Positions 1 to 56,419 of a stretch of 56,419 nt of DNA are shown here, piece by piece. Made by a program: the position numbers and the translations under genes. Origin of the DNA: a virus (Duplodnaviria > Caudoviricetes); the IMG/VR virus record IMGVR_UViG_3300021354_000009, positions 1-56,419 of that record; one strand, given 5' to 3'. The notes under the pieces were generated by a model. It did no database searches. It was not told the origin of the DNA and was given only the letters and a program-made list of their open reading frames with translations. Positions within the stretch are counted from its first letter, which is position 1. Each line of letters opens with the position of its first letter.

Positions 1-7
1 GAGACAG
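1..7 (+). other. Probable Nextera/Tn5 mosaic-end adapter remnant
   Basis: GAGACAG is the 3' end of AGATGTGTATAAGAGACAG. The duplicate copy at the other contig end is preceded by different sequence (GTACATC). Confidence 0.75.
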
Positions 8-133
8 CACTCACAGTGATTGGACGCTTGTGCGTTGGATCACCGTAGAAGTTATCGTGGAAGTGGTGAGGCACTACGATATCCAAGAGAGCGCCATTCT
101 TGCAGACGCGGTGCAGTTCCTTCATCAACGGGA
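8..133 (+). repeat. Terminal overlap, copy 1 (circular assembly)
   Basis: 126 bp identical to 56294-56419. Confidence 0.97.
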
Positions 134-314
134 TGAAGCTCTCACCGATATGCTCAAGGATATGGTGCGCCCTGATCTCTTCAACAGAGTTGTCCTCAAA
201 GGGCAACTTAGCGCCCTCAATGTTAACTAGGTAATCTGGCTCAACCAATGGGTCATCATCGACGTTTACAAAACCCTCGATGCGTTTATACCCACTACCT
301 AAGTTAACCTTCAT
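134..314 (-). CDS. Class I SAM-dependent methyltransferase, 5' part (continues across the junction into 56419..56022; 192 aa total)
   Basis: ATG at 314 overlaps the upstream stop (ATGA). Reads MKVNLGSGYKRIEGFVNVD...LPFEDNSVEEIRAHHILEHI, a Methyltransf_11-like motif set, and joins in frame to MKELHRVCKNGA. Confidence 0.9.
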
Positions 315-700
315 AGAGCATCCAAAGCGTCGTGAGTAGTGCAAGCATCAATTGCGGCTTGCTTAGTCAACATCGCTTGGCGTGCTGTCTCTACAGCATT
401 AGCATCATATGAATCAGGGTTACGGGCTTGTTGGTTCACAACTTGTTGGAACTCAAAACCAGCGTTAGCTCTCATGCCACCCTTGCGGTCATCAACAGAG
501 ATCTCGTATGTATCCCAGATGATTTGCACTGGATCAGCGTTGAGGTCATAGCGATGTGCTGTGTACCCTTGACGGCCAGCTTGGATTGACGGGCGAACCT
601 CGACGGCATTACGCCATCCGTTGTTGCCTACGCCTTCTGAGGGAGGTGTATCCCAGACCTGCTTTACTTCGTTTCCGACTACTTGAACATAATGTGTCAT
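311..700 (-). CDS. Hypothetical 129-aa protein, possibly tail fibre assembly/chaperone
   Basis: ATG at 700 with GGAG RBS; lies after the receptor-binding-like genes; C-terminus AAIDACTTHDALDAL resembles tail-assembly chaperone ends. Confidence 0.55.
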   Translation of the reverse strand: MTHYVQVVGNEVKQVWDTPPSEGVGNNGWRNAVEVRPSIQAGRQGYTAHRYDLNADPVQIIWDTYEISVDDRKGGMRANAGFEFQQVVNQQARNPDSYDANAVETARQAMLTKQAAIDACTTHDALDAL

Positions 701-720
701 GTGTGACTCCTTGTAAAAAA

Positions 721-1887
721 TTAAACTGATGCAATTGCCGTTGTGTTGGCAGAAGATCCAGCCGATATTGCTGTCCAACTAGTTAATGTGCCAACTTGTT
801 TTGGTGCTGATAAATTAGTTGTGTTACCTTGCCCCAACTGACCACTACTATTTGGCCCCCAAGTATAAAGAGTGCCAATTGTTGTTAGTGCGCCAGTACT
901 GTAAAGGCCTGCGCTTATTTGCAACCAATTAGTTGCAGAACCAATTTGCTTGGGGGAAGAATAGCTGGTTGTATTTCCTAGCCCCAATTGACCAAATGCT
1001 CCTTGACCCCAAGACCACATAGTGCCATCTGTTTTAATGGCTATTCCATTACTATATCCTGCGTCAATTTTTGACCAAGTGGTTAATGCACCAATTTGTT
1101 TTGGTGAGGAATAATATGTTGTGTTCCCAAGCCCAAGCTGGCCTACACCATTGTTTCCCCAAGCCCACAGAGTGCCGTCGGTTTTAAGTGCCAATGTATT
1201 ACCTAAAAGACTTGAAACTTTAGCCCAAGTTGTTAATGCGCCAATTTGTTTTGGTGAGGAGTAGTTTGTTGTGTTGCCAAGACCTAATACCCCGCCACCA
1301 CCTGAACCCCACGCCCATAATGTTCCATCTGTTTTAATGGCAAAAGTAGATGTGGCGGCGCCAGCACTACCTTGAACAAAAGCCCAATTGGTTAAAGCCC
1401 CAATTTGCACTGGGGAAGAATAGTATGTTGTATTACCTAATCCCAATTGACCACTTTGATTTCTTCCCCAACCCCACAAAGTGCCATTTGTCTTTATTCC
1501 AAAAGCAGTATATTGTCTAAGAGAAATAAAAGACCAATTGGTTAATGAGCCAACTTGTTTTGGGGAAGAATAATTGTTTGTGTTTCCAAGACCAGTACTA
1601 CCAAAACCACTACCACCCCAAGCCCAAAGTGTGCCATCTGTTTTTGTAGCAAGATTAACTGAAGAACCGCAACTAATAAGATTCCATGTAGTAAGCGATC
1701 CAACTTGTTTTGGGGACGAATAACTTGTAATATTTCCAACACCAAGTTGGCCAGAAGCGTTATCACCAATAGTAAATAAATACGGCACTGGCTGGCTAGG
1801 CCAAGTCCCCAACGCCCTTGCATTGGCTACACTGCTAAGACTCCATGAGCCTGAGTATTGAACGCCTGATACTGTTGTTGTTGCCAT
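721..1887 (-). CDS. RCC1-repeat 7-bladed beta-propeller protein (type B, copy 2)
   Basis: Seven repeats of KTDGTLWxWGxNxxGQLGLGNTTxYSSPKQVG. Confidence 0.92.
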   Translation of the reverse strand: MATTTVSGVQYSGSWSLSSVANARALGTWPSQPVPYLFTIGDNASGQLGVGNITSYSSPKQVGSLTTWNLISCGSSVNLATKTDGTLWAWGGSGFGSTGLGNTNNYSSPKQVGSLTNWSFISLRQYTAFGIKTNGTLWGWGRNQSGQLGLGNTTYYSSPVQIGALTNWAFVQGSAGAATSTFAIKTDGTLWAWGSGGGGVLGLGNTTNYSSPKQIGALTTWAKVSSLLGNTLALKTDGTLWAWGNNGVGQLGLGNTTYYSSPKQIGALTTWSKIDAGYSNGIAIKTDGTMWSWGQGAFGQLGLGNTTSYSSPKQIGSATNWLQISAGLYSTGALTTIGTLYTWGPNSSGQLGQGNTTNLSAPKQVGTLTSWTAISAGSSANTTAIASV

Positions 1888-1891
1888 TTGT

Positions 1892-3031
1892 TTATCTCAA
1901 AGCAAAAGATGAATTTAGCATGGCGGCAACGGTAGACCACGTTAAAACCGACCCAACTTGCTTGGGGCTAGAGTAAGCGGTTACATTGCCCAACCCAAGC
2001 TGACCATTGGAGTTATAACCCCACGCCCATAAAGAACCGTCAGTTTTGGTTGCCATAGTAAAACTAGATGCACCTTGCGATGCCGCCACCCACGTAGTCA
2101 ATAAGCCAACTTGCTTAGGCGAAGAATAACTTGTTCTATTGCCAAGTCCTAGCTGTCCACGGTTGTTGTAGCCCCATGACCACAGAGTACCATCAGTTTT
2201 TGTATTGGCGGCACAAGCATATCCAGCATTAACAGTACGCCAAGTGGTAAGAGCGCCAATCTGTTTTGGAGATGAATAATAAGTAGTATTGCCAAGACCA
2301 AGTTGTCCTTGGCTATTGCTACCCCATGACCACATAGTGCCGTCAGTTTTAATGGCAAACGTCATAGGGTCTAAGTATGCTGATGTAGAAATCTTAGACC
2401 ATGTAGTCAATGCTCCGATTTGCTTTGGCGAAGAATATGACGTAGTATTTCCCAAACCTAACTGACCTACGTTACCACTACCCCAAGACCACAATGTGCC
2501 GTCAGTTTTTAAAGCAATAGTTTGATTATAACCAGCGGCAACATTGAGCCATGTAGAAAGTAATCCAACTTGCACAGGACTAGACCGATATGTAGTATTG
2601 CCTTGACCTAACTGACCATTATTATTGCGGCCCCACATCCATAATGTTCCATCAGTTTTAACTGCGCCAGTAAATCCTTCGCCACAAGCTACCTGCGCCC
2701 AAGTAGTTAATGCACCAACTTGTATGGGGCTAGAATAATTTGTAAGATTTCCATTACCCAAGTTGCCATAGCCGTTATATCCCCACATCCACAAGGTTCC
2801 ATTGGGCTTTAAAGCCGCCGCAAATACATTGCCAGCAGAAGCAGAGACGCTTGCCCACTCACTAGTAGCTCCAACTTGTACAGGAGATGAATAGGCGGTA
2901 GTGTTGCCTAATCCCAACTGACCTTGTGCATTGCGGCCCCAGCTATACAAATCATAAAAAGTCGTACTCGTCTGCGTCCCAAGCGGATTAAAGCCGGGCT
3001 TGTTGATGGCCGCTACGTAGCGATTGCTCAC
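1892..3031 (-). CDS. RCC1-repeat 7-bladed beta-propeller protein (type A, copy 2)
   Basis: Seven RCC1 repeats. Likely start is GTG at 3031, overlapping the upstream TGA (GTGA); the N-terminus then aligns with paralogue 5994..7121 (KPGFNPLGTQT). Confidence 0.9.
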   Translation of the reverse strand: MSNRYVAAINKPGFNPLGTQTSTTFYDLYSWGRNAQGQLGLGNTTAYSSPVQVGATSEWASVSASAGNVFAAALKPNGTLWMWGYNGYGNLGNGNLTNYSSPIQVGALTTWAQVACGEGFTGAVKTDGTLWMWGRNNNGQLGQGNTTYRSSPVQVGLLSTWLNVAAGYNQTIALKTDGTLWSWGSGNVGQLGLGNTTSYSSPKQIGALTTWSKISTSAYLDPMTFAIKTDGTMWSWGSNSQGQLGLGNTTYYSSPKQIGALTTWRTVNAGYACAANTKTDGTLWSWGYNNRGQLGLGNRTSYSSPKQVGLLTTWVAASQGASSFTMATKTDGSLWAWGYNSNGQLGLGNVTAYSSPKQVGSVLTWSTVAAMLNSSFALR

Positions 3032-4800
3032 GAAACCATCCTTAGTTCTACTTTGTTCATGTTCAATCTCTCTTTGATTTTGTTGAACGGAGCATCCCAC
3101 TCACCAAACACTTCTTGACGCAACAGCTTCATGGTGTCGTAGTACGGGCACTTATCGCCATCTAAAGCATACAGGTAGTACCCCATCACAGGGATAACCA
3201 CCCAAGTCTCCACACCCATAGCCGCCGCCAAATGGCTCACGGACGTACATGAACTGATGACTAAGTCGCAGGATGCAACAGCGTTTTTAGTGTCTTCCCA
3301 AGTATTCAATGGTACTTGTTTTACCCACGTAGGGCAAGCATCTGCACCCTCATCGCGCTGTAAAGATATGAACTCATAGTCCGTGCCTCGCACTGCATCA
3401 AACAGCATTTGGTATGGGAAGCGTTTGTTATGGTCGTCCTCGAATTTGCTGTTACCTTGCCAACGCAGACCAATGCGTTTCTTGTAACCTTTGATGACTG
3501 CGGGCTTGTCAATATACGCATCCCCACGTAGGTCTGCCATCTCGTAGCCGAGGTAGTACGGAGCCACCATAGCAAAGCACCAGAAGTCGTGGTAGACGCC
3601 GTATTCCGCGCCGTGCTGAATGACAGCAGATACGCCTTCAATCTTATTGAACAAACCCACCAAAGCGCCTGAACAGCACACTACTACCTTGTTACCCCTC
3701 GCAACTAAGTCACGGGCGTAACGCACTTGGTGGATTTGATCGCCAAGGCCGTGATCGCAGTACAGCAGGATCGTGCCTTTTGTCTTGCCGTCCCACTCTG
3801 GGGCTGGGGTGTCTGGGAACTTCTCACCAATGATTCCACAGAAGCGCCCTCTGTTCATCTCTCTATAGCCCTCACCGACCTTGCCCTGTTTGAGCAAGTA
3901 CCAACTGCGGTTGTACGCGGCTCGGTGGTCATTGGGACGCTCGGCATTGAGCTTCTCTGAGAGTCTCCACCCTTCGGTAAAGTCACCCATCTTGCCAGCC
4001 GCGACTTGGAGGTCTAAGTCATCTAACTCAGGCATCGTGCGTGCGTTGTCATTCCAGAACTCTGGTTGGCAGAATTGGTTGTAGTGGTGCTTCAATAAGT
4101 CTTTGGACTTGTCATCGTGCTGTTTAGCCAAGACGGGCTTGACATCGTGCATACCAGCGTAGCCGTGTAGGTTCTCGTCGTCTTCCTTGACCGAACTGCC
4201 GTCGATGTTGCTGAAGTCGTAGGCGTATGGCTCCAGACCCAAGAACTCATGGATGCGGTCTAGTTGACCCTTTGGATCAGCAAGGAGTTCGTCATACACA
4301 ACGAATAGGAAGTTCTCTGGCATGGCTTTGTAGCCCGCTTCCAACGACAGATATGCCGCCTTTAGGTGGTCAGCCAACTGTCCAGAGTACATGAATTTAT
4401 CTAGATCATCAGGCTTTGCCACGCGCACGAACGACGCCATGCAATCAGGCACAGGACGCACGGTAGCGATCACCTTACAGGGACGATTCAGCACTTGGTT
4501 CATCGCACCCATGATCTGGGGGATAGGCCACCCACGGGACTTGTCAATGATGACAGGCTTGTCTGTGTCTTCGTAGAAAGCATCAATACAGCCACGCATT
4601 GTCTGCGCGAGCTTCTTGCGTTCAGGGTCGTTCTCGTTTAACAGGCCAGCCGAGTGCCATGTGTTGGCAAGCCCATCAAGGGCGTGGACAAGGCCAGATG
4701 TCGTAGAGACGTGGGTTGCGGGGTTTTGGTTCAGGATAGCCGCCAAGACGGTAGAGCCTGAACGTGGAATGCCAGAGAGGAAGTGTAGTGTTTTGTTCAT
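3028..4800 (-). CDS. Sulfotransferase + TPR + GT9-like glycosyltransferase fusion
   Basis: N-terminal 5'-PSB loop SGIPRSGSTVL and 3'-PB motif RPVPDCMAS; TPR-like helices (PNDHRAAYNRSWYLLKQG); GT-B/GT9 motifs DHGLGDQIH and DLVISSCTSVSHLAAAMG. Confidence 0.88.
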   Translation of the reverse strand: MNKTLHFLSGIPRSGSTVLAAILNQNPATHVSTTSGLVHALDGLANTWHSAGLLNENDPERKKLAQTMRGCIDAFYEDTDKPVIIDKSRGWPIPQIMGAMNQVLNRPCKVIATVRPVPDCMASFVRVAKPDDLDKFMYSGQLADHLKAAYLSLEAGYKAMPENFLFVVYDELLADPKGQLDRIHEFLGLEPYAYDFSNIDGSSVKEDDENLHGYAGMHDVKPVLAKQHDDKSKDLLKHHYNQFCQPEFWNDNARTMPELDDLDLQVAAGKMGDFTEGWRLSEKLNAERPNDHRAAYNRSWYLLKQGKVGEGYREMNRGRFCGIIGEKFPDTPAPEWDGKTKGTILLYCDHGLGDQIHQVRYARDLVARGNKVVVCCSGALVGLFNKIEGVSAVIQHGAEYGVYHDFWCFAMVAPYYLGYEMADLRGDAYIDKPAVIKGYKKRIGLRWQGNSKFEDDHNKRFPYQMLFDAVRGTDYEFISLQRDEGADACPTWVKQVPLNTWEDTKNAVASCDLVISSCTSVSHLAAAMGVETWVVIPVMGYYLYALDGDKCPYYDTMKLLRQEVFGEWDAPFNKIKERLNMNKVELRMVS

Positions 4801-4814
4801 GGGATTAGTTTATA

Positions 4815-5990
4815 TCAGGTAGAGGCAATTGCTACTACATTATTTAAACTACAAGAAACAGATGACCAAGTTGTTAATGATCCAACCTGTTTAGGGGATG
4901 AATAGTTTGTTGTATTACCTGTACCTAGTTGTCCATAATTGTTTTGACCCCAAGTCCAAAGGGTTCCATCAGTTTTAGTAGAAACGGTAAAGTATCTACC
5001 CGATGCAATAGTTAACCAATTTGTTAATACACCAATTTGTTTTGGAGATGAGTAATTAGTTCTGTTTCCAAGACCTAATTCTCCAATACTATTTATTCCC
5101 CAAGACCAAAGAGTTCCGTCTGTTTTGGTGGCTAATGATGTGTATGGGCCTGCATTTGTAATAAGCCATGTGGTTAAAGCGCCAATTTGTTTTGGTGAAG
5201 AATAATTGGTGCTATTGCCAAGGCCTAATTGGCCACCTGCGCCTTGATAATTGGAATTCCAACCCCAAGACCATATTGTTCCATCGGTCTTAATAGCCAA
5301 GGCATGAAAAAACCCCGCAGTTATTTTTGACCAAGTTGTCAAAGAACCAACTTGTTTTGGAGAAGAATAAGATGTAGTGTTATTAAGACCTAGTTCGCCA
5401 TAATCATTTCTAGCCCATGACCAAAGCGTACCGTCGGTTTTAATAGCGTAAGAACTATATGCACCTGCGGCTGTAGTAAGCCAAGTGGTTAAACTGCCTA
5501 TTTGTTTAGGTGATGAATAATAGGTTATGTTTCCCAAACCTAATTGGCCAAAACCATTACCACCCCAAGCCCATAATGTACCGTCTGTTTTGGTAGTTAA
5601 AACATTGAAATATCCTACAGATATTTTTGACCAATTAGTTAAAGCTCCAACTTGTTTAGGTGACGAATAAGATGTTGTATTACCTAAGCCAAGTCTACCG
5701 CCGGGACCATAACCCCATGCCCACAAAGTACCGTCCGTTTTAATTACAAGAGATGCGCCTATTGATGTACCAGTTGGTAATACTGACCAGCTAGTAAGAG
5801 TGTCAACCTGCTTGGGGGATGAATAATTAGTCGTGTTACCTAATCCAAGCTGACCATTACTGTTTAAACCCCACGCATACAAATGCGGAGCAGGCTGAGT
5901 CGGCCAAGTCCCTGCCGAAATAGCAGAGTTAACCTGTTGCATTGTCCAGATGCCTGAGTATTGAACGCCTGATACTTGTAATGTTGCCAT
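4815..5990 (-). CDS. RCC1-repeat 7-bladed beta-propeller protein (type B, copy 1)
   Basis: Seven RCC1 repeats; N-terminus VSGVQYSG.W...GTWP.QP is shared with 721..1887. Confidence 0.92.
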   Translation of the reverse strand: MATLQVSGVQYSGIWTMQQVNSAISAGTWPTQPAPHLYAWGLNSNGQLGLGNTTNYSSPKQVDTLTSWSVLPTGTSIGASLVIKTDGTLWAWGYGPGGRLGLGNTTSYSSPKQVGALTNWSKISVGYFNVLTTKTDGTLWAWGGNGFGQLGLGNITYYSSPKQIGSLTTWLTTAAGAYSSYAIKTDGTLWSWARNDYGELGLNNTTSYSSPKQVGSLTTWSKITAGFFHALAIKTDGTIWSWGWNSNYQGAGGQLGLGNSTNYSSPKQIGALTTWLITNAGPYTSLATKTDGTLWSWGINSIGELGLGNRTNYSSPKQIGVLTNWLTIASGRYFTVSTKTDGTLWTWGQNNYGQLGTGNTTNYSSPKQVGSLTTWSSVSCSLNNVVAIAST

Positions 5991-5993
5991 GAT

Positions 5994-7121
5994 TTATCCT
6001 TGGGCAATAACATGATACTGGCCACCATCAAAAACACCCCAAGTTGTAGATACTCCCACTTGTTTTGGTGATGAGTAGCTTGTAGTATTTCCAAGACCTA
6101 ACTGTCCTTCTGTGCCACGACCCCAAGCCCAAAGCGTTCCGTCAGTTTTAGATGCAAGTGTAAATTCTTGACCGCCAACAGCAAGATTTAACCAGTTGGT
6201 TAATGAACCCACTTGTTTGGGTGAGGAATAATATGTCAGATTGTTAAGGCCTAACTGTCCTGTTTGATTTTGTCCCCACGCCCAAAAAGTACCGTCAGTT
6301 TTAACAGCTACGGTGTAATACGCACCACCAGAAACTTTTAACCAATTTGTTAATGCGCCAATTTGTTTGGGAGAGCTAAAGTTAGTTCTATTTCCAATCC
6401 CTAGTTGACCAACTGCATTATTTCCCCAAGACCAAATAGTTCCATCGGTTTTAACAGCATATGAATTTACCCTACCAGCAGAAACAGTTGACCAATTAGT
6501 TAAAGCGCCCACTTGTTTAGGAGATGAATAATATGTTGTATTTCCAAGTCCAAGTTCACCGTATGGATTTTGACCCCATGAGAATAATTGACCCGAAGTA
6601 TTGATTGCAACGCAATGCGCTCCTCCAAAAGCAATTTTGCTCCAAGTGGTTAATGATCCAACTTGTTTTGGAGATGAATAAGATGTTGTGTTACCAAGGC
6701 CTAATTGACCAGAACCGCCATATCCCCATGCCCATAACGTACCATCGGTTTTAATAACGTAAATTTGTGGGCCAAATCCTTGGGCAATATACGACCATGT
6801 AGTCAATGAACCGACTTGCTTGGGCGAAGAATAATATGTTGTATTACCAAGACCTAATTGGCCACTGCCATTCGAGCCCCATGCCCATAAAGTACCGTCA
6901 TTACGAATTGCATAAGAAGAATTTGTTGCGCCAACATTTGTCCAATACAAAGAACCAACTTGTTTTGGCGAGGAATAATTTGTTCTATTATTAAGTCCAA
7001 GCGCCCCATCTGCGCCACTACCCCAAGTAAATAGGTTATATGCATAGGAAGACGTCTGCGTCCCAAGCGGATTAAAGCCAGGCTTAATAATACTTCCCAG
7101 ATTTTGTTGGCGTAAGCTCAT
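5994..7121 (-). CDS. RCC1-repeat 7-bladed beta-propeller protein (type A, copy 1)
   Basis: Seven RCC1 repeats; N-terminus KPGFNPLGTQT. Confidence 0.92.
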   Translation of the reverse strand: MSLRQQNLGSIIKPGFNPLGTQTSSYAYNLFTWGSGADGALGLNNRTNYSSPKQVGSLYWTNVGATNSSYAIRNDGTLWAWGSNGSGQLGLGNTTYYSSPKQVGSLTTWSYIAQGFGPQIYVIKTDGTLWAWGYGGSGQLGLGNTTSYSSPKQVGSLTTWSKIAFGGAHCVAINTSGQLFSWGQNPYGELGLGNTTYYSSPKQVGALTNWSTVSAGRVNSYAVKTDGTIWSWGNNAVGQLGIGNRTNFSSPKQIGALTNWLKVSGGAYYTVAVKTDGTFWAWGQNQTGQLGLNNLTYYSSPKQVGSLTNWLNLAVGGQEFTLASKTDGTLWAWGRGTEGQLGLGNTTSYSSPKQVGVSTTWGVFDGGQYHVIAQG

Positions 7122-7135
7122 TGGCTACTCCAAAA

Positions 7136-7510
7136 TTACGATATGACTTCGTATGAGATCGTGTAAGTGATTCCGCTTGCAGTACCCGATGTCACCGTGA
7201 TGGACTTGTCTTCCATCAAATAGATGGCAGTCGTTTTATCCACAGCAATCACTGACGCGCTTGCGGGCACAGCAATAGTGGAGATCACTGGGTAAGCAGT
7301 ACCACCACCTGCCGCTACACTGTTAATTGACACGGTAGCATTTACAGCCGAAGTACCGTTCACGTTAGCGCACACGATCTGGTTGATCTTGTAGACCTGA
7401 CCACTGGATGCGGCGTTAGATAGCAACACGTTAGCAGTTGTATTGGTAGGTGTTAAGTACGTGGTCGTGCCAGACGCTGTGGTCGCCGCAAGAAGATTTG
7501 GATTAGCCAT
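7136..7510 (-). CDS. Small beta-rich virion (tail-associated) protein
   Basis: 124 aa, Ser/Thr/Ala/Val-rich, AGGAG RBS, within the tail operon. Confidence 0.6.
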   Translation of the reverse strand: MANPNLLAATTASGTTTYLTPTNTTANVLLSNAASSGQVYKINQIVCANVNGTSAVNATVSINSVAAGGGTAYPVISTIAVPASASVIAVDKTTAIYLMEDKSITVTSGTASGITYTISYEVIS

Positions 7511-7519
7511 GTTAGCTCC

Positions 7520-8083
7520 TTAAATACTGAAGATAAAGTTGATCATTGTCGCTTTGGCTTGTGTGACGCCAGAAGCCGCGGGTGCAGACGATACCCAACC
7601 AGAACCGTTTGATGTCAACACGTTTCCGTTAGTTCCAGATGACGTCAAACCTGTACCACCGTTTGCGGCAATTAAAGTCCCCGCCAACGTGATAGCCCCA
7701 GTTGAACTGGTACTTGGCGTAAACCCTGTGGTGCCCGCGCTGAATGATGTCACACCACCAGTACTGGCCGCCCAAGTTGGTAAACCGCCAGACAATGTCA
7801 ACACATAGCCATTAGTGCCTACAGCCAACTTGCTTAGAGTATTTGTAGCCGATGCATATAGCAAGTCACCAGTGGTGTAGGTCGTCAGACCCGTACCGCC
7901 TGCGGTCGTTGGCGTTGTCTTCCAAGCGATAACTTGTACAGCGTTCGAATTGTCTTTGTAGAACAACTTACCATCGGTGACGTTGATCGCCAACTCACCA
8001 TTTGCAAGATTTGTGTTTACAGGAACGGAAGCCGCTGTAGTGCTGTAGTACAGCGAAATTGGGGTATAGCCTGATGCGGACAT
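7520..8083 (-). CDS. Tail fibre-like protein
   Basis: N-terminal NGELAINVTDGKLFYKD motif and GGTG fibre repeats. Confidence 0.7.
   Translation of the reverse strand: MSASGYTPISLYYSTTAASVPVNTNLANGELAINVTDGKLFYKDNSNAVQVIAWKTTPTTAGGTGLTTYTTGDLLYASATNTLSKLAVGTNGYVLTLSGGLPTWAASTGGVTSFSAGTTGFTPSTSSTGAITLAGTLIAANGGTGLTSSGTNGNVLTSNGSGWVSSAPAASGVTQAKATMINFIFSI
7698..7710. repeat. Dispersed palindrome CCAGTTSAACTGG
   Basis: Exact match. Confidence 0.85.
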
Positions 8084-10230
8084 TAGAAAGTTCCTCCAGT
8101 AATGCCACCTGTAATTGTCCCATTAACGGCATTACAAGTTATTGATGAGTTTACCAATTCAGGTAGATTTCCGCTAGTAGCAGTTACAAAAGTTAAGTAA
8201 TTTGTTGCACCAGAAGATGCTGACGTAATACCCACATTAGTTGCGTTTGTTGCGGTTCCTGACGTCTCTGCGTTTAAGTTAGCCACTTGAGTTGTGGATG
8301 CAACCGTTAAAGGAGCCGTACCCGTGGCTATTGTCGAAATAAGCCTTGTACCTTGCACCGTCTGAGACGTAATAATTGCAGAGCCAGTGCTTAGTGTGTT
8401 TGTGCTCCAAGTGGTGTTTGCTGGCGCTTGGAAATGGGTGTCCCATGAACCTGCCGCTATTGCATTAGATAAAAGAGTTACATCAACAAATCCACCCGAA
8501 GGTACAGACACAATAAGTGTCCCTGAATTATTGTTGACTGTTATGGCACCACTGCTTTGGTTATTGTTGAATGTGTAATTAACACCATTTGCCAAAGTTG
8601 TTGCATTAGGTAATTGATATGTCTGCCCACCAGAACCAGTAACTACATAATTTGGTACAGATGCAACTGTTAATGTCGTGGTTGTACCAGTTGCGGCAAC
8701 ACTTAAATAACCTTGGCTAAGTGAATTTACAGAAATATTTTGATTTGCATCTTTAACAACAATGCCACTTGCACCGTTGGTTGCATTACCCAAAGCCGTT
8801 AATACACCAGTTCCAGTGGTTGTGGTGCTTGGAGCCACGCCTGCACCGCCCCCAATCATCAAAGCGCTAGCCGTTAAAACCGCGCTTGATGCCCATGTAC
8901 TTGCAGAACTGAAGTAAACAACACCGCCAGAGGTGCCTGCAACGGTCAAAGCAGGGGTTGTAGTTGGTGTTGCTACAGTAATTAAACCGCCAGTAAAACC
9001 AACGCTAGTAACCGTACCTGATGAAGTACTAATGGTTGCCCAAGTTCCATCACCTCGCAAATACGTGGTGGATGATGGTGTTCCTGAAACTGCACCAGAT
9101 AACGCTGTAACGCTAGAAATTAATGTGCCAGATGTTGGCAACGTAACTGCCGTATTTGCAGTTGCCGTAAAAGATTGTGTAAAAGCGCCTGAGTGCGTTA
9201 AGTTACCACCAATTGTGATCGTGCTTGATCCGTTGTTTACCCCAGTGCCACCACTTGCACCGCCTAGAGTACCACCCAAAGTAATCACGCCCGTAGTTGC
9301 AGTCGATGGCGTTAAACCACTTAAAGATGTTTGAAAAGAGGTAACCCCACCCGCAGAACCATTTGATGCAACAGTAATTTGACCTTGAGCATTAACAGTG
9401 ATGTTGGCATTTGTGTAGGAGCCTGCAACCACTGTTGTGTCAGCAATTGAAATAGTGCCTGTCGAGGTGATAGGGCCACCCGTAAGACCAGTTCCAGTTG
9501 CAACAGAAGTAACACCAGTACCCGTGGTAATTGAACCCCACACGCCATTTGCATAGCCTTCAAATGTTCCAGTAGTAGTGTTGTATCTAAGTTGGCCATT
9601 TGTGGCACTACCACGTTGTCCAGTAGTACCACTAGGAATTGTTATTGAAGCGGTGCCTGGCACCACTGGGTTAGACGCAATACCTATAGTGGGCGAACCA
9701 CCTATGCCGTTTCCATTGCTAACACTAATTTGATTAGTAGTACCAACGATTGTGGTAGCTGTAACAGTGTTTCCGTTAACAGTTAATAAACCAACCGCAC
9801 TTGTACTAGAAATGTTTTGTAAAAGTTGGCTTAAACCGATCAAAGGATTTGCAGAAACACCATCACCATTAGAGACGGTCATCCCTGAGCCAACCGTTAT
9901 TGAACGGTTTGTGACTGTGCTAGCGCTATCTTTGACAATAATTCCTGTACTTGCGCTATTCAAACTTGCTGACGCGCCAGTCATGTTGATTCGCAAAGTG
10001 GTGCCTGCGCCACCATCAGTTAAAGATAACCCAGTGCTAGTCGTTAAATAACGCGCTTGGGTCAATCCTGAAGTTGATCCAACAGTCAAAAACGGATAGT
10101 TCAGTGCGCCCGCACCAGAAATAGAGCTAGTAGTGGTTTGTACAGTTACACCGTTTTGAACAATAGGTACAAGCTCAGAACCCGTCAAGGCTGATGCGTT
10201 TGGTAGTTGGGTAATGGTTATATTGGCCAT
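8083..10230 (-). CDS. Tail fibre protein
   Basis: 715 aa, very rich in Thr/Gly/Ser; GQLRYNTTTGTFEGY, GVTSVATGTGLTGGPIT and TYLRGDGTWA fibre motifs. Confidence 0.8.
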   Translation of the reverse strand: MANITITQLPNASALTGSELVPIVQNGVTVQTTTSSISGAGALNYPFLTVGSTSGLTQARYLTTSTGLSLTDGGAGTTLRINMTGASASLNSASTGIIVKDSASTVTNRSITVGSGMTVSNGDGVSANPLIGLSQLLQNISSTSAVGLLTVNGNTVTATTIVGTTNQISVSNGNGIGGSPTIGIASNPVVPGTASITIPSGTTGQRGSATNGQLRYNTTTGTFEGYANGVWGSITTGTGVTSVATGTGLTGGPITSTGTISIADTTVVAGSYTNANITVNAQGQITVASNGSAGGVTSFQTSLSGLTPSTATTGVITLGGTLGGASGGTGVNNGSSTITIGGNLTHSGAFTQSFTATANTAVTLPTSGTLISSVTALSGAVSGTPSSTTYLRGDGTWATISTSSGTVTSVGFTGGLITVATPTTTPALTVAGTSGGVVYFSSASTWASSAVLTASALMIGGGAGVAPSTTTTGTGVLTALGNATNGASGIVVKDANQNISVNSLSQGYLSVAATGTTTTLTVASVPNYVVTGSGGQTYQLPNATTLANGVNYTFNNNQSSGAITVNNNSGTLIVSVPSGGFVDVTLLSNAIAAGSWDTHFQAPANTTWSTNTLSTGSAIITSQTVQGTRLISTIATGTAPLTVASTTQVANLNAETSGTATNATNVGITSASSGATNYLTFVTATSGNLPELVNSSITCNAVNGTITGGITGGTF

Positions 10231-10232
10231 AT

Positions 10233-10580
10233 TTACTGCCCCGGTGATGGACTCAAAGTATCAAGGTTTCCGTTATTAGAAGGCGTTTGAGTGTTTTGCT
10301 CAGGTGAAAGATCAAGTTGATTATCACCTGTTGTGATGATTGCGTCAGGATCCACAGCTACGCTAACGTCAGGACGTGGATACGCCAATGTAATGCGCTC
10401 AGTCTTGCGTGCAGGCAACCGATACGGATCCTTTTGATCAGCACAACCTTGTTGACAAACGCGAAGGCCTGGAAAATTTGGATCAGGCATTTCTTCAACA
10501 ATTGGTCTTTTCATCTTGCATCTGTCGCAAATGAAAATTGCAATTACTGCATTGCCTTCGGTGTTTAAAAAACGAGGCAT
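10233..10580 (-). CDS. Conserved Cys-containing (CxxC) morphogenesis-region protein
   Basis: ICDRC...VCQQGCADQKDPYRLP; located between adaptor and fibre genes. Confidence 0.55.
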   Translation of the reverse strand: MPRFLNTEGNAVIAIFICDRCKMKRPIVEEMPDPNFPGLRVCQQGCADQKDPYRLPARKTERITLAYPRPDVSVAVDPDAIITTGDNQLDLSPEQNTQTPSNNGNLDTLSPSPGQ

Positions 10581-10582
10581 TC

Positions 10583-11656
10583 TTACCTCGTGTACACGCT
10601 AATGTTTGGAGCAAAGTAGATTGGTGACTTATCACGCTCTTCTTGCTCCGCCATGATGAAGTACTTCTCCGCTTGGGCTTCCAAGTATTGAATCTTTGCG
10701 AGATCAATGGCAGGCAACTGTTGGCTCATTTGGTGAGCTAGCATATTCTGTATAGCCATCAACCAACGGTCTGGGATAGCCAATTGACCGTTCAGTGCAC
10801 CAACGTCTTCCACTTGGCTTGAATACCACACGGTCATTTGATAGAACGCGCTCTGTGGGGTTGGCCACAAAGTGATAGTTGCTTGGGGAATGGTACGGTT
10901 CAACCAGAACTGGAACGGTTGGTTTGCCGTAAAGTTCTTGTTTGGTAAGTTGGTGTAGTCATCACGGTTCAAACGAGCCATGGTGATTTCTGTTGAGTTC
11001 ACACCCAAGTACCACTCACGGATAGCCAAAGTAGTACCACCAAACGCTTGAATACGGTAGTACTGGACGTTTGCGCCTGGATCTATGTCTTGCCACAACC
11101 ACTGTCCATCCGTCACAGTAACCGCAGTTGCCGTGTACAGCGTCGTCCAAGTCGATCCATCGCTAGATGCTTGGTAGTAGTAACTCCACGTAGCAGAGCC
11201 TCCACCAGACACGTATGGCATCATGCCAATTGAGCCAATGTACTGAGGATTGTTTGTTCCGTAATTGACCACGATATTGCCATTGGCGCTACCTTGTTGG
11301 CAATAAGTTGCCACGTTGTCATCAGCCACGTTTTGGACGATACCGCCCGCACTCGTGGTGTACGAACCAATAGGTTGCGTCATCCAACGATACAAGGCGT
11401 TTAAAACGTCTACCCCACCCGTGGGTAGCAAGTACTCGTATTTGTTCGGCTGAAGCCCGTATACGTACTTCTTGATGGCAAAGTATTGGATACCTTGGTT
11501 GATCAAGTTGCTCAAGATCATGAAGAGAGACTGTTTTGAGGCTTGTACCTGTTCAACAGTCAACTCTTCCGCCAACTTGCCCGCGCGTCTAGCCCCATCA
11601 TCGATCAAGTTCTGAACGGTGATTACTGTTTGACCGACTGTTCCGCTAGTTGACAT
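10583..11656 (-). CDS. Head-tail adaptor / tail tubular protein with inserted discoidin-like beta domain
   Basis: Helical N-terminus, RDDYTNLPNK...ITLWPTP core; insert YQASSDGSTWTTL...YYRI resembles F5/8 type C. Confidence 0.65.
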   Translation of the reverse strand: MSTSGTVGQTVITVQNLIDDGARRAGKLAEELTVEQVQASKQSLFMILSNLINQGIQYFAIKKYVYGLQPNKYEYLLPTGGVDVLNALYRWMTQPIGSYTTSAGGIVQNVADDNVATYCQQGSANGNIVVNYGTNNPQYIGSIGMMPYVSGGGSATWSYYYQASSDGSTWTTLYTATAVTVTDGQWLWQDIDPGANVQYYRIQAFGGTTLAIREWYLGVNSTEITMARLNRDDYTNLPNKNFTANQPFQFWLNRTIPQATITLWPTPQSAFYQMTVWYSSQVEDVGALNGQLAIPDRWLMAIQNMLAHQMSQQLPAIDLAKIQYLEAQAEKYFIMAEQEERDKSPIYFAPNISVYTR

Positions 11657-11665
11657 TGTTTACCT

Positions 11666-12061
11666 CTACCAATTGGGGCAATTCCACCGTTTTAGTGATG
11701 CTTTTGCTCTCGGTGCATCACCCTTTGCATGTTCTACAACGCCACTCATTCTTGCGCAAAAAGAGTCTTTACGGGCTCCGCCTTGAGGTTGTGGAGCCTT
11801 TAAATGGCTACCAGTCTCACGGTTGTACTTTGCACGACCTTTAGCGGTCAGACCAGCCCCCTTTGACTCTGGAAGCTTCTCACCCCTACCAATGGCAAGA
11901 GAGACGCCACCTTTGCTCATTTTGGCTGTTTTGGCTGACTCTTTAAACGCTTCAGCAGTTGGGGCACCTTTGCTACCAACTCTGCGCATTTTTTCGCCAG
12001 AGCCATTAGCAATTCTTTGCTGTTTTGCATGAATGTTTGCATATAGACCTTGTTTAGCCAT
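11666..12061 (-). CDS. Small basic phage protein (DUF6321-like)
   Basis: GLYANIHAK and RKDSFCARMSG...SLKRWNC motifs. Confidence 0.65.
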   Translation of the reverse strand: MAKQGLYANIHAKQQRIANGSGEKMRRVGSKGAPTAEAFKESAKTAKMSKGGVSLAIGRGEKLPESKGAGLTAKGRAKYNRETGSHLKAPQPQGGARKDSFCARMSGVVEHAKGDAPRAKASLKRWNCPNW

Positions 12062-12064
12062 AAA

Positions 12065-12499
12065 TTACCAGCAAGAGTTAGTTTTCTTAACCTTGCCACC
12101 CTTAGCTTTTTTCTGATGCATCTTTTCAAAGCCTTCACGAACTTTGCTCAAAAAATCCATGCCTTGTGCTTTGTTCATTGGCTTTTGTTTTGCCATGCGC
12201 GCCTGCTCTTGAAGCACTCTGCGATCTTGAGGAGTATCCATCCCAGTGCTTTCAAGAGGGGGTGGAGACTTCATACGTGACGAAGGACGCTTTTTCAAAG
12301 AAGCGTAGTAATCGACATCGCTATCGTATGAGTGTGGGCTGTAAGACTCAGGACGAACATCGCCACCACTAGCTTTTTTAGCCGCACGCTTGGTAGCGTA
12401 AGCGATGGCCACGGCTTGCTTTTGTGGCTTGCCTGCGTTCATCTCAGCCTTGATGTTTGACTTAAACGCCTTGTCAGATTTTGATTTGATTAAAGGCAT
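12065..12499 (-). CDS. Small basic head-region protein
   Basis: MPLIKSKS...GKPQKQAVAIAY N-terminus; two K-A-x-G-G-x-V motifs. Confidence 0.65.
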   Translation of the reverse strand: MPLIKSKSDKAFKSNIKAEMNAGKPQKQAVAIAYATKRAAKKASGGDVRPESYSPHSYDSDVDYYASLKKRPSSRMKSPPPLESTGMDTPQDRRVLQEQARMAKQKPMNKAQGMDFLSKVREGFEKMHQKKAKGGKVKKTNSCW

Positions 12500-12501
12500 G
12501 A

Positions 12502-13134
12502 TTAAGCCAATCCAGAACTATTTTGGTTAAGCCAAATGGTGAATGTTGCACTAGCAGTTACTGAGTTAACAAGCAAAATTATTCCAGTTGCGCTTACTGA
12601 AGCAGTTCCAGAAGTGTTTGCTGTTTTTGATGTCAACGCAGTAATTGGTGTAGAAACTGAGTTTGCACTATGCACATATACATTTGCAAAAGTTTCATAC
12701 ACGGTGTAGTTGATTGTTCCAGTTATCGCAACCGTCATGCTTGCCGCCGCCGCTGAATTGGTCAGTGGAATTGTTGGGCTAATGGCGGTAACTGCAATAC
12801 CAACAGCCAATGTCAAAGCACCCATGGTGGCTGACGGTTGAATTGTTGATACAGTTTTAAAAAACTTGGTGCTTGTAACTGTTGATGCACTGGCGGGGCC
12901 AGCAATCGTCTCAGATATATCGTGACCATCGGGGTCTGTTCCGACAATCGTAAAATTGATACCAGCCAAAGTAGCTTGAGCAGGCGATGTGAGTGTCACA
13001 TAGTGCGCCAAACCATCTGTAGTCGATGTTGTAGTTGGGGCAGTCGCTACGCCCGTACTAGTAAATCCTTGGGCATTGAATGCCGTTGTTGAGGCTACCG
13101 CAGGCGTGTATGGCCCTTGTACTATTGGTCGCAT
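12502..13134 (-). CDS. Virion structural protein (Thr/Ala-rich)
   Basis: 210 aa, GGAG RBS; FTIVGTD motif similar to FTVTGYD in 14533..15519. Confidence 0.6.
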   Translation of the reverse strand: MRPIVQGPYTPAVASTTAFNAQGFTSTGVATAPTTTSTTDGLAHYVTLTSPAQATLAGINFTIVGTDPDGHDISETIAGPASASTVTSTKFFKTVSTIQPSATMGALTLAVGIAVTAISPTIPLTNSAAAASMTVAITGTINYTVYETFANVYVHSANSVSTPITALTSKTANTSGTASVSATGIILLVNSVTASATFTIWLNQNSSGLA

Positions 13135-13152
13135 TCTAATTCTCCAAAAATT

Positions 13153-13179
13153 AAAAGTAGGGGCACGTAGCCCCCACTT
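13153..13179 (-). terminator. Rho-independent terminator
   Basis: Stem AAGTGGGGGC/GCCCCTACTT followed by a T-rich tract on the minus strand. Confidence 0.7.
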
Positions 13180-13182
13180 AGT

Positions 13183-14520
13183 TTACGCTTTTCCGCCACG
13201 TTTGCGAGGGGCTACCGTCACTGATTTCTCAGTTTTTGTAATGCTACCCGCAGGTGCTGGCTTGCTAGTAAAGTAATCCCGAATCTTTCCGTAGCCCTCT
13301 TTCATCATGCTCAAAGGATTCAAAGCTTCTTCAAGCTCACGACTCGCTTTGTCAGTAACTACTTTTGGATCACCAGATGGTGTAACAGAAGATCCGCTTT
13401 CATACTTTTTTACATTGCCACCTTTTGCATGACGACCTTTTAACAAAGAATGAATTGCTTTTGCTTCTTTACCACTAATCTTGCGACCAGATCGATTAGA
13501 ACTAGCAATTGATTTGTTAACAGCGTCTTCACTGTAAGACGAAGCAGGAGCATGAATTAAATTATGGCGCTCTTTTGGAGACATATTTAATTTTGCCCAA
13601 GGCGAAAATTCTTTTTCACCTTTTTCTTCACCACCATCTGCATGGTGGCTAACTTTTCCGCCTTTAGCAAAGGTGCCAGATTGCAAGCTGTTTGCCACTG
13701 GACGTGACATAGGCTTGCGTGGCATAGCGACGGGTTTGCCTGTATTAACAGTACCCCCCGTCGCGTAGGCTTTTTTTGTTGAACCGCCCTTCTTGAAGCC
13801 ACCACCGTTGCCGTTCTTTACACCACCAGTAGTAGTGTTTGAAACGCCACCATGTGCGGTATCAGCGGCTCGGTTCTCCCAATTGCCACCTTCAATAGCG
13901 CGACCTAGGCCAGGCACTTTTCCGCCCTTTTTGTAGCCACCGCCATTACCCATCTTGACACCAGAAGTACCAGAAGCTTTGTCAGTCTTGTCCCCGTCCA
14001 CCACTTTGGTGTTCATGAACTTGCTTGCATTGCCTTTGATAGTGCCACCGTTGGCATAACCGCCACCATTCTTTTCCTTGATGCCTTTGGTGCCATGAGC
14101 CTTATCGGTCTTGTCACCGTCAACAACCTTGGTATTCAAGAATTTGCTAGCGTTACCTTTGATGGTAGTTTTGGTTTCAGCACTGTCGATCTTGCCACCA
14201 GAAGCGAACTTCTTGCCTGCCATAGCCTTCTTGATCATTGCGCGATCTTGAGCGGCGTCTTCGTGCTTGTCCATTGAGCCACCTTTTTTGGCCATCATCA
14301 GAGGATTCATCGCTTTACGACGAGCCATCATTGGTGGACGCTTTGGTGCTATTCCCATAGGAGGTGCTGAAGCAACAGGCATTTGGGCAGGCATAGTGGA
14401 TTGCATAGGGGCAAAATCACCGCCCATAGCCATCTTGGATACTTTGCCACCCTTTTTAAGCTTCAGGATTACTGAAGGCTCTGTGGTCATCATTTTGACC
14501 ATTGGTTTGAATTGACCCAT
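13183..14520 (-). CDS. Lys/Gly-rich low-complexity internal head protein with 12 xxxGG motifs
   Basis: 445 aa; LKKGG, MAMGG, FASGG, YANGG, YKKGG, FKKGG, YATGG, FAKGG and others; internal ~40-aa duplication (TIKGNASKFxNTKVVDGDKTDKA). Confidence 0.7.
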   Translation of the reverse strand: MGQFKPMVKMMTTEPSVILKLKKGGKVSKMAMGGDFAPMQSTMPAQMPVASAPPMGIAPKRPPMMARRKAMNPLMMAKKGGSMDKHEDAAQDRAMIKKAMAGKKFASGGKIDSAETKTTIKGNASKFLNTKVVDGDKTDKAHGTKGIKEKNGGGYANGGTIKGNASKFMNTKVVDGDKTDKASGTSGVKMGNGGGYKKGGKVPGLGRAIEGGNWENRAADTAHGGVSNTTTGGVKNGNGGGFKKGGSTKKAYATGGTVNTGKPVAMPRKPMSRPVANSLQSGTFAKGGKVSHHADGGEEKGEKEFSPWAKLNMSPKERHNLIHAPASSYSEDAVNKSIASSNRSGRKISGKEAKAIHSLLKGRHAKGGNVKKYESGSSVTPSGDPKVVTDKASRELEEALNPLSMMKEGYGKIRDYFTSKPAPAGSITKTEKSVTVAPRKRGGKA

Positions 14521-14532
14521 TGTGTTCTCCTC

Positions 14533-15519
14533 TTAGGAAACTAAGTTTTGGTTCACACCAAGAGCACCAGTGCGAGTCGCATTGGGGCCAACAGCGATGC
14601 CAGGGAGCGTCACAGCCATCACCGTGCGGATAATTCCGTTCGATGTAGTTGCAGGCGCGTAGGTTCCGCGAACGTCACCAGTGCCTGTTGTTGCTGTAGC
14701 AGTGTCTGCGGCGACAAACGTACCAGCGTCTTGCGCTAGTGTGTTGTTGCTCTTGACGCTTGCTACATACGCTACGTTAGCAACGCGAACTGGGATACCT
14801 AGGACATCACTTGTACCGATCACAACCGCAGTTGCAGAACCAGAAATCGTTGCACCAGAGATCTGATAGAACGCTTTTAAGCCAGTTACAGCAGTTGCCG
14901 CGGTGACCACAGTGATCAATTCACTCATGGATTGACCGTAGACGTCATAACCAGTAACGGTAAACGCACGAGCAGTTGTTGAAGAATTAACTTTAACAGC
15001 GCGTGGCACGTCTAACTGGATCACAGTTACGCCATCTTGACGAACAACAGACTTGGCTGATGTACCAGCAGTCAAAGTAACTGCTTGATTGGCAGTTGTT
15101 GTTGTTTGCGATAAAGCAATGTTGTTAGTGACTGGAGCTTGAGGAACGACGTCCCAAACATAGACACGACCAAGTGGGCCAATACCCAAGCTCATCGGAG
15201 ATGGATTGTCGTAAGGCTCTAGATCATGGAAAGTTAAAGCTGTTGTGTTAGCAATGTTAAGTGCTTGATTGAGTGTGTAAGTGCCTGTACCACCAGTACC
15301 AGTGCCAAATGCAGTGATATAGGTGCCATCAGTAACACTTGATCCATCAACATACATACCGAGAACAATTGGCGAACCAAAGTTCATCGCAGTTATTGTC
15401 AAAGTTGTTGATGAAACACTACCAGTACCACCAGTTGCGGTAGTAGAGTAGTTGCGAAGTCCCGTACCCATGTACGTTTGTGCAGGGCCTAAGAATAGGT
15501 CGTCGGAAAATTGAGGCAT
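14533..15519 (-). CDS. Capsid decoration / minor structural protein
   Basis: Directly downstream of the major capsid gene; Thr/Ala-rich beta protein; strong RBS. Confidence 0.6.
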   Translation of the reverse strand: MPQFSDDLFLGPAQTYMGTGLRNYSTTATGGTGSVSSTTLTITAMNFGSPIVLGMYVDGSSVTDGTYITAFGTGTGGTGTYTLNQALNIANTTALTFHDLEPYDNPSPMSLGIGPLGRVYVWDVVPQAPVTNNIALSQTTTTANQAVTLTAGTSAKSVVRQDGVTVIQLDVPRAVKVNSSTTARAFTVTGYDVYGQSMSELITVVTAATAVTGLKAFYQISGATISGSATAVVIGTSDVLGIPVRVANVAYVASVKSNNTLAQDAGTFVAADTATATTGTGDVRGTYAPATTSNGIIRTVMAVTLPGIAVGPNATRTGALGVNQNLVS

Positions 15520-15551
15520 TTGATCTTCTCCTTGAAAAGCTTGATCAGATT

Positions 15552-15586
15552 AAAAAAAAGGGGGTGTAATTTAGTTACAACCCCCT
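15552..15586 (-). terminator. Rho-independent terminator after the major capsid gene
   Basis: AGGGGGTTGTAAC/ATTACACCCCCT stem followed by a T run on the minus strand. Confidence 0.75.
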
Positions 15587-15593
15587 GTTTGCT

Positions 15594-16508
15594 TTAGACA
15601 CCAGCGGTGCCATAAGCACAACGTGGATCCGTAAAGCCTACGTCGTAACGCTCTGTAGCCTTGTAACGCATGGAGTCGGTTTCAAAATCACCTTCCATGG
15701 TCTTCTCAAGACGACGACGCATCAACAACTTGAAGCCTTCTGGAGCGTCAGTCTGCACCCACCATGCGGTAGATGAAGTCAAACGTGACAGAACTGCGGC
15801 ACCCTCGTCCAACAAGCCAATTGCCTTGATGGGGTTGATGTCGTTGTTTGCGTTGCCTGTACGTAGAACAGATTTCAACAACACTTCGGCTTGGAAGATG
15901 TTGCCTGGCGCCACGACTAATTGACGTGGAACCAAACGGATCTTCTTACCGTTGTTGTCAACAGCTTGACGAATCTGGATCAACATTTGCTCTAGTGACG
16001 TTTGCGACAAATTGGCTGATGTAGACAATTGGTTGCTAAACGTACCGTTCACGATTGGGTGAGCAGTGCTGATCAAAGAAACGCCATCACCGCCTGGGTA
16101 GGCAGAGTTGAACGATGTGTTTAACACGTTAGCTGACAACAACTCTTTGGTTTCCACCAAAGACTGTGCCAAGTGGCGTGCATAAACTTGACCGATACGG
16201 ATATGGTCGCCATCTTCAACAAGCACTTTGGTCAAAGCGAAGGCCAAGCCATACACTTTATACACATAGCGCTTTAAGAAGAGTACGCCACCCTGTTGAT
16301 ACGTAACGGGAGTACCGTCAGGCAACTGGGGTGCGGCACCAAATCCATAAAGGACAGGCTCTTCGTGGTAGTTACGTGGAATGCCGTCTTCTTCGCGGAA
16401 CACTCGGCTCCACTCGTCGGCACGTTGGTCATAGACTCCATCGAAGCATTCGTTGAGGATAGGTTCAACAATACTTCTAAAGTCCGTACTGCGCATTGGT
16501 GCGGCCAT
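15594..16508 (-). CDS. Major capsid protein (Mu gpT-like family)
   Basis: 304 aa; YHEEPVLYGFGAAP, GGDGVSLISTAHP and MEGDFETDSMRYKATERY motifs; position in the head module. Confidence 0.88.
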   Translation of the reverse strand: MAAPMRSTDFRSIVEPILNECFDGVYDQRADEWSRVFREEDGIPRNYHEEPVLYGFGAAPQLPDGTPVTYQQGGVLFLKRYVYKVYGLAFALTKVLVEDGDHIRIGQVYARHLAQSLVETKELLSANVLNTSFNSAYPGGDGVSLISTAHPIVNGTFSNQLSTSANLSQTSLEQMLIQIRQAVDNNGKKIRLVPRQLVVAPGNIFQAEVLLKSVLRTGNANNDINPIKAIGLLDEGAAVLSRLTSSTAWWVQTDAPEGFKLLMRRRLEKTMEGDFETDSMRYKATERYDVGFTDPRCAYGTAGV

Positions 16509-16524
16509 GATTTAGCTCCTTATA

Positions 16525-17124
16525 TTAAGCGATGGCCGTAAACGCGCCAAAGAATTGAGATTGTGCATTCACAACACGAACAATCGTGTATGAATCACCC
16601 CATGCATTGTCCACGTATGGAGCAATGTCAACAACTCGCATCTGACCTTGGGTTGTGTTACCAGCGGCAGTCGCAGAGCCTAAAGTAGCTTGCGATAAAC
16701 CAGTGGTAGAAGAACCCGCAGTAGTTGCAGTGAAGTTGTATTCATTGCCAATTGTGGTTTGTGCCATAGCGCCATCAGCTTGGATTTCATAAACGATGTT
16801 GTTGTCGTTATAGAAATAAGCTACGCACGAACCCGCGATATACGCAGTCGATGCAGGCCAGTAGTTAGATACGCGACGACGACCAGTTGTGTCAGTCCAC
16901 TCAACACCTGAGAACGCGCCAGACCATGCAACAGCAGATCCAGAAGCGGGGGCAGTAGTCAAGGGAATGATCACACCAGCAGACGCTGAGTAGGCAACAG
17001 GTTGCCCTTTCAGAATTTGGGTTCCATAACCCGATGTAATACCGCCAGCGAGCGCCTGTGCGCGATCCAGACCAGAAGGGTGGAACGCAGGACGCAAGCC
17101 GAACGGAGCATTAGTACTAGACAT
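16525..17124 (-). CDS. Minor capsid / cement protein
   Basis: MSSTNAPFGLRP N-terminus; immediately upstream of the major capsid gene. Confidence 0.65.
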   Translation of the reverse strand: MSSTNAPFGLRPAFHPSGLDRAQALAGGITSGYGTQILKGQPVAYSASAGVIIPLTTAPASGSAVAWSGAFSGVEWTDTTGRRRVSNYWPASTAYIAGSCVAYFYNDNNIVYEIQADGAMAQTTIGNEYNFTATTAGSSTTGLSQATLGSATAAGNTTQGQMRVVDIAPYVDNAWGDSYTIVRVVNAQSQFFGAFTAIA

Positions 17125-17141
17125 AATTTTCTCCTAAGAGG

Positions 17142-17687
17142 TTAACCCGAAAAGACGGGCGTTTTGCTTGGTTGATTATCAAGATTGCCAAGACCCTCAC
17201 CCTCAACATTCACAAGTGACTTGCCATTGCTATCACGTTGCCCTTGGAGACTTTCTAGTTGAACACGAACTTTGTCCGCTTCATCACGAGGTCTGTCATG
17301 GTGCATTTCCACCATGTAGTCCTGAAAGATATCCATTGGTAACTTAAATAACAACATCTCGTTACAAGAAATATACCCAACATGCTCACCCGATTTGACA
17401 TGGTAATCTTCATAGCCCGGTAACTCATCAGACTTAACTGGTACGTACCCTAGGCGAATCCGCTTATCAATTGAATCGTAGCTATTGGTTGTTGAAAGCC
17501 AGCAAGGATGCCACCCATCCATATTGGGTAGTTTTGGCAGTGCTGATTGCGTCCACTCATCGCTCCACATTTTTTTACGTTCCTGCGATGAAATGAACTT
17601 CTCTTCTGGTGCTTTGCGGGTGGCGTCCTCACTTGCGCGATCCTTGCGTCCACTAGCATTCAAAGATTTTTTAAGACGTGATTCCAT
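17142..17687 (-). CDS. Conserved head-module protein of unknown function
   Basis: 181 aa between the scaffold and capsid genes. Confidence 0.6.
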   Translation of the reverse strand: MESRLKKSLNASGRKDRASEDATRKAPEEKFISSQERKKMWSDEWTQSALPKLPNMDGWHPCWLSTTNSYDSIDKRIRLGYVPVKSDELPGYEDYHVKSGEHVGYISCNEMLLFKLPMDIFQDYMVEMHHDRPRDEADKVRVQLESLQGQRDSNGKSLVNVEGEGLGNLDNQPSKTPVFSG

Positions 17688-17704
17688 TATTTATTCTCCA
17701 AGTA

Positions 17705-18691
17705 TTAATTGCGGTTCTGACGGTCGTACTTCATGAAGCTTTCGACCATTGCTTTTTTGCGTGCTGGATTGTCCCAAGCGCCAGCTTCTTTCATTGCTTT
17801 AACCCTTTCAGGTGAAAGCACGAACTGGGAGGTGTTCCGTCCCCCATATGCCGCTGATGCTTCTCGTCCAGAACTTCCCACAACATTCCTCGGTTTACGA
17901 ACAATAGAATCACTGTCCGTTGATCCATTGTAACGGTGTGGTAGTGCTTTTTGCAAGCGACTATCTAACTCAGCCCAATAATCACGATCTGTTGGATCCC
18001 AACCTTCAGTGACCAGAGCCTCATCGTGTTTCTTGGCAATCAACACATCACGATCATTTCCGTTTGGGTCGTACCAAGAATTACGCTTCATCCACTCTGC
18101 GGCGTTCCGTTGTACGTCTGGATCAGGTGGAATAACTTCTTGTTGTTGTCTAGGTGGTGGCGCATTTGCCATGTTGTGCTTATAAGACTGAAGTTGAGCA
18201 ATTTCTTGCTTCGCTTGAGTAAAAAGCTCTTGTGCTTGCACCATAGACTCACCGTCATTGGTGTTTACAGCCTCAGCAAGCTTCATTTTTGCGTATTCCA
18301 AGCGTACTTGGCTATCTTCAATGGTCTTGTCAAGGCGTGCTACGTCGTTTTGGCGTGTACGGTCTTCCACACTTGACAAACGACGCTTAAATTCTTCGTT
18401 TTCACGCTGTAATTGCTGTAAACGAATGTCTTTTTCGCGGTTTGTCTTGTGAATTAGGTCACGTTTAGCCCTACGACGGTCACGTTTAGCCTGACTTAGC
18501 TCTTGGGTGTCATCAGGATGATCTGCATCATCTTTATCGACCTCACCACCCTCAGCTTTTTGTTCTTTAACTGGTGTTTCTTCTCTAACATCATCTTCAA
18601 TCTTCATGTCTTCTGGGATATCTACTACCGCAGAGCCATCTTTCTCTTCCATGATGTCTAAATCCATCTGTTCTTTTTTATCTGTAGCCAT
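17705..18691 (-). CDS. Capsid scaffolding protein
   Basis: Acidic N-terminus, long coiled coil, WMKRNSWY motif and C-terminal LSPERVKAMK. Confidence 0.7.
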   Translation of the reverse strand: MATDKKEQMDLDIMEEKDGSAVVDIPEDMKIEDDVREETPVKEQKAEGGEVDKDDADHPDDTQELSQAKRDRRRAKRDLIHKTNREKDIRLQQLQRENEEFKRRLSSVEDRTRQNDVARLDKTIEDSQVRLEYAKMKLAEAVNTNDGESMVQAQELFTQAKQEIAQLQSYKHNMANAPPPRQQQEVIPPDPDVQRNAAEWMKRNSWYDPNGNDRDVLIAKKHDEALVTEGWDPTDRDYWAELDSRLQKALPHRYNGSTDSDSIVRKPRNVVGSSGREASAAYGGRNTSQFVLSPERVKAMKEAGAWDNPARKKAMVESFMKYDRQNRN

Positions 18692-18700
18692 ATTGCCCCC

Positions 18701-19156
18701 TTAAACGTAAGCTTTGAACGACAAAGGATCGTCAGTGATCTTTGCAATCACTTCGTGGTCATTAATTGTCATAAAAAGCACTGGATCTTCGTTTTTATCT
18801 TCGTTTGGAACTGTGCGCTCCCAACGATCACCGCCCCATCGTGGTACACGAACAAAATCACCAACTTGTGCCCAAGTTCCCTCTGGCCAAAGCTCCATGG
18901 TGTCTCTGTTTTTGTACGCCAAAGGCCCAAGTGCCACGACCTTACCGATCATGTTGTTCCACTTTTCGTTTTCTTTGGTTTCGTCAACGATGATGATGCG
19001 TCCAGACGTCTTCTTGATGCGTCGTAGTTGGACAACTACGCGACCACCAAGAGGTGCTTGACCACAACTCACGTTGGGAAACGCCCAGTCCAGTTCAACT
19101 GGATCAGGCGTGCCTACGCTTCCCTCAATAGTAGGGATCTTCTCTTTCTCACTCAT
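18701..19156 (-). CDS. groES: GroES/Cpn10-like co-chaperonin
   Basis: PLGGRVVV...KTSGRIII...GKVVALGPLAY...VGDFV...INDHEVIAKI. Confidence 0.85.
   Translation of the reverse strand: MSEKEKIPTIEGSVGTPDPVELDWAFPNVSCGQAPLGGRVVVQLRRIKKTSGRIIIVDETKENEKWNNMIGKVVALGPLAYKNRDTMELWPEGTWAQVGDFVRVPRWGGDRWERTVPNEDKNEDPVLFMTINDHEVIAKITDDPLSFKAYV
19090..19102. repeat. Dispersed palindrome CCAGTTSAACTGG
   Basis: Exact match; extends to 15 bp. Confidence 0.85.
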
Positions 19157-19234
19157 ACTAACTCCTAAAAAACACCATATTTCAGGTGCATCATTTAAAC
19201 GCTTTTCAGCGTGGCCTCAGTCCTTTAGGGGGAC

Positions 19235-19414
19235 TTATTCTTGGTTTCTCTCTTCATCTAACATACGGTTAATGGCATCAAGAGCGTATTGCAACCCTTG
19301 ATGTTCACCAACCATACGTTGATAGCTCTCCCAAGTTGAAGCATTTCCTTGGGCTAGCGACATACCTAACTCTCCTTGGCGCAACTTGATCACATTGATC
19401 AAAGGGCTAATCAT
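19235..19414 (-). CDS. Small helical head-module protein (59 aa, not in ORF track)
   Basis: MISPLINVIKLRQGELGMSLAQGNASTWESYQRMVGEHQGL...; ATGA overlap with the upstream gene. Confidence 0.75.
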   Translation of the reverse strand: MISPLINVIKLRQGELGMSLAQGNASTWESYQRMVGEHQGLQYALDAINRMLDEERNQE

Positions 19415-19569
19415 TTTTTCTTAGCCTGAGCCAAAGCACCTTGTGGCTTTTTGCCTTGTTGGTTTCCACCTTTAGGCTCTAAGCTAGTGCCATCCAGTTT
19501 TACGCCTTGAGCCATACGAGCGTGATAACGCACCATTGGGCCTTTTTGTTCTGCATCAGAAGTTGCCAT
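19411..19569 (-). CDS. Small basic protein (52 aa, not in ORF track)
   Basis: MATSDAEQKGPMVRYHARMAQGVKLDG...; AAGGA RBS; overlaps the portal end. Confidence 0.65.
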   Translation of the reverse strand: MATSDAEQKGPMVRYHARMAQGVKLDGTSLEPKGGNQQGKKPQGALAQAKKK

Positions 19570-22039
19570 TTTGATTTCCTTGAGGTTGTGGCATTGGTGC
19601 CATGGGGGGTGCCGCTTGTGCGACGGGTGGTGGCGTTGCCGCCAATTCGTTTGCGTGTTGAATCGTTTGATGAGTCAACTTTGAGTTTTCAATATCAATC
19701 TTTGTTTGGTTGTCCATGGCGTGCTGTTGCACCTCCGCGGCCAACTTAGCTTGATCGTACTGAACATCCGCTTGATCTTTAGTTGTCTTACGTTGTGTCT
19801 CTGCCATGCTTGTGTCGTGAACGACTTGGGCATCTGGTGGCAACACTTGCTTGGCTTGCTGTGCACGTTGTTGAGATTGTTGGATCAACTGTTGGAATGC
19901 GGGCACAAATTGCTCAAACACCTCTTTGGTGTCTAGCGTGATGTGTGCGCCAACTGTTGTGTACAACTTGTCCAACGCCGCGGTCAAGCGTGGATCATCG
20001 TAGTTCTCCACAGGCTTACCACCCTTAGCCTTAGCCACATAACCATTTGCACGGTTCAAGTACCACAGAGTCATGTGTTGCTTGATGTGCTCGATCAAGT
20101 GGTTCAGATAGGTTGGATCTGCAAATGGGGACTGTCCAAAGAATGGGTTTAAGCCAAATTGCAAGTGGTCTTGGATGTGCGCAATGTGATCTTGTTGCAT
20201 GTACGCATACGCTGGCTGTCCAAGAAGCATGGCCGCGTTCTCATCTGCCGACGTGCGTTGCTCAGGAGCAGGGGCGTCTTTCATCAACTCATTGATGTCT
20301 GGCACCTTCATCTGCTTTAAGAATCGCTCCAACACTTTGTTCATGTTGAACTCGTTTGGATGCTTCTCCGCTAAAGCCAATACCGCTTGGTTCTGAGCCA
20401 TGCGTTGAGTTTCAGAGAAGATATGGGGGTCAGAGACTGGCACAACATCCGTATTGCGTGCAAAGTCTTCACGGTTGATCTCTAGGTCAGCAACCACCTC
20501 AGACTTACGCATCTCATCAAAGTGCCAACGATTCAATCTGCAAAGAATCTTTAACACGCGACCTTGGCTCTCATGCAAACGTGCATGAATAGCGGAGAAG
20601 ACCGCCGCGCCCTGTTCAATCAACGCCTGTGTAGTGCCTACAGGGGCTTGTGAGGTCACATCAGCAATCTTCTCTTCACTGGTGCTCACCACGCCTTTAG
20701 CGGCGGTATCAAGCCATCCTAGGAGCTTAAATAGAACCTCAGACGGTGGGTTGAAAGGCATAGGCATAGCGATCTGGCGGATGTCCTGAACGCCTGGTGC
20801 GCCCTCTATCTCCACAATCTGCGTAACTTCTACCTGTTGGCTCTGTCCACTGATCTTCGCTCCTTTGAGCTTGAGCATGGTGGCTGAATTGTTGATGTGC
20901 GCAGAGTCGAGAAGCGCACGCAATGAGCCTGTGAGCGCCGCAGACAATCCACCAATTAAATGTGGCAAGCCAATAGCGTATGCACCACGCCATGGAATGA
21001 ACTTGAACTCCACAATCCAATCCAACTTGGTCATCGTCTCGTCTTGCTCTTCCCAATTACGGTACAAACCGACTACTTCGTGGTTTAGTTCGTCAATCAT
21101 TAAGATGTATGGAGCCATCTTGCCTTTGGTGTACTTGTCTTCTTCCATCTCCAAGTACGTATAGACGTGGTAAACCTTACGCAAACCGTCGTCGTTGTCT
21201 TCGTAGCTCTTGCCCTCGATCTTGTCGTTAGCCTTTTGAACCCTTGTAGGCTCAATTTGCATGGTGGCTTGGGTGAGGGTGATGTCACGGTACATGCCAC
21301 TAGCAATGCGACGATTGAACTCCCAATGGGTGATCTCGTGCATCTCCGCGGCGCGTTGTGCCGTGTAGAAGTTACTTGCCGCGAACGGCAGAATCACACG
21401 GTCAATAGGCAAGAACTCCACACATGGACGCTTCTTCTCCTCGTCAAACCACAACTTGAAGTACTGTGAGCCACCCAAAGGCAACTGAGTCAATAACTGT
21501 TCTTGCTCGTCACGGAACTCTTCAATCTGTTCAGTGATCTGCCAATTGAGGTAGTCACGCTTACGCTCTGCACGCTCACCTTTGAGGTCATCTATCTTGC
21601 CAATAATCTTGGTGCGAACTGGGCCATCGGGTGGGAACATCTCTTTGATAGCACGAGCCGCAAAGTCCACACAACCCTCAGCCATCGCGGGGTGCACCAC
21701 CTTAGACGCGCCCATGAAGGTAGCGCCGCCTGGCGCATCATTCCCCATACCAGTACGACGGATACCCTCTTCATACTGTTTGTCACGCTGTTCTCTGGCG
21801 TCTTTGTCTTTCTTCAGTAGATCAATGTACCGAGACGCTAACGTATTGAGTTCATACTCTTGATAGTCTTCCGCCATGTTGGAATAGAAGTCTGGGTTGA
21901 CCTCTGGGCCATCATCGGGCAAGTTAACTATGGCACTGCCATCAGGCAATTCCTCAGTGTCCATCTGAACTTCAGGCAGATCTACAAGAGCACTACCGTC
22001 GTCGTTCTCTGTGTATTGTGGGTCTAATTCATCCATCAT
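19556..22039 (-). CDS. Portal protein
   Basis: 827 aa; VVHPAMAEGCVDFAARAIKEMFPPDGPV and PVGTTQALIEQG motifs; C-terminal coiled-coil barrel as in podophage portals. Confidence 0.88.
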   Translation of the reverse strand: MMDELDPQYTENDDGSALVDLPEVQMDTEELPDGSAIVNLPDDGPEVNPDFYSNMAEDYQEYELNTLASRYIDLLKKDKDAREQRDKQYEEGIRRTGMGNDAPGGATFMGASKVVHPAMAEGCVDFAARAIKEMFPPDGPVRTKIIGKIDDLKGERAERKRDYLNWQITEQIEEFRDEQEQLLTQLPLGGSQYFKLWFDEEKKRPCVEFLPIDRVILPFAASNFYTAQRAAEMHEITHWEFNRRIASGMYRDITLTQATMQIEPTRVQKANDKIEGKSYEDNDDGLRKVYHVYTYLEMEEDKYTKGKMAPYILMIDELNHEVVGLYRNWEEQDETMTKLDWIVEFKFIPWRGAYAIGLPHLIGGLSAALTGSLRALLDSAHINNSATMLKLKGAKISGQSQQVEVTQIVEIEGAPGVQDIRQIAMPMPFNPPSEVLFKLLGWLDTAAKGVVSTSEEKIADVTSQAPVGTTQALIEQGAAVFSAIHARLHESQGRVLKILCRLNRWHFDEMRKSEVVADLEINREDFARNTDVVPVSDPHIFSETQRMAQNQAVLALAEKHPNEFNMNKVLERFLKQMKVPDINELMKDAPAPEQRTSADENAAMLLGQPAYAYMQQDHIAHIQDHLQFGLNPFFGQSPFADPTYLNHLIEHIKQHMTLWYLNRANGYVAKAKGGKPVENYDDPRLTAALDKLYTTVGAHITLDTKEVFEQFVPAFQQLIQQSQQRAQQAKQVLPPDAQVVHDTSMAETQRKTTKDQADVQYDQAKLAAEVQQHAMDNQTKIDIENSKLTHQTIQHANELAATPPPVAQAAPPMAPMPQPQGNQNGNF

Positions 22040-25000
22040 TTAGCCTTTTTTTTCTTTAGTGTCAGAGTGGCTTGCATCTCATCCATTGATACATTGCCAC
22101 CTTTTTTGTAACCGTGTTTTTGTAAATGCGTCAAAAAGTCTTCGGTCAAATGTTGTGATGGAGTATTGCGAGTCAAATCCATAACGCCAACGTTACGTCC
22201 TTTTGTTTCTTTAATTTTCTTATGGAACTCAGGCAACATGATTTCTCGTGGGACTGGATGATACATCTGCCCTAAGTCTTCTCCATGCAACATGTGTGGG
22301 AACGCAGGGTTCAAATCTGGTTGTACAGAACGTTGACCACTCAATTGGAATAGGCGAGGGCCAATCGCGTGCGTTGGAGCACCAAGCAACTCAGGTTCCG
22401 TTGTATCAGATACCGTCTTGTCATAGTTGATGATCTGACCCTTCTTACCACCAACAGCCTTACCACCCATCAAGTCAGCCATGACTCGACGTTGGTCAAA
22501 CGTGTTTAAGTTTTTAAAGAAGTTCTTGCTTGAAATGTCTGGATTTCCAAACACTGGTTTACCTTCTTTATCGACAGCTATACCTAATTGCTCGTTAATA
22601 TTGTTACGCAACTCAGGAGTCATCTTGCCAGACTTAATTGAGTTCTTAAATTGCTTCATCAACATATCAAACACCATTTGGTTTGATGTGTGTTGGTTAG
22701 GCGCTCCAAGCAACGTAGACCATAGCGCTTGACCCTCTGGGTGCATAGCGTTGGCGTTAGCGATCTTGGACGCCGCCCCCGTTGAGTTCACACCCCACGC
22801 TACATCTTTATGTGATGGGTAGATGTGTTGTAGCCCTGAGAAGCCTGGCCCACCCAAGAATCCACCACCCACCTTTGTTCGGTCAGACTGAGTGACCTTT
22901 AAATGCTTTCCCTCATGCTTTCCTAGCGCCTCCGATGCTTTTGTTGCGGTAGGCTTAAATTTGTCTGGGCTCTTTGTCGTAGGCTTTGCAGTTCCACCTT
23001 CTTTGTACAACGTACGCTTTCCATACACAGGCTTCTTCGCCAAGACCAATGGGCCAATCTGCACTACATGCTCAGAGTGAGTAATAGGCTCCATCGTCTC
23101 ACGGTCATAGAAGTCTCCATGACGTCTTGGGTCGTAACCTACTTGACGGTAGTCAGGATGGCGCAAGTACTTCATCATGTGCTTGAGCGCTTTCTCTTCG
23201 TCTATGTGCTCAAGTTCACCCATGATCTTTGCGAACGGTGCTTTGTTCTGTTCACCAGTTGCAACACGAATGGCTTTGTTTGGAGTGCCTTGAAACTCAG
23301 CATTACGCACTGAGGAGACGGGGCCATAAGACGGGGGGAACTTATCTTTACCACTAGACTCATCATGTATGGAGTTAATCCACACACCATGACGCTCATA
23401 CGATGGGATGTCTAAGCGAAGGCCAACACGGTGACCTTCTGGCCAACTCTCATGTGTGCGATAACTTTCTTTTTGCTTTGGGATCAAAACGTTCATTGCT
23501 TGCTCATCCGTAGCGGGCATCGGTATAAAGTCATAAGGCTTTACAGGCTTTTCTTTGGCTACAACCTTGGCATAAGCCTTTTGCTTCATGTCGCCTTCCA
23601 TGAGCGCACGAGCCGCCTCTTCTATTCGTTCATTACGTCGAGTCGCCTTGTCATCGAACACAGTAGGGCGCACTTCAACTTTGCCACCCTTGGCTAACTG
23701 TTGGAAGTTGTCAATCGTGTAGTCAGTTGCTCCGTTGTCCATGTTCTGGTTGCTAACTGGTGGGCGATCATTGCTATCAGGCGCTTTGATAATCGTGGGC
23801 AATGGGTTTGGCTCTAAACCACCTTGGGAGAACTGGGGAACGCTTGGTGAGTTAACAGCACCAGTCATTTGTCCAAGAGTAGCAATACCGCCATTGGCCA
23901 TACCTTGTGGTTTCGGTGGTTGCATAGCCGACATAGCTTGACCTTGGGGCGTCATTTGCAAGATGTTGCTAGGTGGTTGAGCCATTGGGTTTGGCGCTCC
24001 ACCAGTTGGTGGCATTGGAGGCATACCGCCTTGTGGTGCACCTTGTGGTTGACCTTGTTGGGGTGGGGGAGTCATGTTAGGTGGCATCAACTGTTGTCCA
24101 CCTTGCTTACTCATATCAACACCGCCCATGGGCAATGGTTGGTTACCCATAGTCACGCCACCAATAGGCATGATCCCATCACGCTTTTGGTCTGGGTTGA
24201 TATACGCTTTGACGTCCATGTTAGGAGCTTCGTTAGCACCCACGTTCTCAATGTTGCCAAAGGCAGACTTACCGTTAGCCAATAGAGCTTGACGCATTTG
24301 GTTAATCGATGGAACTGCACCACCGATTGCTTTCTTGATCACCATCTGATTCAACTTCTTGCCAGTCTTCTCTTGGGTGAAGTAAGCGTTGTGACCCAAC
24401 TTGCGTAGAGCCATCTGTACTCGTGGGTCTTCTATGTGCTTGTAGCTACCTTGGGATAGCGTCTCACCTAAACGCTTGGATGCGTCAGGTAATTTGCTAA
24501 AGTCTTTGTGCTTGGCAACATGCTCAGATACTGATGCAACATGTTCAGGGTTCTCGTAATCAAATGGATTCACAGTGCCTCCTTCGGCTTTGCCTTTTGC
24601 TATTAATTTCTTTAATTCTTCATAACGTTGTGCGTAGCGTTTGTCCATGTCAACGTATTGCCTATCAAACTCGCCTTCATTGATGTCACCCAATGCTTTT
24701 TGCGCATCAAAAAGAATGCGTTGTGGCTCCATGCCAATGGATTTTTTAACCGCATTTGCAATGTGAGTTTTACCCATTTCCACATCGCTATCGTTTACAC
24801 CAGATGTTTTGATTGCCGAGCTTATGTTATTTAGTACAGCCTCATTCAAAGGGTTGTACACATTGTTCTCAAATTTCTTCTGAACCAATTGGCGGAACGG
24901 AAGCATAGCGTCCAAGCCACGATTGATGTGGGGGGCAATGTACCTATTAAATTGCTCAGGGATGGTGGGCGCTCTACCTTTAATCGCTTGCTGTAAATCA

Positions 25001-25287
25001 TTTAAGTCAATGCTATTGGAGCCACCATCTTCAAAGCTTCTAACGTTTCCACCCTTGTTCATCAACGCATAACGCATACTGTCCATGTCGGTAGACCCCA
25101 GTTGAACTGGGGCTTCGGTATCTGCTTGACCCAGTGGGCGCAATGGCTGAGTCTTCTTCATAGCGTCTTCCAAGTGCTGTTGCCCCAATTGGCGACGACG
25201 CTCCATCTCAGCACGCTTGGCGAACTCTTCACGTAGTTGCATTAGCTTTGCACGTGCTTCGGGTGATGGGCCTTGAGGTTCTGCCAC
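22036..25287 (-). CDS. Large multi-segment protein between TerL and portal, divided by 8 xxxGG motifs
   Basis: 1083 aa; GTG start with GAAGGA RBS; low-complexity and globular segments alternate. Confidence 0.7.
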   Translation of the reverse strand: MAEPQGPSPEARAKLMQLREEFAKRAEMERRRQLGQQHLEDAMKKTQPLRPLGQADTEAPVQLGSTDMDSMRYALMNKGGNVRSFEDGGSNSIDLNDLQQAIKGRAPTIPEQFNRYIAPHINRGLDAMLPFRQLVQKKFENNVYNPLNEAVLNNISSAIKTSGVNDSDVEMGKTHIANAVKKSIGMEPQRILFDAQKALGDINEGEFDRQYVDMDKRYAQRYEELKKLIAKGKAEGGTVNPFDYENPEHVASVSEHVAKHKDFSKLPDASKRLGETLSQGSYKHIEDPRVQMALRKLGHNAYFTQEKTGKKLNQMVIKKAIGGAVPSINQMRQALLANGKSAFGNIENVGANEAPNMDVKAYINPDQKRDGIMPIGGVTMGNQPLPMGGVDMSKQGGQQLMPPNMTPPPQQGQPQGAPQGGMPPMPPTGGAPNPMAQPPSNILQMTPQGQAMSAMQPPKPQGMANGGIATLGQMTGAVNSPSVPQFSQGGLEPNPLPTIIKAPDSNDRPPVSNQNMDNGATDYTIDNFQQLAKGGKVEVRPTVFDDKATRRNERIEEAARALMEGDMKQKAYAKVVAKEKPVKPYDFIPMPATDEQAMNVLIPKQKESYRTHESWPEGHRVGLRLDIPSYERHGVWINSIHDESSGKDKFPPSYGPVSSVRNAEFQGTPNKAIRVATGEQNKAPFAKIMGELEHIDEEKALKHMMKYLRHPDYRQVGYDPRRHGDFYDRETMEPITHSEHVVQIGPLVLAKKPVYGKRTLYKEGGTAKPTTKSPDKFKPTATKASEALGKHEGKHLKVTQSDRTKVGGGFLGGPGFSGLQHIYPSHKDVAWGVNSTGAASKIANANAMHPEGQALWSTLLGAPNQHTSNQMVFDMLMKQFKNSIKSGKMTPELRNNINEQLGIAVDKEGKPVFGNPDISSKNFFKNLNTFDQRRVMADLMGGKAVGGKKGQIINYDKTVSDTTEPELLGAPTHAIGPRLFQLSGQRSVQPDLNPAFPHMLHGEDLGQMYHPVPREIMLPEFHKKIKETKGRNVGVMDLTRNTPSQHLTEDFLTHLQKHGYKKGGNVSMDEMQATLTLKKKKAK
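25098..25110. repeat. Dispersed palindrome CCAGTTSAACTGG
   Basis: Exact match; extends to 17 bp. Confidence 0.85.
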
Positions 25288-25341
25288 GGCTATTCCTTCA
25301 TTGTGGGATGCACCGATTATGCCTTCGGTATCGTTCTAAGT

Positions 25342-26772
25342 CTACGCCCCATATGGGTTCACCTTGTTGCGCTTGTTGAACTCCATAGCATCAATCAAAT
25401 CGTCTTCGTCGTAGTCTTCTCGTGGTGGTGGATCAATCGATATCCAACCTGAGTCACGTAAGTATCTAAGCCCTTGGCTAATACAGTCAACGAACTCGTC
25501 GTGTGCTGTCTCAGGGAACGCGCATATCTGGGACACCATGCCCTCAGCCCAATCCCTGACAAAGCCTTTGCGTATGCCAGACTCAGGCACCCACACTCGG
25601 CCTGCCCTGATGATGTTGGCAACGATGCTTAGTCTCTGTGTCTTGTCAGCGTTGCCAGGGTTGTACCCATACACAGGCAAGTGACCACGTTGCAAGTCTT
25701 GTATAAGACTGATACCCGCGGCCTTGTCTTCTACCAATATCAAGTCCACACGCTTCTTCTCTTTGCCTTCACCATACACCGTCTCATACTCTTCAATCAC
25801 CTTGGGGCGTAGGTCTGGGTACTGAAGCTTGTCTTGCCAACAGTCAATCACCATCACGCACATACCGCCATCCAATGGCTTAAACGCTCCAAGCGTTATG
25901 CACCCAGTAGGGTCGTTCTCTTTGCCATCTTTAAAGCCACAGTCATAGCTCTGGATGATGTACTCGAACTTGGGATAGGGCTTACCGTCTGGCCAGAGCC
26001 TAAACCAATCACGCTTGACGATGCCGAACTCTTCTCCATCTAGAAGCTCTGCGTGGATCTCTTGGCGTCCGAGCCTTGTGCCCTCATAGCTAAGGATCTG
26101 CTTCTGGAAGTTGCTAGATAGGTTCTTGATGTTGCTATACGTACTGGCGCGCGTGATCACCACGTCATCACCCTCACGCCCTACCAGATCCATTACTACG
26201 TCTTTAGGCTTGGGTGTAGTAGACGCAATGATCTTGGTCTTGGTGCCCAGTCGAACTGCGAACATGATCATGTCCCACGCTTCTTGTAGGTAGTCCCAAG
26301 CGGCCAACTCATCAAGCCAAGCGCCATGCCACTGACCACCACGGAAGCGATCAGGCTCCGATGCCGATATGCCTTTGATGAACGATCCGTTGTATAACGT
26401 GATCTCGTGCAAAGTCTTGTTGTAGTCTTTTACTAGCTTCTCAGGGATTATCTTCATCAAGCCTGATTCACCGTCAAAGCACGTACCACGCAAGTCACCA
26501 GACGTGGGGGCTGACACTAACCAACGTGTATTGGGTTCGTTCCATGCCCAAGACGCTAGAGTCTCTGCGGCGGCTCTGGTCTTACCCGCACCACGTCCAC
26601 CCAACAGCAACCACACATCCCACCAATCCCCCGATGGCTCTAGTTGGTGCTTGTGTGCTTGTTCGCTTACCCACTTCAGTTGCCAATTGATGGCCAACTG
26701 ATTCAGTATAGGTCTGCTACGGTACTCTTCTACAAACGTGGGATCGACCAGAAGCTCGTCTAGTACGCTCAT
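25342..26772 (-). CDS. terL: Terminase large subunit
   Basis: Walker A GGRGAGKT, Walker B AWLDE, RNase H-like C-terminus (SYDCG...HDEFVD). Confidence 0.95.
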   Translation of the reverse strand: MSVLDELLVDPTFVEEYRSRPILNQLAINWQLKWVSEQAHKHQLEPSGDWWDVWLLLGGRGAGKTRAAAETLASWAWNEPNTRWLVSAPTSGDLRGTCFDGESGLMKIIPEKLVKDYNKTLHEITLYNGSFIKGISASEPDRFRGGQWHGAWLDELAAWDYLQEAWDMIMFAVRLGTKTKIIASTTPKPKDVVMDLVGREGDDVVITRASTYSNIKNLSSNFQKQILSYEGTRLGRQEIHAELLDGEEFGIVKRDWFRLWPDGKPYPKFEYIIQSYDCGFKDGKENDPTGCITLGAFKPLDGGMCVMVIDCWQDKLQYPDLRPKVIEEYETVYGEGKEKKRVDLILVEDKAAGISLIQDLQRGHLPVYGYNPGNADKTQRLSIVANIIRAGRVWVPESGIRKGFVRDWAEGMVSQICAFPETAHDEFVDCISQGLRYLRDSGWISIDPPPREDYDEDDLIDAMEFNKRNKVNPYGA

Positions 26773-27119
26773 TCTGATTGGCGTTGTAGTCTGATGTTCT
26801 TGAGCAACTCACCAAACACGTCTACGTTGTGCTCAATCACCAATGGCTTCTCATCGTTACCAATGTGCTCGGTACGCGCCAACTTCGGTATGTGGTACTC
26901 CACCACCGATTGGAACATGTCGAATGCTTTGGCTGGATTTGGTGGCACCACGTACTCATCACCATCTGGCGTTTTCACTCCTTCAGCTACTTGGTCGAGC
27001 CATCCAGTGAGCCTGTGAGCGTTTGCGTCCACAAACAAGGCTATGGCTTGCCGAGCTTCGTTTGTGACCTTGTTGGGCGTTCCTGCCACCCTACCGCCTG
27101 TCTTCTTGCCCTCAGCCAT
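26769..27119 (-). CDS. terS: Terminase small subunit
   Basis: GKKTGGRVAGTPNKVT N-terminus and PKLARTEHIG C-terminus; overlaps the TerL start. Confidence 0.8.
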   Translation of the reverse strand: MAEGKKTGGRVAGTPNKVTNEARQAIALFVDANAHRLTGWLDQVAEGVKTPDGDEYVVPPNPAKAFDMFQSVVEYHIPKLARTEHIGNDEKPLVIEHNVDVFGELLKNIRLQRQSE

Positions 27120-27226
27120 GTCGCTCTCCTCTAAATCCGTCTACTGTAGATAGTATGTTAGTGGAGACTAACGTTGTTTTCTCTTCGGTCATGTTTCAGT
27201 CCTTTGCGCACAATCGTTTCAGTGCA

Positions 27227-27412
27227 TTACAGGTCTGAGTTTAACAATATATTTATTAAGTTGTCTAGCTTTGGTTCTATGAGTAGTGCTTCGTGTTCTT
27301 TGTCCGATACTATGAGAGCCCAAGACTTCATGGCTTTGCACCAATACAGTCCTGAGTTGTCATAGCCCATCATGAGGCTTTGGAGTTGTTGATACTTATC
27401 TAGGTTACTCAA
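27227..27412 (-). CDS. Hypothetical protein
   Basis: 61-aa ORF in a tightly packed operon. Confidence 0.45.
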   Translation of the reverse strand: MSNLDKYQQLQSLMMGYDNSGLYWCKAMKSWALIVSDKEHEALLIEPKLDNLINILLNSDL

Positions 27413-27647
27413 GGCTTGTACCCATTACACGAAGCTCCATGACTTTGTTTGCACGCTTGAGCTTTTGGTTCTCTTCTTTGAGGCGCAATATCTCTGATGT
27501 CATGTATGCGAGGCGACTTGATGCGTGATCTATCCAATCCTTTACTTCCGTAGGCATTGAGAACTGTTTGGACTCCAGTTGAACTGGGGTCTTCTTAGTT
27601 TTCTTTGCCACGGTCTTTTTGGCCACGATCTTTTTAGCTGTTGCCAT
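27405..27647 (-). CDS. Hypothetical coiled-coil protein
   Basis: 80 aa; Lys-rich N-terminus; overlaps both neighbours. Confidence 0.65.
   Translation of the reverse strand: MATAKKIVAKKTVAKKTKKTPVQLESKQFSMPTEVKDWIDHASSRLAYMTSEILRLKEENQKLKRANKVMELRVMGTSLE
27575..27587. repeat. Dispersed palindrome CCAGTTSAACTGG
   Basis: Exact match. Confidence 0.85.
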
Positions 27648-27861
27648 TGTCTTGTTCCAGATAGTTAACGATACGTATCAATGAGGCGATCATATCTTTG
27701 GCTTGCGACTTAGTGATTATCATGTTAGCTCGTGCGTTTGGCACGTTCAAACTGATCCATACGCCATCTTCATCATATACGTCCACATACATGTAGTGGT
27801 TGTATTCTTTGCCTTTGATGCTTGTGTGAAATTCTTCTGTTGTGATCATGGTGTGCTCCAT
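27634..27861 (-). CDS. Hypothetical protein
   Basis: 75-aa ORF; GGAG lies before the second Met. Confidence 0.6.
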   Translation of the reverse strand: MEHTMITTEEFHTSIKGKEYNHYMYVDVYDEDGVWISLNVPNARANMIITKSQAKDMIASLIRIVNYLEQDNGNS

Positions 27862-28463
27862 TAAGTTTTGGTTAAAGATACTAATTTTGGACGTTGAATA
27901 ACGGTTTGCTTGACGCCATCACGCACGCCATGGTCTTTTACCGTGGCAATGATGGTGGCTGTCTCACCCTTCTCAGGAAAGCCTTTAGCGTTGCCTTTGT
28001 AAATGATGATGTTCTTGTCTGCGTCTTCACAGATGTTGATGTAAATGGTGCCAAAGTTGCTCTCGATATCAATGATGTGAACAACTTTGAGAGTCACTGT
28101 AAGCTTCTCGCCTACGGTGCCCAAGTGAATACGTGAAGCGTTCAAAGAAGCTTGCTTGTCTGCCCACTCTGCTTTGCGTGCTTTGTTCTTCTCAATGTTC
28201 TTTAGAACTGCATTTGCTTGGCCAGAAGTCAATTTGCCGTAGGTGTCATAAGCTTCTGCCAATGAGCCAACAAAACCTTCTTTGTAGCCAGACATGCCAC
28301 CGAAGTCGTCATAGGTGCGACCCATGGAAAGAAAATCCATCATGTCTTGGTGCTCTTTGGCATATGCCTTGGAAAATGTTTTTTGAGCATTAGCAACGAT
28401 GTTGCGCTTGATAGCTTTTTCGTAAGCTACTGGGTTCTCGATGTTTGCTAGTGTGTATGTCAT
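27861..28463 (-). CDS. Hypothetical early protein with probable C-terminal OB-like fold
   Basis: HLGTVGEKLTVTLKV...ATVKDHGVRDGVKQTVIQRPK; has its own promoter. Confidence 0.65.
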   Translation of the reverse strand: MTYTLANIENPVAYEKAIKRNIVANAQKTFSKAYAKEHQDMMDFLSMGRTYDDFGGMSGYKEGFVGSLAEAYDTYGKLTSGQANAVLKNIEKNKARKAEWADKQASLNASRIHLGTVGEKLTVTLKVVHIIDIESNFGTIYINICEDADKNIIIYKGNAKGFPEKGETATIIATVKDHGVRDGVKQTVIQRPKLVSLTKT

Positions 28464-28502
28464 CTTTTACCTTTTTAAACACTGCGTCAGTGCAGTGAAG
28501 TA

Positions 28503-28520
28503 ACTATAACAGAAAATTAG
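28503..28520 (-). promoter_or_regulatory. Extended -10 promoter with overlapping operator-like box
   Basis: CTAATTTTCTGTTATAGT (TGn-TATAGT); the box recurs at 31296, 34184, 38400 and 38435. Confidence 0.65.
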
Positions 28521-28541
28521 ATTATTTACTAGGTGTTTTCA

Positions 28542-28643
28542 CTAATCGTCCTGATCCATCATGAGCATGACCACGGCTACCAAGGCAAAGATCACAAAGC
28601 CCGATGTCATTAATAAAAATATCCAAGCAACTGTCTCTAGCAT
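28542..28643 (-). CDS. Small membrane peptide (33 aa)
   Basis: MLETVAWIFLLMTSGFVIFALVAVVMLMMDQDD; AGGAG RBS. Confidence 0.55.
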   Translation of the reverse strand: MLETVAWIFLLMTSGFVIFALVAVVMLMMDQDD

Positions 28644-28652
28644 GATGTACTC

Positions 28653-29048
28653 CTAAAGTTGTAGTTCAAGTTGTCTGCTTTGGACTGGGCTGTTCTGCCA
28701 CCAGTGGATGCGTATCCTGAGCGATTTAACGTCCCTATGGCTGAGATATGGCACCTTGGTACGCTTCTGTTCATTCTCTTCAAAATAACGTCGTTTTAGA
28801 GCCTTTATGAAGATCTGTGGGTCTAGTCCTATTAGGCTTGCATAGGCGGAGAACATCGAGTCAGTGTTAAAGAAGAATTTCAATGAACCTATGGCATTAC
28901 GGTTCAGGTTGCAATGGTGGACTAGCTCGTCTTCTGTGGGCTCCACGCATAGGTCTTCTATGGCCAAAGCAATAACGCCAGCTATCAAGTGCGCAGAACA
29001 TCTTGTCTCCTCTTCTATGCCCTCATTAGTGCTTATAAGGTCAATCAT
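28653..29048 (-). CDS. Hypothetical protein
   Basis: Likely start MIDLIS at 29048 (ATGA overlap). Confidence 0.6.
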   Translation of the reverse strand: MIDLISTNEGIEEETRCSAHLIAGVIALAIEDLCVEPTEDELVHHCNLNRNAIGSLKFFFNTDSMFSAYASLIGLDPQIFIKALKRRYFEENEQKRTKVPYLSHRDVKSLRIRIHWWQNSPVQSRQLELQL

Positions 29049-29332
29049 GTGTTCTTCTCCATCGGTGGTGTGCAAGTGTGAATATGCCCATCGAAAAGGT
29101 ACTTGCCACAGCGTTGACAGAAGTTGCGCTCTGCCTCCAACTTAGCCAGTCGGTCACCCATTTCACGTATCAGTACACTGGCAACTGCTAGTTCTTCCAT
29201 GAGTCCAGTTACGGTCTTTGCGTACTCGGTATCAAAGTCATCATCAACCTTCTTACGCATAGCCCTGATGTATTCTTGTTTTATACGAGATTCCATCTCT
29301 ATGCGGTTGAACTCCTGATCTTCTGCGTCCAT
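29045..29332 (-). CDS. Hypothetical protein with C-terminal Zn-ribbon
   Basis: RNFCQRCGK...HIHTCTPP. Confidence 0.65.
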   Translation of the reverse strand: MDAEDQEFNRIEMESRIKQEYIRAMRKKVDDDFDTEYAKTVTGLMEELAVASVLIREMGDRLAKLEAERNFCQRCGKYLFDGHIHTCTPPMEKNT

Positions 29333-29334
29333 GG

Positions 29335-29580
29335 TTATTGCCTCTGGCTTGGTATACGGTTACGGATAGCATCACCAAGCTTCTCAATGTCCACGCACTC
29401 GTCTGCTAGCTTGGCGCACTCTTCTCTTTCAATCATGATGGCACGCTTGGTTGTCTCGATAGCCACCGTCATGATCTCCGCCTTGGCAATAGCCAGTTCA
29501 CCGTCAAACTCTTGTTGTGTAAAAAACTTCACATGTTCTTGGCCAAGTATTTGGCGTGCTAGTTGGCTTGTCTCTTTCAT
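29335..29580 (-). CDS. Hypothetical protein
   Basis: EREECAKL...AIRNR motif common in small phage early proteins; GGAGG RBS. Confidence 0.65.
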   Translation of the reverse strand: MKETSQLARQILGQEHVKFFTQQEFDGELAIAKAEIMTVAIETTKRAIMIEREECAKLADECVDIEKLGDAIRNRIPSQRQ

Positions 29581-29744
29581 TACGGCCTCCAAATAAATAG
29601 ATCACAAATAACAACGGCCAAAGCGACTACAAAAATAATTGCCAACAAGATACCGAACTCAGATGGCTTCTTGTGGAACGGCCCCTCGATCACGGGATTC
29701 TTTTCTATGTTCCTTGGAAACATTTTGGTGGTCTGATTAAGCAT
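29580..29744 (-). CDS. Small membrane protein (54 aa)
   Basis: AAGGAG RBS; C-terminal hydrophobic helix ILLAIIFVVALAVVICDLFIWRP. Confidence 0.6.
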   Translation of the reverse strand: MLNQTTKMFPRNIEKNPVIEGPFHKKPSEFGILLAIIFVVALAVVICDLFIWRP

Positions 29745-30096
29745 AAGTTAACTCCTTTGCTGTGATATTACCTAGTGCAAGTTGCTCTTTATACGCGAGT
29801 AAAACGTATTCGTCCATGATGGTTTCTATGGCTCTTTCAGTGCTCTCATTTAGGTCACCGTATCGCATGACTTCACGCAAACCGTAAAGCTTGAACAGGT
29901 TTGCGAACTCACGAGCACGGTTCCATAGCCCGTTGTTGTACAAGTCATAGTACGCATTCACAGCCTTGCGAAAACGCTCTAGGTGCATGTTTTTTGTACG
30001 ACGGTAGGGTACGGCACCCACCATTGGAATCAACGCCTGTAGAGCCTTAGATTCTTCGTTGTACGTACCTCTGTCGTCCCAATATCGATTAGACAT
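29737..30096 (-). CDS. Hypothetical protein
   Basis: Start MSNRYW with GAGG RBS; YYDLYNNGLWN motif. Confidence 0.65.
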   Translation of the reverse strand: MSNRYWDDRGTYNEESKALQALIPMVGAVPYRRTKNMHLERFRKAVNAYYDLYNNGLWNRAREFANLFKLYGLREVMRYGDLNESTERAIETIMDEYVLLAYKEQLALGNITAKELTYA

Positions 30097-30361
30097 ATTC
30101 AACCTCATAAAATTTAGAAATAATCTTGCCAAGCACATGCATGGGTTCTGTGTCGCTAGACCCGTACTCAGACATGCGATCCATGAACTTGTCGCAAGCG
30201 CGAACAGCTTCCCTGAAGTCTTCTGTTGTGTTGAGAACCTGAGCTATGTTTAGGTTCAAGAAGTTAGCGGCATTGCTACTGCCTTTCATGTTGGTGTACA
30301 GATCCCAGTCTTCAGCAGTTAGCTCAAGCCTAATGTGCTTTGATATGGTTACGTTTTTCAT
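30089..30361 (-). CDS. Hypothetical protein
   Basis: About 90 aa, in the early operon. Confidence 0.6.
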   Translation of the reverse strand: MKNVTISKHIRLELTAEDWDLYTNMKGSSNAANFLNLNIAQVLNTTEDFREAVRACDKFMDRMSEYGSSDTEPMHVLGKIISKFYEVEYV

Positions 30362-30362
30362 G

Positions 30363-30620
30363 TTATGCCTCAAATACGATTAAACAGCCTGCGTTTTCCC
30401 ACTCGCAGTACAAGCCATGCTTCTTCAGAACTTCTTCCAACTTGGGGCTAGTGTTCTCACCCTTCCAACGTCCATCACCGTAAGCGTAGTAGTCAGCCCA
30501 CTTGTATGACTCTGGATCTTCTGCACTGATCAAGAATCGACCTTCGTAGTCACTACGCTCGAACACTGGGCAACCCAACTTCTTGAGTTCATTAAATGCT
30601 TTGATAAATGCGCGTTTCAT
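30363..30620 (-). CDS. Hypothetical protein
   Basis: 85 aa; AGGAG RBS; KHGLYCEWENAG. Confidence 0.7.
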   Translation of the reverse strand: MKRAFIKAFNELKKLGCPVFERSDYEGRFLISAEDPESYKWADYYAYGDGRWKGENTSPKLEEVLKKHGLYCEWENAGCLIVFEA

Positions 30621-30634
30621 GTTGTGCTCCTAGT

Positions 30635-30650
30635 GGGGGCCGTAGCCCCC
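30635..30650 (-). promoter_or_regulatory. Stable C(UACG)G hairpin (mRNA stabiliser or terminator)
   Basis: GGGGGC-TACG-GCCCCC directly before an RBS; no U tract on the sense strand. Confidence 0.5.
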
Positions 30651-30656
30651 GTTTGT

Positions 30657-30932
30657 TTAGATGTAATCGCAATCTTCTTTGCGTTTGTCTTTGCCCAAAT
30701 TGAACTGGCGTAATGCTTCGTTCTTGTAGTAATCGGTGCCATGCTTTTGAATAAACTTAAGCAAGTCACGACGTACTTTAATTGGGTGCCAATATTCGCC
30801 TTCAGCGTGTAGGTCTAGCTCATGTAAACATACAAAACACATATCGTCTGCTGTACTGTGAACCATTGGATCAAAGTAAGTGATGTGCTCTACTTTTTTG
30901 AAGTCTTTGTTGATGTCAGACATGTCGCTCAA
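30657..30932 (-). CDS. Hypothetical protein
   Basis: About 90-aa ORF in the operon. Confidence 0.6.
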   Translation of the reverse strand: MSDMSDINKDFKKVEHITYFDPMVHSTADDMCFVCLHELDLHAEGEYWHPIKVRRDLLKFIQKHGTDYYKNEALRQFNLGKDKRKEDCDYI

Positions 30933-30933
30933 C

Positions 30934-31248
30934 TTACGCTGTTGGAGAAACTTTGATCACAGCGATTGAATCGCCACGGAACTGCTCTGCTTGCTCGGCT
31001 GTGATACCGAAGTGAGCCAACAATGCTTCCATGTCGATGGAGCCTTTGCGGTTCTCGATGGTGACGCGAACACCATACTTCTCACCACGGTGCTTGCCTT
31101 CGCCCAATGTGTTGGCGATGCTGTCTTTGAGAGACTTGGTAGTTACCGTCATCTCTTTGATCTGACGATCTAACACTGCAAGTGTGTCAATGTCGTTGGT
31201 GATGGACTCGACTGTTGCGAGGGCTTGGATCTGTGCTACTACTGTCAT
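30934..31248 (-). CDS. Hypothetical early protein
   Basis: 104 aa; AAGGA RBS; has its own promoter. Confidence 0.65.
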   Translation of the reverse strand: MTVVAQIQALATVESITNDIDTLAVLDRQIKEMTVTTKSLKDSIANTLGEGKHRGEKYGVRVTIENRKGSIDMEALLAHFGITAEQAEQFRGDSIAVIKVSPTA

Positions 31249-31292
31249 GATGTTTCCTTTAAGTTAAAACCGCTATCTGTTGCGGTAGAAGA

Positions 31293-31310
31293 ATCATAAC
31301 AAAAAATTAG
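31293..31310 (-). promoter_or_regulatory. Extended -10 promoter with operator-like box
   Basis: CTAATTTTTTGTTATGAT. Confidence 0.6.
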
Positions 31311-31386
31311 AGTTTTGAGCACCCTAAACAGACTATTTTATTGGGACAAACCCTAATACATTACCCTAGTTTGTATACTTGTGTTT

Positions 31387-31659
31387 TCAATTTTGGTTTA
31401 TGTACTCGATGACGTTCTCAATTGTTTTGTTCAAAGCATCGATTTCGTCCATCTTTGCGATAGCCCATGCACGTCTCTCACCATGCCAACCCATCTTGCT
31501 ACCTTGGTGGCACGACTTACAAAGGGCCACCACCGTGTATTGCCTATGCTGTTTGACGTGGTGTGCATCGCTTGGTCCAGATGCTTCACATACGGAGCAT
31601 GGCATGAGCTTTACTAAGCCTACGTATGCTTTTTCTTTTGCGCTTAGTGTGTTATTCAT
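31387..31659 (-). CDS. HNH-like Zn-binding nuclease (Ref/DUF968-like)
   Basis: CSVC...DAHH...VALCKSCHQG..GWH. Confidence 0.7.
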   Translation of the reverse strand: MNNTLSAKEKAYVGLVKLMPCSVCEASGPSDAHHVKQHRQYTVVALCKSCHQGSKMGWHGERRAWAIAKMDEIDALNKTIENVIEYINQN

Positions 31660-32731
31660 TGCTTCCTACATATTCGTGGCAATAGCAAATTCTGTTTGCA
31701 TGTTTTTCCATAAGCTCTTTGGAATAGAACGTGTTGGTTTTATTCTTGATAGAACGTGCGTATTGTTTTGATCTGTCTTCCATGTTGTGCGTGGTAGCTC
31801 TCCAATTCTTGGATTTGTTTCTGTACTCACCCAACCGTAAGTGACCAGTCTTTGAGAAGTAACGTAACCCGTTCTGGATGTGTAGTTCGCCCATAGCATC
31901 GCTTAATCTCACGCCTAAGCCTAACCCTTGGAAGTCTGGCAATATCACTGTCCTATGGCCTTTCCATGCGTTTGTTAAGGATCCTGATGGAAGAGTGATA
32001 ACTGCGGTAAATCCAACAACCGTTCCTTCCCATGTTGCGATCCAACATCGTGAACTCTTATTGATGTTCCCTGTGAGATAGTGATGGTGGCGAAACATTT
32101 TCCAAGCTTCGATTGAACAAGGAAGTATTTCCAATTGAACTTCTGGCCGAACTGACCCCCTTCCGACTGTCAGTCGGTTTGTTGTTGTGTCGTACACCCA
32201 ATCAGGTTGCAACCATTCAATGATGTCGTAATGACACGACGCAAAGACTATGTTCTTTAACTTTGTGTTATCGACATAGCGCCTGATTGCGTATGCACAA
32301 GACTTTGCTACGTTTCTATCAACCACGCTCGTGAACTCGTCAATGATGGCGTTGTCTTTGAGCCTCATGGCCAAGTCAGCACGGAACTTCTCACCCGTTG
32401 ACAGTACGTGGTATGGCCTGAGCCATGACGGTATCGAGTTAAAGCCAACGGCACTGAGCTTTTCTTGTGCTTGGGTTGCATCTGAAAAGTGTGAGCAAAT
32501 TGCTTTGCTTTCGTCCCAAACGATTTGCTCTTCGCTTCCGAACTTTCCAAGCATCGATGACTTACCACTACCACTTGCTCCAACGATTAACCCAATGCCA
32601 TATTCCTTTGGAAGATCTGGCATGTACGGAACGTTGAACTTTGTTTTGCCCTCAAACTCATAGTCAAAAGATTGTGATATCTCTTTGGTTATGTCGTCTT
32701 GTATTACGCTTGATACCAATGTATTTGTCAT
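31652..32731 (-). CDS. ABC-type ATPase fused to GNAT acetyltransferase
   Basis: Walker A GASGSGKS, signature LSTGE, Walker B IIDEF, H-loop ASCH; GNAT acetyl-CoA motif VILPDFQGLGLG. Confidence 0.88.
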   Translation of the reverse strand: MTNTLVSSVIQDDITKEISQSFDYEFEGKTKFNVPYMPDLPKEYGIGLIVGASGSGKSSMLGKFGSEEQIVWDESKAICSHFSDATQAQEKLSAVGFNSIPSWLRPYHVLSTGEKFRADLAMRLKDNAIIDEFTSVVDRNVAKSCAYAIRRYVDNTKLKNIVFASCHYDIIEWLQPDWVYDTTTNRLTVGRGSVRPEVQLEILPCSIEAWKMFRHHHYLTGNINKSSRCWIATWEGTVVGFTAVITLPSGSLTNAWKGHRTVILPDFQGLGLGVRLSDAMGELHIQNGLRYFSKTGHLRLGEYRNKSKNWRATTHNMEDRSKQYARSIKNKTNTFYSKELMEKHANRICYCHEYVGSNE

Positions 32732-32742
32732 GGGTACTCCAG

Positions 32743-33081
32743 TTAAGCAACTGATCTGTCCATGAGACGGTTAGACGCCTCTAATGAGCGCCAGACCTCT
32801 ACACGAGCTTGTGCCGATATCAACCCCCACCGAAAGCCTTCTGCGACTTCTACGGCTGTTCTGAGGTCTTCTAGGTGCTGTACGTACTTGGCGTCTGCAT
32901 AGGCTCTCATCTCTGCGTTTGCTACAGACCTAGCACCGTCAGACATGGCTTGTGTCATGAGCATAGCTTTCAAAGTCTTGCGGTACTCTTCCAAGTAAAC
33001 AAGGTTAGCCTTTGCTTGGGCGTACTTTTGTCCATGTGTGTAGATGTAATCTACTGCGTCGTTAATCTCTTTTTGACTCAT
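32743..33081 (-). CDS. Conserved helical phage protein
   Basis: 112 aa; AEMRAYAD...RVEVWRSLEASNR. Confidence 0.65.
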   Translation of the reverse strand: MSQKEINDAVDYIYTHGQKYAQAKANLVYLEEYRKTLKAMLMTQAMSDGARSVANAEMRAYADAKYVQHLEDLRTAVEVAEGFRWGLISAQARVEVWRSLEASNRLMDRSVA

Positions 33082-33238
33082 CTGTTTCTCCAATAATTTT
33101 TAAATTTTGCAAATGTTTGTTGTATCCAACAATTTCACCGTAGTCATAACCCACATCCCATGCACTCTCCATGGCCGTGATAATTTTCTCTTCTACTCCT
33201 ACGCTTCTTAAAAGCGTAACCATTTCCTCCTTTTTCAT
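33062..33238 (-). CDS. Hypothetical 58-aa protein
   Basis: MKKEEMVTLLRSVGVEEK; ATGA overlap; fills the gap between neighbours. Confidence 0.55.
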   Translation of the reverse strand: MKKEEMVTLLRSVGVEEKIITAMESAWDVGYDYGEIVGYNKHLQNLKIIGETDESKRD

Positions 33239-33693
33239 AACCCATACCTCGCAATTAAAGCCGCATCCGCTAACGCTTGGCCTTGACCTTTCTTATCCAA
33301 CTCTCTCCAATGTGGCCACATCTGTATCGCCAATGACCGAGCCGAATCCTTGTCCTTGTTTGTCAGGTGTGCACGCATCTTCCACATTTGTGGGGTGACA
33401 TAGGTAACAGGTATCTCAAACGCGCCTAGGACGCCCGAAATCACGCCACAAGAGTGTCCAAAGGAGAACATGCTTGATACCCCTTGCTTGGGCATAGCGT
33501 GCACTTGCTCGACATATGCAAATACTTTGCTGTCGTTTCCATAGCCACGAAGCAATGACGCCAATGCAACTGCGTTAACGCGGTTCTGGGATCCAATCTT
33601 CATCGTTGGCATCAAAGCCCACTCAACTGGGATGTTGTCTTCAAGCACAACGATTGCGCCCGAAATGCCTGGGTCTATTCCTATTCTTCTCAT
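33235..33693 (-). CDS. RuvC-like Holliday junction resolvase
   Basis: IGIDPG...YVEQV...FSFG...VTPQMWK...ADAALIA. Confidence 0.88.
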   Translation of the reverse strand: MRRIGIDPGISGAIVVLEDNIPVEWALMPTMKIGSQNRVNAVALASLLRGYGNDSKVFAYVEQVHAMPKQGVSSMFSFGHSCGVISGVLGAFEIPVTYVTPQMWKMRAHLTNKDKDSARSLAIQMWPHWRELDKKGQGQALADAALIARYGL

Positions 33694-33974
33694 TTTTTAC
33701 CTTTCAGTTGTATCCAATCACATCTTTGCAAAATAAACTTTAACGACGGTTGAGGCTTACCCTTCCTATCAACGATTTTTGGGCAAGTTCCATGCTTCAT
33801 ATCAAATAACTTGCACTCAAAGCAAAGACGCCTATCGTCTTGGGGATCTGCGTCACGGTTAAACAACTTGTCCGCCAGTTCCCAAGCTTGTTCTTGAGCC
33901 ATCCCATGAGCCATGAACGCTTGTGTTCGCCTGTCGTGTTTGGCAGTTGCTATTTTGATCTCGTCTTCAGTCAT
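33690..33974 (-). CDS. Hypothetical Cys-rich protein
   Basis: DDRRLCFEC...C...LQRC. Confidence 0.65.
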   Translation of the reverse strand: MTEDEIKIATAKHDRRTQAFMAHGMAQEQAWELADKLFNRDADPQDDRRLCFECKLFDMKHGTCPKIVDRKGKPQPSLKFILQRCDWIQLKGKK

Positions 33975-34144
33975 GCCCAGTTCGCAATCATGTGATCCAT
34001 AAATTCTTCAAACATGTCGCCACTCTCAACGATGCGCTCAACCTTTTGTTTAGTCCAAGCATCGCAACGCTCAGAGATAAATGCGTAGTACTCAGCATCA
34101 AAGTCACCACACTCAAATTGGCATTTAAACATTGACTCATTCAT
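33971..34144 (-). CDS. Hypothetical acidic protein
   Basis: Start MNESMF with AAGGAG RBS. Confidence 0.6.
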   Translation of the reverse strand: MNESMFKCQFECGDFDAEYYAFISERCDAWTKQKVERIVESGDMFEEFMDHMIANWA

Positions 34145-34180
34145 CTTTTTCTCCTTTACCCACAACATCGTGGTGATCAC

Positions 34181-34198
34181 ACTATAACAGGAAATTAC
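34181..34198 (-). promoter_or_regulatory. Extended -10 promoter with operator-like box
   Basis: GTAATTTCCTGTTATAGT. Confidence 0.6.
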
Positions 34199-34499
34199 AG
34201 TTACAAGTTAAAAAAAAGGCACCCACCCGTATTTCTTTTTGTCTTGCTTGGACTCCCTCAATACCTTTCACCCAAAGACCCCCCTACCCCCAGAGAGAGT
34301 AGAAAGGAGAAGGTGCTTCACCCCTGTAAACAGGATCATCATGCGAACGTAAGTTCTGCCCCCGACTTGATGATTCGACCAGTCGCACGGGTTGTTCGGG
34401 AACTGCCCCCTAGACTTGCGTCATACCGTGTACGCTTTCCTTCCGCGCCACCACGATTGAGGTGCTTGCTAACGTGCGGAGTACGGGTAAAGCAAAAAG

Positions 34500-34648
34500 C
34501 AAAAAACCCATTGGTGAACGAGCTTTAGGCTTGGTTGCCGCATAGAGAGGTGCCAAACCACGTTCTCTAGCTTTGACGAAGCCCGCTCACCAATGGGTTT
34601 GCGGATGTCGTTTGTTTGGAAACTACAACGGTTTACCAGACCGTTGAT
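34500..34648 (-). ncRNA. Structured RNA, C4/P4-CI antisense-like
   Basis: 22-bp closing stem (34504-34525 / 34579-34600) that pairs fully, with G-U, only on the minus strand; two inner hairpins; leader hairpin 34626-34646; U tract. Confidence 0.6.
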
Positions 34649-34654
34649 ATGCTG

Positions 34655-34685
34655 ATTATAGCTACGTTGTAGCAACTCGTGTCAA
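34655..34685 (-). promoter_or_regulatory. Sigma70-type promoter, 19-bp spacer
   Basis: TTGACA-19-TATAAT with perfect hexamers; the spacer contains GCTAC-N3-GTAGC. Confidence 0.65.
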
Positions 34686-35540
34686 TACCTCTTTTCGTAA
34701 ATCCATAACTTTTTTTACAACTGCCATCAAACCACGCTTATCGTGTAGATCATTGACGTCATATCCGACCTCATCTGCCATCGTCCAAGGCAACCCAGTC
34801 TCAATAGCAGACTTCTCACCAGTCTTGCTCACATCGTTGTCTGCAAAGATAAAACAATCGCCTTTGACTTGACTAGCAACTTGAACCATGTTGATGGCAG
34901 AAAAGCACACCATCACAGAACTGTTTAAACCGACGCTACGCAAGGCTTTATGCAAGGATAGACCTGTGGAGTAACCCTCGACCAACCACACCTCTGGAGC
35001 CTCTCTAGACCCCATCAAGAGCACCGCGTTCTTAGCACGCATACCGTGGAGCATCTTCTTGTTGTACTTGCGATTTGGTTCGTCCCAATAGATCTCTTGG
35101 TAACCTTGTAACTTACCCGTCACTACGTTACGCATAGGCACCAACAACTTACCGTCCAAAACATAGCCTTGCATGTCTTTAAAGCCTTTGATCTCCAAGT
35201 ATGGGTGGCTTTCCATCTTGGCAGAACGCAACGTGTTGGTAGCTTTCTCAGACGCCATGTCGTATGAACGGTTCTTGTCAGCATTTAACACTTGGCGCTT
35301 TGCCATCCAATCACGCTTCTCTTGTTCAGACCAAGGCTTGGCATTTGGGTCTTCGTACCAGATAACTCTGGCTTCTTCTGCCCAGTTCATCACCCACCCA
35401 CGTTTGCCATCGTAGAAGAACGCACCGTTGGTGGACTTAGGCTTATCAAGCGTCCCACACCGACGAATACGCTCAGATGGGTATAGGTTGTTTAAATCAA
35501 TCTCTACGCCATGGGCGCGTGCAAAGTTAATAAAGCTCAT
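34662..35540 (-). CDS. Toprim-domain DNA primase
   Basis: HPYLEIKG, LLVPMR, LVEGYSTGLS, IFADND and YDVND motifs. Confidence 0.88.
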   Translation of the reverse strand: MSFINFARAHGVEIDLNNLYPSERIRRCGTLDKPKSTNGAFFYDGKRGWVMNWAEEARVIWYEDPNAKPWSEQEKRDWMAKRQVLNADKNRSYDMASEKATNTLRSAKMESHPYLEIKGFKDMQGYVLDGKLLVPMRNVVTGKLQGYQEIYWDEPNRKYNKKMLHGMRAKNAVLLMGSREAPEVWLVEGYSTGLSLHKALRSVGLNSSVMVCFSAINMVQVASQVKGDCFIFADNDVSKTGEKSAIETGLPWTMADEVGYDVNDLHDKRGLMAVVKKVMDLRKEVLTRVATT

Positions 35541-37108
35541 TTACTACCTATCGCTTTCAAAAACACAGCCATATCACTGGGTGCTTTATTTGCTTTTTTG
35601 TACGCCATGTTGAATTGCATGATTTTGTTATGCACATTACGTGTAATCTCAACAGTTGGTTGAGTCGTAAATTTCCACATAGGATCTTGGCCAGTGATCT
35701 TTCTATACAAGTGATAAGCACGACCTTGTTGAGACTCTGGTTTAGAGTGTTTGCGTGCATAAGTCACCACTTGAGCCCATAGGTGTTCAGCGTTGTCAGC
35801 AAGCTTTTTTTTGTTCTTACCCTCACCAATAAAGATCTCAGACATGTGACCATCTTTGGCGTCTTCCATGAGCTTGGATGGTCGCTCATATCCACAACCC
35901 ATACAACGCTTAGTGAACGGTTTATACCCACACTTGGGGCAACCTTTCATCTCGTAGTCTTCGTCTTTACGGATCTTCTTATCGAGCTTCTCGCCCGTGT
36001 CTAGCTCTGCTAAACCATTGAAAAATATGTCAGTGAAGTCTTCGGCAAAGCGAATGATGTTGCCACTAAAGTCCAATAGGTAACAGTCTTTTTTATCATT
36101 CTCAGGAGACGACCGTAAGCCACGTCCCCACATCTGGATGGCAGTAGACAACGACTTACGCAATGGGCGTGCGTCACACACGCAACCCACGTCAGGTACG
36201 TCAAAGCCTTTGGCTAGTGCTTCCACGGAAATCAAAACACGCAAAACACTGTCTGGTCTACGGTACTCTTCCAAAAGCAATTCACGCTCTTTGTCGGTGG
36301 TTTGTGAAGTAAAGACCGCGGCCATAACGCCTTGGTCAATAAACGACCTACACAACTCCTCACAGTGCTTGATCGTCGCCCCAAACACAATGGTTTTGCG
36401 ATTCTCAGCAAATGTTAACCACTCGTTTACAACGTCACCGACGATGCCCATCTCACGCTCTTCTGCCGCCTTATCCGTCCACTCACCGCCCGCAGTATCT
36501 GCACCCTTCATATCGGGCTTTGTGCAAGAAAATATCCTCATGGGCACCAACACCCCTGATTCAGTCAGATCGTGCATCGTGGTGGCGTTTATGAGGTTTG
36601 TGAATATTTTGCCTAAGCCATTGGAAAACGGTGTGGCTGAGAGTCCAATAATCGCCGCACCACTTTGCAACGCATAGTCCGTCCACACCTTGTATTGGGT
36701 ATGCGCTTCGTCCACCACCAGAACGTCCAACTGTGGCCAGAACTCACGCTTTGCGATGGTCTGGGCGGACGCTATCTGCAATAACATCTCAGGGCTTTTG
36801 CGCCAATGGTTGGCTTGGATAATTCCATGCTCACTAAGCCCATAGGCGTCTGCCACTGTAGAAGTCTGGTTGATCAGAGTAGTACGGTCACACAGAAATA
36901 CCGCACGCTTACCCTTTTGCATGGCTTCATTACAAATTCTTAATCCAAGGTAAGTCTTGCCCGCCCCTGTTGGAGCCATAATCAATTGATTCTTATGGCC
37001 AGACTTAAACCCTTTACGAAGTTGCTCGTGGGCAGACAGTTGGAAAGGGCGTGGTTCAGGAAAAGTTGTTCCATCATCACACCCACTTGGTGCTAGGTTT
37101 TTGGTCAT
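35537..37108 (-). CDS. SF2 DEAH-box helicase with C-terminal Zn ribbon
   Basis: APTGAGKT, VDEAH, GLSATP, QMWGRGLR and CPKC...CMGC. Confidence 0.93.
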   Translation of the reverse strand: MTKNLAPSGCDDGTTFPEPRPFQLSAHEQLRKGFKSGHKNQLIMAPTGAGKTYLGLRICNEAMQKGKRAVFLCDRTTLINQTSTVADAYGLSEHGIIQANHWRKSPEMLLQIASAQTIAKREFWPQLDVLVVDEAHTQYKVWTDYALQSGAAIIGLSATPFSNGLGKIFTNLINATTMHDLTESGVLVPMRIFSCTKPDMKGADTAGGEWTDKAAEEREMGIVGDVVNEWLTFAENRKTIVFGATIKHCEELCRSFIDQGVMAAVFTSQTTDKERELLLEEYRRPDSVLRVLISVEALAKGFDVPDVGCVCDARPLRKSLSTAIQMWGRGLRSSPENDKKDCYLLDFSGNIIRFAEDFTDIFFNGLAELDTGEKLDKKIRKDEDYEMKGCPKCGYKPFTKRCMGCGYERPSKLMEDAKDGHMSEIFIGEGKNKKKLADNAEHLWAQVVTYARKHSKPESQQGRAYHLYRKITGQDPMWKFTTQPTVEITRNVHNKIMQFNMAYKKANKAPSDMAVFLKAIGSK

Positions 37109-37941
37109 TTTTTACCTTTTAATTTGTCGTTTTCTTTCTGGAGTTTTTGGCACAACTTGATGCACTCGCTCTTCTCACGCATGATTGAGGCTATACGCAC
37201 ATCTTTTTGAGCCACCAAATGGTTCAGACGCTTGATGTCTTGGTATGCCGTAGCTAGCGCATCGTCAGACTCTAGAAGCTTGGTAATAGCATCCATGTCA
37301 GATTTCATGGCTAACTCATTGGCTTTTAACTCTTCATCGTCTGGGGCGTTACCGTCTAAAATGGATGGTTTGGGTTCAAGCCCAGTTGAACTGGACTCGG
37401 CACTACCAGTTGAACTGGACTCTTGACCCCCAGTTGAACTGGACTCGGTAGTGCCAGAAATCTTCTTTTGGTAGTGAGCTAGACGGTTTTGCTCTTGCTT
37501 TTTCCTGACCTCTGGGTTGCGCTCCGCGGCCACAAACGTCTCTGAAACTTCGCACAACTTAGCAAGTTGGATGTTGCTCAAATCCTTGTGACGGTCTTGG
37601 GATAAAGCCCATTGAACTTTGTTTTTCTTATCTTCTTTGGTCAAGCCAAAGCCATGATCTTTGTTGGCACCAAGTGCTAGGTCTTGAGCATCTTCTTTGG
37701 TGCCTGGCCGATACTCAATCTCTATTTCTACAACATCAAGCTTCTTATACGCATGGTAACGGTGAAACCCATTCCATAACCAATACTCAGAACCATCAAA
37801 CGTAACTTGCATGGGTGGAAAAACATCCCCGTCTTCCATGCACTCAGCATAATGATTTATGTTTTTTTGGACAATCTTCTTTCTAAATTGTGTTTCACCA
37901 TCAATACGTATTTGATCTAACTTCACAGTTCTTTTTGTCAT
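37105..37941 (-). CDS. ParB-like (ParB/Srx-fold) protein with HTH and C-terminal coiled coil
   Basis: PPMQVTFDGSEYWLWNGFHRYHA (GxxRxxA arginine patch); HTH LSNIQLAKLCEVSETFV. Confidence 0.8.
   Translation of the reverse strand: MTKRTVKLDQIRIDGETQFRKKIVQKNINHYAECMEDGDVFPPMQVTFDGSEYWLWNGFHRYHAYKKLDVVEIEIEYRPGTKEDAQDLALGANKDHGFGLTKEDKKNKVQWALSQDRHKDLSNIQLAKLCEVSETFVAAERNPEVRKKQEQNRLAHYQKKISGTTESSSTGGQESSSTGSAESSSTGLEPKPSILDGNAPDDEELKANELAMKSDMDAITKLLESDDALATAYQDIKRLNHLVAQKDVRIASIMREKSECIKLCQKLQKENDKLKGKK
37382..37446. repeat. Three tandem 17-bp repeats (24-bp period), each containing the palindrome CCAGTTGAACTGG
   Basis: CCAGTTGAACTGGACTC at 37382, 37406 and 37430. Confidence 0.95.
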
Positions 37942-37954
37942 TCATTTCTCCAAT

Positions 37955-38058
37955 AAAAAAGCCCTAGACGAGACTCTCATTCTTGTGGAATGTTGGCGGA
38001 CACCGAGTAGGTGCAGAGTCTCGACTAGGGCTTACTCTAGACACGCCGCCAAGCGTTG
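37955..38058 (-). ncRNA. Structured leader RNA / attenuator, C4/P4-CI-like
   Basis: 18/19-bp closing stem (37959-37977 / 38015-38033), two inner hairpins, leader hairpin whose sequence UUGGCGG complements junction CCGCCAA, U6 tract. Confidence 0.65.
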
Positions 38059-38062
38059 AAAA

Positions 38063-38092
38063 ACTATATCACGAAAACAAATCTGGTCGCAA
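38063..38092 (-). promoter_or_regulatory. Promoter for the parB-helicase-primase operon
   Basis: TTGCGA-18-TATAGT with an extended TG. Confidence 0.55.
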
Positions 38093-38269
38093 TTCCTTCT
38101 TGCTAACCAATTGCTGAGTTGCTTCTTCAATCCTCACGCACAACAATGGGGATGCTTGCTTTTTACCACTCATCAGTAGTGAAAGCCACGTAGGTGTGAT
38201 GCCAAGGTGCTCCGCCATCTCAAGCTTCGCCCCCCTTGGCTCTGTCGAAAAATATTCTGTCAGAGTCAT
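38069..38269 (-). CDS. Cro/YdaS-like HTH regulator
   Basis: MAEHLGITPTWLSLLMSG...CVRIEEAT...ELRPDLF. Confidence 0.88.
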   Translation of the reverse strand: MTLTEYFSTEPRGAKLEMAEHLGITPTWLSLLMSGKKQASPLLCVRIEEATQQLVSKKELRPDLFS

Positions 38270-38391
38270 TGTTGTCCTTGAAGGGTGTTGGCAATGCGTC
38301 TCTCATAAAGCAGAGTGTTCGACTTCCTATGTATTTGCACAAAACGAGGAAGATAAGGCGCTAACCCTTATTACGCACTACCAACATTTGC

Positions 38392-38452
38392 ATTCTACAA
38401 TAACTCTTTGTTAGATTCAACTTGACACGTTGTTTTAATTATGTGTTATAGT
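38392..38452. promoter_or_regulatory. Divergent promoters with two operator-like boxes
   Basis: Minus strand TTGAAT-17-TAGAAT (38420..38392); plus strand TTGACA-19-TATAGT (38422..38452). Confidence 0.65.
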
Positions 38453-38487
38453 TGCCGTGCGGTATGTAACCGTTTAAGGAGTTTTAA

Positions 38488-39132
38488 ATGAGTTTTTTTG
38501 TTGAAAATAAAGGTAATTTTGAGTCAACCCCGTCAGGTTCTCACTTGGCAAGATGCTATCGAATCGTTGATCTCGGTACGCAAAAGACGGAGTACATGGG
38601 TGAGTCCAAGCTCCAACACAAGATCATGATTGGTTGGGAAATCCACGGAACGAATGAAGATGGCACCCCCATCAAAATGCGTGACGGACGCCCATTTGCC
38701 ATATTCAAGAACTACACCTTGTCATGGTCTGAGAAAGCCACCCTACGCATCCATTTGCAATCATGGCGTGGTAAGCCCTTCACCCAAGAAGAAATGCGTC
38801 GCTTTGACCTTAAAAACGTGCTTGGTGCATGGTGTATGTTGAACGTGATTGAGACTTCCAAAGATGGCAAGGTATACACCAACGTAGCTACCGTATCCCC
38901 AGTTCCATCGGTCATGAAGCAATCTGGTCTACCAGAGCCTGTTAATAAGAACGAACTGTTCGTACTCGATAAGCCAGACATGGAAATGTTCAACGGTTTT
39001 AGTGATCATTTGAAAACAAAAATTCAAGCATCACCAGAGTGGCAACAGTTGAATAGCAAGTCCAAGAAGATAGACGACATTGCTCCAAAGGTGGCTTCGT
39101 TTGATGAAGACGATAGCGATATTCCTTTTTAA
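38488..39132 (+). CDS. Single-stranded DNA-binding-like protein
   Basis: GSHLARCYRIVDLGTQ N-terminus; acidic tail FDEDDSDIPF. Confidence 0.75.
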   Translation: MSFFVENKGNFESTPSGSHLARCYRIVDLGTQKTEYMGESKLQHKIMIGWEIHGTNEDGTPIKMRDGRPFAIFKNYTLSWSEKATLRIHLQSWRGKPFTQEEMRRFDLKNVLGAWCMLNVIETSKDGKVYTNVATVSPVPSVMKQSGLPEPVNKNELFVLDKPDMEMFNGFSDHLKTKIQASPEWQQLNSKSKKIDDIAPKVASFDEDDSDIPF

Positions 39133-39147
39133 AACAAAGGTATTAAC

Positions 39148-39393
39148 ATGAAATACATAGCACTCTTGGCGGTGGTGCTTGTTGGTTGCTCATCGGGCAA
39201 TCAGTACCCCACCCAACAACTATTGATTGACAGACAGGTTTCGGCTTTTAGTCGTCAAGAAGTCATCAACGCTATCCACGACTGCCAGACCAATGGTATG
39301 AGAGCAGTCATGGTGACATCTAAAAAAAACGTAAGCGGACACATAACAGACGTCATCAGCGATGTTACGTGTGCGCCCATGTATAAATACTAG
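39148..39393 (+). CDS. Small lipoprotein
   Basis: Signal peptide II with lipobox LVGC. Confidence 0.75.
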   Translation: MKYIALLAVVLVGCSSGNQYPTQQLLIDRQVSAFSRQEVINAIHDCQTNGMRAVMVTSKKNVSGHITDVISDVTCAPMYKY

Positions 39394-39400
39394 GAAACAT

Positions 39401-40177
39401 ATGACAACAATCATCGCAAGGTCGGCTGAGTCCGTCCATTGGTATGGCAAAGATGGCTCACCACAGTACACCGTAAAGGCAAAGGATGGCTCAGACCGTC
39501 CTACGACCCTCAGAGACGCCCGAAAGTTCGACTTGGTACCCTCGGTTACCACCATCCTAAAAGTGTCTGCAAAGCCCAGTTTAGAAGTCTGGAAGAACGA
39601 GCAATTGTTGTTAGCGGCGCTCACTCTACCCAAGGTACAAGGTGAGACTGAAAAAGAGTTCATTGCTCGTGTGGTGTTTGATTCCAAGGAAACGGGCAAG
39701 CGTGCCGCAGAGCACGGCACCCGTATCCACGAAGAGATTGAAAAACACTTCGATGGCCAGAAGTCCCAACGTGGTATCAAGGTGGAAGAAGCTTTGTTCG
39801 AGCACTTCAAGCTTCACCCATTTCAAACTTGGTTGGTTGAACGCTCGTTTTCTAGCAACTTAGGGTTTGGTGGCAAGGTTGACTTGTATTGCAAGCCAGA
39901 CAAAGAAGCTCCACAAGGTCTAGTGGTTGATATCAAGACTAAAGACTTTGGGGTTGACGACAAGGTGGAAGCTTATGACGAGCATTTGATGCAACTCTCA
40001 GCCTATCGCTATGGCTTGGAAATCCCTCATGCACGGTGTGCAAACGTGTTTGTATCACGCACGCACGAAGGGTTAGTCAAGATCATCGAATGGTCTGAAG
40101 AAGACTTACAACGCGGTTGGGATATGTTCCAACATCTTCTTGGCTATTGGCTCCTCAAAAACAAATTTGGAGAATAA
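39401..40177 (+). CDS. PD-(D/E)XK exonuclease
   Basis: PSVTTIL, GTRIH, GGKVDL, VDIKTK and MQLSAY motifs. Confidence 0.88.
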   Translation: MTTIIARSAESVHWYGKDGSPQYTVKAKDGSDRPTTLRDARKFDLVPSVTTILKVSAKPSLEVWKNEQLLLAALTLPKVQGETEKEFIARVVFDSKETGKRAAEHGTRIHEEIEKHFDGQKSQRGIKVEEALFEHFKLHPFQTWLVERSFSSNLGFGGKVDLYCKPDKEAPQGLVVDIKTKDFGVDDKVEAYDEHLMQLSAYRYGLEIPHARCANVFVSRTHEGLVKIIEWSEEDLQRGWDMFQHLLGYWLLKNKFGE

Positions 40178-40179
40178 AA

Positions 40180-40710
40180 ATGGAAAGATCAAATGAAAAT
40201 ATATGGTTGTCTAGGTTAAAAGAAGCGCAACAAAAGCGAGACTTGGGATTGGCCACAGGAATAACACCAGTTGAACCAAAGCCAACAAATCCATTAAAGA
40301 CAACAGAACCACCAAAGGCACCAGAACCCTTGGTACAAGAGACTGTTATGAATGAGATACAAAAGACTTTGTTAAATAAAGCATTGCGTTATCTTTCTAG
40401 TATTGGTTGTAAGTTTGCTGTGATTGACCTAGACGGAAATAAGCACGGTGATTTACCAACAATTGAAAAGAAAAAGAGAAAAATTAGAGCACCAAAAAAA
40501 TATGGGCATGGCATGGTGACTAACTATCTACGCCCATTTCTTTTAAAGCTCGACAAAGTGGGCGCAACTGTCGATATACCATTTGGCGAATTTGATTATG
40601 AAACTCTTGGTAGCACGTCCTCATCATGGGCATGTAAGAACTATGGCAAAGGCGCGGTTAAATACACAACGCTACATGATATAAAAATCATTCAACTACA
40701 AAGGATCTAA
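40180..40710 (+). CDS. Hypothetical protein
   Basis: ATG at 40180 with GGAG RBS. Confidence 0.65.
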   Translation: MERSNENIWLSRLKEAQQKRDLGLATGITPVEPKPTNPLKTTEPPKAPEPLVQETVMNEIQKTLLNKALRYLSSIGCKFAVIDLDGNKHGDLPTIEKKKRKIRAPKKYGHGMVTNYLRPFLLKLDKVGATVDIPFGEFDYETLGSTSSSWACKNYGKGAVKYTTLHDIKIIQLQRI

Positions 40711-40712
40711 CA

Positions 40713-40913
40713 ATGACACCAGAACGCATGAACGAAATCTTCCGTGGTCTTAACCTAGAAGAGAACCACAATTTCCTTGAAGAAGACTTGAAACTACTTG
40801 CTGATGCTTACTTTGAAGAAGGCGCTAAAGAAGAACGCTCAGGTTGTATCAAGGTAGCAACTGACCTCAACCGTATAGTCGGTGAGAAGCTTGCTGAGGT
40901 ACGTGGTAAGTAA
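40713..40913 (+). CDS. Hypothetical protein
   Basis: 66 aa; AAGGA RBS. Confidence 0.65.
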   Translation: MTPERMNEIFRGLNLEENHNFLEEDLKLLADAYFEEGAKEERSGCIKVATDLNRIVGEKLAEVRGK

Positions 40914-40940
40914 AAAAAACCCCCACTGTTTAGGTGGGGG
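40912..40940 (-). terminator. Terminator at the convergence of early and late transcripts
   Basis: CCCCCAC/GTGGGGG stem followed by T8 on the minus strand. Confidence 0.8.
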
Positions 40941-40980
40941 CGAATGGCTTCTTGCAAAAGAAAACAATTCTATTTAATCT

Positions 40981-42441
40981 TTATCGTATCCTATTTCCCA
41001 TAGGATCTACGTCTGTGTTTTCTAACACGTAATCTTCTGGGTGCTTCTTCAAATGGCGCAAGCGATCACTCGCCGCTAAATACAACGGTACAGCACCGCC
41101 AGCAACGGATAAAGGCCCAGATGCAACTCCACCTACAAATGGGGCTATCGTGCTAGCAGTTGTGCCCATGGCAGAAAGAGCGGCCTCGGCTGGCTGTTTG
41201 TCCACTACACGGTTATATACGTCAGCAACACCGTGTGCAACGTTGGCACCAGTCAATGCACCAAGTGCTGGATATTTTAAATAAGGCAAATACCCTTTGG
41301 CATAATTTGCCACAGTACCTAGCATGCTAGGAGCTTCTGCAACTGGCGTGGGAACTGGGGGGATAGGTACATTAGGCGCACCACCAAACCTAGGCGACGG
41401 GCCTCGTCCAGCGCTTTCTGGAACAAACAAATTAGCACGGTTAGGATCAGGACGCATCTCAGGTGCAATTCGTCTTATCTTGTCTTCCGCGGCCATAGCT
41501 TGGAGCTTCATTTGATGAGCTTCAGCTTTGTCTCTTGCGTTTAACCCTACGTCTGTGTATCGACCTTGTGTGTCACCAGACTTAACCCAATTTTGAGTTT
41601 GATAACCGCCTGCGGGCTCGCCTTGTAATGGGCCTTGCGCAACAGGCAATTCACCCGTACTAGCTTTGCCCTTCAAAACCATATCTAGCACCTCAGCAGG
41701 CGATTTACCAGACTTTAAAGCGCTTATAGCTTCTGGATAAGATGCAAGTATCTTGGCCACATCTGTCTTCATGTGTAAGCCAGCCGCACCCGCCCCAATA
41801 CCAGCACCAGCCGTAGCACCAGCGCCCGCGCCTATGTAACTAGCAATTGCTTTTGGTATATGTGTAGCAGACTTTTCTTCATCAGTGATGGGCTTAGAAG
41901 CCACGTCAACTTTTTTCTCAACTTTTGGTTCTTCTGCTTCTGGTGCAGAAAATAACGCAGAAGGCAAATCACCACCGTAGAACTTGCCAATGGCATGCAT
42001 GTGTTTGATGGTTTCATCTGGCAAATCAGCCAAACTTCCAGACTCATAAAACTTGTTGCGAGTCTCCGTGCTTGCGTTGTAACCAGCCAGTACCTTGTAC
42101 GGGTCACTGCCAATCTTTTCGTTGCTCACTAGTTCTTTGAGCAAAGATATACCGCCACGGATGTTTTGTTGCAAATCATTGGGGTCAACTTTTAAACCCT
42201 TTGCTGTTTCTTCCATCAATTGCATGACGCCTATTGCGCCTTTAGGAGATACAGTATCTTGACTGAACTTGCTTTCTTGCATGACCATAGGAAAAACAAA
42301 CTCAGGATTTATCCCTTGCTTCCTAGCTTCTTTGTCAATTGCCAAAGCAATCTGCAAGCGATCACCACTGATATTGTGCTTGTGCAAAAACTGCAACTGT
42401 TTGTCGCTCAGATCAGATACCGATGATGTTTCCAATTCCAT
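40981..42441 (-). CDS. Ejection protein with lytic transglycosylase (SLT) domain
   Basis: QESKF...SPKGAIGVMQLM...QNIRGG...LAGYNA. Confidence 0.88.
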   Translation of the reverse strand: MELETSSVSDLSDKQLQFLHKHNISGDRLQIALAIDKEARKQGINPEFVFPMVMQESKFSQDTVSPKGAIGVMQLMEETAKGLKVDPNDLQQNIRGGISLLKELVSNEKIGSDPYKVLAGYNASTETRNKFYESGSLADLPDETIKHMHAIGKFYGGDLPSALFSAPEAEEPKVEKKVDVASKPITDEEKSATHIPKAIASYIGAGAGATAGAGIGAGAAGLHMKTDVAKILASYPEAISALKSGKSPAEVLDMVLKGKASTGELPVAQGPLQGEPAGGYQTQNWVKSGDTQGRYTDVGLNARDKAEAHQMKLQAMAAEDKIRRIAPEMRPDPNRANLFVPESAGRGPSPRFGGAPNVPIPPVPTPVAEAPSMLGTVANYAKGYLPYLKYPALGALTGANVAHGVADVYNRVVDKQPAEAALSAMGTTASTIAPFVGGVASGPLSVAGGAVPLYLAASDRLRHLKKHPEDYVLENTDVDPMGNRIR

Positions 42442-42450
42442 GGTAGATCC

Positions 42451-43911
42451 TTATGGCAATAAGCCACGTTTTTTCATTTCAGCTTCAATAGACGCATTGC
42501 TTTGTGTTGCAGATTTATTTGGAATAGTTGTTTTTGTTGGAGCAACTGCTTTTTCATTCTTTACTGCGTTCTGTGATGCAGATGGCGTGTACCAACTTGG
42601 CATTGTTTTGAAATCCAATGGATCACTCTTAGCAAGTGCAATTTGCTCTTCACGCAATTTGTTTTCCAATGCTCGTGCTTGCGTTCCTGTAAGCAACTTG
42701 CGTGCAGGAATATTGCTTTCAATGCGTAAGTCGTGACGGTCAAGATCATGTTTAGCTTGCAAGCCCATTTGATCCAAGATGCCAACAAAGCCCGCCTGAG
42801 AATTAGCAAGGCTTGGTGATTGGTTGCTATTAAGCTCTTGGAACGCATTGGTTGGGTTAACGCTAGAGCCACGCAAGTTGACCTCTAAACGAGCAATACC
42901 TTTGATCAACCTATCTGCTTTTGCACGAGTTGCATCATCAGCGTTCTTTAGGTTCTCCATGGCCGCCGCAGTTAAGCCCTCAATAGCCGCCTGTGTGTTG
43001 CCAGGGTTCTTATCAAGGTAAGCGCGGAACATACCAATTGCATCACCGTTCTTAAACAGTGAGAACAATGGAGCCAACTTTGGCTCAACCGCTAACGTGC
43101 GAAGGTATGTCAGATCATTCAACAAGTTATCAGCGCTACGAGCAACAAAAGCAGACTTTTGTTCTTCATCCATGCCTTTCTCATTTAAACGGTTTGCATA
43201 CTCAGCAACAGCATTTTGTTTTGCAGTTATACCCATTGCGTTCCACTGAGAATCTGGCATGTCTTTAGGCTTGCCTGTGTTAAGTTCTGTTAAATAATTT
43301 TTAATTTGATCTGGTTGCGGATCGGCAACCGTTCCTTTAAACATTGGATCTTTAAGAATCAAAAATGGATTTTCTGCAACAGCTTTTTGACCTTTAATTT
43401 CTGTTTCTGTTGAGACGTTTGATGTGGTAGCAATTGAAGCTTTAGCATCAAGCTCTGCTTTTACAGCTTTTGCTTGCTCAGAATCTGGGCCAGCTAAACG
43501 CACAATTTCTCTATAAGACTCAGGAGTTGCACCTTTTTCTTTCAAAATTCTGTCGGCTTCTGACCGTTGAGTTAGACCAGTTTTTTTGGCCGCAATCTCA
43601 GAACGCATCCTGTAAATTGTTGGCTCAATAGCTCTTTGTTGCTCTACGTTCTCGCCCATTACATCCGCGGCGGAGCCTAGCGATGCAAGGAAACCACCAA
43701 GTTGTGGCTTGGCAAAAGCTCCCGCAATCTTGAACCAATTGGGTTGTGCAAAACGCTCTTGCAACGCTTTAACATATTGCTCATTTGCCGCATCAGTTTC
43801 GTTAAGAGCTTGGGCAACACGAGGTATTTCTTGACCTGCAGGATTAGTCTTTGCCCAATCAGATGGCGGTTTTGCGGCTTCTGGAAATTCAACGCCTTTA
43901 AAGTCTGCCAT
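42451..43911 (-). CDS. Internal virion / DNA ejection protein
   Basis: Helical 486-aa protein in the ejection cluster. Confidence 0.65.
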   Translation of the reverse strand: MADFKGVEFPEAAKPPSDWAKTNPAGQEIPRVAQALNETDAANEQYVKALQERFAQPNWFKIAGAFAKPQLGGFLASLGSAADVMGENVEQQRAIEPTIYRMRSEIAAKKTGLTQRSEADRILKEKGATPESYREIVRLAGPDSEQAKAVKAELDAKASIATTSNVSTETEIKGQKAVAENPFLILKDPMFKGTVADPQPDQIKNYLTELNTGKPKDMPDSQWNAMGITAKQNAVAEYANRLNEKGMDEEQKSAFVARSADNLLNDLTYLRTLAVEPKLAPLFSLFKNGDAIGMFRAYLDKNPGNTQAAIEGLTAAAMENLKNADDATRAKADRLIKGIARLEVNLRGSSVNPTNAFQELNSNQSPSLANSQAGFVGILDQMGLQAKHDLDRHDLRIESNIPARKLLTGTQARALENKLREEQIALAKSDPLDFKTMPSWYTPSASQNAVKNEKAVAPTKTTIPNKSATQSNASIEAEMKKRGLLP

Positions 43912-43921
43912 GATCTACTCC

Positions 43922-45016
43922 TTACGGCTCGTATGTGTAATAAGTTGAACCATCATCTGGATTGGTGTGAGGATACAACTGATTGTTAGACCCATTAGGA
44001 TCAGAAAGAATATTATTTGCACTAGTATCTGGCAAACCAGTTACTGGATCATTAAAAAATCCTTTTATTGTGTCAAAGCCTTTTCCAAGCGCAGTTGACA
44101 ACCCAGAGTATGGAGTAACGCCCGCACTGTTTGGCGTAAACAGGCCTGCCGCGCCCGCTCCAACCGCACCAAGTGCCGACAATGGAGACATCTCTGCCGT
44201 TGTCTTTACTGTTGTTGGTGTTGTGTATCCACGTAGCAAACCAGACAACGTAGTCAAGTTTTGCAATGGGAACAATTGTTTGTTTTGTTCAATCGTTTGT
44301 TGTTGACCACCCAAAGTAGTCATAGCATTCAAACGAGCAAGCTCTAAGGCTTGATTTTGACCTGCAAGGCTAGACTGAGCGCCACCCAAAGTTGTTAAGT
44401 TTTGTTGACCCGAAGTTGCCGCGTTTGCGGCAGTGGAGCCCGCAGTGTTTGCAATCTGGTTCTGTTGAATTGCTGATTGCAACGCTGTGTTGTAACCAGT
44501 ATTCATAAGTTCTGCTTGCTTGTTCAAGATGTCACGGTTAGCGTTACTCAGAGTCTGTCCAAGCACCTCAGCACCACGCTTGGAGCCAAACTGACCACCG
44601 CCAACTGCTCCCGCAACAGCGCCTGGGGCCAAGTTCTGTGCAATGTTTCTTTGACCAGTTTCACCTAGCGCATTCACCACAGACGTGATGTATGGACTCA
44701 TGTACCCTTGAGCGGCGACCGATGGATTGGTCATTGCCGATGTCAAGTATGGGTTGGCCGCAGACAGTGGAGATGAAGAAGCTCCCGCCATGTTCAACGT
44801 ATCACCAGCCGTTGCAAGCGTTGGTTGATACGCTGACGTACCCACATCAGCTTCTCCAAAGGCCGAAGTCTGTAATGGTTGAGCACCAACGTATTGAGCA
44901 CCCGTTGTTGGATCTATCTGCGCAGTGCCTTGTTTGGCAATATTGCTTAGGTAGTCAGTGTAATAACTGGGGGTCGTGGTCGCTTGTGTTTGCGATGACT
45001 GTAAAAGATTTGCCAT
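43922..45016 (-). CDS. DNA transfer / pilot protein
   Basis: YMSPYITSVV...AVGGGQFGSKRG; Gln/Ala-rich; hydrophobic SPLSALGAVGAGAAGLF. Confidence 0.7.
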   Translation of the reverse strand: MANLLQSSQTQATTTPSYYTDYLSNIAKQGTAQIDPTTGAQYVGAQPLQTSAFGEADVGTSAYQPTLATAGDTLNMAGASSSPLSAANPYLTSAMTNPSVAAQGYMSPYITSVVNALGETGQRNIAQNLAPGAVAGAVGGGQFGSKRGAEVLGQTLSNANRDILNKQAELMNTGYNTALQSAIQQNQIANTAGSTAANAATSGQQNLTTLGGAQSSLAGQNQALELARLNAMTTLGGQQQTIEQNKQLFPLQNLTTLSGLLRGYTTPTTVKTTAEMSPLSALGAVGAGAAGLFTPNSAGVTPYSGLSTALGKGFDTIKGFFNDPVTGLPDTSANNILSDPNGSNNQLYPHTNPDDGSTYYTYEP

Positions 45017-45019
45017 GTT

Positions 45020-48000
45020 TTAACCTTTCACCATCTTGAGATAGTCAAGAGGAGATTTTGCCTTTGGGGGTATTTTACTAGTGGGAGCCGATCTTTTGTG
45101 TGCTCTTATCGCTTCGCGCATCTTGTCTAGTATCCTTGCACCTTCTTTATTGTCACCCTTTCCTATGGCTGTGACAAATGAAGATGGAAACACGTACTCT
45201 CCGTCCGCGATCTTTGCGGGCACGGGTTGACCGCCTACAGAATGTTGATGCGGAACTTGACGACGGAACTTCTCCAAAGCTTCTGCGCCAGCTTTGCTTG
45301 AACCGTCTCCGAGAGCGGCCACCAAGTCCGCGTCTGCCACATAGTCTCCATCGTGGAGCATGGCGTCAATATCGTCGCTTTGGCCAGTTCCTTTGCCTGA
45401 TGCGTAGTACCCCGTCAGTCCAGTGATGAACTCAGGCTTATGACCTTCTGGTGTAGCCTCAGCATACTTTTGTGGCAAGCTACCACGAGCCAAGCCACCT
45501 ATAGCATGACCTGTAATACTTGCACGAATTTGTTTCAAAGCTCCAAGACGAGATGGAATATCTAACAGAGGCGCCGCGGAAATTAAATTTGCTCCGCTTG
45601 CCTTGGGCGTACTCGACGAAAGAATCGAGTTCATAGTATCAATATTTGAATTTACTGTTCCACCCGTAGCAACAAATTTTGTTTCCAAAGCTTTGTTATC
45701 AAGAATTTCTTTTGGCGTTTCTTCTTCATTTTTAGAAGTTTTTTTAGCAGTTTCTTCTTTAGGCGCTTCTTTGGGCGTTTCTTTAGGCGCTTCTTTAGCT
45801 GACTCGTCTTTCATTGCTAGCTCTTGTGGAACGTAAATACCACGATCTTGTAGTGCAGATACCAACTCAGGCGTCAACGTCCCAAATAACATCTCTAGCT
45901 CTTTAAGAATCTTTTTGTCTTTCTTGTTTTTGCTAGTTAGACCTCTTGGATCGCTTTCCAAAGTAGGAACTTCTGTACTTGTCAATGACAACGGTGCAGT
46001 CTGTGTTATTTCTTTAGGCGGTACATACGAAGTGTTAGTCGTTACAGACGTTAATGGTGATGTAGTCGTTGTTATAGGTGTAGTAACTGTAGTTGTGGGT
46101 GGTGTTATTACTGATGTCAATGGCGTGGTAACTGAAACGCTACCAGTATCAACTCCACCAGTTCCCGTACCACCTGTACCAGTTCCGCCAGTTCCCGTAC
46201 CACCAGTTCCTGTACCACCTGAAACACCAGAAAGTCCTCCTGTAATTGCACCACTATTACCACCAGTAGTGCCACCACTGCTAGTAAGTGGGCCAACTGT
46301 TATGTCATTACCTGAAGATGAATCTGATATAACTTTTCCAGTATTTCCATCAACTATGCGTGTTTTTCCATCGCTCATTACTTGAGTAACGGTACCATCT
46401 GGATTTTCTGTAGAAGAAACTGGTTTTACTTTAGTTGGAGAACCAAGACCACCGCCTTCTTTTGGATCAACATTAGGGTCAAATTGAGGCATCTTTGTGG
46501 TAGTTAAAACAGAACTACCTCCAGTTGCTCCTGACTCTTGGCTTAAATTACTCATTGAATAAGTAGGCAAACCATTTTCATCAAAACTTAATTCATACCC
46601 ACGTTTATCGTCTGGGTTATTTGGATTAGTCCACTCAACAGAATAAGACCCATCTTCATTTTTTGTTGCTTTAGATCCTTCTTGGAGAGAAAGACCACGC
46701 ACTTGTGGCAATGTGGGTGTAGTTCCGCCAAGACCATTTCCTGCGTCAGACACTACGCCACTGTTATTAGAAGCTAAAGTAAGGTCACTCAATGGCGCTG
46801 TACTAGATACGTTTGTTCCAGAAGGAGTAGACGTCGGGTTTCCATCTTTGTCATAGGTAATGGTGCTACCTGTTGATAGTGGCGCTGTAGTAGTTGTTGT
46901 TGGGTTAATTGCAGATGTTGCGTCACTTACAAGATTCTTTAACGTGGTTGATGCGCCTGGCACATTTGCATTAATAGATGAAAAAAGCTCTGCACCTGAC
47001 GTAGTAATCGCCGCTTGATTGCCTGAGTTGTATGCTTGAATGAACTTTGTCGCCGCGCCAGCAACTTTTAAATCTGGGCTATTAACAAGGTTACCCGCCG
47101 CTGTCATTAAAGCACCTGGGCTGTTTTTGTTGATTGCATCAACCGCCGCTAGCGTATTAGCCGCAATTGCCACCTCTGGCATCTTGTTAGCACCCGATAC
47201 ATTGGCAACCACGTTTAATATTGGGGCATAGTTTCCTTTGTCTGCCGCGTCTATCGCCACTAAAGAAGATGCAACCAACTTAGCTGTTGATGCATTTGCT
47301 AAAGCGCCCGTAACTGGGTTAGAAACATTTATATTGGGAACCTGTGCAACGTTGTAACCTTGATCTATTGTGTTGACATAGTTTGCACTGCTTGGGTTAA
47401 GCATGTCTGTGGCAGAAGCAGTTTGCAACCCTCCATAGCCAGATACAGCATTTACGGCAGTACCAAGATTAAACTTACCTTGCCCTATATCCGTTGCAAC
47501 ATCAACCAAAGCCAACTCTGGGTTGAACAACTTTGCAACAGTCCAAGCAGGCCCAAGATCTTTTAAACTACTGGCTATATCACTAGCCATGTTCTTAATA
47601 AAACCACCACCGCTTGTTGCTACTTGTTTGGGTTTTGCATTACCTTGTGCATCCCAACTTCCGTATACATAATGACCACCATCTAGCCAAGTAACAACAC
47701 GAGGATCACCTGAGTAACTTACAACTTTTCCGTTGGTGTCATACTGAGCAAACACAGGTACACCATTTACATACGTAGGTTTATTAGATGAAAAAGTTCC
47801 ATCTTCATTCATTTCTACACCAGATGTTTTTGGGGCACCACCTGACTGATATGTATATGGATTTCCATCTTCGTTATACGCTGTTTTTGTAACAACAGGC
47901 GTAAATTCCAACTGTGTTGGTATACCAGTCTTTGTTATATCTAAAGGCGTAAACAGTTGAACTTGATAGTCTTGAGTTTTTCCGCCAAAGTTTTCATTGG

Positions 48001-49159
48001 CCGTATATTGCGTAAGACCTTTAATCTGGTTATACGCATCAGGGCTAGCTAATTGAAGTCTTCCTTGGAACGTCTTTGCCAAGTCTAAATTAGCTTGTAC
48101 TTGTGCTTCAGTGTATGCACCGCCAGAAGCATCAGCTAATTGCTTAGCGGTAAGACCGTTCTGCGTAGCAAAGTCAGACAACCCCAATGGATTACTTACG
48201 TTTGACTTAACAACATTTTTAATAATTGATTGTTTAGAATTTAATATTTCTTTTATTGCATCAACACTGTATCCTGTAACCGATGCAATTTGTTCTGGCG
48301 TAAAGTTGTACTTATCTTCATAAGCTTGTATGGTGTTTGCTTCATCTAACGAAACGCTTTTATCTTTTAAAATATCTGAAAAAGTTGACTTTATTGTGTC
48401 TTTTTGCTGACCTAATTGATAATTTTGAAAGTATGTTGAGGCCACATCACTTGGGTGACTTTTTACATAATCACGAGCGGCATTTTCAAATACGCTATTA
48501 AAGTCTTTGGGGTTGACAGCGCCAGTTACTAACTGATTTTTCCAATATTTAAGACCTTCGTTATTGGCGTCAATAGTATTTGGATCAAGTCCCATCTCAG
48601 TAGCATAGGTATCTTTAACTATCTTGTCGTATTGAGCACTTGGGTCAGCCTGACGACCTTCTTTAGCCCCAAAAATTTGGTAATGCTCTGCGGCAAATTG
48701 CTCAGGGGTTAAACCATAATTATCAACAGCGTAAGCATCGGCAACATCTTTGTTTGCCGCCATATATGCACTGGCATTAAAACCTTCGGTTGCTGGTTTG
48801 TAACCAGTAGATTGCAATTCAGGAGTCGCGGCACGCAAAAATCCTTGCAATTTTGATACGTCAACATTTCCGCCAAAGTAATCATCCCATGCTTTTTCAA
48901 CTTCTTTATTTTCTGGAGCACGACCTAATACGCTCTGATAGACCTCAGCCGCTGTTTTAAATATAGGAGCAGTTCCATTAGAAGTCTCACGATTAGTTTC
49001 AACTATGTCTCTTTGTGGCGCACTTTCATACTGAGGGGGTGGTGGCGATGGTTGTGCAAGTGGCGGCAATCCATTTGCAAGCGCTGTGGTAAGTTCATCA
49101 ATTCCTGCCGTCGGATTGGATGCTAGCCATTGCGATACTTGATCTTCTGTATATGCCAT
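45020..49159 (-). CDS. Large virion protein with S-layer-like N-terminal motifs and a duplicated C-terminal DG[DE]YV domain
   Basis: 1379 aa; see findings. Confidence 0.65.
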   Translation of the reverse strand: MAYTEDQVSQWLASNPTAGIDELTTALANGLPPLAQPSPPPPQYESAPQRDIVETNRETSNGTAPIFKTAAEVYQSVLGRAPENKEVEKAWDDYFGGNVDVSKLQGFLRAATPELQSTGYKPATEGFNASAYMAANKDVADAYAVDNYGLTPEQFAAEHYQIFGAKEGRQADPSAQYDKIVKDTYATEMGLDPNTIDANNEGLKYWKNQLVTGAVNPKDFNSVFENAARDYVKSHPSDVASTYFQNYQLGQQKDTIKSTFSDILKDKSVSLDEANTIQAYEDKYNFTPEQIASVTGYSVDAIKEILNSKQSIIKNVVKSNVSNPLGLSDFATQNGLTAKQLADASGGAYTEAQVQANLDLAKTFQGRLQLASPDAYNQIKGLTQYTANENFGGKTQDYQVQLFTPLDITKTGIPTQLEFTPVVTKTAYNEDGNPYTYQSGGAPKTSGVEMNEDGTFSSNKPTYVNGVPVFAQYDTNGKVVSYSGDPRVVTWLDGGHYVYGSWDAQGNAKPKQVATSGGGFIKNMASDIASSLKDLGPAWTVAKLFNPELALVDVATDIGQGKFNLGTAVNAVSGYGGLQTASATDMLNPSSANYVNTIDQGYNVAQVPNINVSNPVTGALANASTAKLVASSLVAIDAADKGNYAPILNVVANVSGANKMPEVAIAANTLAAVDAINKNSPGALMTAAGNLVNSPDLKVAGAATKFIQAYNSGNQAAITTSGAELFSSINANVPGASTTLKNLVSDATSAINPTTTTTAPLSTGSTITYDKDGNPTSTPSGTNVSSTAPLSDLTLASNNSGVVSDAGNGLGGTTPTLPQVRGLSLQEGSKATKNEDGSYSVEWTNPNNPDDKRGYELSFDENGLPTYSMSNLSQESGATGGSSVLTTTKMPQFDPNVDPKEGGGLGSPTKVKPVSSTENPDGTVTQVMSDGKTRIVDGNTGKVISDSSSGNDITVGPLTSSGGTTGGNSGAITGGLSGVSGGTGTGGTGTGGTGTGGTGTGGVDTGSVSVTTPLTSVITPPTTTVTTPITTTTSPLTSVTTNTSYVPPKEITQTAPLSLTSTEVPTLESDPRGLTSKNKKDKKILKELEMLFGTLTPELVSALQDRGIYVPQELAMKDESAKEAPKETPKEAPKEETAKKTSKNEEETPKEILDNKALETKFVATGGTVNSNIDTMNSILSSSTPKASGANLISAAPLLDIPSRLGALKQIRASITGHAIGGLARGSLPQKYAEATPEGHKPEFITGLTGYYASGKGTGQSDDIDAMLHDGDYVADADLVAALGDGSSKAGAEALEKFRRQVPHQHSVGGQPVPAKIADGEYVFPSSFVTAIGKGDNKEGARILDKMREAIRAHKRSAPTSKIPPKAKSPLDYLKMVKG

Positions 49160-49161
49160 AT

Positions 49162-49401
49162 TTACACCAAATAATTAATTGACATTGTGCCAAGCAAATG
49201 GTCTGCCCACTCTTGCCAAGTATTAAAACCACGATGATCGGCCACGCCTGAGTTTTGGAAATACCCAACACCAATCAAACCATCCACCCAATCTCTCCAA
49301 CGCTCTTCTGGAACATTGCCAAGTTGTTGTTGGGCGAACAGTTCTTCAGTCAGCTTATTCCACTGATCCCATGTCATGCCTCTTTGATCATATGTAACCA
49401 T
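49162..49401 (-). CDS. Small Trp-rich tail protein
   Basis: 79 aa; MTWDQW...WRDW...FNTWQEWA; follows the nozzle gene. Confidence 0.65.
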   Translation of the reverse strand: MVTYDQRGMTWDQWNKLTEELFAQQQLGNVPEERWRDWVDGLIGVGYFQNSGVADHRGFNTWQEWADHLLGTMSINYLV

Positions 49402-51425
49402 TATGGGTTGCCCGTTCCGCGTACATCGCCTGTATCAAGACTCAGAAGTACTTTACCCATAAAGTAATTGCCATTAAATGTGTTTGATCCAAAGCGTATA
49501 CGCATCTCACGTCTTTGCTCACGCATGTCTACCTTCAAGGTGTCGGGATCAAAGTAATATGGGTCTGACGGTCTATCTACATCGTCTGCATAGCCTTTAC
49601 CTGTCACAACCATATACATTTGCTCAGACTGAACAAAGTCAGGTTCAACTCTTTCGCATCGAGTCCATAGGTTGTCGCCCGGTTGTTGGCTTGCTCCCAC
49701 TAGACCCGTATAGGCGCCAAGAGCAGGCGTCTCAAAGTAAGAATCTATAGCGTCTACAAAGTTCAAATAGATTTGGTTAGTGCCTGTCTCGTGTTGCCAC
49801 AAGGTATAAGTACCAACATTGTTTACTTCGTTGCCCGCCCAAATTGGTTGACGGAAGACCTCAGAGAAGGTGCCCGCAGAGCGATACGCGCCAGGCGATT
49901 GGCCTGCGTCGTACCAAGTCTTCTCACGCACGTTGTACACAACAGCATCATTGCACTCTAATGAATCTCCGCGTGGGTAGAAGAACCAAATCTCACCCCA
50001 ACGAGGAATCTTAGTAACCCACACCTTTTGACGTTGAACATAGTTCAAGTTATCAAAGAACCAATTCATATTCTGTGTATTTGGTACTTCTTGCACAACA
50101 CCGTTGTACATCAAGAATCTGTCTACGCCAGCCCAGTAAAAGATACCGTCATACTCAATCACGCACTGTGATGACATGATAGAACTCTGACTGGTGATCA
50201 AGTCATATTTCCAATAGTAGTTAATGCCACCTACTGTTGATGGTGCATAAGTGACCCGTACTACGGAATCTAATGTCCAGAACAGGCCAGCAGGCGACGT
50301 CGTACCGCCACGCAAGGGCAGACCTTTGACTACCTTACCCGTAGAGACGTTGTTGGCGTTTGCATCCGCGGCGACCCAATTGCTAAAGTCACCCGCAGAA
50401 CTGTTCTGTATCAACCCATCATTACCGTACACAAATAGGTATGGATGAAGCATCACTACGCCACCAGAGACTGCAATGTTATTGTCAAACGTTAAAGTGA
50501 CTGCCGATGATGTGGCGGTTGCCGCATTAGAAAGCGTGACCTTCTGATACGTACCCAAAGTAAACACTAAACCAGTGGTTGTGCCCGCAGTCGTGGCAAT
50601 TGCACTACCACCAGATGTCAATGACAAAGTGAACGTTGTAGAGTTGTTGGTAGCAATGATGTAGTAAGTAATGCCAGAGACGATACCCGTAGCAGAACCA
50701 GTCAACGTGCCACCAACAGTTACTGTTTGGCCAACAAACAAACCAGATGTAATGGTGCAAGAACATTGACCTGAAGTTCCAGTCACTGCAACAGAAGCTA
50801 AGTTTGGAAAGTCACTAGCACTAGATACAACCGTTGTGTTAGATGGGATTCCTGTTCCTGTAACCGTTTGACCAGCCCCAATGCGTCCAGAAGTTGTGGA
50901 TAACGTAAGTGCTGTCAGACCATTTGTTGTTATTACAGAATTTGTGAATACACCAACTGGGCTTAGTGATGTACCTGTAAACGCACCATACAAAGGTCTA
51001 GTGTTTACTGTGCTATCAATAGCGCTTAGGTTTTGGCCAGGGTGTGCAACCAAGTTACTGATACCACCACCAGTTGAGTCGTATCCAATATCAAATTGCC
51101 ATAAGTTGTTGTTGTTTGCTGTAAACCCAGTCAACGTATAGTCAGTTGGACCAGATCCAATACCGTCATCGTTGTCAGTCAACCATTGTTGAAGTTTGTT
51201 ATTAGTTCCTGAAACAACATAGTTCAATCCATTGTTTGAACTCATAGTCATGCCACGAGAGATTCCAGAAGCATTTAAAAAGATGCCACGGTAACCCCCC
51301 ATCTTGCGAGGTAAACCATTTTGGAAACGACACCACTGTCCGTCTACATAAGTAGGAGCATTAAATAGTGTGCCATCCCGTTGGATGCCAGGCTTGATCT
51401 GTAAGGCAACAACTTTTGCCGTCAT
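49401..51425 (-). CDS. Tail nozzle / DNA stabilisation protein
   Basis: KPGIQRDGT...DGQWCRFQNGLPRKMGG N-terminus; GEIWFFYP propeller region. Confidence 0.72.
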   Translation of the reverse strand: MTAKVVALQIKPGIQRDGTLFNAPTYVDGQWCRFQNGLPRKMGGYRGIFLNASGISRGMTMSSNNGLNYVVSGTNNKLQQWLTDNDDGIGSGPTDYTLTGFTANNNNLWQFDIGYDSTGGGISNLVAHPGQNLSAIDSTVNTRPLYGAFTGTSLSPVGVFTNSVITTNGLTALTLSTTSGRIGAGQTVTGTGIPSNTTVVSSASDFPNLASVAVTGTSGQCSCTITSGLFVGQTVTVGGTLTGSATGIVSGITYYIIATNNSTTFTLSLTSGGSAIATTAGTTTGLVFTLGTYQKVTLSNAATATSSAVTLTFDNNIAVSGGVVMLHPYLFVYGNDGLIQNSSAGDFSNWVAADANANNVSTGKVVKGLPLRGGTTSPAGLFWTLDSVVRVTYAPSTVGGINYYWKYDLITSQSSIMSSQCVIEYDGIFYWAGVDRFLMYNGVVQEVPNTQNMNWFFDNLNYVQRQKVWVTKIPRWGEIWFFYPRGDSLECNDAVVYNVREKTWYDAGQSPGAYRSAGTFSEVFRQPIWAGNEVNNVGTYTLWQHETGTNQIYLNFVDAIDSYFETPALGAYTGLVGASQQPGDNLWTRCERVEPDFVQSEQMYMVVTGKGYADDVDRPSDPYYFDPDTLKVDMREQRREMRIRFGSNTFNGNYFMGKVLLSLDTGDVRGTGNP

Positions 51426-52648
51426 GGGAACGTTCCCCCAGAAATACCATTAGGAACCGCTAGTCCGCTTGAAGTCAGTGTCATCCCATTTGAACCTGAT
51501 GCAGAGAAACCTAGTTGCCCACTGGCCGCTAAATACAAGCCCGTAGTTGCATCTCCACTAAATGATAAAGATGGAGCCGCCGCAGACCCATTACCCAAAG
51601 TCAACGCAGTAATAGTGCTTGATGTTGATGTCTGAGCGTTGTATACGTTCGTTCCATCACAAATAGCAATAACCGTTTGACCTTGTGGCAAAACAACTGT
51701 TGTAGCTCCTATTGAAGTTGTTTTAAACGTCAACGTGAACGAGCCTGTTGTCTTGTTTTGCAAAGAGTACAGTTGAACCGTAGGGGGAAGAATCACAGTA
51801 CAGTTTGATGTCAATGTACCTGAGTATTCTTGAATCAAACTAGAAGCTTCAACCACGCTTAAAGTAACCGTACCACCAGTTACCACTTTGTTTAACTGTG
51901 TAAATACAAACGTGGCAGACTGTCCATAGCCATATGTGTTGTATCCATTTGAACCGTTTGAAACGATTACAAACGACTCTGACAATTGCAATTGTGCTTG
52001 GGAGTTGCTATCAATCGTGTCGCTACCCGCAGGGTAAACAGTCAAAATGCCCGTGCCATTATTACGAATGATGGCAAACCAATTATTTCCAACGCTTGCC
52101 GAAGAAGGCAAATTCATCCTACCCGCACCGCTTTGCCATACCAAAAATTGCGCTCTATCAGCGCTAGTCAATGTGTAGGTAGAGAAGATGCTTGTTAAGT
52201 TATAGGACTGATTGAGCGTGGTGCTGATCGCAGTTAGGCCATATCCAGCAAGGTCTGCCGAATTAGCCGCAGACGTTCCAGTTCCAAAAGTTACCGTTGA
52301 CCAACTACCGTATATCGTAGTGTTATTGGTTACATAAATGTACTCAGCAACTCCAGAAGGAACGGAAACAATAGTCGCTAAATTGGTGTTCTTAACTACC
52401 GTAAAAGGGTTAGAACCTACGTTACGGATCAATGCACTTTGACCATCCGAGACTTGGGTCGCGGGTGGCATTATCAGTTCTAGACCAGTAGTCGATGCTG
52501 AAACCTCAATGATGTTAGCTACAACATCAGATGTGTTTCCATTGATTGGCCACTGTAATTCAGTATCTGCCGTTAAAGCAATGTACTCATAACCCACTTG
52601 AGATGGGTTAATCGTCTGGCCAGTATAGGGATTGGTATATGTTGTCAT
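51422..52648 (-). CDS. Tail fibre / fibre-docking protein
   Basis: Beta-rich; GSAAAPSLSFSGDATTGLY motif. Confidence 0.65.
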   Translation of the reverse strand: MTTYTNPYTGQTINPSQVGYEYIALTADTELQWPINGNTSDVVANIIEVSASTTGLELIMPPATQVSDGQSALIRNVGSNPFTVVKNTNLATIVSVPSGVAEYIYVTNNTTIYGSWSTVTFGTGTSAANSADLAGYGLTAISTTLNQSYNLTSIFSTYTLTSADRAQFLVWQSGAGRMNLPSSASVGNNWFAIIRNNGTGILTVYPAGSDTIDSNSQAQLQLSESFVIVSNGSNGYNTYGYGQSATFVFTQLNKVVTGGTVTLSVVEASSLIQEYSGTLTSNCTVILPPTVQLYSLQNKTTGSFTLTFKTTSIGATTVVLPQGQTVIAICDGTNVYNAQTSTSSTITALTLGNGSAAAPSLSFSGDATTGLYLAASGQLGFSASGSNGMTLTSSGLAVPNGISGGTFP

Positions 52649-52650
52649 GA

Positions 52651-53292
52651 TTAGGAGTCCACGGCTATGGCTGAACGATCACCAACACGGGCGACATCTT
52701 CTGTCTTCAGTGCGGTAATTGCTTCAGTATATTTCTGCTGAAAAATTGCACGCGCATCGTTCTTTAAAAACGGCATAGCTTGCAACAAGGTTCCGTATAG
52801 CATCGCGTTGGGCGCATACTGGGTAAGCCAATTGGTTTGGTTAGTTGAACTGAGAGGCGCTATACGCTCGTAGTACAACACCTCAAAGGTGTACGCTTGA
52901 TCTGGTGTTGGTGCTAGATACCAATGCTCATAGTCGGTGTCTGCATAGAAAAGAGGCGTACCAGTTTGAGTGACATTTGGCCAATAGTTCTTTAGATACT
53001 CAAACTTGCGCAAAAAAACAGGTTGCATGCTAGAGCCATTGTTGATGCTCATAGATACCGTTTTGCGCCAACGGGCGGGTTTGGCCAATGTTGGCTCATT
53101 TGGGGTGACAGTTGAATTGGCTACCGTCAATTGACCTAAAGTCTTGATCTCTTGCGCAATTTCAAATTCACACAAAGTGATAAATGTGGGAATGGCGGCA
53201 ACCACGGCAGGGTCGCTACGCTCAAGGTACTGAAGCACAGTACTCGTCAGTGAGTCGTATGTCATTACCCATGATGGATTTACTGTAGCCAT
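52651..53292 (-). CDS. Second head-tail adaptor protein
   Basis: MTYDSL...IPTFITLCE...LAPTPD...TNWLT..AP.AMLYGTL. Confidence 0.7.
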   Translation of the reverse strand: MATVNPSWVMTYDSLTSTVLQYLERSDPAVVAAIPTFITLCEFEIAQEIKTLGQLTVANSTVTPNEPTLAKPARWRKTVSMSINNGSSMQPVFLRKFEYLKNYWPNVTQTGTPLFYADTDYEHWYLAPTPDQAYTFEVLYYERIAPLSSTNQTNWLTQYAPNAMLYGTLLQAMPFLKNDARAIFQQKYTEAITALKTEDVARVGDRSAIAVDS

Positions 53293-53314
53293 GTGTGCCT
53301 TTTTTGGACTTTAA

Positions 53315-53767
53315 TTACCTTGTATGATACTCTGCCTCAGTGAAAATTCCAACCTTGTACTTGCCTTCTGGCTTGAAGATTGTCAATTCCTGTTGACGCA
53401 TCTCAGGGGCAAACGATATGTGCATCCATCGCCCATACTCGTGAATCATCTGATCAAACTTAATACCAGCTTTTAAAACAATCTGACATAGCTCATAAGG
53501 AGCGTGAGTAGTAGAAGAGCAGTCAATAGCCCACCCGTCCATGTGACTGGATACTTTAGAGCCACCAACAGCCACATTAACATCGGGCAAGCGTAGCCAA
53601 GAATTAACACGAAGAGCGCCTGTGACATTGCGAACCTCCTCCAAATGCCCAGCAGCCGCCTTCATATTTGCTAGTTGGCGTTCGTCGGGCTGGTTGTTGA
53701 TGTTCATCCGTATAGCTGTCTCGCTATACGTGGCTTCATCGAGGGTAAAGTGTTCACTGAGGTTCAT
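53315..53767 (-). CDS. Peptidase M15 endolysin
   Basis: LSEHFTLDE, NVAVGG, SSHMDGWAID and WMHIS zinc-peptidase motifs. Confidence 0.9.
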   Translation of the reverse strand: MNLSEHFTLDEATYSETAIRMNINNQPDERQLANMKAAAGHLEEVRNVTGALRVNSWLRLPDVNVAVGGSKVSSHMDGWAIDCSSTTHAPYELCQIVLKAGIKFDQMIHEYGRWMHISFAPEMRQQELTIFKPEGKYKVGIFTEAEYHTR

Positions 53768-53925
53768 TCGTCTTCATCCTCAATGCTATCTTGGATTAGT
53801 TGTTGCTTAACCAATTCCAAAGCACCAATAACTGTTGCCATGTACAGAGTTTCATCGTACTTGTGTACAACTTCAAGCAGTTCGTCTACCAAACCACCAG
53901 CCAGTTTTCCTTGGTTTAATATCAT
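53764..53925 (-). CDS. Small acidic protein (53 aa)
   Basis: ATGA overlaps on both sides; TVIGALELVK. Confidence 0.6.
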   Translation of the reverse strand: MILNQGKLAGGLVDELLEVVHKYDETLYMATVIGALELVKQQLIQDSIEDEDE

Positions 53926-54377
53926 TTCTTACCCACTTTTTCTGTAATCTTTTCCATAGTCCGACCACCGAAGTAGAACGACATTACCACCATGCCCCAG
54001 TTTCCTAGTAACTCTACGTAGTTACCCCTAGTCTCATAGTCAAACATACTAGCAATAGCAAAGCCTGTATACGCAAGTAGGAGGAATATAAGCACCATTG
54101 GGCGGATGTTCTTGGACAACCAAGAGTCGGAACCCATATCTGCTTTTAGGCGCTCTGTGAGGTTGTTTTGCTCTATCTTGTAGTATTCCAGTTCCATCTC
54201 TGCTAGTTTTTGGGCAGCTTGTGGATCACCCGCAATAGCTTTAGCCACAGCATCAACGGAATCAGAAACACCAAACTTATTAGCCAAAGCGGTAATAGCA
54301 GCGCCACCCAAAGGGCCAGCCACAGCAGTTGCCAGCGTGGGTGCGACACCCTTGAGAAGATTGAGTAACTCATTCAT
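53922..54377 (-). CDS. Holin (3TM / GTA-holin-like)
   Basis: SDSWLSKNIRP, two TM helices, FYFGGR. Confidence 0.8.
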   Translation of the reverse strand: MNELLNLLKGVAPTLATAVAGPLGGAAITALANKFGVSDSVDAVAKAIAGDPQAAQKLAEMELEYYKIEQNNLTERLKADMGSDSWLSKNIRPMVLIFLLLAYTGFAIASMFDYETRGNYVELLGNWGMVVMSFYFGGRTMEKITEKVGKK

Positions 54378-54541
54378 TTAGACTCCTTTAGTTCCCGTTT
54401 AAGTTTCCGCAATTCTTTGATCTCTTGCTTAAGCTGCGCCCTCATATATAGGGTTTCTACGTATGCCATCGAGGTTACTCCCACAATTACGCATATCGCT
54501 ACTCCTATCAGTATCCACCAGACAAGTTTTGTAGTTCCCAC
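54374..54541 (-). CDS. TM + coiled-coil peptide (possible i-spanin-like)
   Basis: LVWWILIGVAICVIVGVTSMAY followed by a coiled coil; ATGA overlap with the holin. Confidence 0.5.
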   Translation of the reverse strand: MGTTKLVWWILIGVAICVIVGVTSMAYVETLYMRAQLKQEIKELRKLKRELKESK

Positions 54542-55217
54542 ATGATCCACCCAAAGAATGAAGATATAAATACCACGGCAACTACCCCACTTGTTAACTC
54601 AATGAACCTAATCTCATCTTGCTCCTTGCGCCATCTTGCCAGCCTAGCCCTACGAATCTGCTCTGCCCTTGCCCACTCCTGTTCACGTTCAATCTGAGCG
54701 TGCATCTTTAGGAATCGGCTATACAAGTCTTTCAACTCCATCGGTGCGTAAACCATTGCCTCTCGCACCTGATCCATCAACTTCTCTAACTGCAACTCAA
54801 TCAGCGCCCGCTCTATAGCCTTTTTGCTGTTGTTTTGCTCTGGGCTGTACTGGTTCTTCGATTGTTCTTCTAGTTCATGGTAGTGGTTCGAGATTGTTTG
54901 CTGAGTGTCAAAGAGCACTCCAAGATTTGCCCCGATCTCACTAACAAGTTTGAACTCAAGCTCTTCATAGGACTGTTGGGCTTTGGCGACTTTCTTTTGC
55001 GCCACAGGCTTGGGGGCATCGGAGGTGGGCTTGGTTGTGAACAGACCAACGAACCAGTCCCATACACCCTTGATGGCTTTGACGTCACCAATAGCTTGCT
55101 CAACAGTCTTCTTAGCCCCTTCGATCTCCATGCGACCTTGGTGCAACATGTCGCACCCTGTTTTAATGGCTGAGACTGCACTTTGAGCGAGGAGAAGGAG
55201 ACTGAAAACGGATCCAT
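54508..55217 (-). CDS. Coiled-coil protein with C-terminal TM; apparent frameshift just after the start codon
   Basis: ATG at 55217 is out of frame with the long ORF (FSLLLLAQSAVSAIKTGCDMLHQG); the shift maps to the T4 run at 55205-55208. Confidence 0.6.
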
Positions 55218-55219
55218 AT

Positions 55220-55414
55220 CTAGATGCCTAAAAGCTTCTTAACAAAATCAGCGGCAACGCCTGGGCCAAACAACACAGCCAAGATCACCGCATACAAGAT
55301 GTACTCAATACGTTGCATACGATCTTTGCCACTCTCCAATCGATCAGAGATGACTCGATATCTCTCCGAGCATATGGCTTCGTGGACTGCGAAATCTTTC
55401 TCTATGTCACTCAT
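55220..55414 (-). CDS. XhlA-like small membrane protein
   Basis: HEAICSERY...RIEYILYAVILAVLFG. Confidence 0.65.
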   Translation of the reverse strand: MSDIEKDFAVHEAICSERYRVISDRLESGKDRMQRIEYILYAVILAVLFGPGVAADFVKKLLGI

Positions 55415-55562
55415 CTTTGGGCTTTTCGTCCAGTTCAACTGGGGGTTGATTCTTGGCTTCGGTCTGAATAGTCTCAATCATTTGGAACACCTCTTGATAG
55501 GGGCGTGTTCCAAGATAGCCAAGGATCTGGTTTACTAGTTCAACTGATAATTGCAATTTCAT
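55407..55562 (-). CDS. Small conserved phage protein
   Basis: ILGYLGTRPYQEVFQMI; AAGGA RBS. Confidence 0.65.
   Translation of the reverse strand: MKLQLSVELVNQILGYLGTRPYQEVFQMIETIQTEAKNQPPVELDEKPKDE
55430..55442. repeat. Dispersed palindrome CCAGTTSAACTGG
   Basis: Exact match. Confidence 0.85.
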
Positions 55563-55572
55563 GTTATTCCTT

Positions 55573-56025
55573 TTATGCCAAACAAATCTCACGCATTAGC
55601 CAACTCTCTTTTGAGAGCTTCATCATCTTGGCAACTTCTTCTGCGTAGTACTGCATACTAAACGTGCCATTGACCCGAACATTGTAATTTTCTGGGGGTA
55701 CAAATAACTTGTTTGTATCTTCAAACCGACCCTCTTTGATGCGGTCTACCCATACAACAAAGTCAGGTGCAAACGCCTCTCTTGTCTCTGGCGTAGGGCA
55801 TACAAAGTCAGCAATCACATAAGCACCGTATCTAGATGCTATGTCGCACAACACGCCCATACGTCTGGCTTGCTCTAACCTGTCGGCTATGCTGAACCCC
55901 AAGTCTTTGTTGATCTCTTTGCGTATCTCGTCAGCATTGAAGTGGACGCACATAAGCTCCCTAGCCAAAGCCGTGGCCAGAGTTGTCTTGCCTGAGCCGG
56001 GCAAACCCATGATTAGTATCTTCAT
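55573..56025 (-). CDS. cysC: Adenylylsulfate (APS) kinase-like P-loop kinase
   Basis: MGLPGSGKTTLA, NADEIRK, DLGFSIADR and ADFVCP match CysC motifs (GLSGSGKST, DGDNIR, DLGFSxxDR, SFISP). Confidence 0.8.
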   Translation of the reverse strand: MKILIMGLPGSGKTTLATALARELMCVHFNADEIRKEINKDLGFSIADRLEQARRMGVLCDIASRYGAYVIADFVCPTPETREAFAPDFVVWVDRIKEGRFEDTNKLFVPPENYNVRVNGTFSMQYYAEEVAKMMKLSKESWLMREICLA

Positions 56026-56419
56026 TTGACAGCCCTCATCTTAATCATTGTGTGCAAAGCGACGTTGTTGGCTTCACGCATCAAACGACGGAACATGAAC
56101 TGCTCGTCGTGCGTCATAGTGCCGTTCTCGGTCTTTTGCTTCATCATGTCTACCATGTTCTGGTAGAACGGGTCGTACTCAAAGTCGTACCATTCCATGT
56201 CAAAGTCGATGCCGTACTTCAAAGCCATGCCTGAACTGGAGCCATAGGCTTCCTTGTGCTCTTCGCAATGCTTCTTTGAGAATAGGTACATCCCACTCAC
56301 AGTGATTGGACGCTTGTGCGTTGGATCACCGTAGAAGTTATCGTGGAAGTGGTGAGGCACTACGATATCCAAGAGAGCGCCATTCTTGCAGACGCGGTGC
56401 AGTTCCTTCATCAACGGGA
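56022..56419 (-). CDS. Class I SAM-dependent methyltransferase, 3' part
   Basis: MKELHRVCKNGALLDIVVPH...DPTH; joins in frame to 314..134 across the junction. Confidence 0.88.
   Translation of the reverse strand, partial: PLMKELHRVCKNGALLDIVVPHHFHDNFYGDPTHKRPITVSGMYLFSKKHCEEHKEAYGSSSGMALKYGIDFDMEWYDFEYDPFYQNMVDMMKQKTENGTMTHDEQFMFRRLMREANNVALHTMIKMRAVK
56294..56419 (+). repeat. Terminal overlap, copy 2
   Basis: Identical to 8-133. Confidence 0.97.

Follow-up and report, generated by a model that had tools for sequence, protein, structure and literature searches.

An APS-kinase-like gene linked to sulfotransferases in the tail-fibre region of a lake-water phage suggests a phage-supplied sulfate donor for modifying host-recognition proteins or the host surface

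Phage cysC genes have been read in print as auxiliary metabolic genes (AMGs) of sulfur assimilation (PMC10914622), and sulfotransferases of the CurM and olefin-synthase kind were tied to metabolite clusters by Iyer et al. 2010 (PMC2938197). No published account of the phage cassette was found in the literature. Pieces of it are present in isolated phages. The cyanomyovirus S-SRM01 has RCC1 genes, a homologue of the TPR-glycosyltransferase part and a Sulfotransfer_3 gene after its long-tail-fibre gene; both S-SRM01 and cyanophage S-SKS1 carry sulfotransferases, but no kinase homologue. In Ralstonia phage RSL1, a kinase homologue is located six genes from ORF232, a protein of another sulfotransferase family (Sulfotransfer_2, 3.9e-21). 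RSL1 is one of three isolated-phage records with kinase homologues that were tested, and the other two, Xylella phage Salvo (45% identity) and Ralstonia phage RsoM2USA (60%), had no match to PF13469, PF00685, PF06990 or PF03567. In RsoM2USA the kinase homologue has a 5'-nucleotidase and an RNA ligase as neighbours. Additionally, a 555-aa protein of Rhizobium/Neorhizobium unites a Sulfotransfer_2 domain, a kinase of the subfamily studied here (64% identity) and an adenylyltransferase-like domain (CTP_transf_like).

The window analysed here is the whole 56,419-nt stretch of IMG/VR record IMGVR_UViG_3300021354_000009, a lake-water phage in which the enzyme and kinase genes are set among the tail-fibre genes. 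Gene order and common orientation were as given in the first-pass annotation: all cassette genes are on the minus strand (as are all features given below), and the fibre genes are followed by RCC1-A, RCC1-B, a 590-aa enzyme, RCC1-A', RCC1-B', a 129-aa protein, a methyltransferase and the kinase, downstream of which come a 213-aa protein, a holin (53922-54377; PHROG 1e-13) and an endolysin (53315-53767; PHROG 4.4e-26). The overlapping stop and start codons it had noticed are real at three junctions (ATGA at 129-aa protein/methyltransferase and at methyltransferase/kinase, GTGA at enzyme/RCC1-A'), which suggests translational coupling. The circle on which this order was read is backed by an exact 126-nt repeat (8-133 = 56294-56419) and by a methyltransferase frame that continues unbroken across the join of the record's ends, but the first 7 bases lie outside the repeat and IMG/VR classes the record as linear. 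Also, the cassette does occupy the interval 134-7121 to which the system had been assigned, but the system extends beyond it to 1-344 and 55573-56419.

The linkage of the kinase with a sulfotransferase is the new result. The loci surveyed stem from related phages and include some overlapping cuts of one contig, so that the counts are not independent events. Downstream of the fused 590-aa-type enzyme, the kinase was present in 25/25 IMG/VR loci that offer 5 kb or more of downstream sequence, and in 29/30 when 3 kb was the minimum (the single miss being a contig end). Upstream of the kinase, of whose 537 relatives 80 were examined, a sulfotransferase was found in 45/45 loci offering 5.5 kb or more on that side, at a distance of at most 300 nt in 33 of these. 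The kinase was absent downstream of the fused enzyme in two MAG contigs, L142 (10 kb available) and L144 (4 kb). Often the kinase-linked sulfotransferase is a different one, a standalone enzyme in a cassette whose propellers are replaced by lectin-like proteins: sister phages follow the same logic with fn3-Lcl_C lectin-like proteins, then the standalone sulfotransferase, then the kinase. These adjacent enzymes belong to Sulfotransfer_3 (two were scanned by Pfam) and are 24-32% identical to the fused domain across loci. The type of enzyme tracks the type of binding domain, with the fused form next to RCC1 proteins in 60/104 loci and the standalone form next to Lcl_C proteins in 40/104; three of the remaining four loci are script or contig-end artefacts and one has neither. 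In a quick kinase tree, the sulfotransferase architecture switches at least nine times, and at least four of these switches are forced by starred (well-supported) branches.

These data bear on the published reading of phage cysC, according to which the kinase would be an ordinary sulfur-assimilation AMG that raises host cysteine synthesis, with an incidental sulfotransferase neighbour. Besides that reading, the name 'adenylylsulfate kinase' given to homologues in some sources speaks for it. We consider it very improbable: the gene is late and ATGA-coupled inside the fibre/lysis block, its relatives are strictly linked to a PAPS consumer in the surveyed loci, a fusion with a sulfotransferase is known from Rhizobium, and a family search of the record found neither ATP sulfurylase, whose absence had been noted before, nor PAPS_reduct (CysH/CysD) members. 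CTP_transf_like was likewise not found in the record. The first-pass proposal, in which the kinase works for the sulfotransferase and not for assimilation, is, on this comparative sequence evidence and the RSL1 neighbourhood, well supported. It suggests that the sulfate donor with which host-recognition proteins or the host surface would be modified is made by the phage itself.

The kinase itself (150 aa, 55573-56025) is predicted to be an APS-kinase-like P-loop protein and probable PAPS maker. It matches Pfam APS_kinase (4.3e-15), though only over profile positions 5-91 of 152; the best Pfam and NCBIfam matches and the best 17 PDB sequence matches are all APS kinases. Its motif NKDLGFSxxDRxEQxRR aligns with NKNLGFSxxDRxENxRR of PAPSS1, and D32, R35, F44, R49 and R55 do not vary among 28 kinases, the most distant of which is 42% identical. 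The structure model (pLDDT 93.9) points the same way: the 30 Foldseek matches listed, through rank 50 (TMq 0.70-0.81), are APS kinases or enzymes bearing that domain, the lone exception, last but two, being the ATP sulfurylase of P. chrysogenum, likewise a protein of sulfate activation.

Some features raise the question if the substrate is APS at all. With 55 bits, the protein falls short of the NCBIfam apsK cut-off of 138.7, its lid is shortened, and the DGD motif reads NAD, with an invariant Asn for the first Asp. Many homologues, that of Salvo included, are fused to an NMN-adenylyltransferase-like domain, a possible sign of a role in nucleotide metabolism, and in one source a homologue goes by the name 'nicotinamide riboside kinase'. 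The kinase might then phosphorylate another nucleotide-like compound, for example a nucleoside, as in salvage enzymes that combine a kinase with an NMN-adenylyltransferase, or a sugar for the glycosyltransferase donor, and the sulfotransferase would draw on host PAPS. The lack of a recognisable sulfotransferase in the distant phages Salvo and RsoM2USA would fit as well. Given the uniform family and fold matches, we regard this as distinctly unlikely. The glycosyltransferase is absent in 40 of the 45 loci in which a sulfotransferase is linked to the kinase, the Rhizobium fusion carries a sulfotransferase, and the linkage in RSL1 involves another sulfotransferase family. From family, fold and linkage, conversion of host-made APS into PAPS is the probable activity of the kinase and would form the first step of the pathway.

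The presumed consumer of PAPS is the 590-aa enzyme (3028-4800), for which three parts were predicted and resolved in a model with pLDDT 93.8: a sulfotransferase domain, two TPRs and a GT9-like GT-B domain. The domain calls made at first reading hold, those for sulfotransferase, APS-kinase-like protein and methyltransferase by Pfam and those for TPR and GT9-like by fold. The Sulfotransfer_3 match (4.1e-15) is confined to the N-terminal domain (aa 1-258, 4027-4800), which has a TPST-like fold: by structure comparison (VIA), TPST1/2 come first (Z 18.5-19.4, TPST1 being at 19.4), about 3 Z units ahead of the next sulfotransferases, i.e. the ST domains of CurM (16.2) and olefin synthase (16.1) and 3-OST (14.6). 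With the family profile, TPST1 is found in the PDB at 1.3e-9. The enzyme's PRSGST loop lines up with PRSGTT in TPST2, and R115 and S123 are invariant across seven diverse relatives, whereas an invariant Thr occupies the position of E99, the catalytic Glu of TPST2.

Since CurM and olefin-synthase domains are the next-best matches (by sequence with E 3.1e-8) and Iyer et al. 2010 (PMC2938197) made the link to metabolite clusters, the product of the enzymes could also be a small molecule or secondary metabolite, made or altered by CurM-type activating sulfation, and not a macromolecule. This has very little probability in our view: no biosynthetic genes were found in the record, the context is one of fibre genes, and the enzyme bears TPRs and a GT9-like domain. 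The two TPR motifs (aa 259-324, 3829-4026; four helices in the model) join its catalytic domains. Positions 261-311 of the family profile match consensus TPR proteins (E 9.3e-20), and the part superimposes on the AspH TPR with Z 11.5 and an rmsd of 1.6 over 66 residues (VIA). The glycosyltransferase domain (aa 342-583, 3052-3777) resembles WaaC (Z 16.3), WaaF (15.8), Veillonella GT9 (15.2) and TibC (15.2) by VIA, and TibC (2.7e-5) and WaaF (3.5e-5) by Foldseek; D354 of its GLGD motif is nearly invariant among relatives. In the enzyme itself, Pfam gave no TPR or GT9 match at E<=0.01; weak support comes from relatives (TPR_16 in 6/46, Glyco_transf_9 in 3/46). In the second step, the TPST-like domain would use PAPS and the GT-B domain a nucleotide sugar, with the TPRs holding both together; these activities are suggested by the folds, and ADP-heptose as the sugar donor would be a guess.

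Upstream of the enzyme lies the distal-fibre region, comprising a 715-aa protein (8083-10230; an ORF with a weak PHROG match), whose homologues (36-65% identity) precede the cassette in related loci, a 187-aa protein (7520-8083) with an N-terminus like that of long tail fibre distal subunits (phrog_1699, E 5.1e-5, residues 14-49), and a conserved 124-aa protein (7136-7510). The latter has no family match in Pfam, PHROG or NCBIfam and stands directly before the variable cassette, in both cassette types. All four propellers have seven RCC1 stretches (Pfam). RCC1-A (5994-7121; WD40_RLD 1.5e-86, RCC1 8.8e-68), a seven-bladed propeller and probable receptor-binding module, has an N-terminal KPGFNPL adaptor motif, and RCC1-B (4815-5990; 4.1e-67), also seven-bladed, has SGxWT..Q..GTWP there; such N-terminal motifs, KPGFNPL included, are common to RCC1 and fn3-Lcl_C proteins. 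RCC1-A' (1892-3031; 3.9e-77), the second A-type propeller, begins with a GTG that overlaps the enzyme's stop codon, a start deduced from the VSFRY N-termini of relatives and from the sequence, and RCC1-B' (721-1887; 1.8e-63) is the second B-type propeller. A 33-nt stretch of RCC1-A' is 97% identical to the 5' end of RCC1-A, and a 46-nt stretch of RCC1-B' is 85% identical to that of RCC1-B. Propellers are 50-66% identical (RCC1-A orthologues 56-64%) between phages whose enzymes are 77-98% identical.

We propose that this late-gene cassette links, within a distal-fibre, host-recognition module, an enzyme making the sulfate donor with a bifunctional modifier. In a third step, the phage's own fibre-tip proteins would be modified in the cytoplasm before assembly, the substrates being the hypervariable propellers with their conserved adaptor motifs, and the modification would tune adsorption or shield receptor-binding surfaces. 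The choice of target is tentative, its chances falling slightly short of even; for the reading as a whole, with donor enzyme, bifunctional modifier and own fibre proteins as targets, we see them evenly balanced. The same donor-plus-writer pair might instead act on the host envelope, modify LPS core or a different glycan precursor on the cytoplasmic side, and mask the receptor of propellers or lectins, leading to superinfection exclusion or keeping progeny off debris. The LPS heptosyltransferases WaaC and WaaF are the top matches of the glycosyltransferase domain, with the protein heptosyltransferase TibC close behind (Z within about 1), co-variation of enzyme and binding-domain types would be expected if both address one host glycan, and the enzyme model shows neither a signal peptide nor a membrane segment, as would suit cytoplasmic precursors, on which WaaC works. 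We hold an envelope target to be unlikely: the sulfotransferase is nearest to protein tyrosine sulfotransferases, TPRs usually bind proteins, and coupling of the genes within the late structural genes just before lysis would leave little time for surface remodelling.

The methyltransferase, a class I SAM enzyme, had been counted as part of the pathway. Its 5' part (3-314; ATG at 314 overlapping the stop of the 129-aa protein) crosses the record's end, and its 3' part (56022-56419) is a 5'-open ORF in frame with 3-344. The Methyltransf_11 match (3.4e-5; 24.8 bits vs a cut-off of 21.2) agrees with an orthologue in locus L022 (193 aa, 83% identical) that matches the same family and has type-11 methyltransferases as Atlas neighbours. 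Because it is missing in 10/32 kinase-bearing relatives and occurs in two types, the methyltransferase is a dispensable, optional extra and not a core component. The gene of the 129-aa protein (311-700), on the other hand, comes after the last propeller gene in all fused-type relatives with contigs long enough to show it. The protein has no match in Pfam, PHROG or NCBIfam; an ESM Atlas lead (cluster at 0.90) carries Phage_tail_APC on 30% of its members, and the protein is possibly a fibre assembly chaperone or accessory. In L142, a Phage_tail_APC protein is encoded after the enzyme gene.

The window is a complete IMG/VR virus record of 56,419 bases (CheckV completeness estimate 100), whose ends are joined by an exact repeat of 126 nt (8-133 = 56294-56419). 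This repeat begins at base 8 and not at base 1; bases 1-7 differ from the sequence preceding the 3' copy, and IMG/VR probably treats the record as linear because they fall outside the repeat. Nearly all genes lie on the minus strand. By PHROG matches, the large terminase is encoded at 25342-26772, the major head protein at 15594-16508, tail-fibre-like proteins at 14533-15519 and 7520-8083, and holin, endolysin and further virion proteins at 49401-54377. The block between the fibre and lysis genes comprises RCC1-A (5994-7121), RCC1-B (4815-5990), a 590-aa enzyme (3028-4800), RCC1-A' (1892-3031), RCC1-B' (721-1887), a 129-aa protein, a methyltransferase whose gene crosses the record's end, and a kinase of 150 aa (55573-56025). 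ATGA or GTGA overlaps occur at three of its junctions, so that gene order and overlapping stop and start codons are as the first-pass annotation had described them. It had also seen no ATP sulfurylase, and none was detected when we sought ATP sulfurylase, CysH/CysD and CTP_transf_like in the record; likewise, no dioxygenase was seen among its scanned ORFs, and it holds no genes for ADP-heptose donor synthesis.

The same annotation had suggested looking in IMG/VR for co-occurrence of phage cysC with sulfotransferase genes. We fetched 52 loci with the fused enzyme, i.e. relatives of the 590-aa protein (61-99% identity), and 80 with the kinase (the best 80 of 537 relatives), and scanned all of them with HMMs built from our own alignments. 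The two genes proved linked in every informative locus: all 25 fused-enzyme loci that offer at least 5 kb of downstream sequence have the kinase there, and all 45 kinase loci that offer at least 5.5 kb of upstream sequence have a sulfotransferase there. These counts are not independent events, because the loci stem from related phages and some of them are cuts from a single contig that overlap one another. With at least 3 kb downstream the kinase was found in 29 of 30 loci, the sole miss stopping 55 nt past its methyltransferase gene; with at least 1 kb upstream a sulfotransferase was found in 70 of 75, the five misses being cut before the expected position. In 33 of 45 loci the sulfotransferase ends no more than 300 nt from the kinase. 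Two MAG contigs carry the fused enzyme with no kinase in the available 10 kb and 4 kb downstream.

The sulfotransferase partner of the kinase comes in two forms. Two of the adjacent sulfotransferases were scanned by Pfam and are standalone Sulfotransfer_3 proteins (273-287 aa); adjacent standalone enzymes share 24-32% identity with the fused domain (tblastn). In two scanned phages of this standalone type, two or three fn3 + Lcl_C (lectin-like) genes take the place of the RCC1 genes, and of 41 loci with a standalone sulfotransferase, 40 had Lcl_C-type genes nearby. Over 104 loci, enzyme type tracks binding-domain type (fused with RCC1 in 60, standalone with Lcl_C in 40), the remainder being two contigs that end inside the enzyme gene, one locus mis-scored by our script and one with neither. 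A quick kinase tree (71 rows, 118 columns), weakly supported at many forks, requires at least nine changes of sulfotransferase architecture, of which at least four are forced by well-supported branches. The kinase therefore acts like a general-purpose helper, kept next to whatever sulfotransferase a locus has. The cassette is a real, conserved system, and a functional link between kinase as donor maker and sulfotransferase as writer is probable.

The best Pfam, NCBIfam and PDB sequence matches of the kinase are all APS kinases. Pfam APS_kinase (PF01583) scores 56.5 bits against a threshold of 21.1, covering only profile positions 5-91 of 152, while the equivalog cut-off of NCBIfam apsK (TIGR00455) is missed (55 vs 138.7 bits) and five further adenylyl-sulfate kinase models also score far under their cut-offs. 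The predicted structure (pLDDT 93.9) has an APS kinase fold over the whole protein (TMq 0.70-0.81), and the 30 Foldseek matches listed, to rank 50, are APS kinases or APS-kinase-containing enzymes except for one ATP sulfurylase entry. What we take to be the APS-kinase motifs are DGDxxR, LGFSxxDRxENxRR and the lid KGLYK...FTGI. In the kinase, GLPGSGKTT, NADxxR, DLGFSxxDRxEQxRR and FEDTN..F.PPE are present and conserved, and NKDLGFSxxDRxEQxRR aligns to NKNLGFSxxDRxENxRR of human PAPSS1. DGD thus reads NAD, an invariant Asn standing for the first Asp, Gln replaces Asn in DRxEQxRR, and the first half of the lid is absent. The protein is a short, divergent APS-kinase-like protein: its initial naming as an APS kinase agrees with Pfam and fold, but has to be loosened in view of the missed apsK cut-off, the NAD motif and the partial lid. 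The family is very common in metagenomes, with at least 8000 relatives (all 8000 scored candidates were below E 0.001). One homologue is fused to a DUF2061 predicted membrane domain (contig L040, 6331-6948; E 4.2e-18), and others bear DUF4118.

For the 590-aa enzyme, Pfam reports an N-terminal Sulfotransfer_3 domain (PF13469; 4.1e-15, 57.1 bits against a gathering score of 27) and no other domain, TPR and Glyco_transf_9 (PF01075) being unmatched at E<=0.01. Among 46 relatives, Glyco_transf_9 matches three (best E 0.0012) and TPR_16 six; positions 261-311 of the family profile match consensus TPR proteins with E 9.3e-20. An AlphaFold2 model built with these 46 sequences (mean pLDDT 93.8) was compared by VIA-align with Foldseek's top chains. 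Residues 1-258 resemble tyrosylprotein sulfotransferases (TPST; Z 18.5-19.4), with TPST1 as the closest fold (Z 19.4, rmsd 3.4, 238 aligned); next come the CurM and olefin-synthase sulfotransferases (16.1-16.2, CurM at 16.2) and heparan 3-O-sulfotransferases (about 14.5; 3-OST 14.6). Residues 259-324 match the TPR of AspH (Z 11.5, rmsd 1.6 over 66 residues), and residues 326-589 match GT9 structures (WaaC Z 16.3, WaaF 15.8, Veillonella GT9 15.2, TibC 15.2); SPY is a further fold match (Foldseek 8.2e-5). The PAPS-binding loop PRSGST aligns to PRSGTT of TPST2, and R115 and S123 are invariant among seven diverse relatives; the PAPS-binding motifs of sulfotransferases are, we assume, those named 5'-PSB loop and 3'-PB Arg...Ser. 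The position of TPST2 E99, presumably the catalytic Glu, corresponds in the phmmer alignment to T34, invariant in seven relatives, and the domain is therefore not filed as a TPST. In the GT part, D354 of GLGD is kept in at least 90% of 46 sequences; the N-terminal GD acid of GT9 is, as we take it, Asp13 in WaaC. Judged by its predicted model, we describe the enzyme as TPST-like and GT9-like by fold and as a member of neither family, because an invariant Thr replaces the Glu of TPST2 and Pfam gives no GT9 match. The architecture sulfotransferase-TPR-GT9 read from the sequence at the outset holds in this sense, as a likeness of folds by VIA-align Z values and not as family membership.

The enzyme family is abundant, with 1198 full-length relatives among the candidates scored. 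A search of 1.84 billion representatives returned 28,657 relatives of this enzyme, many of them full-length at 29-61% identity. Its C-terminal 320 residues are repeated three to six times in tandem in proteins 1300-3100 aa long. Such giant proteins with tandem TPR + GT9-like modules include P0247, P0254, P0258 and about 100 others; P0247, from an Oscillatoriales cyanobacterium, is named merely 'tetratricopeptide repeat protein'.

All four RCC1 proteins (PF00415 / PF25390) contain 7 RCC1 stretches (E 1.8e-63 to 3.9e-77) and are seven-blade propellers. Their orthologues are 50-66% identical in phages whose enzyme is 77-98% identical. The propeller N-termini are conserved (A-type KPGFNPL, B-type SGxWT..Q..GTWP), and both motifs also head the fn3-Lcl_C proteins of sister phages, which are unrelated to RCC1; some relatives' proteins bear both. 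Carriers are the four RCC1 genes of the window (5994-7121, 4815-5990, 1892-3031, 721-1887) and genes on contigs L069 (6122-8736) and L116 (7138-8749). From their sequences the motifs look like exchangeable docking adaptors, and we infer that RCC1 and fn3-Lcl_C proteins are interchangeable receptor-binding modules that dock through a conserved adaptor. The 129-aa protein matched no family, and the protein atlas gives a lead only to the Phage_tail_APC chaperone family; on contig L142 a Phage_tail_APC protein (fibre assembly chaperone) follows the enzyme gene, to which the 129-aa protein shows a non-significant similarity (E 0.20). The 5' part of the methyltransferase matches Methyltransf_11 (24.8 vs 21.2 bits; 24.3 for the orthologue on contig L022), its atlas neighbours are type-11 methyltransferases, and a class I SAM enzyme fits. 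It occurs, in two types, in 22 of 32 kinase-bearing relatives. Its earlier identification as a methyltransferase is thus supported by Methyltransf_11, but it is an accessory and not a core part. Of the pathway first envisaged, in which the phage makes the donor and glycosylates, sulfates and methylates its own tail or propeller proteins or the host surface, the donor-writer link is retained, whereas methylation is reduced to an accessory step.

According to our proposal, the kinase would convert host APS to PAPS, the sulfotransferase domain of the 590-aa enzyme would consume this PAPS, and the GT domain would add a sugar from a nucleotide donor. As substrates we tentatively favour the phage's own fibre-tip proteins, though with somewhat less than even confidence, because the enzyme is a late, cytoplasmic protein, apparently coupled in translation to a propeller, and because its sulfotransferase is nearest to protein sulfotransferases, it has TPRs and its architecture goes with the type of binding domain. 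A target among host LPS or glycan precursors, ranked second, would suit the WaaC/WaaF-like GT domain; the features just named point to fibre tips instead, and we regard the host target as improbable. A complex prediction for the 590-aa enzyme with RCC1-A, run with no controls, scored 0.00 against a mark of 0.32 and is evidence neither way. The full scenario, in which these phages use PAPS from their own minimal APS kinase to make receptor-binding fibre tips that are sulfated and probably also glycosylated, is doubtful as a whole. If true, many viral 'cysC' genes counted as sulfur-assimilation AMGs would be donor genes for virion modification.

Members of the kinase subfamily are often fused to an HxGH nucleotidyltransferase domain of roughly 120 aa, whose nearest matches are NMN adenylyltransferases, all below cut-off. 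Examples are found on contigs L037 (11295-12125) and L045 (3337-4167), in Xylella phage Salvo (L004, 5992-6738), where the partner is an NMN-adenylyltransferase-like domain, and in the relatives' proteins P0427 and P0488. This domain, which also occurs in Salvo-like phages, may be a non-canonical ATP sulfurylase, and the fusion a compact PAPS synthase of a kind not recognised before. A search for longer relatives gave kinases (59-67% identity) fused to CTP_transf_like in Alphaproteobacteria such as Shumkonia, Reyranella and Acetobacteraceae, and Rhizobium sp. BK376 and Neorhizobium sp. P12A encode a 555-aa protein of Sulfotransfer_2, kinase (64% identity) and CTP_transf_like, the last being the adenylyltransferase-like domain in question. 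P0427 was found at E<=1e-20 in 0 of 401 genomes sampled from one phylum, a sample with no positive genome and hence uninformative.

Outside the group, a kinase homologue (45% identity) is encoded by the Ralstonia jumbo phage RSL1, six genes from ORF232, a Sulfotransfer_2 protein (3.9e-21), amid glycosyltransferases and nucleotidyltransferases. The stretch ORF230-ORF238 (L005 and L150) combines the kinase homologue with three genes annotated 'HMC glucosyltransferase', two nucleotidyltransferases, the Sulfotransfer_2 gene and a thymidylate-synthase-family gene, and might represent a cluster for the hypermodification of DNA or glycans, sulfation included. For the kinase of the window, a role in DNA hypermodification was dropped, since the record has no Thymidylat_synt match. 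Neither Salvo (45% kinase identity) nor Ralstonia phage RsoM2USA (60%), whose kinase neighbours are a 5'-nucleotidase and an RNA ligase, matched the four sulfotransferase families PF13469, PF00685, PF06990 and PF03567; the PF06990 search was silent even in controls and is therefore uninformative. Conversely, cyanophages S-SRM01 and S-SKS1 have sulfotransferases and no kinase homologue. In the T4-like S-SRM01, a 13-kb block directly after the long-tail-fibre gene (L002, record 222328-235158) holds three RCC1 genes, a homologue of the TPR-GT half, a 2OG-Fe(II) oxygenase, a Sulfotransfer_3 gene, a beta-1,4-glycosyltransferase and a sugar epimerase, and is a larger version of the cassette theme. 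The S-SRM01 paper makes no mention of a sulfotransferase, RCC1 or TPR and leaves the block undiscussed.

In bacteria, coupling of a sulfotransferase with its own PAPS supply is known from rhizobial NodPQ and NodH and from Xanthomonas RaxPQ and RaxST, the latter being a Sulfotransfer_3/TPST-like enzyme that sulfates a tyrosine of RaxX. The cassette resembles both in devoting a probable APS-kinase activity to one modification and not to assimilation, and its sulfotransferase domain is Sulfotransfer_3/TPST-like as in RaxST. Unlike NodPQ and RaxPQ, it is phage-encoded, lies in a tail-fibre module and lacks an ATP sulfurylase, its 150-aa kinase is below the apsK cut-off, and its sulfotransferase shares one polypeptide with TPRs and a GT9-like domain. 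TPR-glycosyltransferases that modify proteins are OGT/SPY (GT41) and Caulobacter FlmG, and TibC is a GT9-like protein heptosyltransferase. As in OGT, SPY and FlmG, TPRs adjoin a GT-B domain in the 590-aa enzyme, which differs in having two TPRs only and a GT core nearest to the LPS heptosyltransferases WaaC and WaaF; we know of no TPR-glycosyltransferase or TibC-type modifier fused to a sulfotransferase. Mycobacteriophage glycosyltransferases reportedly glycosylate virions (in work said to be that of Freeman et al. 2023), the cases being capsid and tail-tube proteins of actinophages. There, as proposed for the window, phage enzymes act on the phage's own structural proteins; to our knowledge, neither sulfation nor a donor-making enzyme has been described. 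Another paper is said to concern host-dependent tail protein methylation.

Iyer et al. 2010 predicted bacterial operons with a sulfotransferase, a PAPS synthetase and 2OG-dioxygenases and proposed phage tail-collar or collagen-like proteins as substrates (PMC2938197). As in those operons, fibre-like proteins stand beside a sulfotransferase and a presumed PAPS-making enzyme as its proposed substrates; unlike those bacterial loci with hydroxylases, ours is a phage locus with no dioxygenase seen and RCC1 propellers as candidate substrates, whereas the S-SRM01 version does have a 2OG-Fe(II) oxygenase corresponding to the 2OG-dioxygenases there. A second source counts phage cysC as a sulfur-cycle gene, reads it as assimilatory sulfate reduction and reports its transcription in lakes (PMC10914622). 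The 62 cysC genes of that work are APS-kinase-like genes in phage genomes, as in the window; unlike in that reading, the kinase of the window is strictly tied to a sulfotransferase. Sulfotransferases recur in aquatic phage genomes, where their role 'remains unclear' according to a 2023 paper (PMC10580990).

Our literature searches returned nothing on a phage sulfotransferase with RCC1 or with adenylylsulfate kinase, nothing joining phage cysC auxiliary metabolic genes with a sulfotransferase, nothing on the function of phage-encoded sulfotransferases, and nothing on tyrosine sulfation of phage tail fibres or on RCC1 fibres as receptor-binding beta-propellers. Nor did we find in print a phage sulfation cassette within a fibre module, the sulfotransferase-TPR-GT fusion, the short kinase, or the strict sulfotransferase-kinase pairing across two cassette types. 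This pairing in a host-recognition module would give both genes a concrete job, namely a phage-run sulfation pathway. If true, it would be a new kind of virion or receptor modification affecting host range, viral 'sulfur AMG' tallies in ecosystem studies would need correction, and the short APS-kinase form, with perhaps a new sulfate-activating domain, would be of biochemical interest.

The nearest terminases are those of an uncultured spring phage (73%) and of Caulobacter phages (about 41%). In a scan of genome contigs, the fused enzyme was found in only 11 MAG contigs, whose mixed taxonomy ranges from Saccharibacteria to Woesearchaeota, which we take for mis-binned phage contigs and which therefore indicate no host. 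The sequencing runs listed for the window include no RNA run; one lake-water metagenome run, which may be its source, contains the whole stretch and 23 other runs contain small shares of it. The window carries no tRNA genes. A gene for a 1379-aa protein with no PHROG match (45020-49159) contains 30-nt and 15-nt tandem repeats (46142-46216). The early/replication region encodes a protein of 359 aa whose C-terminal part is a GNAT acetyltransferase domain (31652-32731; Acetyltransf_1 3.9e-5). Between kinase and holin lies a gene for a 213-aa protein (54508-55149) that has sub-threshold family matches only and is conserved, with 24-95% identity, in many relatives of either cassette type.

Follow-up and report, generated by a model that had tools for sequence, protein, structure and literature searches.

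The described systems closest to the one reported here are KorB of the IncP-1 plasmids RK2 and R751, the ParB (Spo0J)-parS and Noc-NBS pairs, and the phage proteins lambda O and SPP1 gp38 with their origins. One parS of Bacillus subtilis lies inside spo0J itself, ori-lambda lies inside lambda gene O, and prophage N15 carries dispersed centromere sites. In SPP1, according to the available account, oriL is located inside gene 38 and oriR in the late region (PMC6316719), and stalling of the replication fork where gp38 occupies oriR has been proposed (PMC6316719, PMC3485210). The core of the KorB operator OB, TTTAGCGGCTAAA, is described in the accessible part of PMC11790492 as a 6-1-6 arrangement, and twelve OB sites, with positions conserved between relatives, are reported on a replicon of ~60 kb (PMC13768133, in the part available). 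Orphan ParB-like proteins of phages have been surveyed, and in the available portion of that survey they appear without assigned DNA sites or function (PMC12704722); the phage ParBs that activate 5mYOX are described in the accessible text as having no obvious DNA-binding domain (PMC13229309). Our literature searches returned no published description of a phage ParB palindrome network such as the one presented below.

Distribution of a 13-bp palindrome in the phage genome

The window, i.e., the whole stretch of DNA analyzed, is the 56,419-nt record IMGVR_UViG_3300021354_000009, from an uncultured 56-kb freshwater phage of the Caudoviricetes. CCAGTT(G/C)AACTGG is the commonest 13-mer of the window, and the eight exact copies of the initial annotation were all recovered:

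7698..7710, no strand, site copy in a tail-fiber-like gene, 7520-8083 (aa 125-129, TSSTG)
19090..19102, no strand, site copy in the N-terminal segment (aa 19-23, PVELD) of a GroES-like gene, 18701-19156
25098..25110, no strand, site copy in the variable N-terminal extension (aa 60-64) of a 1083-aa gene, 22036-25287
27575..27587, no strand, site copy in the Lys-rich variable N-terminal tail of an 80-aa gene, 27405-27647, upstream of the terminase genes
37382..37394, no strand, site copy CCAGTTGAACTGG in the parB linker
37406..37418, no strand, site copy in the parB linker
37430..37442, no strand, site copy in the parB linker
55430..55442, no strand, site copy, probably intergenic, ~25 nt upstream of the likely true start of a small gene ending at 55220

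The three copies spanning 37382-37442 lie within the ParB-like gene, as had been noted, and belong to one 24-bp tandem repeat of 2.8 units (37382-37448); hence, the exact copies reduce to six independent places. In 100 dinucleotide shuffles the motif occurred 0.01 times on average (maximum, 1), and 500 within-gene synonymous-codon shuffles, a comparison that had been proposed beforehand, yielded 0.116 copies on average and never more than 2, against the 8 copies observed. Matches with two mismatches (11/13) were identified at 8807, 26247, 30696, 47953, 53108, and 55535, bringing exact and near matches to 14 versus the 1.52 expected; of the three near matches reported previously, those at 53108 and 55535 were confirmed, while the one placed near 47943 is at 47953. 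The initial annotation required correction in two further respects. The copies are read in three frames rather than two (PV[Q/E]L, SSTG, and PQLNW), and they are not all intragenic, as the copy at 55430 probably lies outside the adjacent gene because homologues of that gene start at MSDIEKDF. In parB, the same DNA motif is read as SSTG in the window and as PVKLD in the related phage G012. The excess over the shuffles and the three reading frames place the enrichment at the DNA level.

The ParB-like gene and the helicase-primase cassette

The gene carrying three copies and its neighbors comprise the following features:

37105..37941, minus strand, gene for an orphan ParB-like protein of 278 aa (PHROG, PDB profile, AF2, and Foldseek)
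37519..37581, minus strand, stretch coding for a helix-turn-helix (HTH), ~aa 121-141, SNIQLAKLCEVSETFVAAERN (AF2 model)
37342..37440, minus strand, linker-coding stretch, ~aa 168-200, predicted to be disordered, with the three in-gene sites and (E)SSSTG three times
35537..37108, minus strand, SF2 helicase gene (phrog_16, E = 3.3e-75; ResIII and Helicase_C domains)
34662..35540, minus strand, primase-like gene, third in the cassette (phrog_2249, E = 5e-28; weak Toprim_3 match)
38488..39132, plus strand, divergent NGO0469-family gene, "phage replication initiation protein" (NF046043.1, E = 3.1e-64)

The predicted domain order of the ParB-like protein is a ParB/Srx-type N-terminal domain, an HTH, a disordered linker, and a C-terminal helical hairpin. 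Residues 4 to 139 match phrog_1033, "ParB-like partition protein" (E = 2.2e-15), and a profile of the protein matched sulfiredoxin (2.5e-6) and ParB (3e-4) in the PDB. In the AF2 model (pLDDT, 83.4) the HTH helices span residues 123-130 and 134-141, and linker residues 170-198 have a pLDDT below 50; the best Foldseek matches of the model were ParB, Noc, and KorB over ~140 columns, covering the N-terminal domain and the HTH. No Pfam family was matched at E ≤ 0.01, and TIGR04285 scored 20 bits (cutoff, 315). The GxxR P motif (G58-F-H-R61), as defined in the accessible part of PMC12704722, is invariant in 42 of 42 sequences, and the ParA-binding motif LG[R/K]GL, taken from the same part of that source, was absent on reading the ParB-like sequence. 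In agreement with the initial annotation, no ParA or integrase was found, nor was a repressor, in PHROG scans of the 60 ORFs of at least 80 aa.

The start of the helicase gene overlaps the stop of parB, and across 53 viral loci, 43 distinct full-length helicase homologues begin at the parB stop. The order parB-helicase-primase, with overlapping stop and start codons, holds throughout the 53 viral loci and also occurs in a distant Variovorax prophage (L239), and the three genes are missing together from relatives G001, G002, and G007; the cassette, always headed by parB, is swapped as a unit. The divergent gene at 38488-39132 (215.7 bits to NF046043.1; cutoff, 75) is a second candidate initiator, and homologues of it were found in G002, G003, and G007, all of which are without the ParB network. 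No DNA polymerase gene was found in the window, and host enzymes must therefore be recruited by the phage, which also encodes a Holliday-junction resolvase as well as a PD-(D/E)XK exonuclease. The early/replication block that contains parB lies ~10 kb from the terminase genes.

Probable cognate palindromes in related phages

It had been suggested that ParB homologues would each carry an intragenic palindrome of their own, that this palindrome would also be dispersed, and that it would covary with the HTH; the relatives bore out each of these points. A palindrome with arms of at least 6 nt was present at gene nucleotides 400 to 650 in 47 of 53 homologous genes (42 of 47 distinct proteins), where the background rate predicts 0.14; a long linker palindrome is absent at 6 of the 53 loci, and L227 has no linker palindrome. 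Most homologues harbor a single palindrome and no iteron array. In 16 related phage records, 73 copies of the palindrome of the phage's own parB were identified (21 inside parB and 52 elsewhere, with up to 9 copies in G027), compared with 4 copies in 236 mismatched genome-by-motif cells. A de novo palindrome search ranked the parB-linker motif at the top in 16 of the 18 parB-bearing records, and in the seven records without parB the top palindrome had at most two copies, with the exception of G007, which had three. Distant homologues occur in prophages inside chromosomes, with sites in-gene only within the ±10 kb examined, and the closest genome matches belong to MAG bins as small contigs rather than to plasmids. 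G003 encodes a different ParB+HTH N terminus and has no dispersed motif, G022 harbors four repeats of a nonpalindromic 14- to 15-mer, and G007, with a different replication module, carries a palindrome in the first of its replication genes and close to terS.

Site positions recur across phages despite differing site sequences. In G025, G028, and G031, the homologue of the 80-aa gene 27405-27647 has a site in the corresponding tail, in each case the palindrome of the phage concerned, and in G025 the phage's own palindrome also lies a few codons further along the GroES-like gene. The nearest relative, L005, is without the site of 27575, and homology breaks at this spot. The site at 25098 is 232 nt after the stop of the large terminase gene (terL); in 12 of 15 relatives, the phage's own palindrome, often doubled, lies 0 to 50 nt past this stop, a long palindrome was found just after it at 26 of 78 terL loci, and sites bracket the terminase genes in G000, G028, and G031. 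A separate small ORF (26769-27119) occupies the usual terS position. Consensus promoter scans revealed no link of sites with promoters.

Covariation of the half-site with HTH residues

Among columns outside the linker, mutual information with the half-site was highest for HTH residue 134, residue 124 was also among the top columns, and residue 135 shared 0.97 bit with half-site base 4. Proline at 135 was accompanied by A at base 4 in 16 of 16 rows, while at residue 134, Q was accompanied by CT (15/15), H by GG (5/5), and R or K by GT (6/6). For the remaining rule, D or E with C at base 2, a mean of 0.1 contrary pair per random pairing was obtained; no independent pair was contrary for the other four of the five residue-134/135 rules. 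When only well-supported branches were considered, five of five independent pairs agreed (P = 0.06, with few pairs). The window (I..ET, CCAGTT) groups with GCGATT/DK phages in one clade and is distant from the other clade of the CCAGTT/ET-DT type, and matches in bacterial genomes fit the same rules (L228, QS/CTAGTC; L239 and L231, HP/GGAATC; L225, DT/TCGGTT). With ~100 bp between them, the HTH and the in-gene site might be inherited together through linkage, an objection to which only the distant copies are immune.

Possible function of the network

The phage's own ParB-like protein (37105-37941) very probably binds the CCAGTT(G/C)AACTGG sites, as had been proposed and as the relatives support, and CCAGTTSAACTGG is the candidate specific target. 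A protein dimer would read the two 6-bp arms via the HTH, with one to three sites embedded in the disordered-linker part of parB itself and the other copies at a few recurrent places, namely, in the vicinity of the terminase genes, at the ends of genes, and within the variable tails of structural genes. Every related phage would have its own protein-site pair, which would keep the networks free of cross-talk. By analogy with KorB on plasmid RK2, loading at the sites may be nucleotide dependent, and the loaded protein may act across kilobases of the adjoining phage DNA; the likeliest outcome would be the timing or silencing of blocks of genes, for instance the terminase genes. On balance we lean toward cognate sites with such KorB-like, nucleotide-gated loading for genome-wide control; that the network consists of KorB/ParB-style loading sites for genome-wide control rather than replication origins is put forward tentatively. 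We know of no KorA/TrbA-like partner for the ParB-like protein. The fixed cassette position of parB points to replication and, like the lack of a site-promoter link in the scans and the distant prophage homologues with in-gene sites only, counts against a KorB-like role. The exceptional relatives (G003, G022, L227, and the six loci without a long linker palindrome) and the lack of a Pfam match weigh against the favored reading more generally.

The main rival explanation, which we regard as rather unlikely, is that the ParB-like protein is a replisome organizer, i.e., the origin-binding protein of the cassette, with the in-gene sites as the primary origin; that the dispersed copies serve as secondary origins, helicase-loading sites, or fork barriers leading to concatemer synthesis, as proposed for gp38 at oriR, is likewise doubtful. 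The conserved order and joint absence of the cassette genes, the need for host enzymes, the resolvase and exonuclease, the prophage homologues with in-gene sites only, and the palindromes of G007 would all suit a replisome organizer, and the in-gene site mirrors the SPP1 arrangement. However, one palindrome rather than an iteron array is the rule, no AT-rich unwinding stretch was detected near in-gene sites (z = -0.06, n = 21), six dispersed places, and up to 9 copies in G027, are many for origins, and a separate initiator-family gene is kept in ParB-less relatives. The protein also has a ParB/Noc/KorB fold with the invariant GxxR nucleotide-binding motif, which lambda O and gp38 are not known to possess. 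Replication loading, one of the roles listed in the initial annotation, is favored by the fixed cassette and disfavored by the second candidate initiator and the lack of AT-rich flanks.

A role in packaging, in which the sites, above all those flanking terS-terL, mark where terminase begins to package or aid DNA condensation and the ParB-like protein is an accessory, agrees with the palindromes after terL and the bracketed terminase genes, but is improbable: parB lies in the early/replication block, sites are also found in tail and virion genes, the terS position is taken by another ORF, and the results of this analysis include no link between the ParB fold and terminase. Binding by another factor (a protein of the host, a different phage protein, or an enzyme of restriction-modification or methylation), with a coincidental link to ParB, is highly improbable. 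G007 has a palindrome network without this ParB subfamily, and the assignment of sites to ParB is comparative; against this, the motif shifts phage by phage in step with the ParB HTH residues, which makes a host factor unlikely, and is confined to the genome encoding the matching protein. The NGO0469-family gene also occurs in genomes without the network, and phages usually avoid restriction targets rather than being enriched in them. Plasmid-like partition, with the sites as centromeres used with a host ParA in a carrier or pseudolysogenic state, as in N15, has very little probability. The ParB fold, the dispersed palindromic sites, and the homologues in chromosomal prophages are compatible with it, whereas the PHROG scans for ParA, integrase, and repressor, the missing LG[R/K]GL motif, the nonplasmid genome matches, and the cultured relative AP1, reported as lytic in the available parts of PMC11597636 and PMC8879335, are not; the plasmid-like maintenance suggested earlier found no support.

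Comparison with known systems

Like ParB/Spo0J and Noc, the phage protein combines a ParB-CTPase fold with an HTH (best Foldseek matches, 7bnk, 6sdk, 7ng0, and 7nfu), and its sites are palindromic and dispersed; unlike them, it is without a detected ParA or ParA-binding motif and its sequence similarity is marginal, and the 13-bp site with a free center differs from the 16-bp parS. As far as the accessible parts of the sources describe them, the orphan phage ParBs (PMC12704722) and 5mYOX activators (PMC13229309) share this partnerless ParB-CTPase fold; no dioxygenase was found in the window. BisD of ICEclc, by description in the available part of PMC12409273 only, is also a ParB-like CTP clamp of a mobile element with long-distance promoter action, and differs in that it activates transfer competence and belongs to an integrative element.

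With lambda O and SPP1 gp38 the phage system shares sites within the protein's own gene, in a linker-like part, followed by helicase genes, as well as a second set of sites in the late region and a specificity that varies among related phages. Those origins, however, are direct-repeat arrays with an AT-rich unwinding element, whereas the phage has a ParB fold, mostly one palindrome, no AT-rich flank, and a separate initiator-family gene. Compared with KorB, which has the partner IncC (ParA) and the clamp-locking KorA and TrbA, none of which was seen here, the phage gene sits in a helicase-primase cassette of a phage without sign of lysogeny, its product has a predicted helical hairpin as the C-terminal domain, and its sites lie mostly within coding sequence rather than at or upstream of promoters. 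Like KorB, the phage protein has a ParB fold with an HTH (8qa8 and 8qa9 are among the fold matches), its sites, like the OB sites, are dispersed over the replicon with positions that recur between relatives, and each site, like the OB core, is a 13-bp 6-1-6 palindrome.

Palindromic sites in the window

The palindrome CCAGTTSAACTGG, in which two 6-bp half-sites (CCAGTT in the window) flank a 1-bp center, ranks first in copy number among the 13-mers of the genome. Eight exact copies are present, at 7698, 19090, 25098, 27575, 37382, 37406, 37430, and 55430, as reported in the initial annotation, and six more matches carry two mismatches. Dinucleotide shuffles gave an expectation of 0.01 copies. 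The codon-shuffle k-mer check that the annotation had proposed upheld the enrichment, as 500 within-gene synonymous-codon shuffles yielded a mean of 0.116 copies and a maximum of 2 against the eight observed. As the ParB-like gene (parB) holds its three copies in one 24-bp tandem repeat, the sites occupy six independent places, not eight.

All copies had been described as lying inside genes and in two frames. They are in fact read in three reading frames, and the copy at 55430 probably precedes the actual start codon of its gene; the remaining copies do lie in coding sequence, within a predicted disordered linker, variable N-terminal tails, or a tail-fiber-like protein. On the basis of the two types of shuffle and the three frames, chance or protein-level repeats were rejected as the origin of the copies. 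A hairpin or terminator was rejected, as the arms are 1 base apart and a 1-nt loop is implausible in an RNA hairpin; a terminator scan flagged just 27570-27592, on the noncoding strand. A restriction or methylation target was also rejected, since the motif is enriched rather than avoided and varies with the phage's own HTH.

Gene content and relatives of the phage

The window, a whole IMG/VR record of 56,419 bp, is classed as linear and rated 100% complete by CheckV, with nearly all genes on the minus strand. PHROG scans of 60 ORFs of at least 80 aa identified terminase, portal, capsid, tail, and lysis genes, with Holliday-junction resolvase and exonuclease genes in the early block. The early block also holds a three-gene cassette:

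37105-37941, minus strand: ParB-like gene (parB), 278 aa
35537-37108, minus strand: SF2 helicase gene
34662-35540, minus strand: primase-like gene

No ParA, integrase, or DNA polymerase gene was found in these scans of the 60 window ORFs, the first two absences having been noted from the sequence alone. As no DNA polymerase gene was detected despite the helicase, primase-like, resolvase, and exonuclease genes, the host polymerase is presumably used. Among GenBank phages there is one uncultured relative, and a megablast search with 20 kb against them gave zero matches. Of the cultured phages, Acidovorax phage AP1 comes closest, having a portion of the ParB-like gene in common with the window as well as the order of helicase and primase. 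In bacterial genome bins, the nearest matches come from freshwater Burkholderiales MAGs and lie on small contigs, which makes a betaproteobacterial host probable.

Four paralogous genes at 721-7121 contain RCC1-type repeats and 150-bp internal tandem repeats and probably encode tail fibers; their PHROG label is "regulator of chromosome condensation," with tail-protein families also matched. The long k-mer second in frequency, CCAAAACAAGTTGG (6 copies), comes from these paralogues. The 359-aa protein encoded at 31652-32731 belongs to the uncharacterized phage family phrog_11143 (E value, 8e-114) and carries a weak GNAT acetyltransferase signature.

The ParB-like protein

In the AF2 model (pLDDT 83.4), residues 1-167, comprising the N-terminal domain and the HTH, are confident, as is a helical hairpin at residues 202-277, while the linker at residues 170-198 has a pLDDT below 50. 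Foldseek matched the model to ParB (7bnk, 6sdk, 7bm8, and 6t1f), Noc (7ng0 and 7nfu), and KorB (8qa8 and 8qa9), with E values from 1e-7 to 1e-4. About 140 columns aligned to the N-terminal and DNA-binding domains of these proteins, and the HTH helices (residues 123-130 and 134-141) lie within them. Recognition at the sequence level was weak, with no match in a Pfam search and profile matches in the PDB to sulfiredoxin (2.5e-6) and ParB (3e-4); a match to phrog_1033 (E value, 2.2e-15) supports a ParB/Srx-type nucleotide-binding fold at the N terminus. The central HTH would be the part that reads the palindromic site.

All 42 aligned homologues share the residues G58-F59-H60-R61. Q18, R20, and N93 are invariant as well and presumably sit at the positions of the QPR (Box I) and ENLxR (Box III) motifs. 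The first stretch corresponds to the Box II P motif GxxR as defined in a survey of orphan ParB proteins (PMC12704722), according to which Box III is often divergent in these proteins and the bound nucleotide is predicted neither by sequence nor by AlphaFold3. The ParA-binding motif LG-R/K-GL is absent from the sequence of the ParB-like protein and no ParA is encoded in the 60 ORFs, so the system was not classed as a canonical ParABS partition system. An activator of the 5mYOX-ParB type, as outlined in PMC13229309, was rejected because no dioxygenase was found in the window and the protein has an HTH.

Palindromes in related phages

A terminase query identified at least 598 related viral contigs. 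No related loci were recovered with the single window ParB-like protein as the query, and matches came only with an alignment of the protein, which gave at least 395 confirmed viral-contig matches and 184 in bacterial genomes. Of 53 close homologues, 47 (42 of the 47 distinct proteins) carried a palindrome with 6- to 12-bp arms at gene nt 400-650, the linker-coding segment after the HTH, against a background expectation of 0.14 per such stretch. The center is nearly always 1 bp, with two variants being 12 bp with no center base. The arms vary by phage and include CTAATC, CTAGTC, GTAGTC, GGAATC, GGAATT, GGAGTC, GTAATT, GTAATC, GCGATT, TCGGTT, CTGGTT, and CCAGTT; CTAATCnGATTAG and GGAATTnAATTCC are examples of the palindromes of relatives.

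Dispersal was examined in 16 whole or large records possessing both parB and a linker palindrome. The palindrome in the linker of a record's own parB occurred 73 times over the 16 genomes (2 to 9 copies each; 21 in parB and 52 elsewhere), compared with 4 copies in 236 mismatched genome-by-motif cells. In a de novo search blind to parB, the linker motif was the top palindrome in 16 of 18 parB-bearing records, and no palindrome exceeded 2 copies in seven parB-less records apart from G007, with 3; many records of relatives are incomplete, making absences in them weak evidence. Thus, both the intragenic palindrome and its dispersal, which the initial annotation had suggested seeking in relatives, were recovered.

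Three records depart from the common arrangement. In G003, a different N terminus, also with ParB and HTH regions, is fused to the same C terminus, and a search for dispersed motifs of all kinds was negative. The lytic phage AP1 has only this G003-type variant. The ParB linker of G022 carries no palindrome and has instead a direct repeat of a nonpalindromic 14-15-mer, which includes the half-site GGAGTT expected from the HT recognition residues of this phage; the 12-bp GGAGTTAACTCC is also present in two copies. G007 is without the cassette, its replication module consisting of a DUF1376-like protein and a DnaB-like helicase, and the small-terminase gene and the first replication gene each contain one copy of its palindrome.

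Positions of repeated motifs in individual relatives
G022 (L188-L190), 14-15-mer: 12768, 12783, 23572, and 52719, two in addition to the linker direct repeat
G007 (L100-L102), own palindrome AAACCGAnTCGGTTT: 25047, 25229, 32511, 33074, 37954, and 42274
L231 (Zeimonas chromosome), linker repeat: 10430-10600

The linkers of L231 and the window contain tandem peptide repeats, ESDSTPSL in three copies and ESSSTG in three copies (37382-37448), respectively. These very distant homologues are a clear case of a protein repeat arising from a repeated DNA site.

Covariation of the half-site with the HTH

Mutual information with the half-site was calculated over all alignment columns outside the linker, which was left out because it encodes the motif and any correlation would be trivial. 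Residue 134, at the start of the second HTH helix, ranked top, followed by residue 124, and residue 135 shared 0.97 bit with base 4, near the full entropy of that base. Across the 47 rows tabulated, P at residue 135 was accompanied by A at base 4 in 16 of 16, with K or H at 135 in three other A rows. At residue 134, Q was paired with CT (15/15), H with GG (5/5), R or K with GT (6/6), and D or E with C at base 2 (13/16). Covariation of palindrome and HTH among relatives, anticipated from the window, therefore holds for residues 134, 135, and 124. Four matches in bacterial genomes that were not used in deriving the rules (L228, L239, L231, and L225) obey them, and L226 (DT, GCGGTT) is a loose fit.

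When the HTH and linker columns were omitted from tree building, the P/A pair showed 9 and 11 changes. With starred branches, five of five independent pairs had the same direction (P = 0.06, the best attainable with 5 pairs), and 9 pairs were available with all branches. The window (ET, CCAGTT) clusters with DK/GCGATT phages and is distant from the other ET/DT-CCAGTT clade. About 100 bp lies between the HTH and the in-gene site, and the two could be exchanged jointly, but joint exchange cannot explain the copies tens of kilobases away.

Recurrence of site positions

Different phages have recurrent site positions but not the same site sequences. A site is present in the parB linker of 16 of 16 phages, and a phage's own palindrome lies 0 to 50 nt past the stop codon of the large terminase gene (terL) in 12 of 15 relatives, often doubled. 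Among 78 terL loci, 26 have a long palindrome after the stop, with approximately 5 expected by simple arithmetic from the background rate. The last codons of the 31387-31659 homologue carry a site in 6 of 15 relatives, and other recurrent places are the Lys-rich tail of the 27405-27647 homologue, large virion proteins, and the N-terminal part of a GroES-like gene or its neighbor. Several sites adjoin intergenic gaps. L005, the nearest locus by terminase among the matches listed (89% nucleotide identity), has neither of the local sites and homology breaks exactly there, indicating that sites are gained and lost quickly.

Directly after the terminase stop, an element at 25280-25345 is 90 to 92% identical in L005-L008, with both flanks diverged or replaced. 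Within it are a weak promoter-like match (TAGACT-17-CATAAT) and, for the next gene, the GTG start with its ribosome-binding site.

Possible roles of the sites

KorB, a ParB-fold clamp, loads at a 13-bp operator of 6-1-6 geometry, has twelve operators conserved in position over a plasmid of approximately 60 kb, and slides, silencing promoters at a distance (PMC11790492 and PMC13768133). A comparable network, in which a ParB-fold clamp acting at scattered sites would exert genome-wide control, is the reading to which we lean tentatively, at a little below an even chance. The geometry, number, and scatter of the sites and the fold of the protein all match KorB and its operators, and a role in controlling late functions would fit the sites that bracket the terminase genes. 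A consensus promoter scan found 9 matches against 25.5 in shuffles, with no clear pairing with the sites, and no KorA-like gene was identified in the window.

It is also conceivable, if somewhat unlikely, that the ParB-like protein is a replisome organizer, the origin-binding partner of the helicase and primase. parB is always first in the ParB-helicase-primase cassette, G001, G002, and G007 have the whole cassette replaced together, and a site inside the protein's own gene resembles SPP1 gp38 and oriL with oriR (PMC6316719). The same source describes the SPP1-type origin as a repeat array with an adjacent AT-rich unwinding element, whereas most parB genes have a single palindrome and no array, and the lowest-GC window near in-gene sites is not unusual (mean z, -0.06; n = 21). 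The numerous dispersed places also argue against an organizer, as does a separate gene at 38488-39132 (plus strand) of the family "phage replication initiation protein, NGO0469" (NCBIfam NF046043; E value, 3e-64), which is conserved in relatives and persists in those without the cassette. An iteron search of the divergent intergenic region (37942-38487) identified no repeat family, only an inverted repeat and AT-rich patches. The probability left beside a KorB-like network and an organizer is divided among packaging, partition, and other roles.

The inverted repeat, at 37959-38033 in the 546 bp between parB and 38488-39132, has 19-nt arms that are 95% complementary and a 37-nt spacer, with AT-rich patches (GC, 27 to 33%) on both sides. 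It is a candidate control or origin region.

A more specific proposal, which we consider doubtful, is that a nucleotide-gated clamp of the ParB fold was recruited as a site-specific loader of the phage SF2 helicase and primase, the palindromes being dispersed loading points (origins or fork-control sites) for virulent-phage replication. If true, this would be a class of replication organizer not described before, and the natural, readable amino-acid-to-base code would keep co-infecting relatives from cross-talk.

Significance and comparison with known systems

The prior work found comprises the orphan-ParB survey (PMC12704722) and the 5mYOX-ParB paper (PMC13229309). ParB-fold proteins lacking a ParA partner are common on phages, and the accessible portions of the survey assign them no DNA sites or roles. 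A literature search covering abstracts and text passages yielded no published account of a recognition code of this kind or of a phage ParB whose sites form a dispersed network. A whole phage family, with at least 395 viral-contig matches and 184 in bacterial genomes, supplies matched protein-site pairs, and at least a dozen natural specificities differing by one or two HTH residues offer a ready-made code for direct bench testing. The network is plasmid-style in phages without sign of lysogeny. Its sites are forced into coding sequence, mostly disordered or variable segments, such that selection at the DNA level shapes protein linkers, and the fixed cassette provides a testable link between a ParB clamp and replication.

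In phage lambda, the O protein has its origin sites within its own gene. The system described here resembles lambda O and SPP1 gp38 in that sites are inside the protein's own gene, beside helicase genes, and differs from SPP1 and lambda O origins in that most parB genes have one palindrome in place of an array of repeats and no AT-rich element stands out near the in-gene sites. In the KorB network, operators are located at or upstream of controlled promoters and the co-repressors KorA and TrbA lock the clamp. As with KorB and its operators, sites are several (8 copies in 6 places in the window, 2 to 9 copies in relatives), and the recurrent places are the parB linker, the stretch following terL, and the end of the 31387 homologue.
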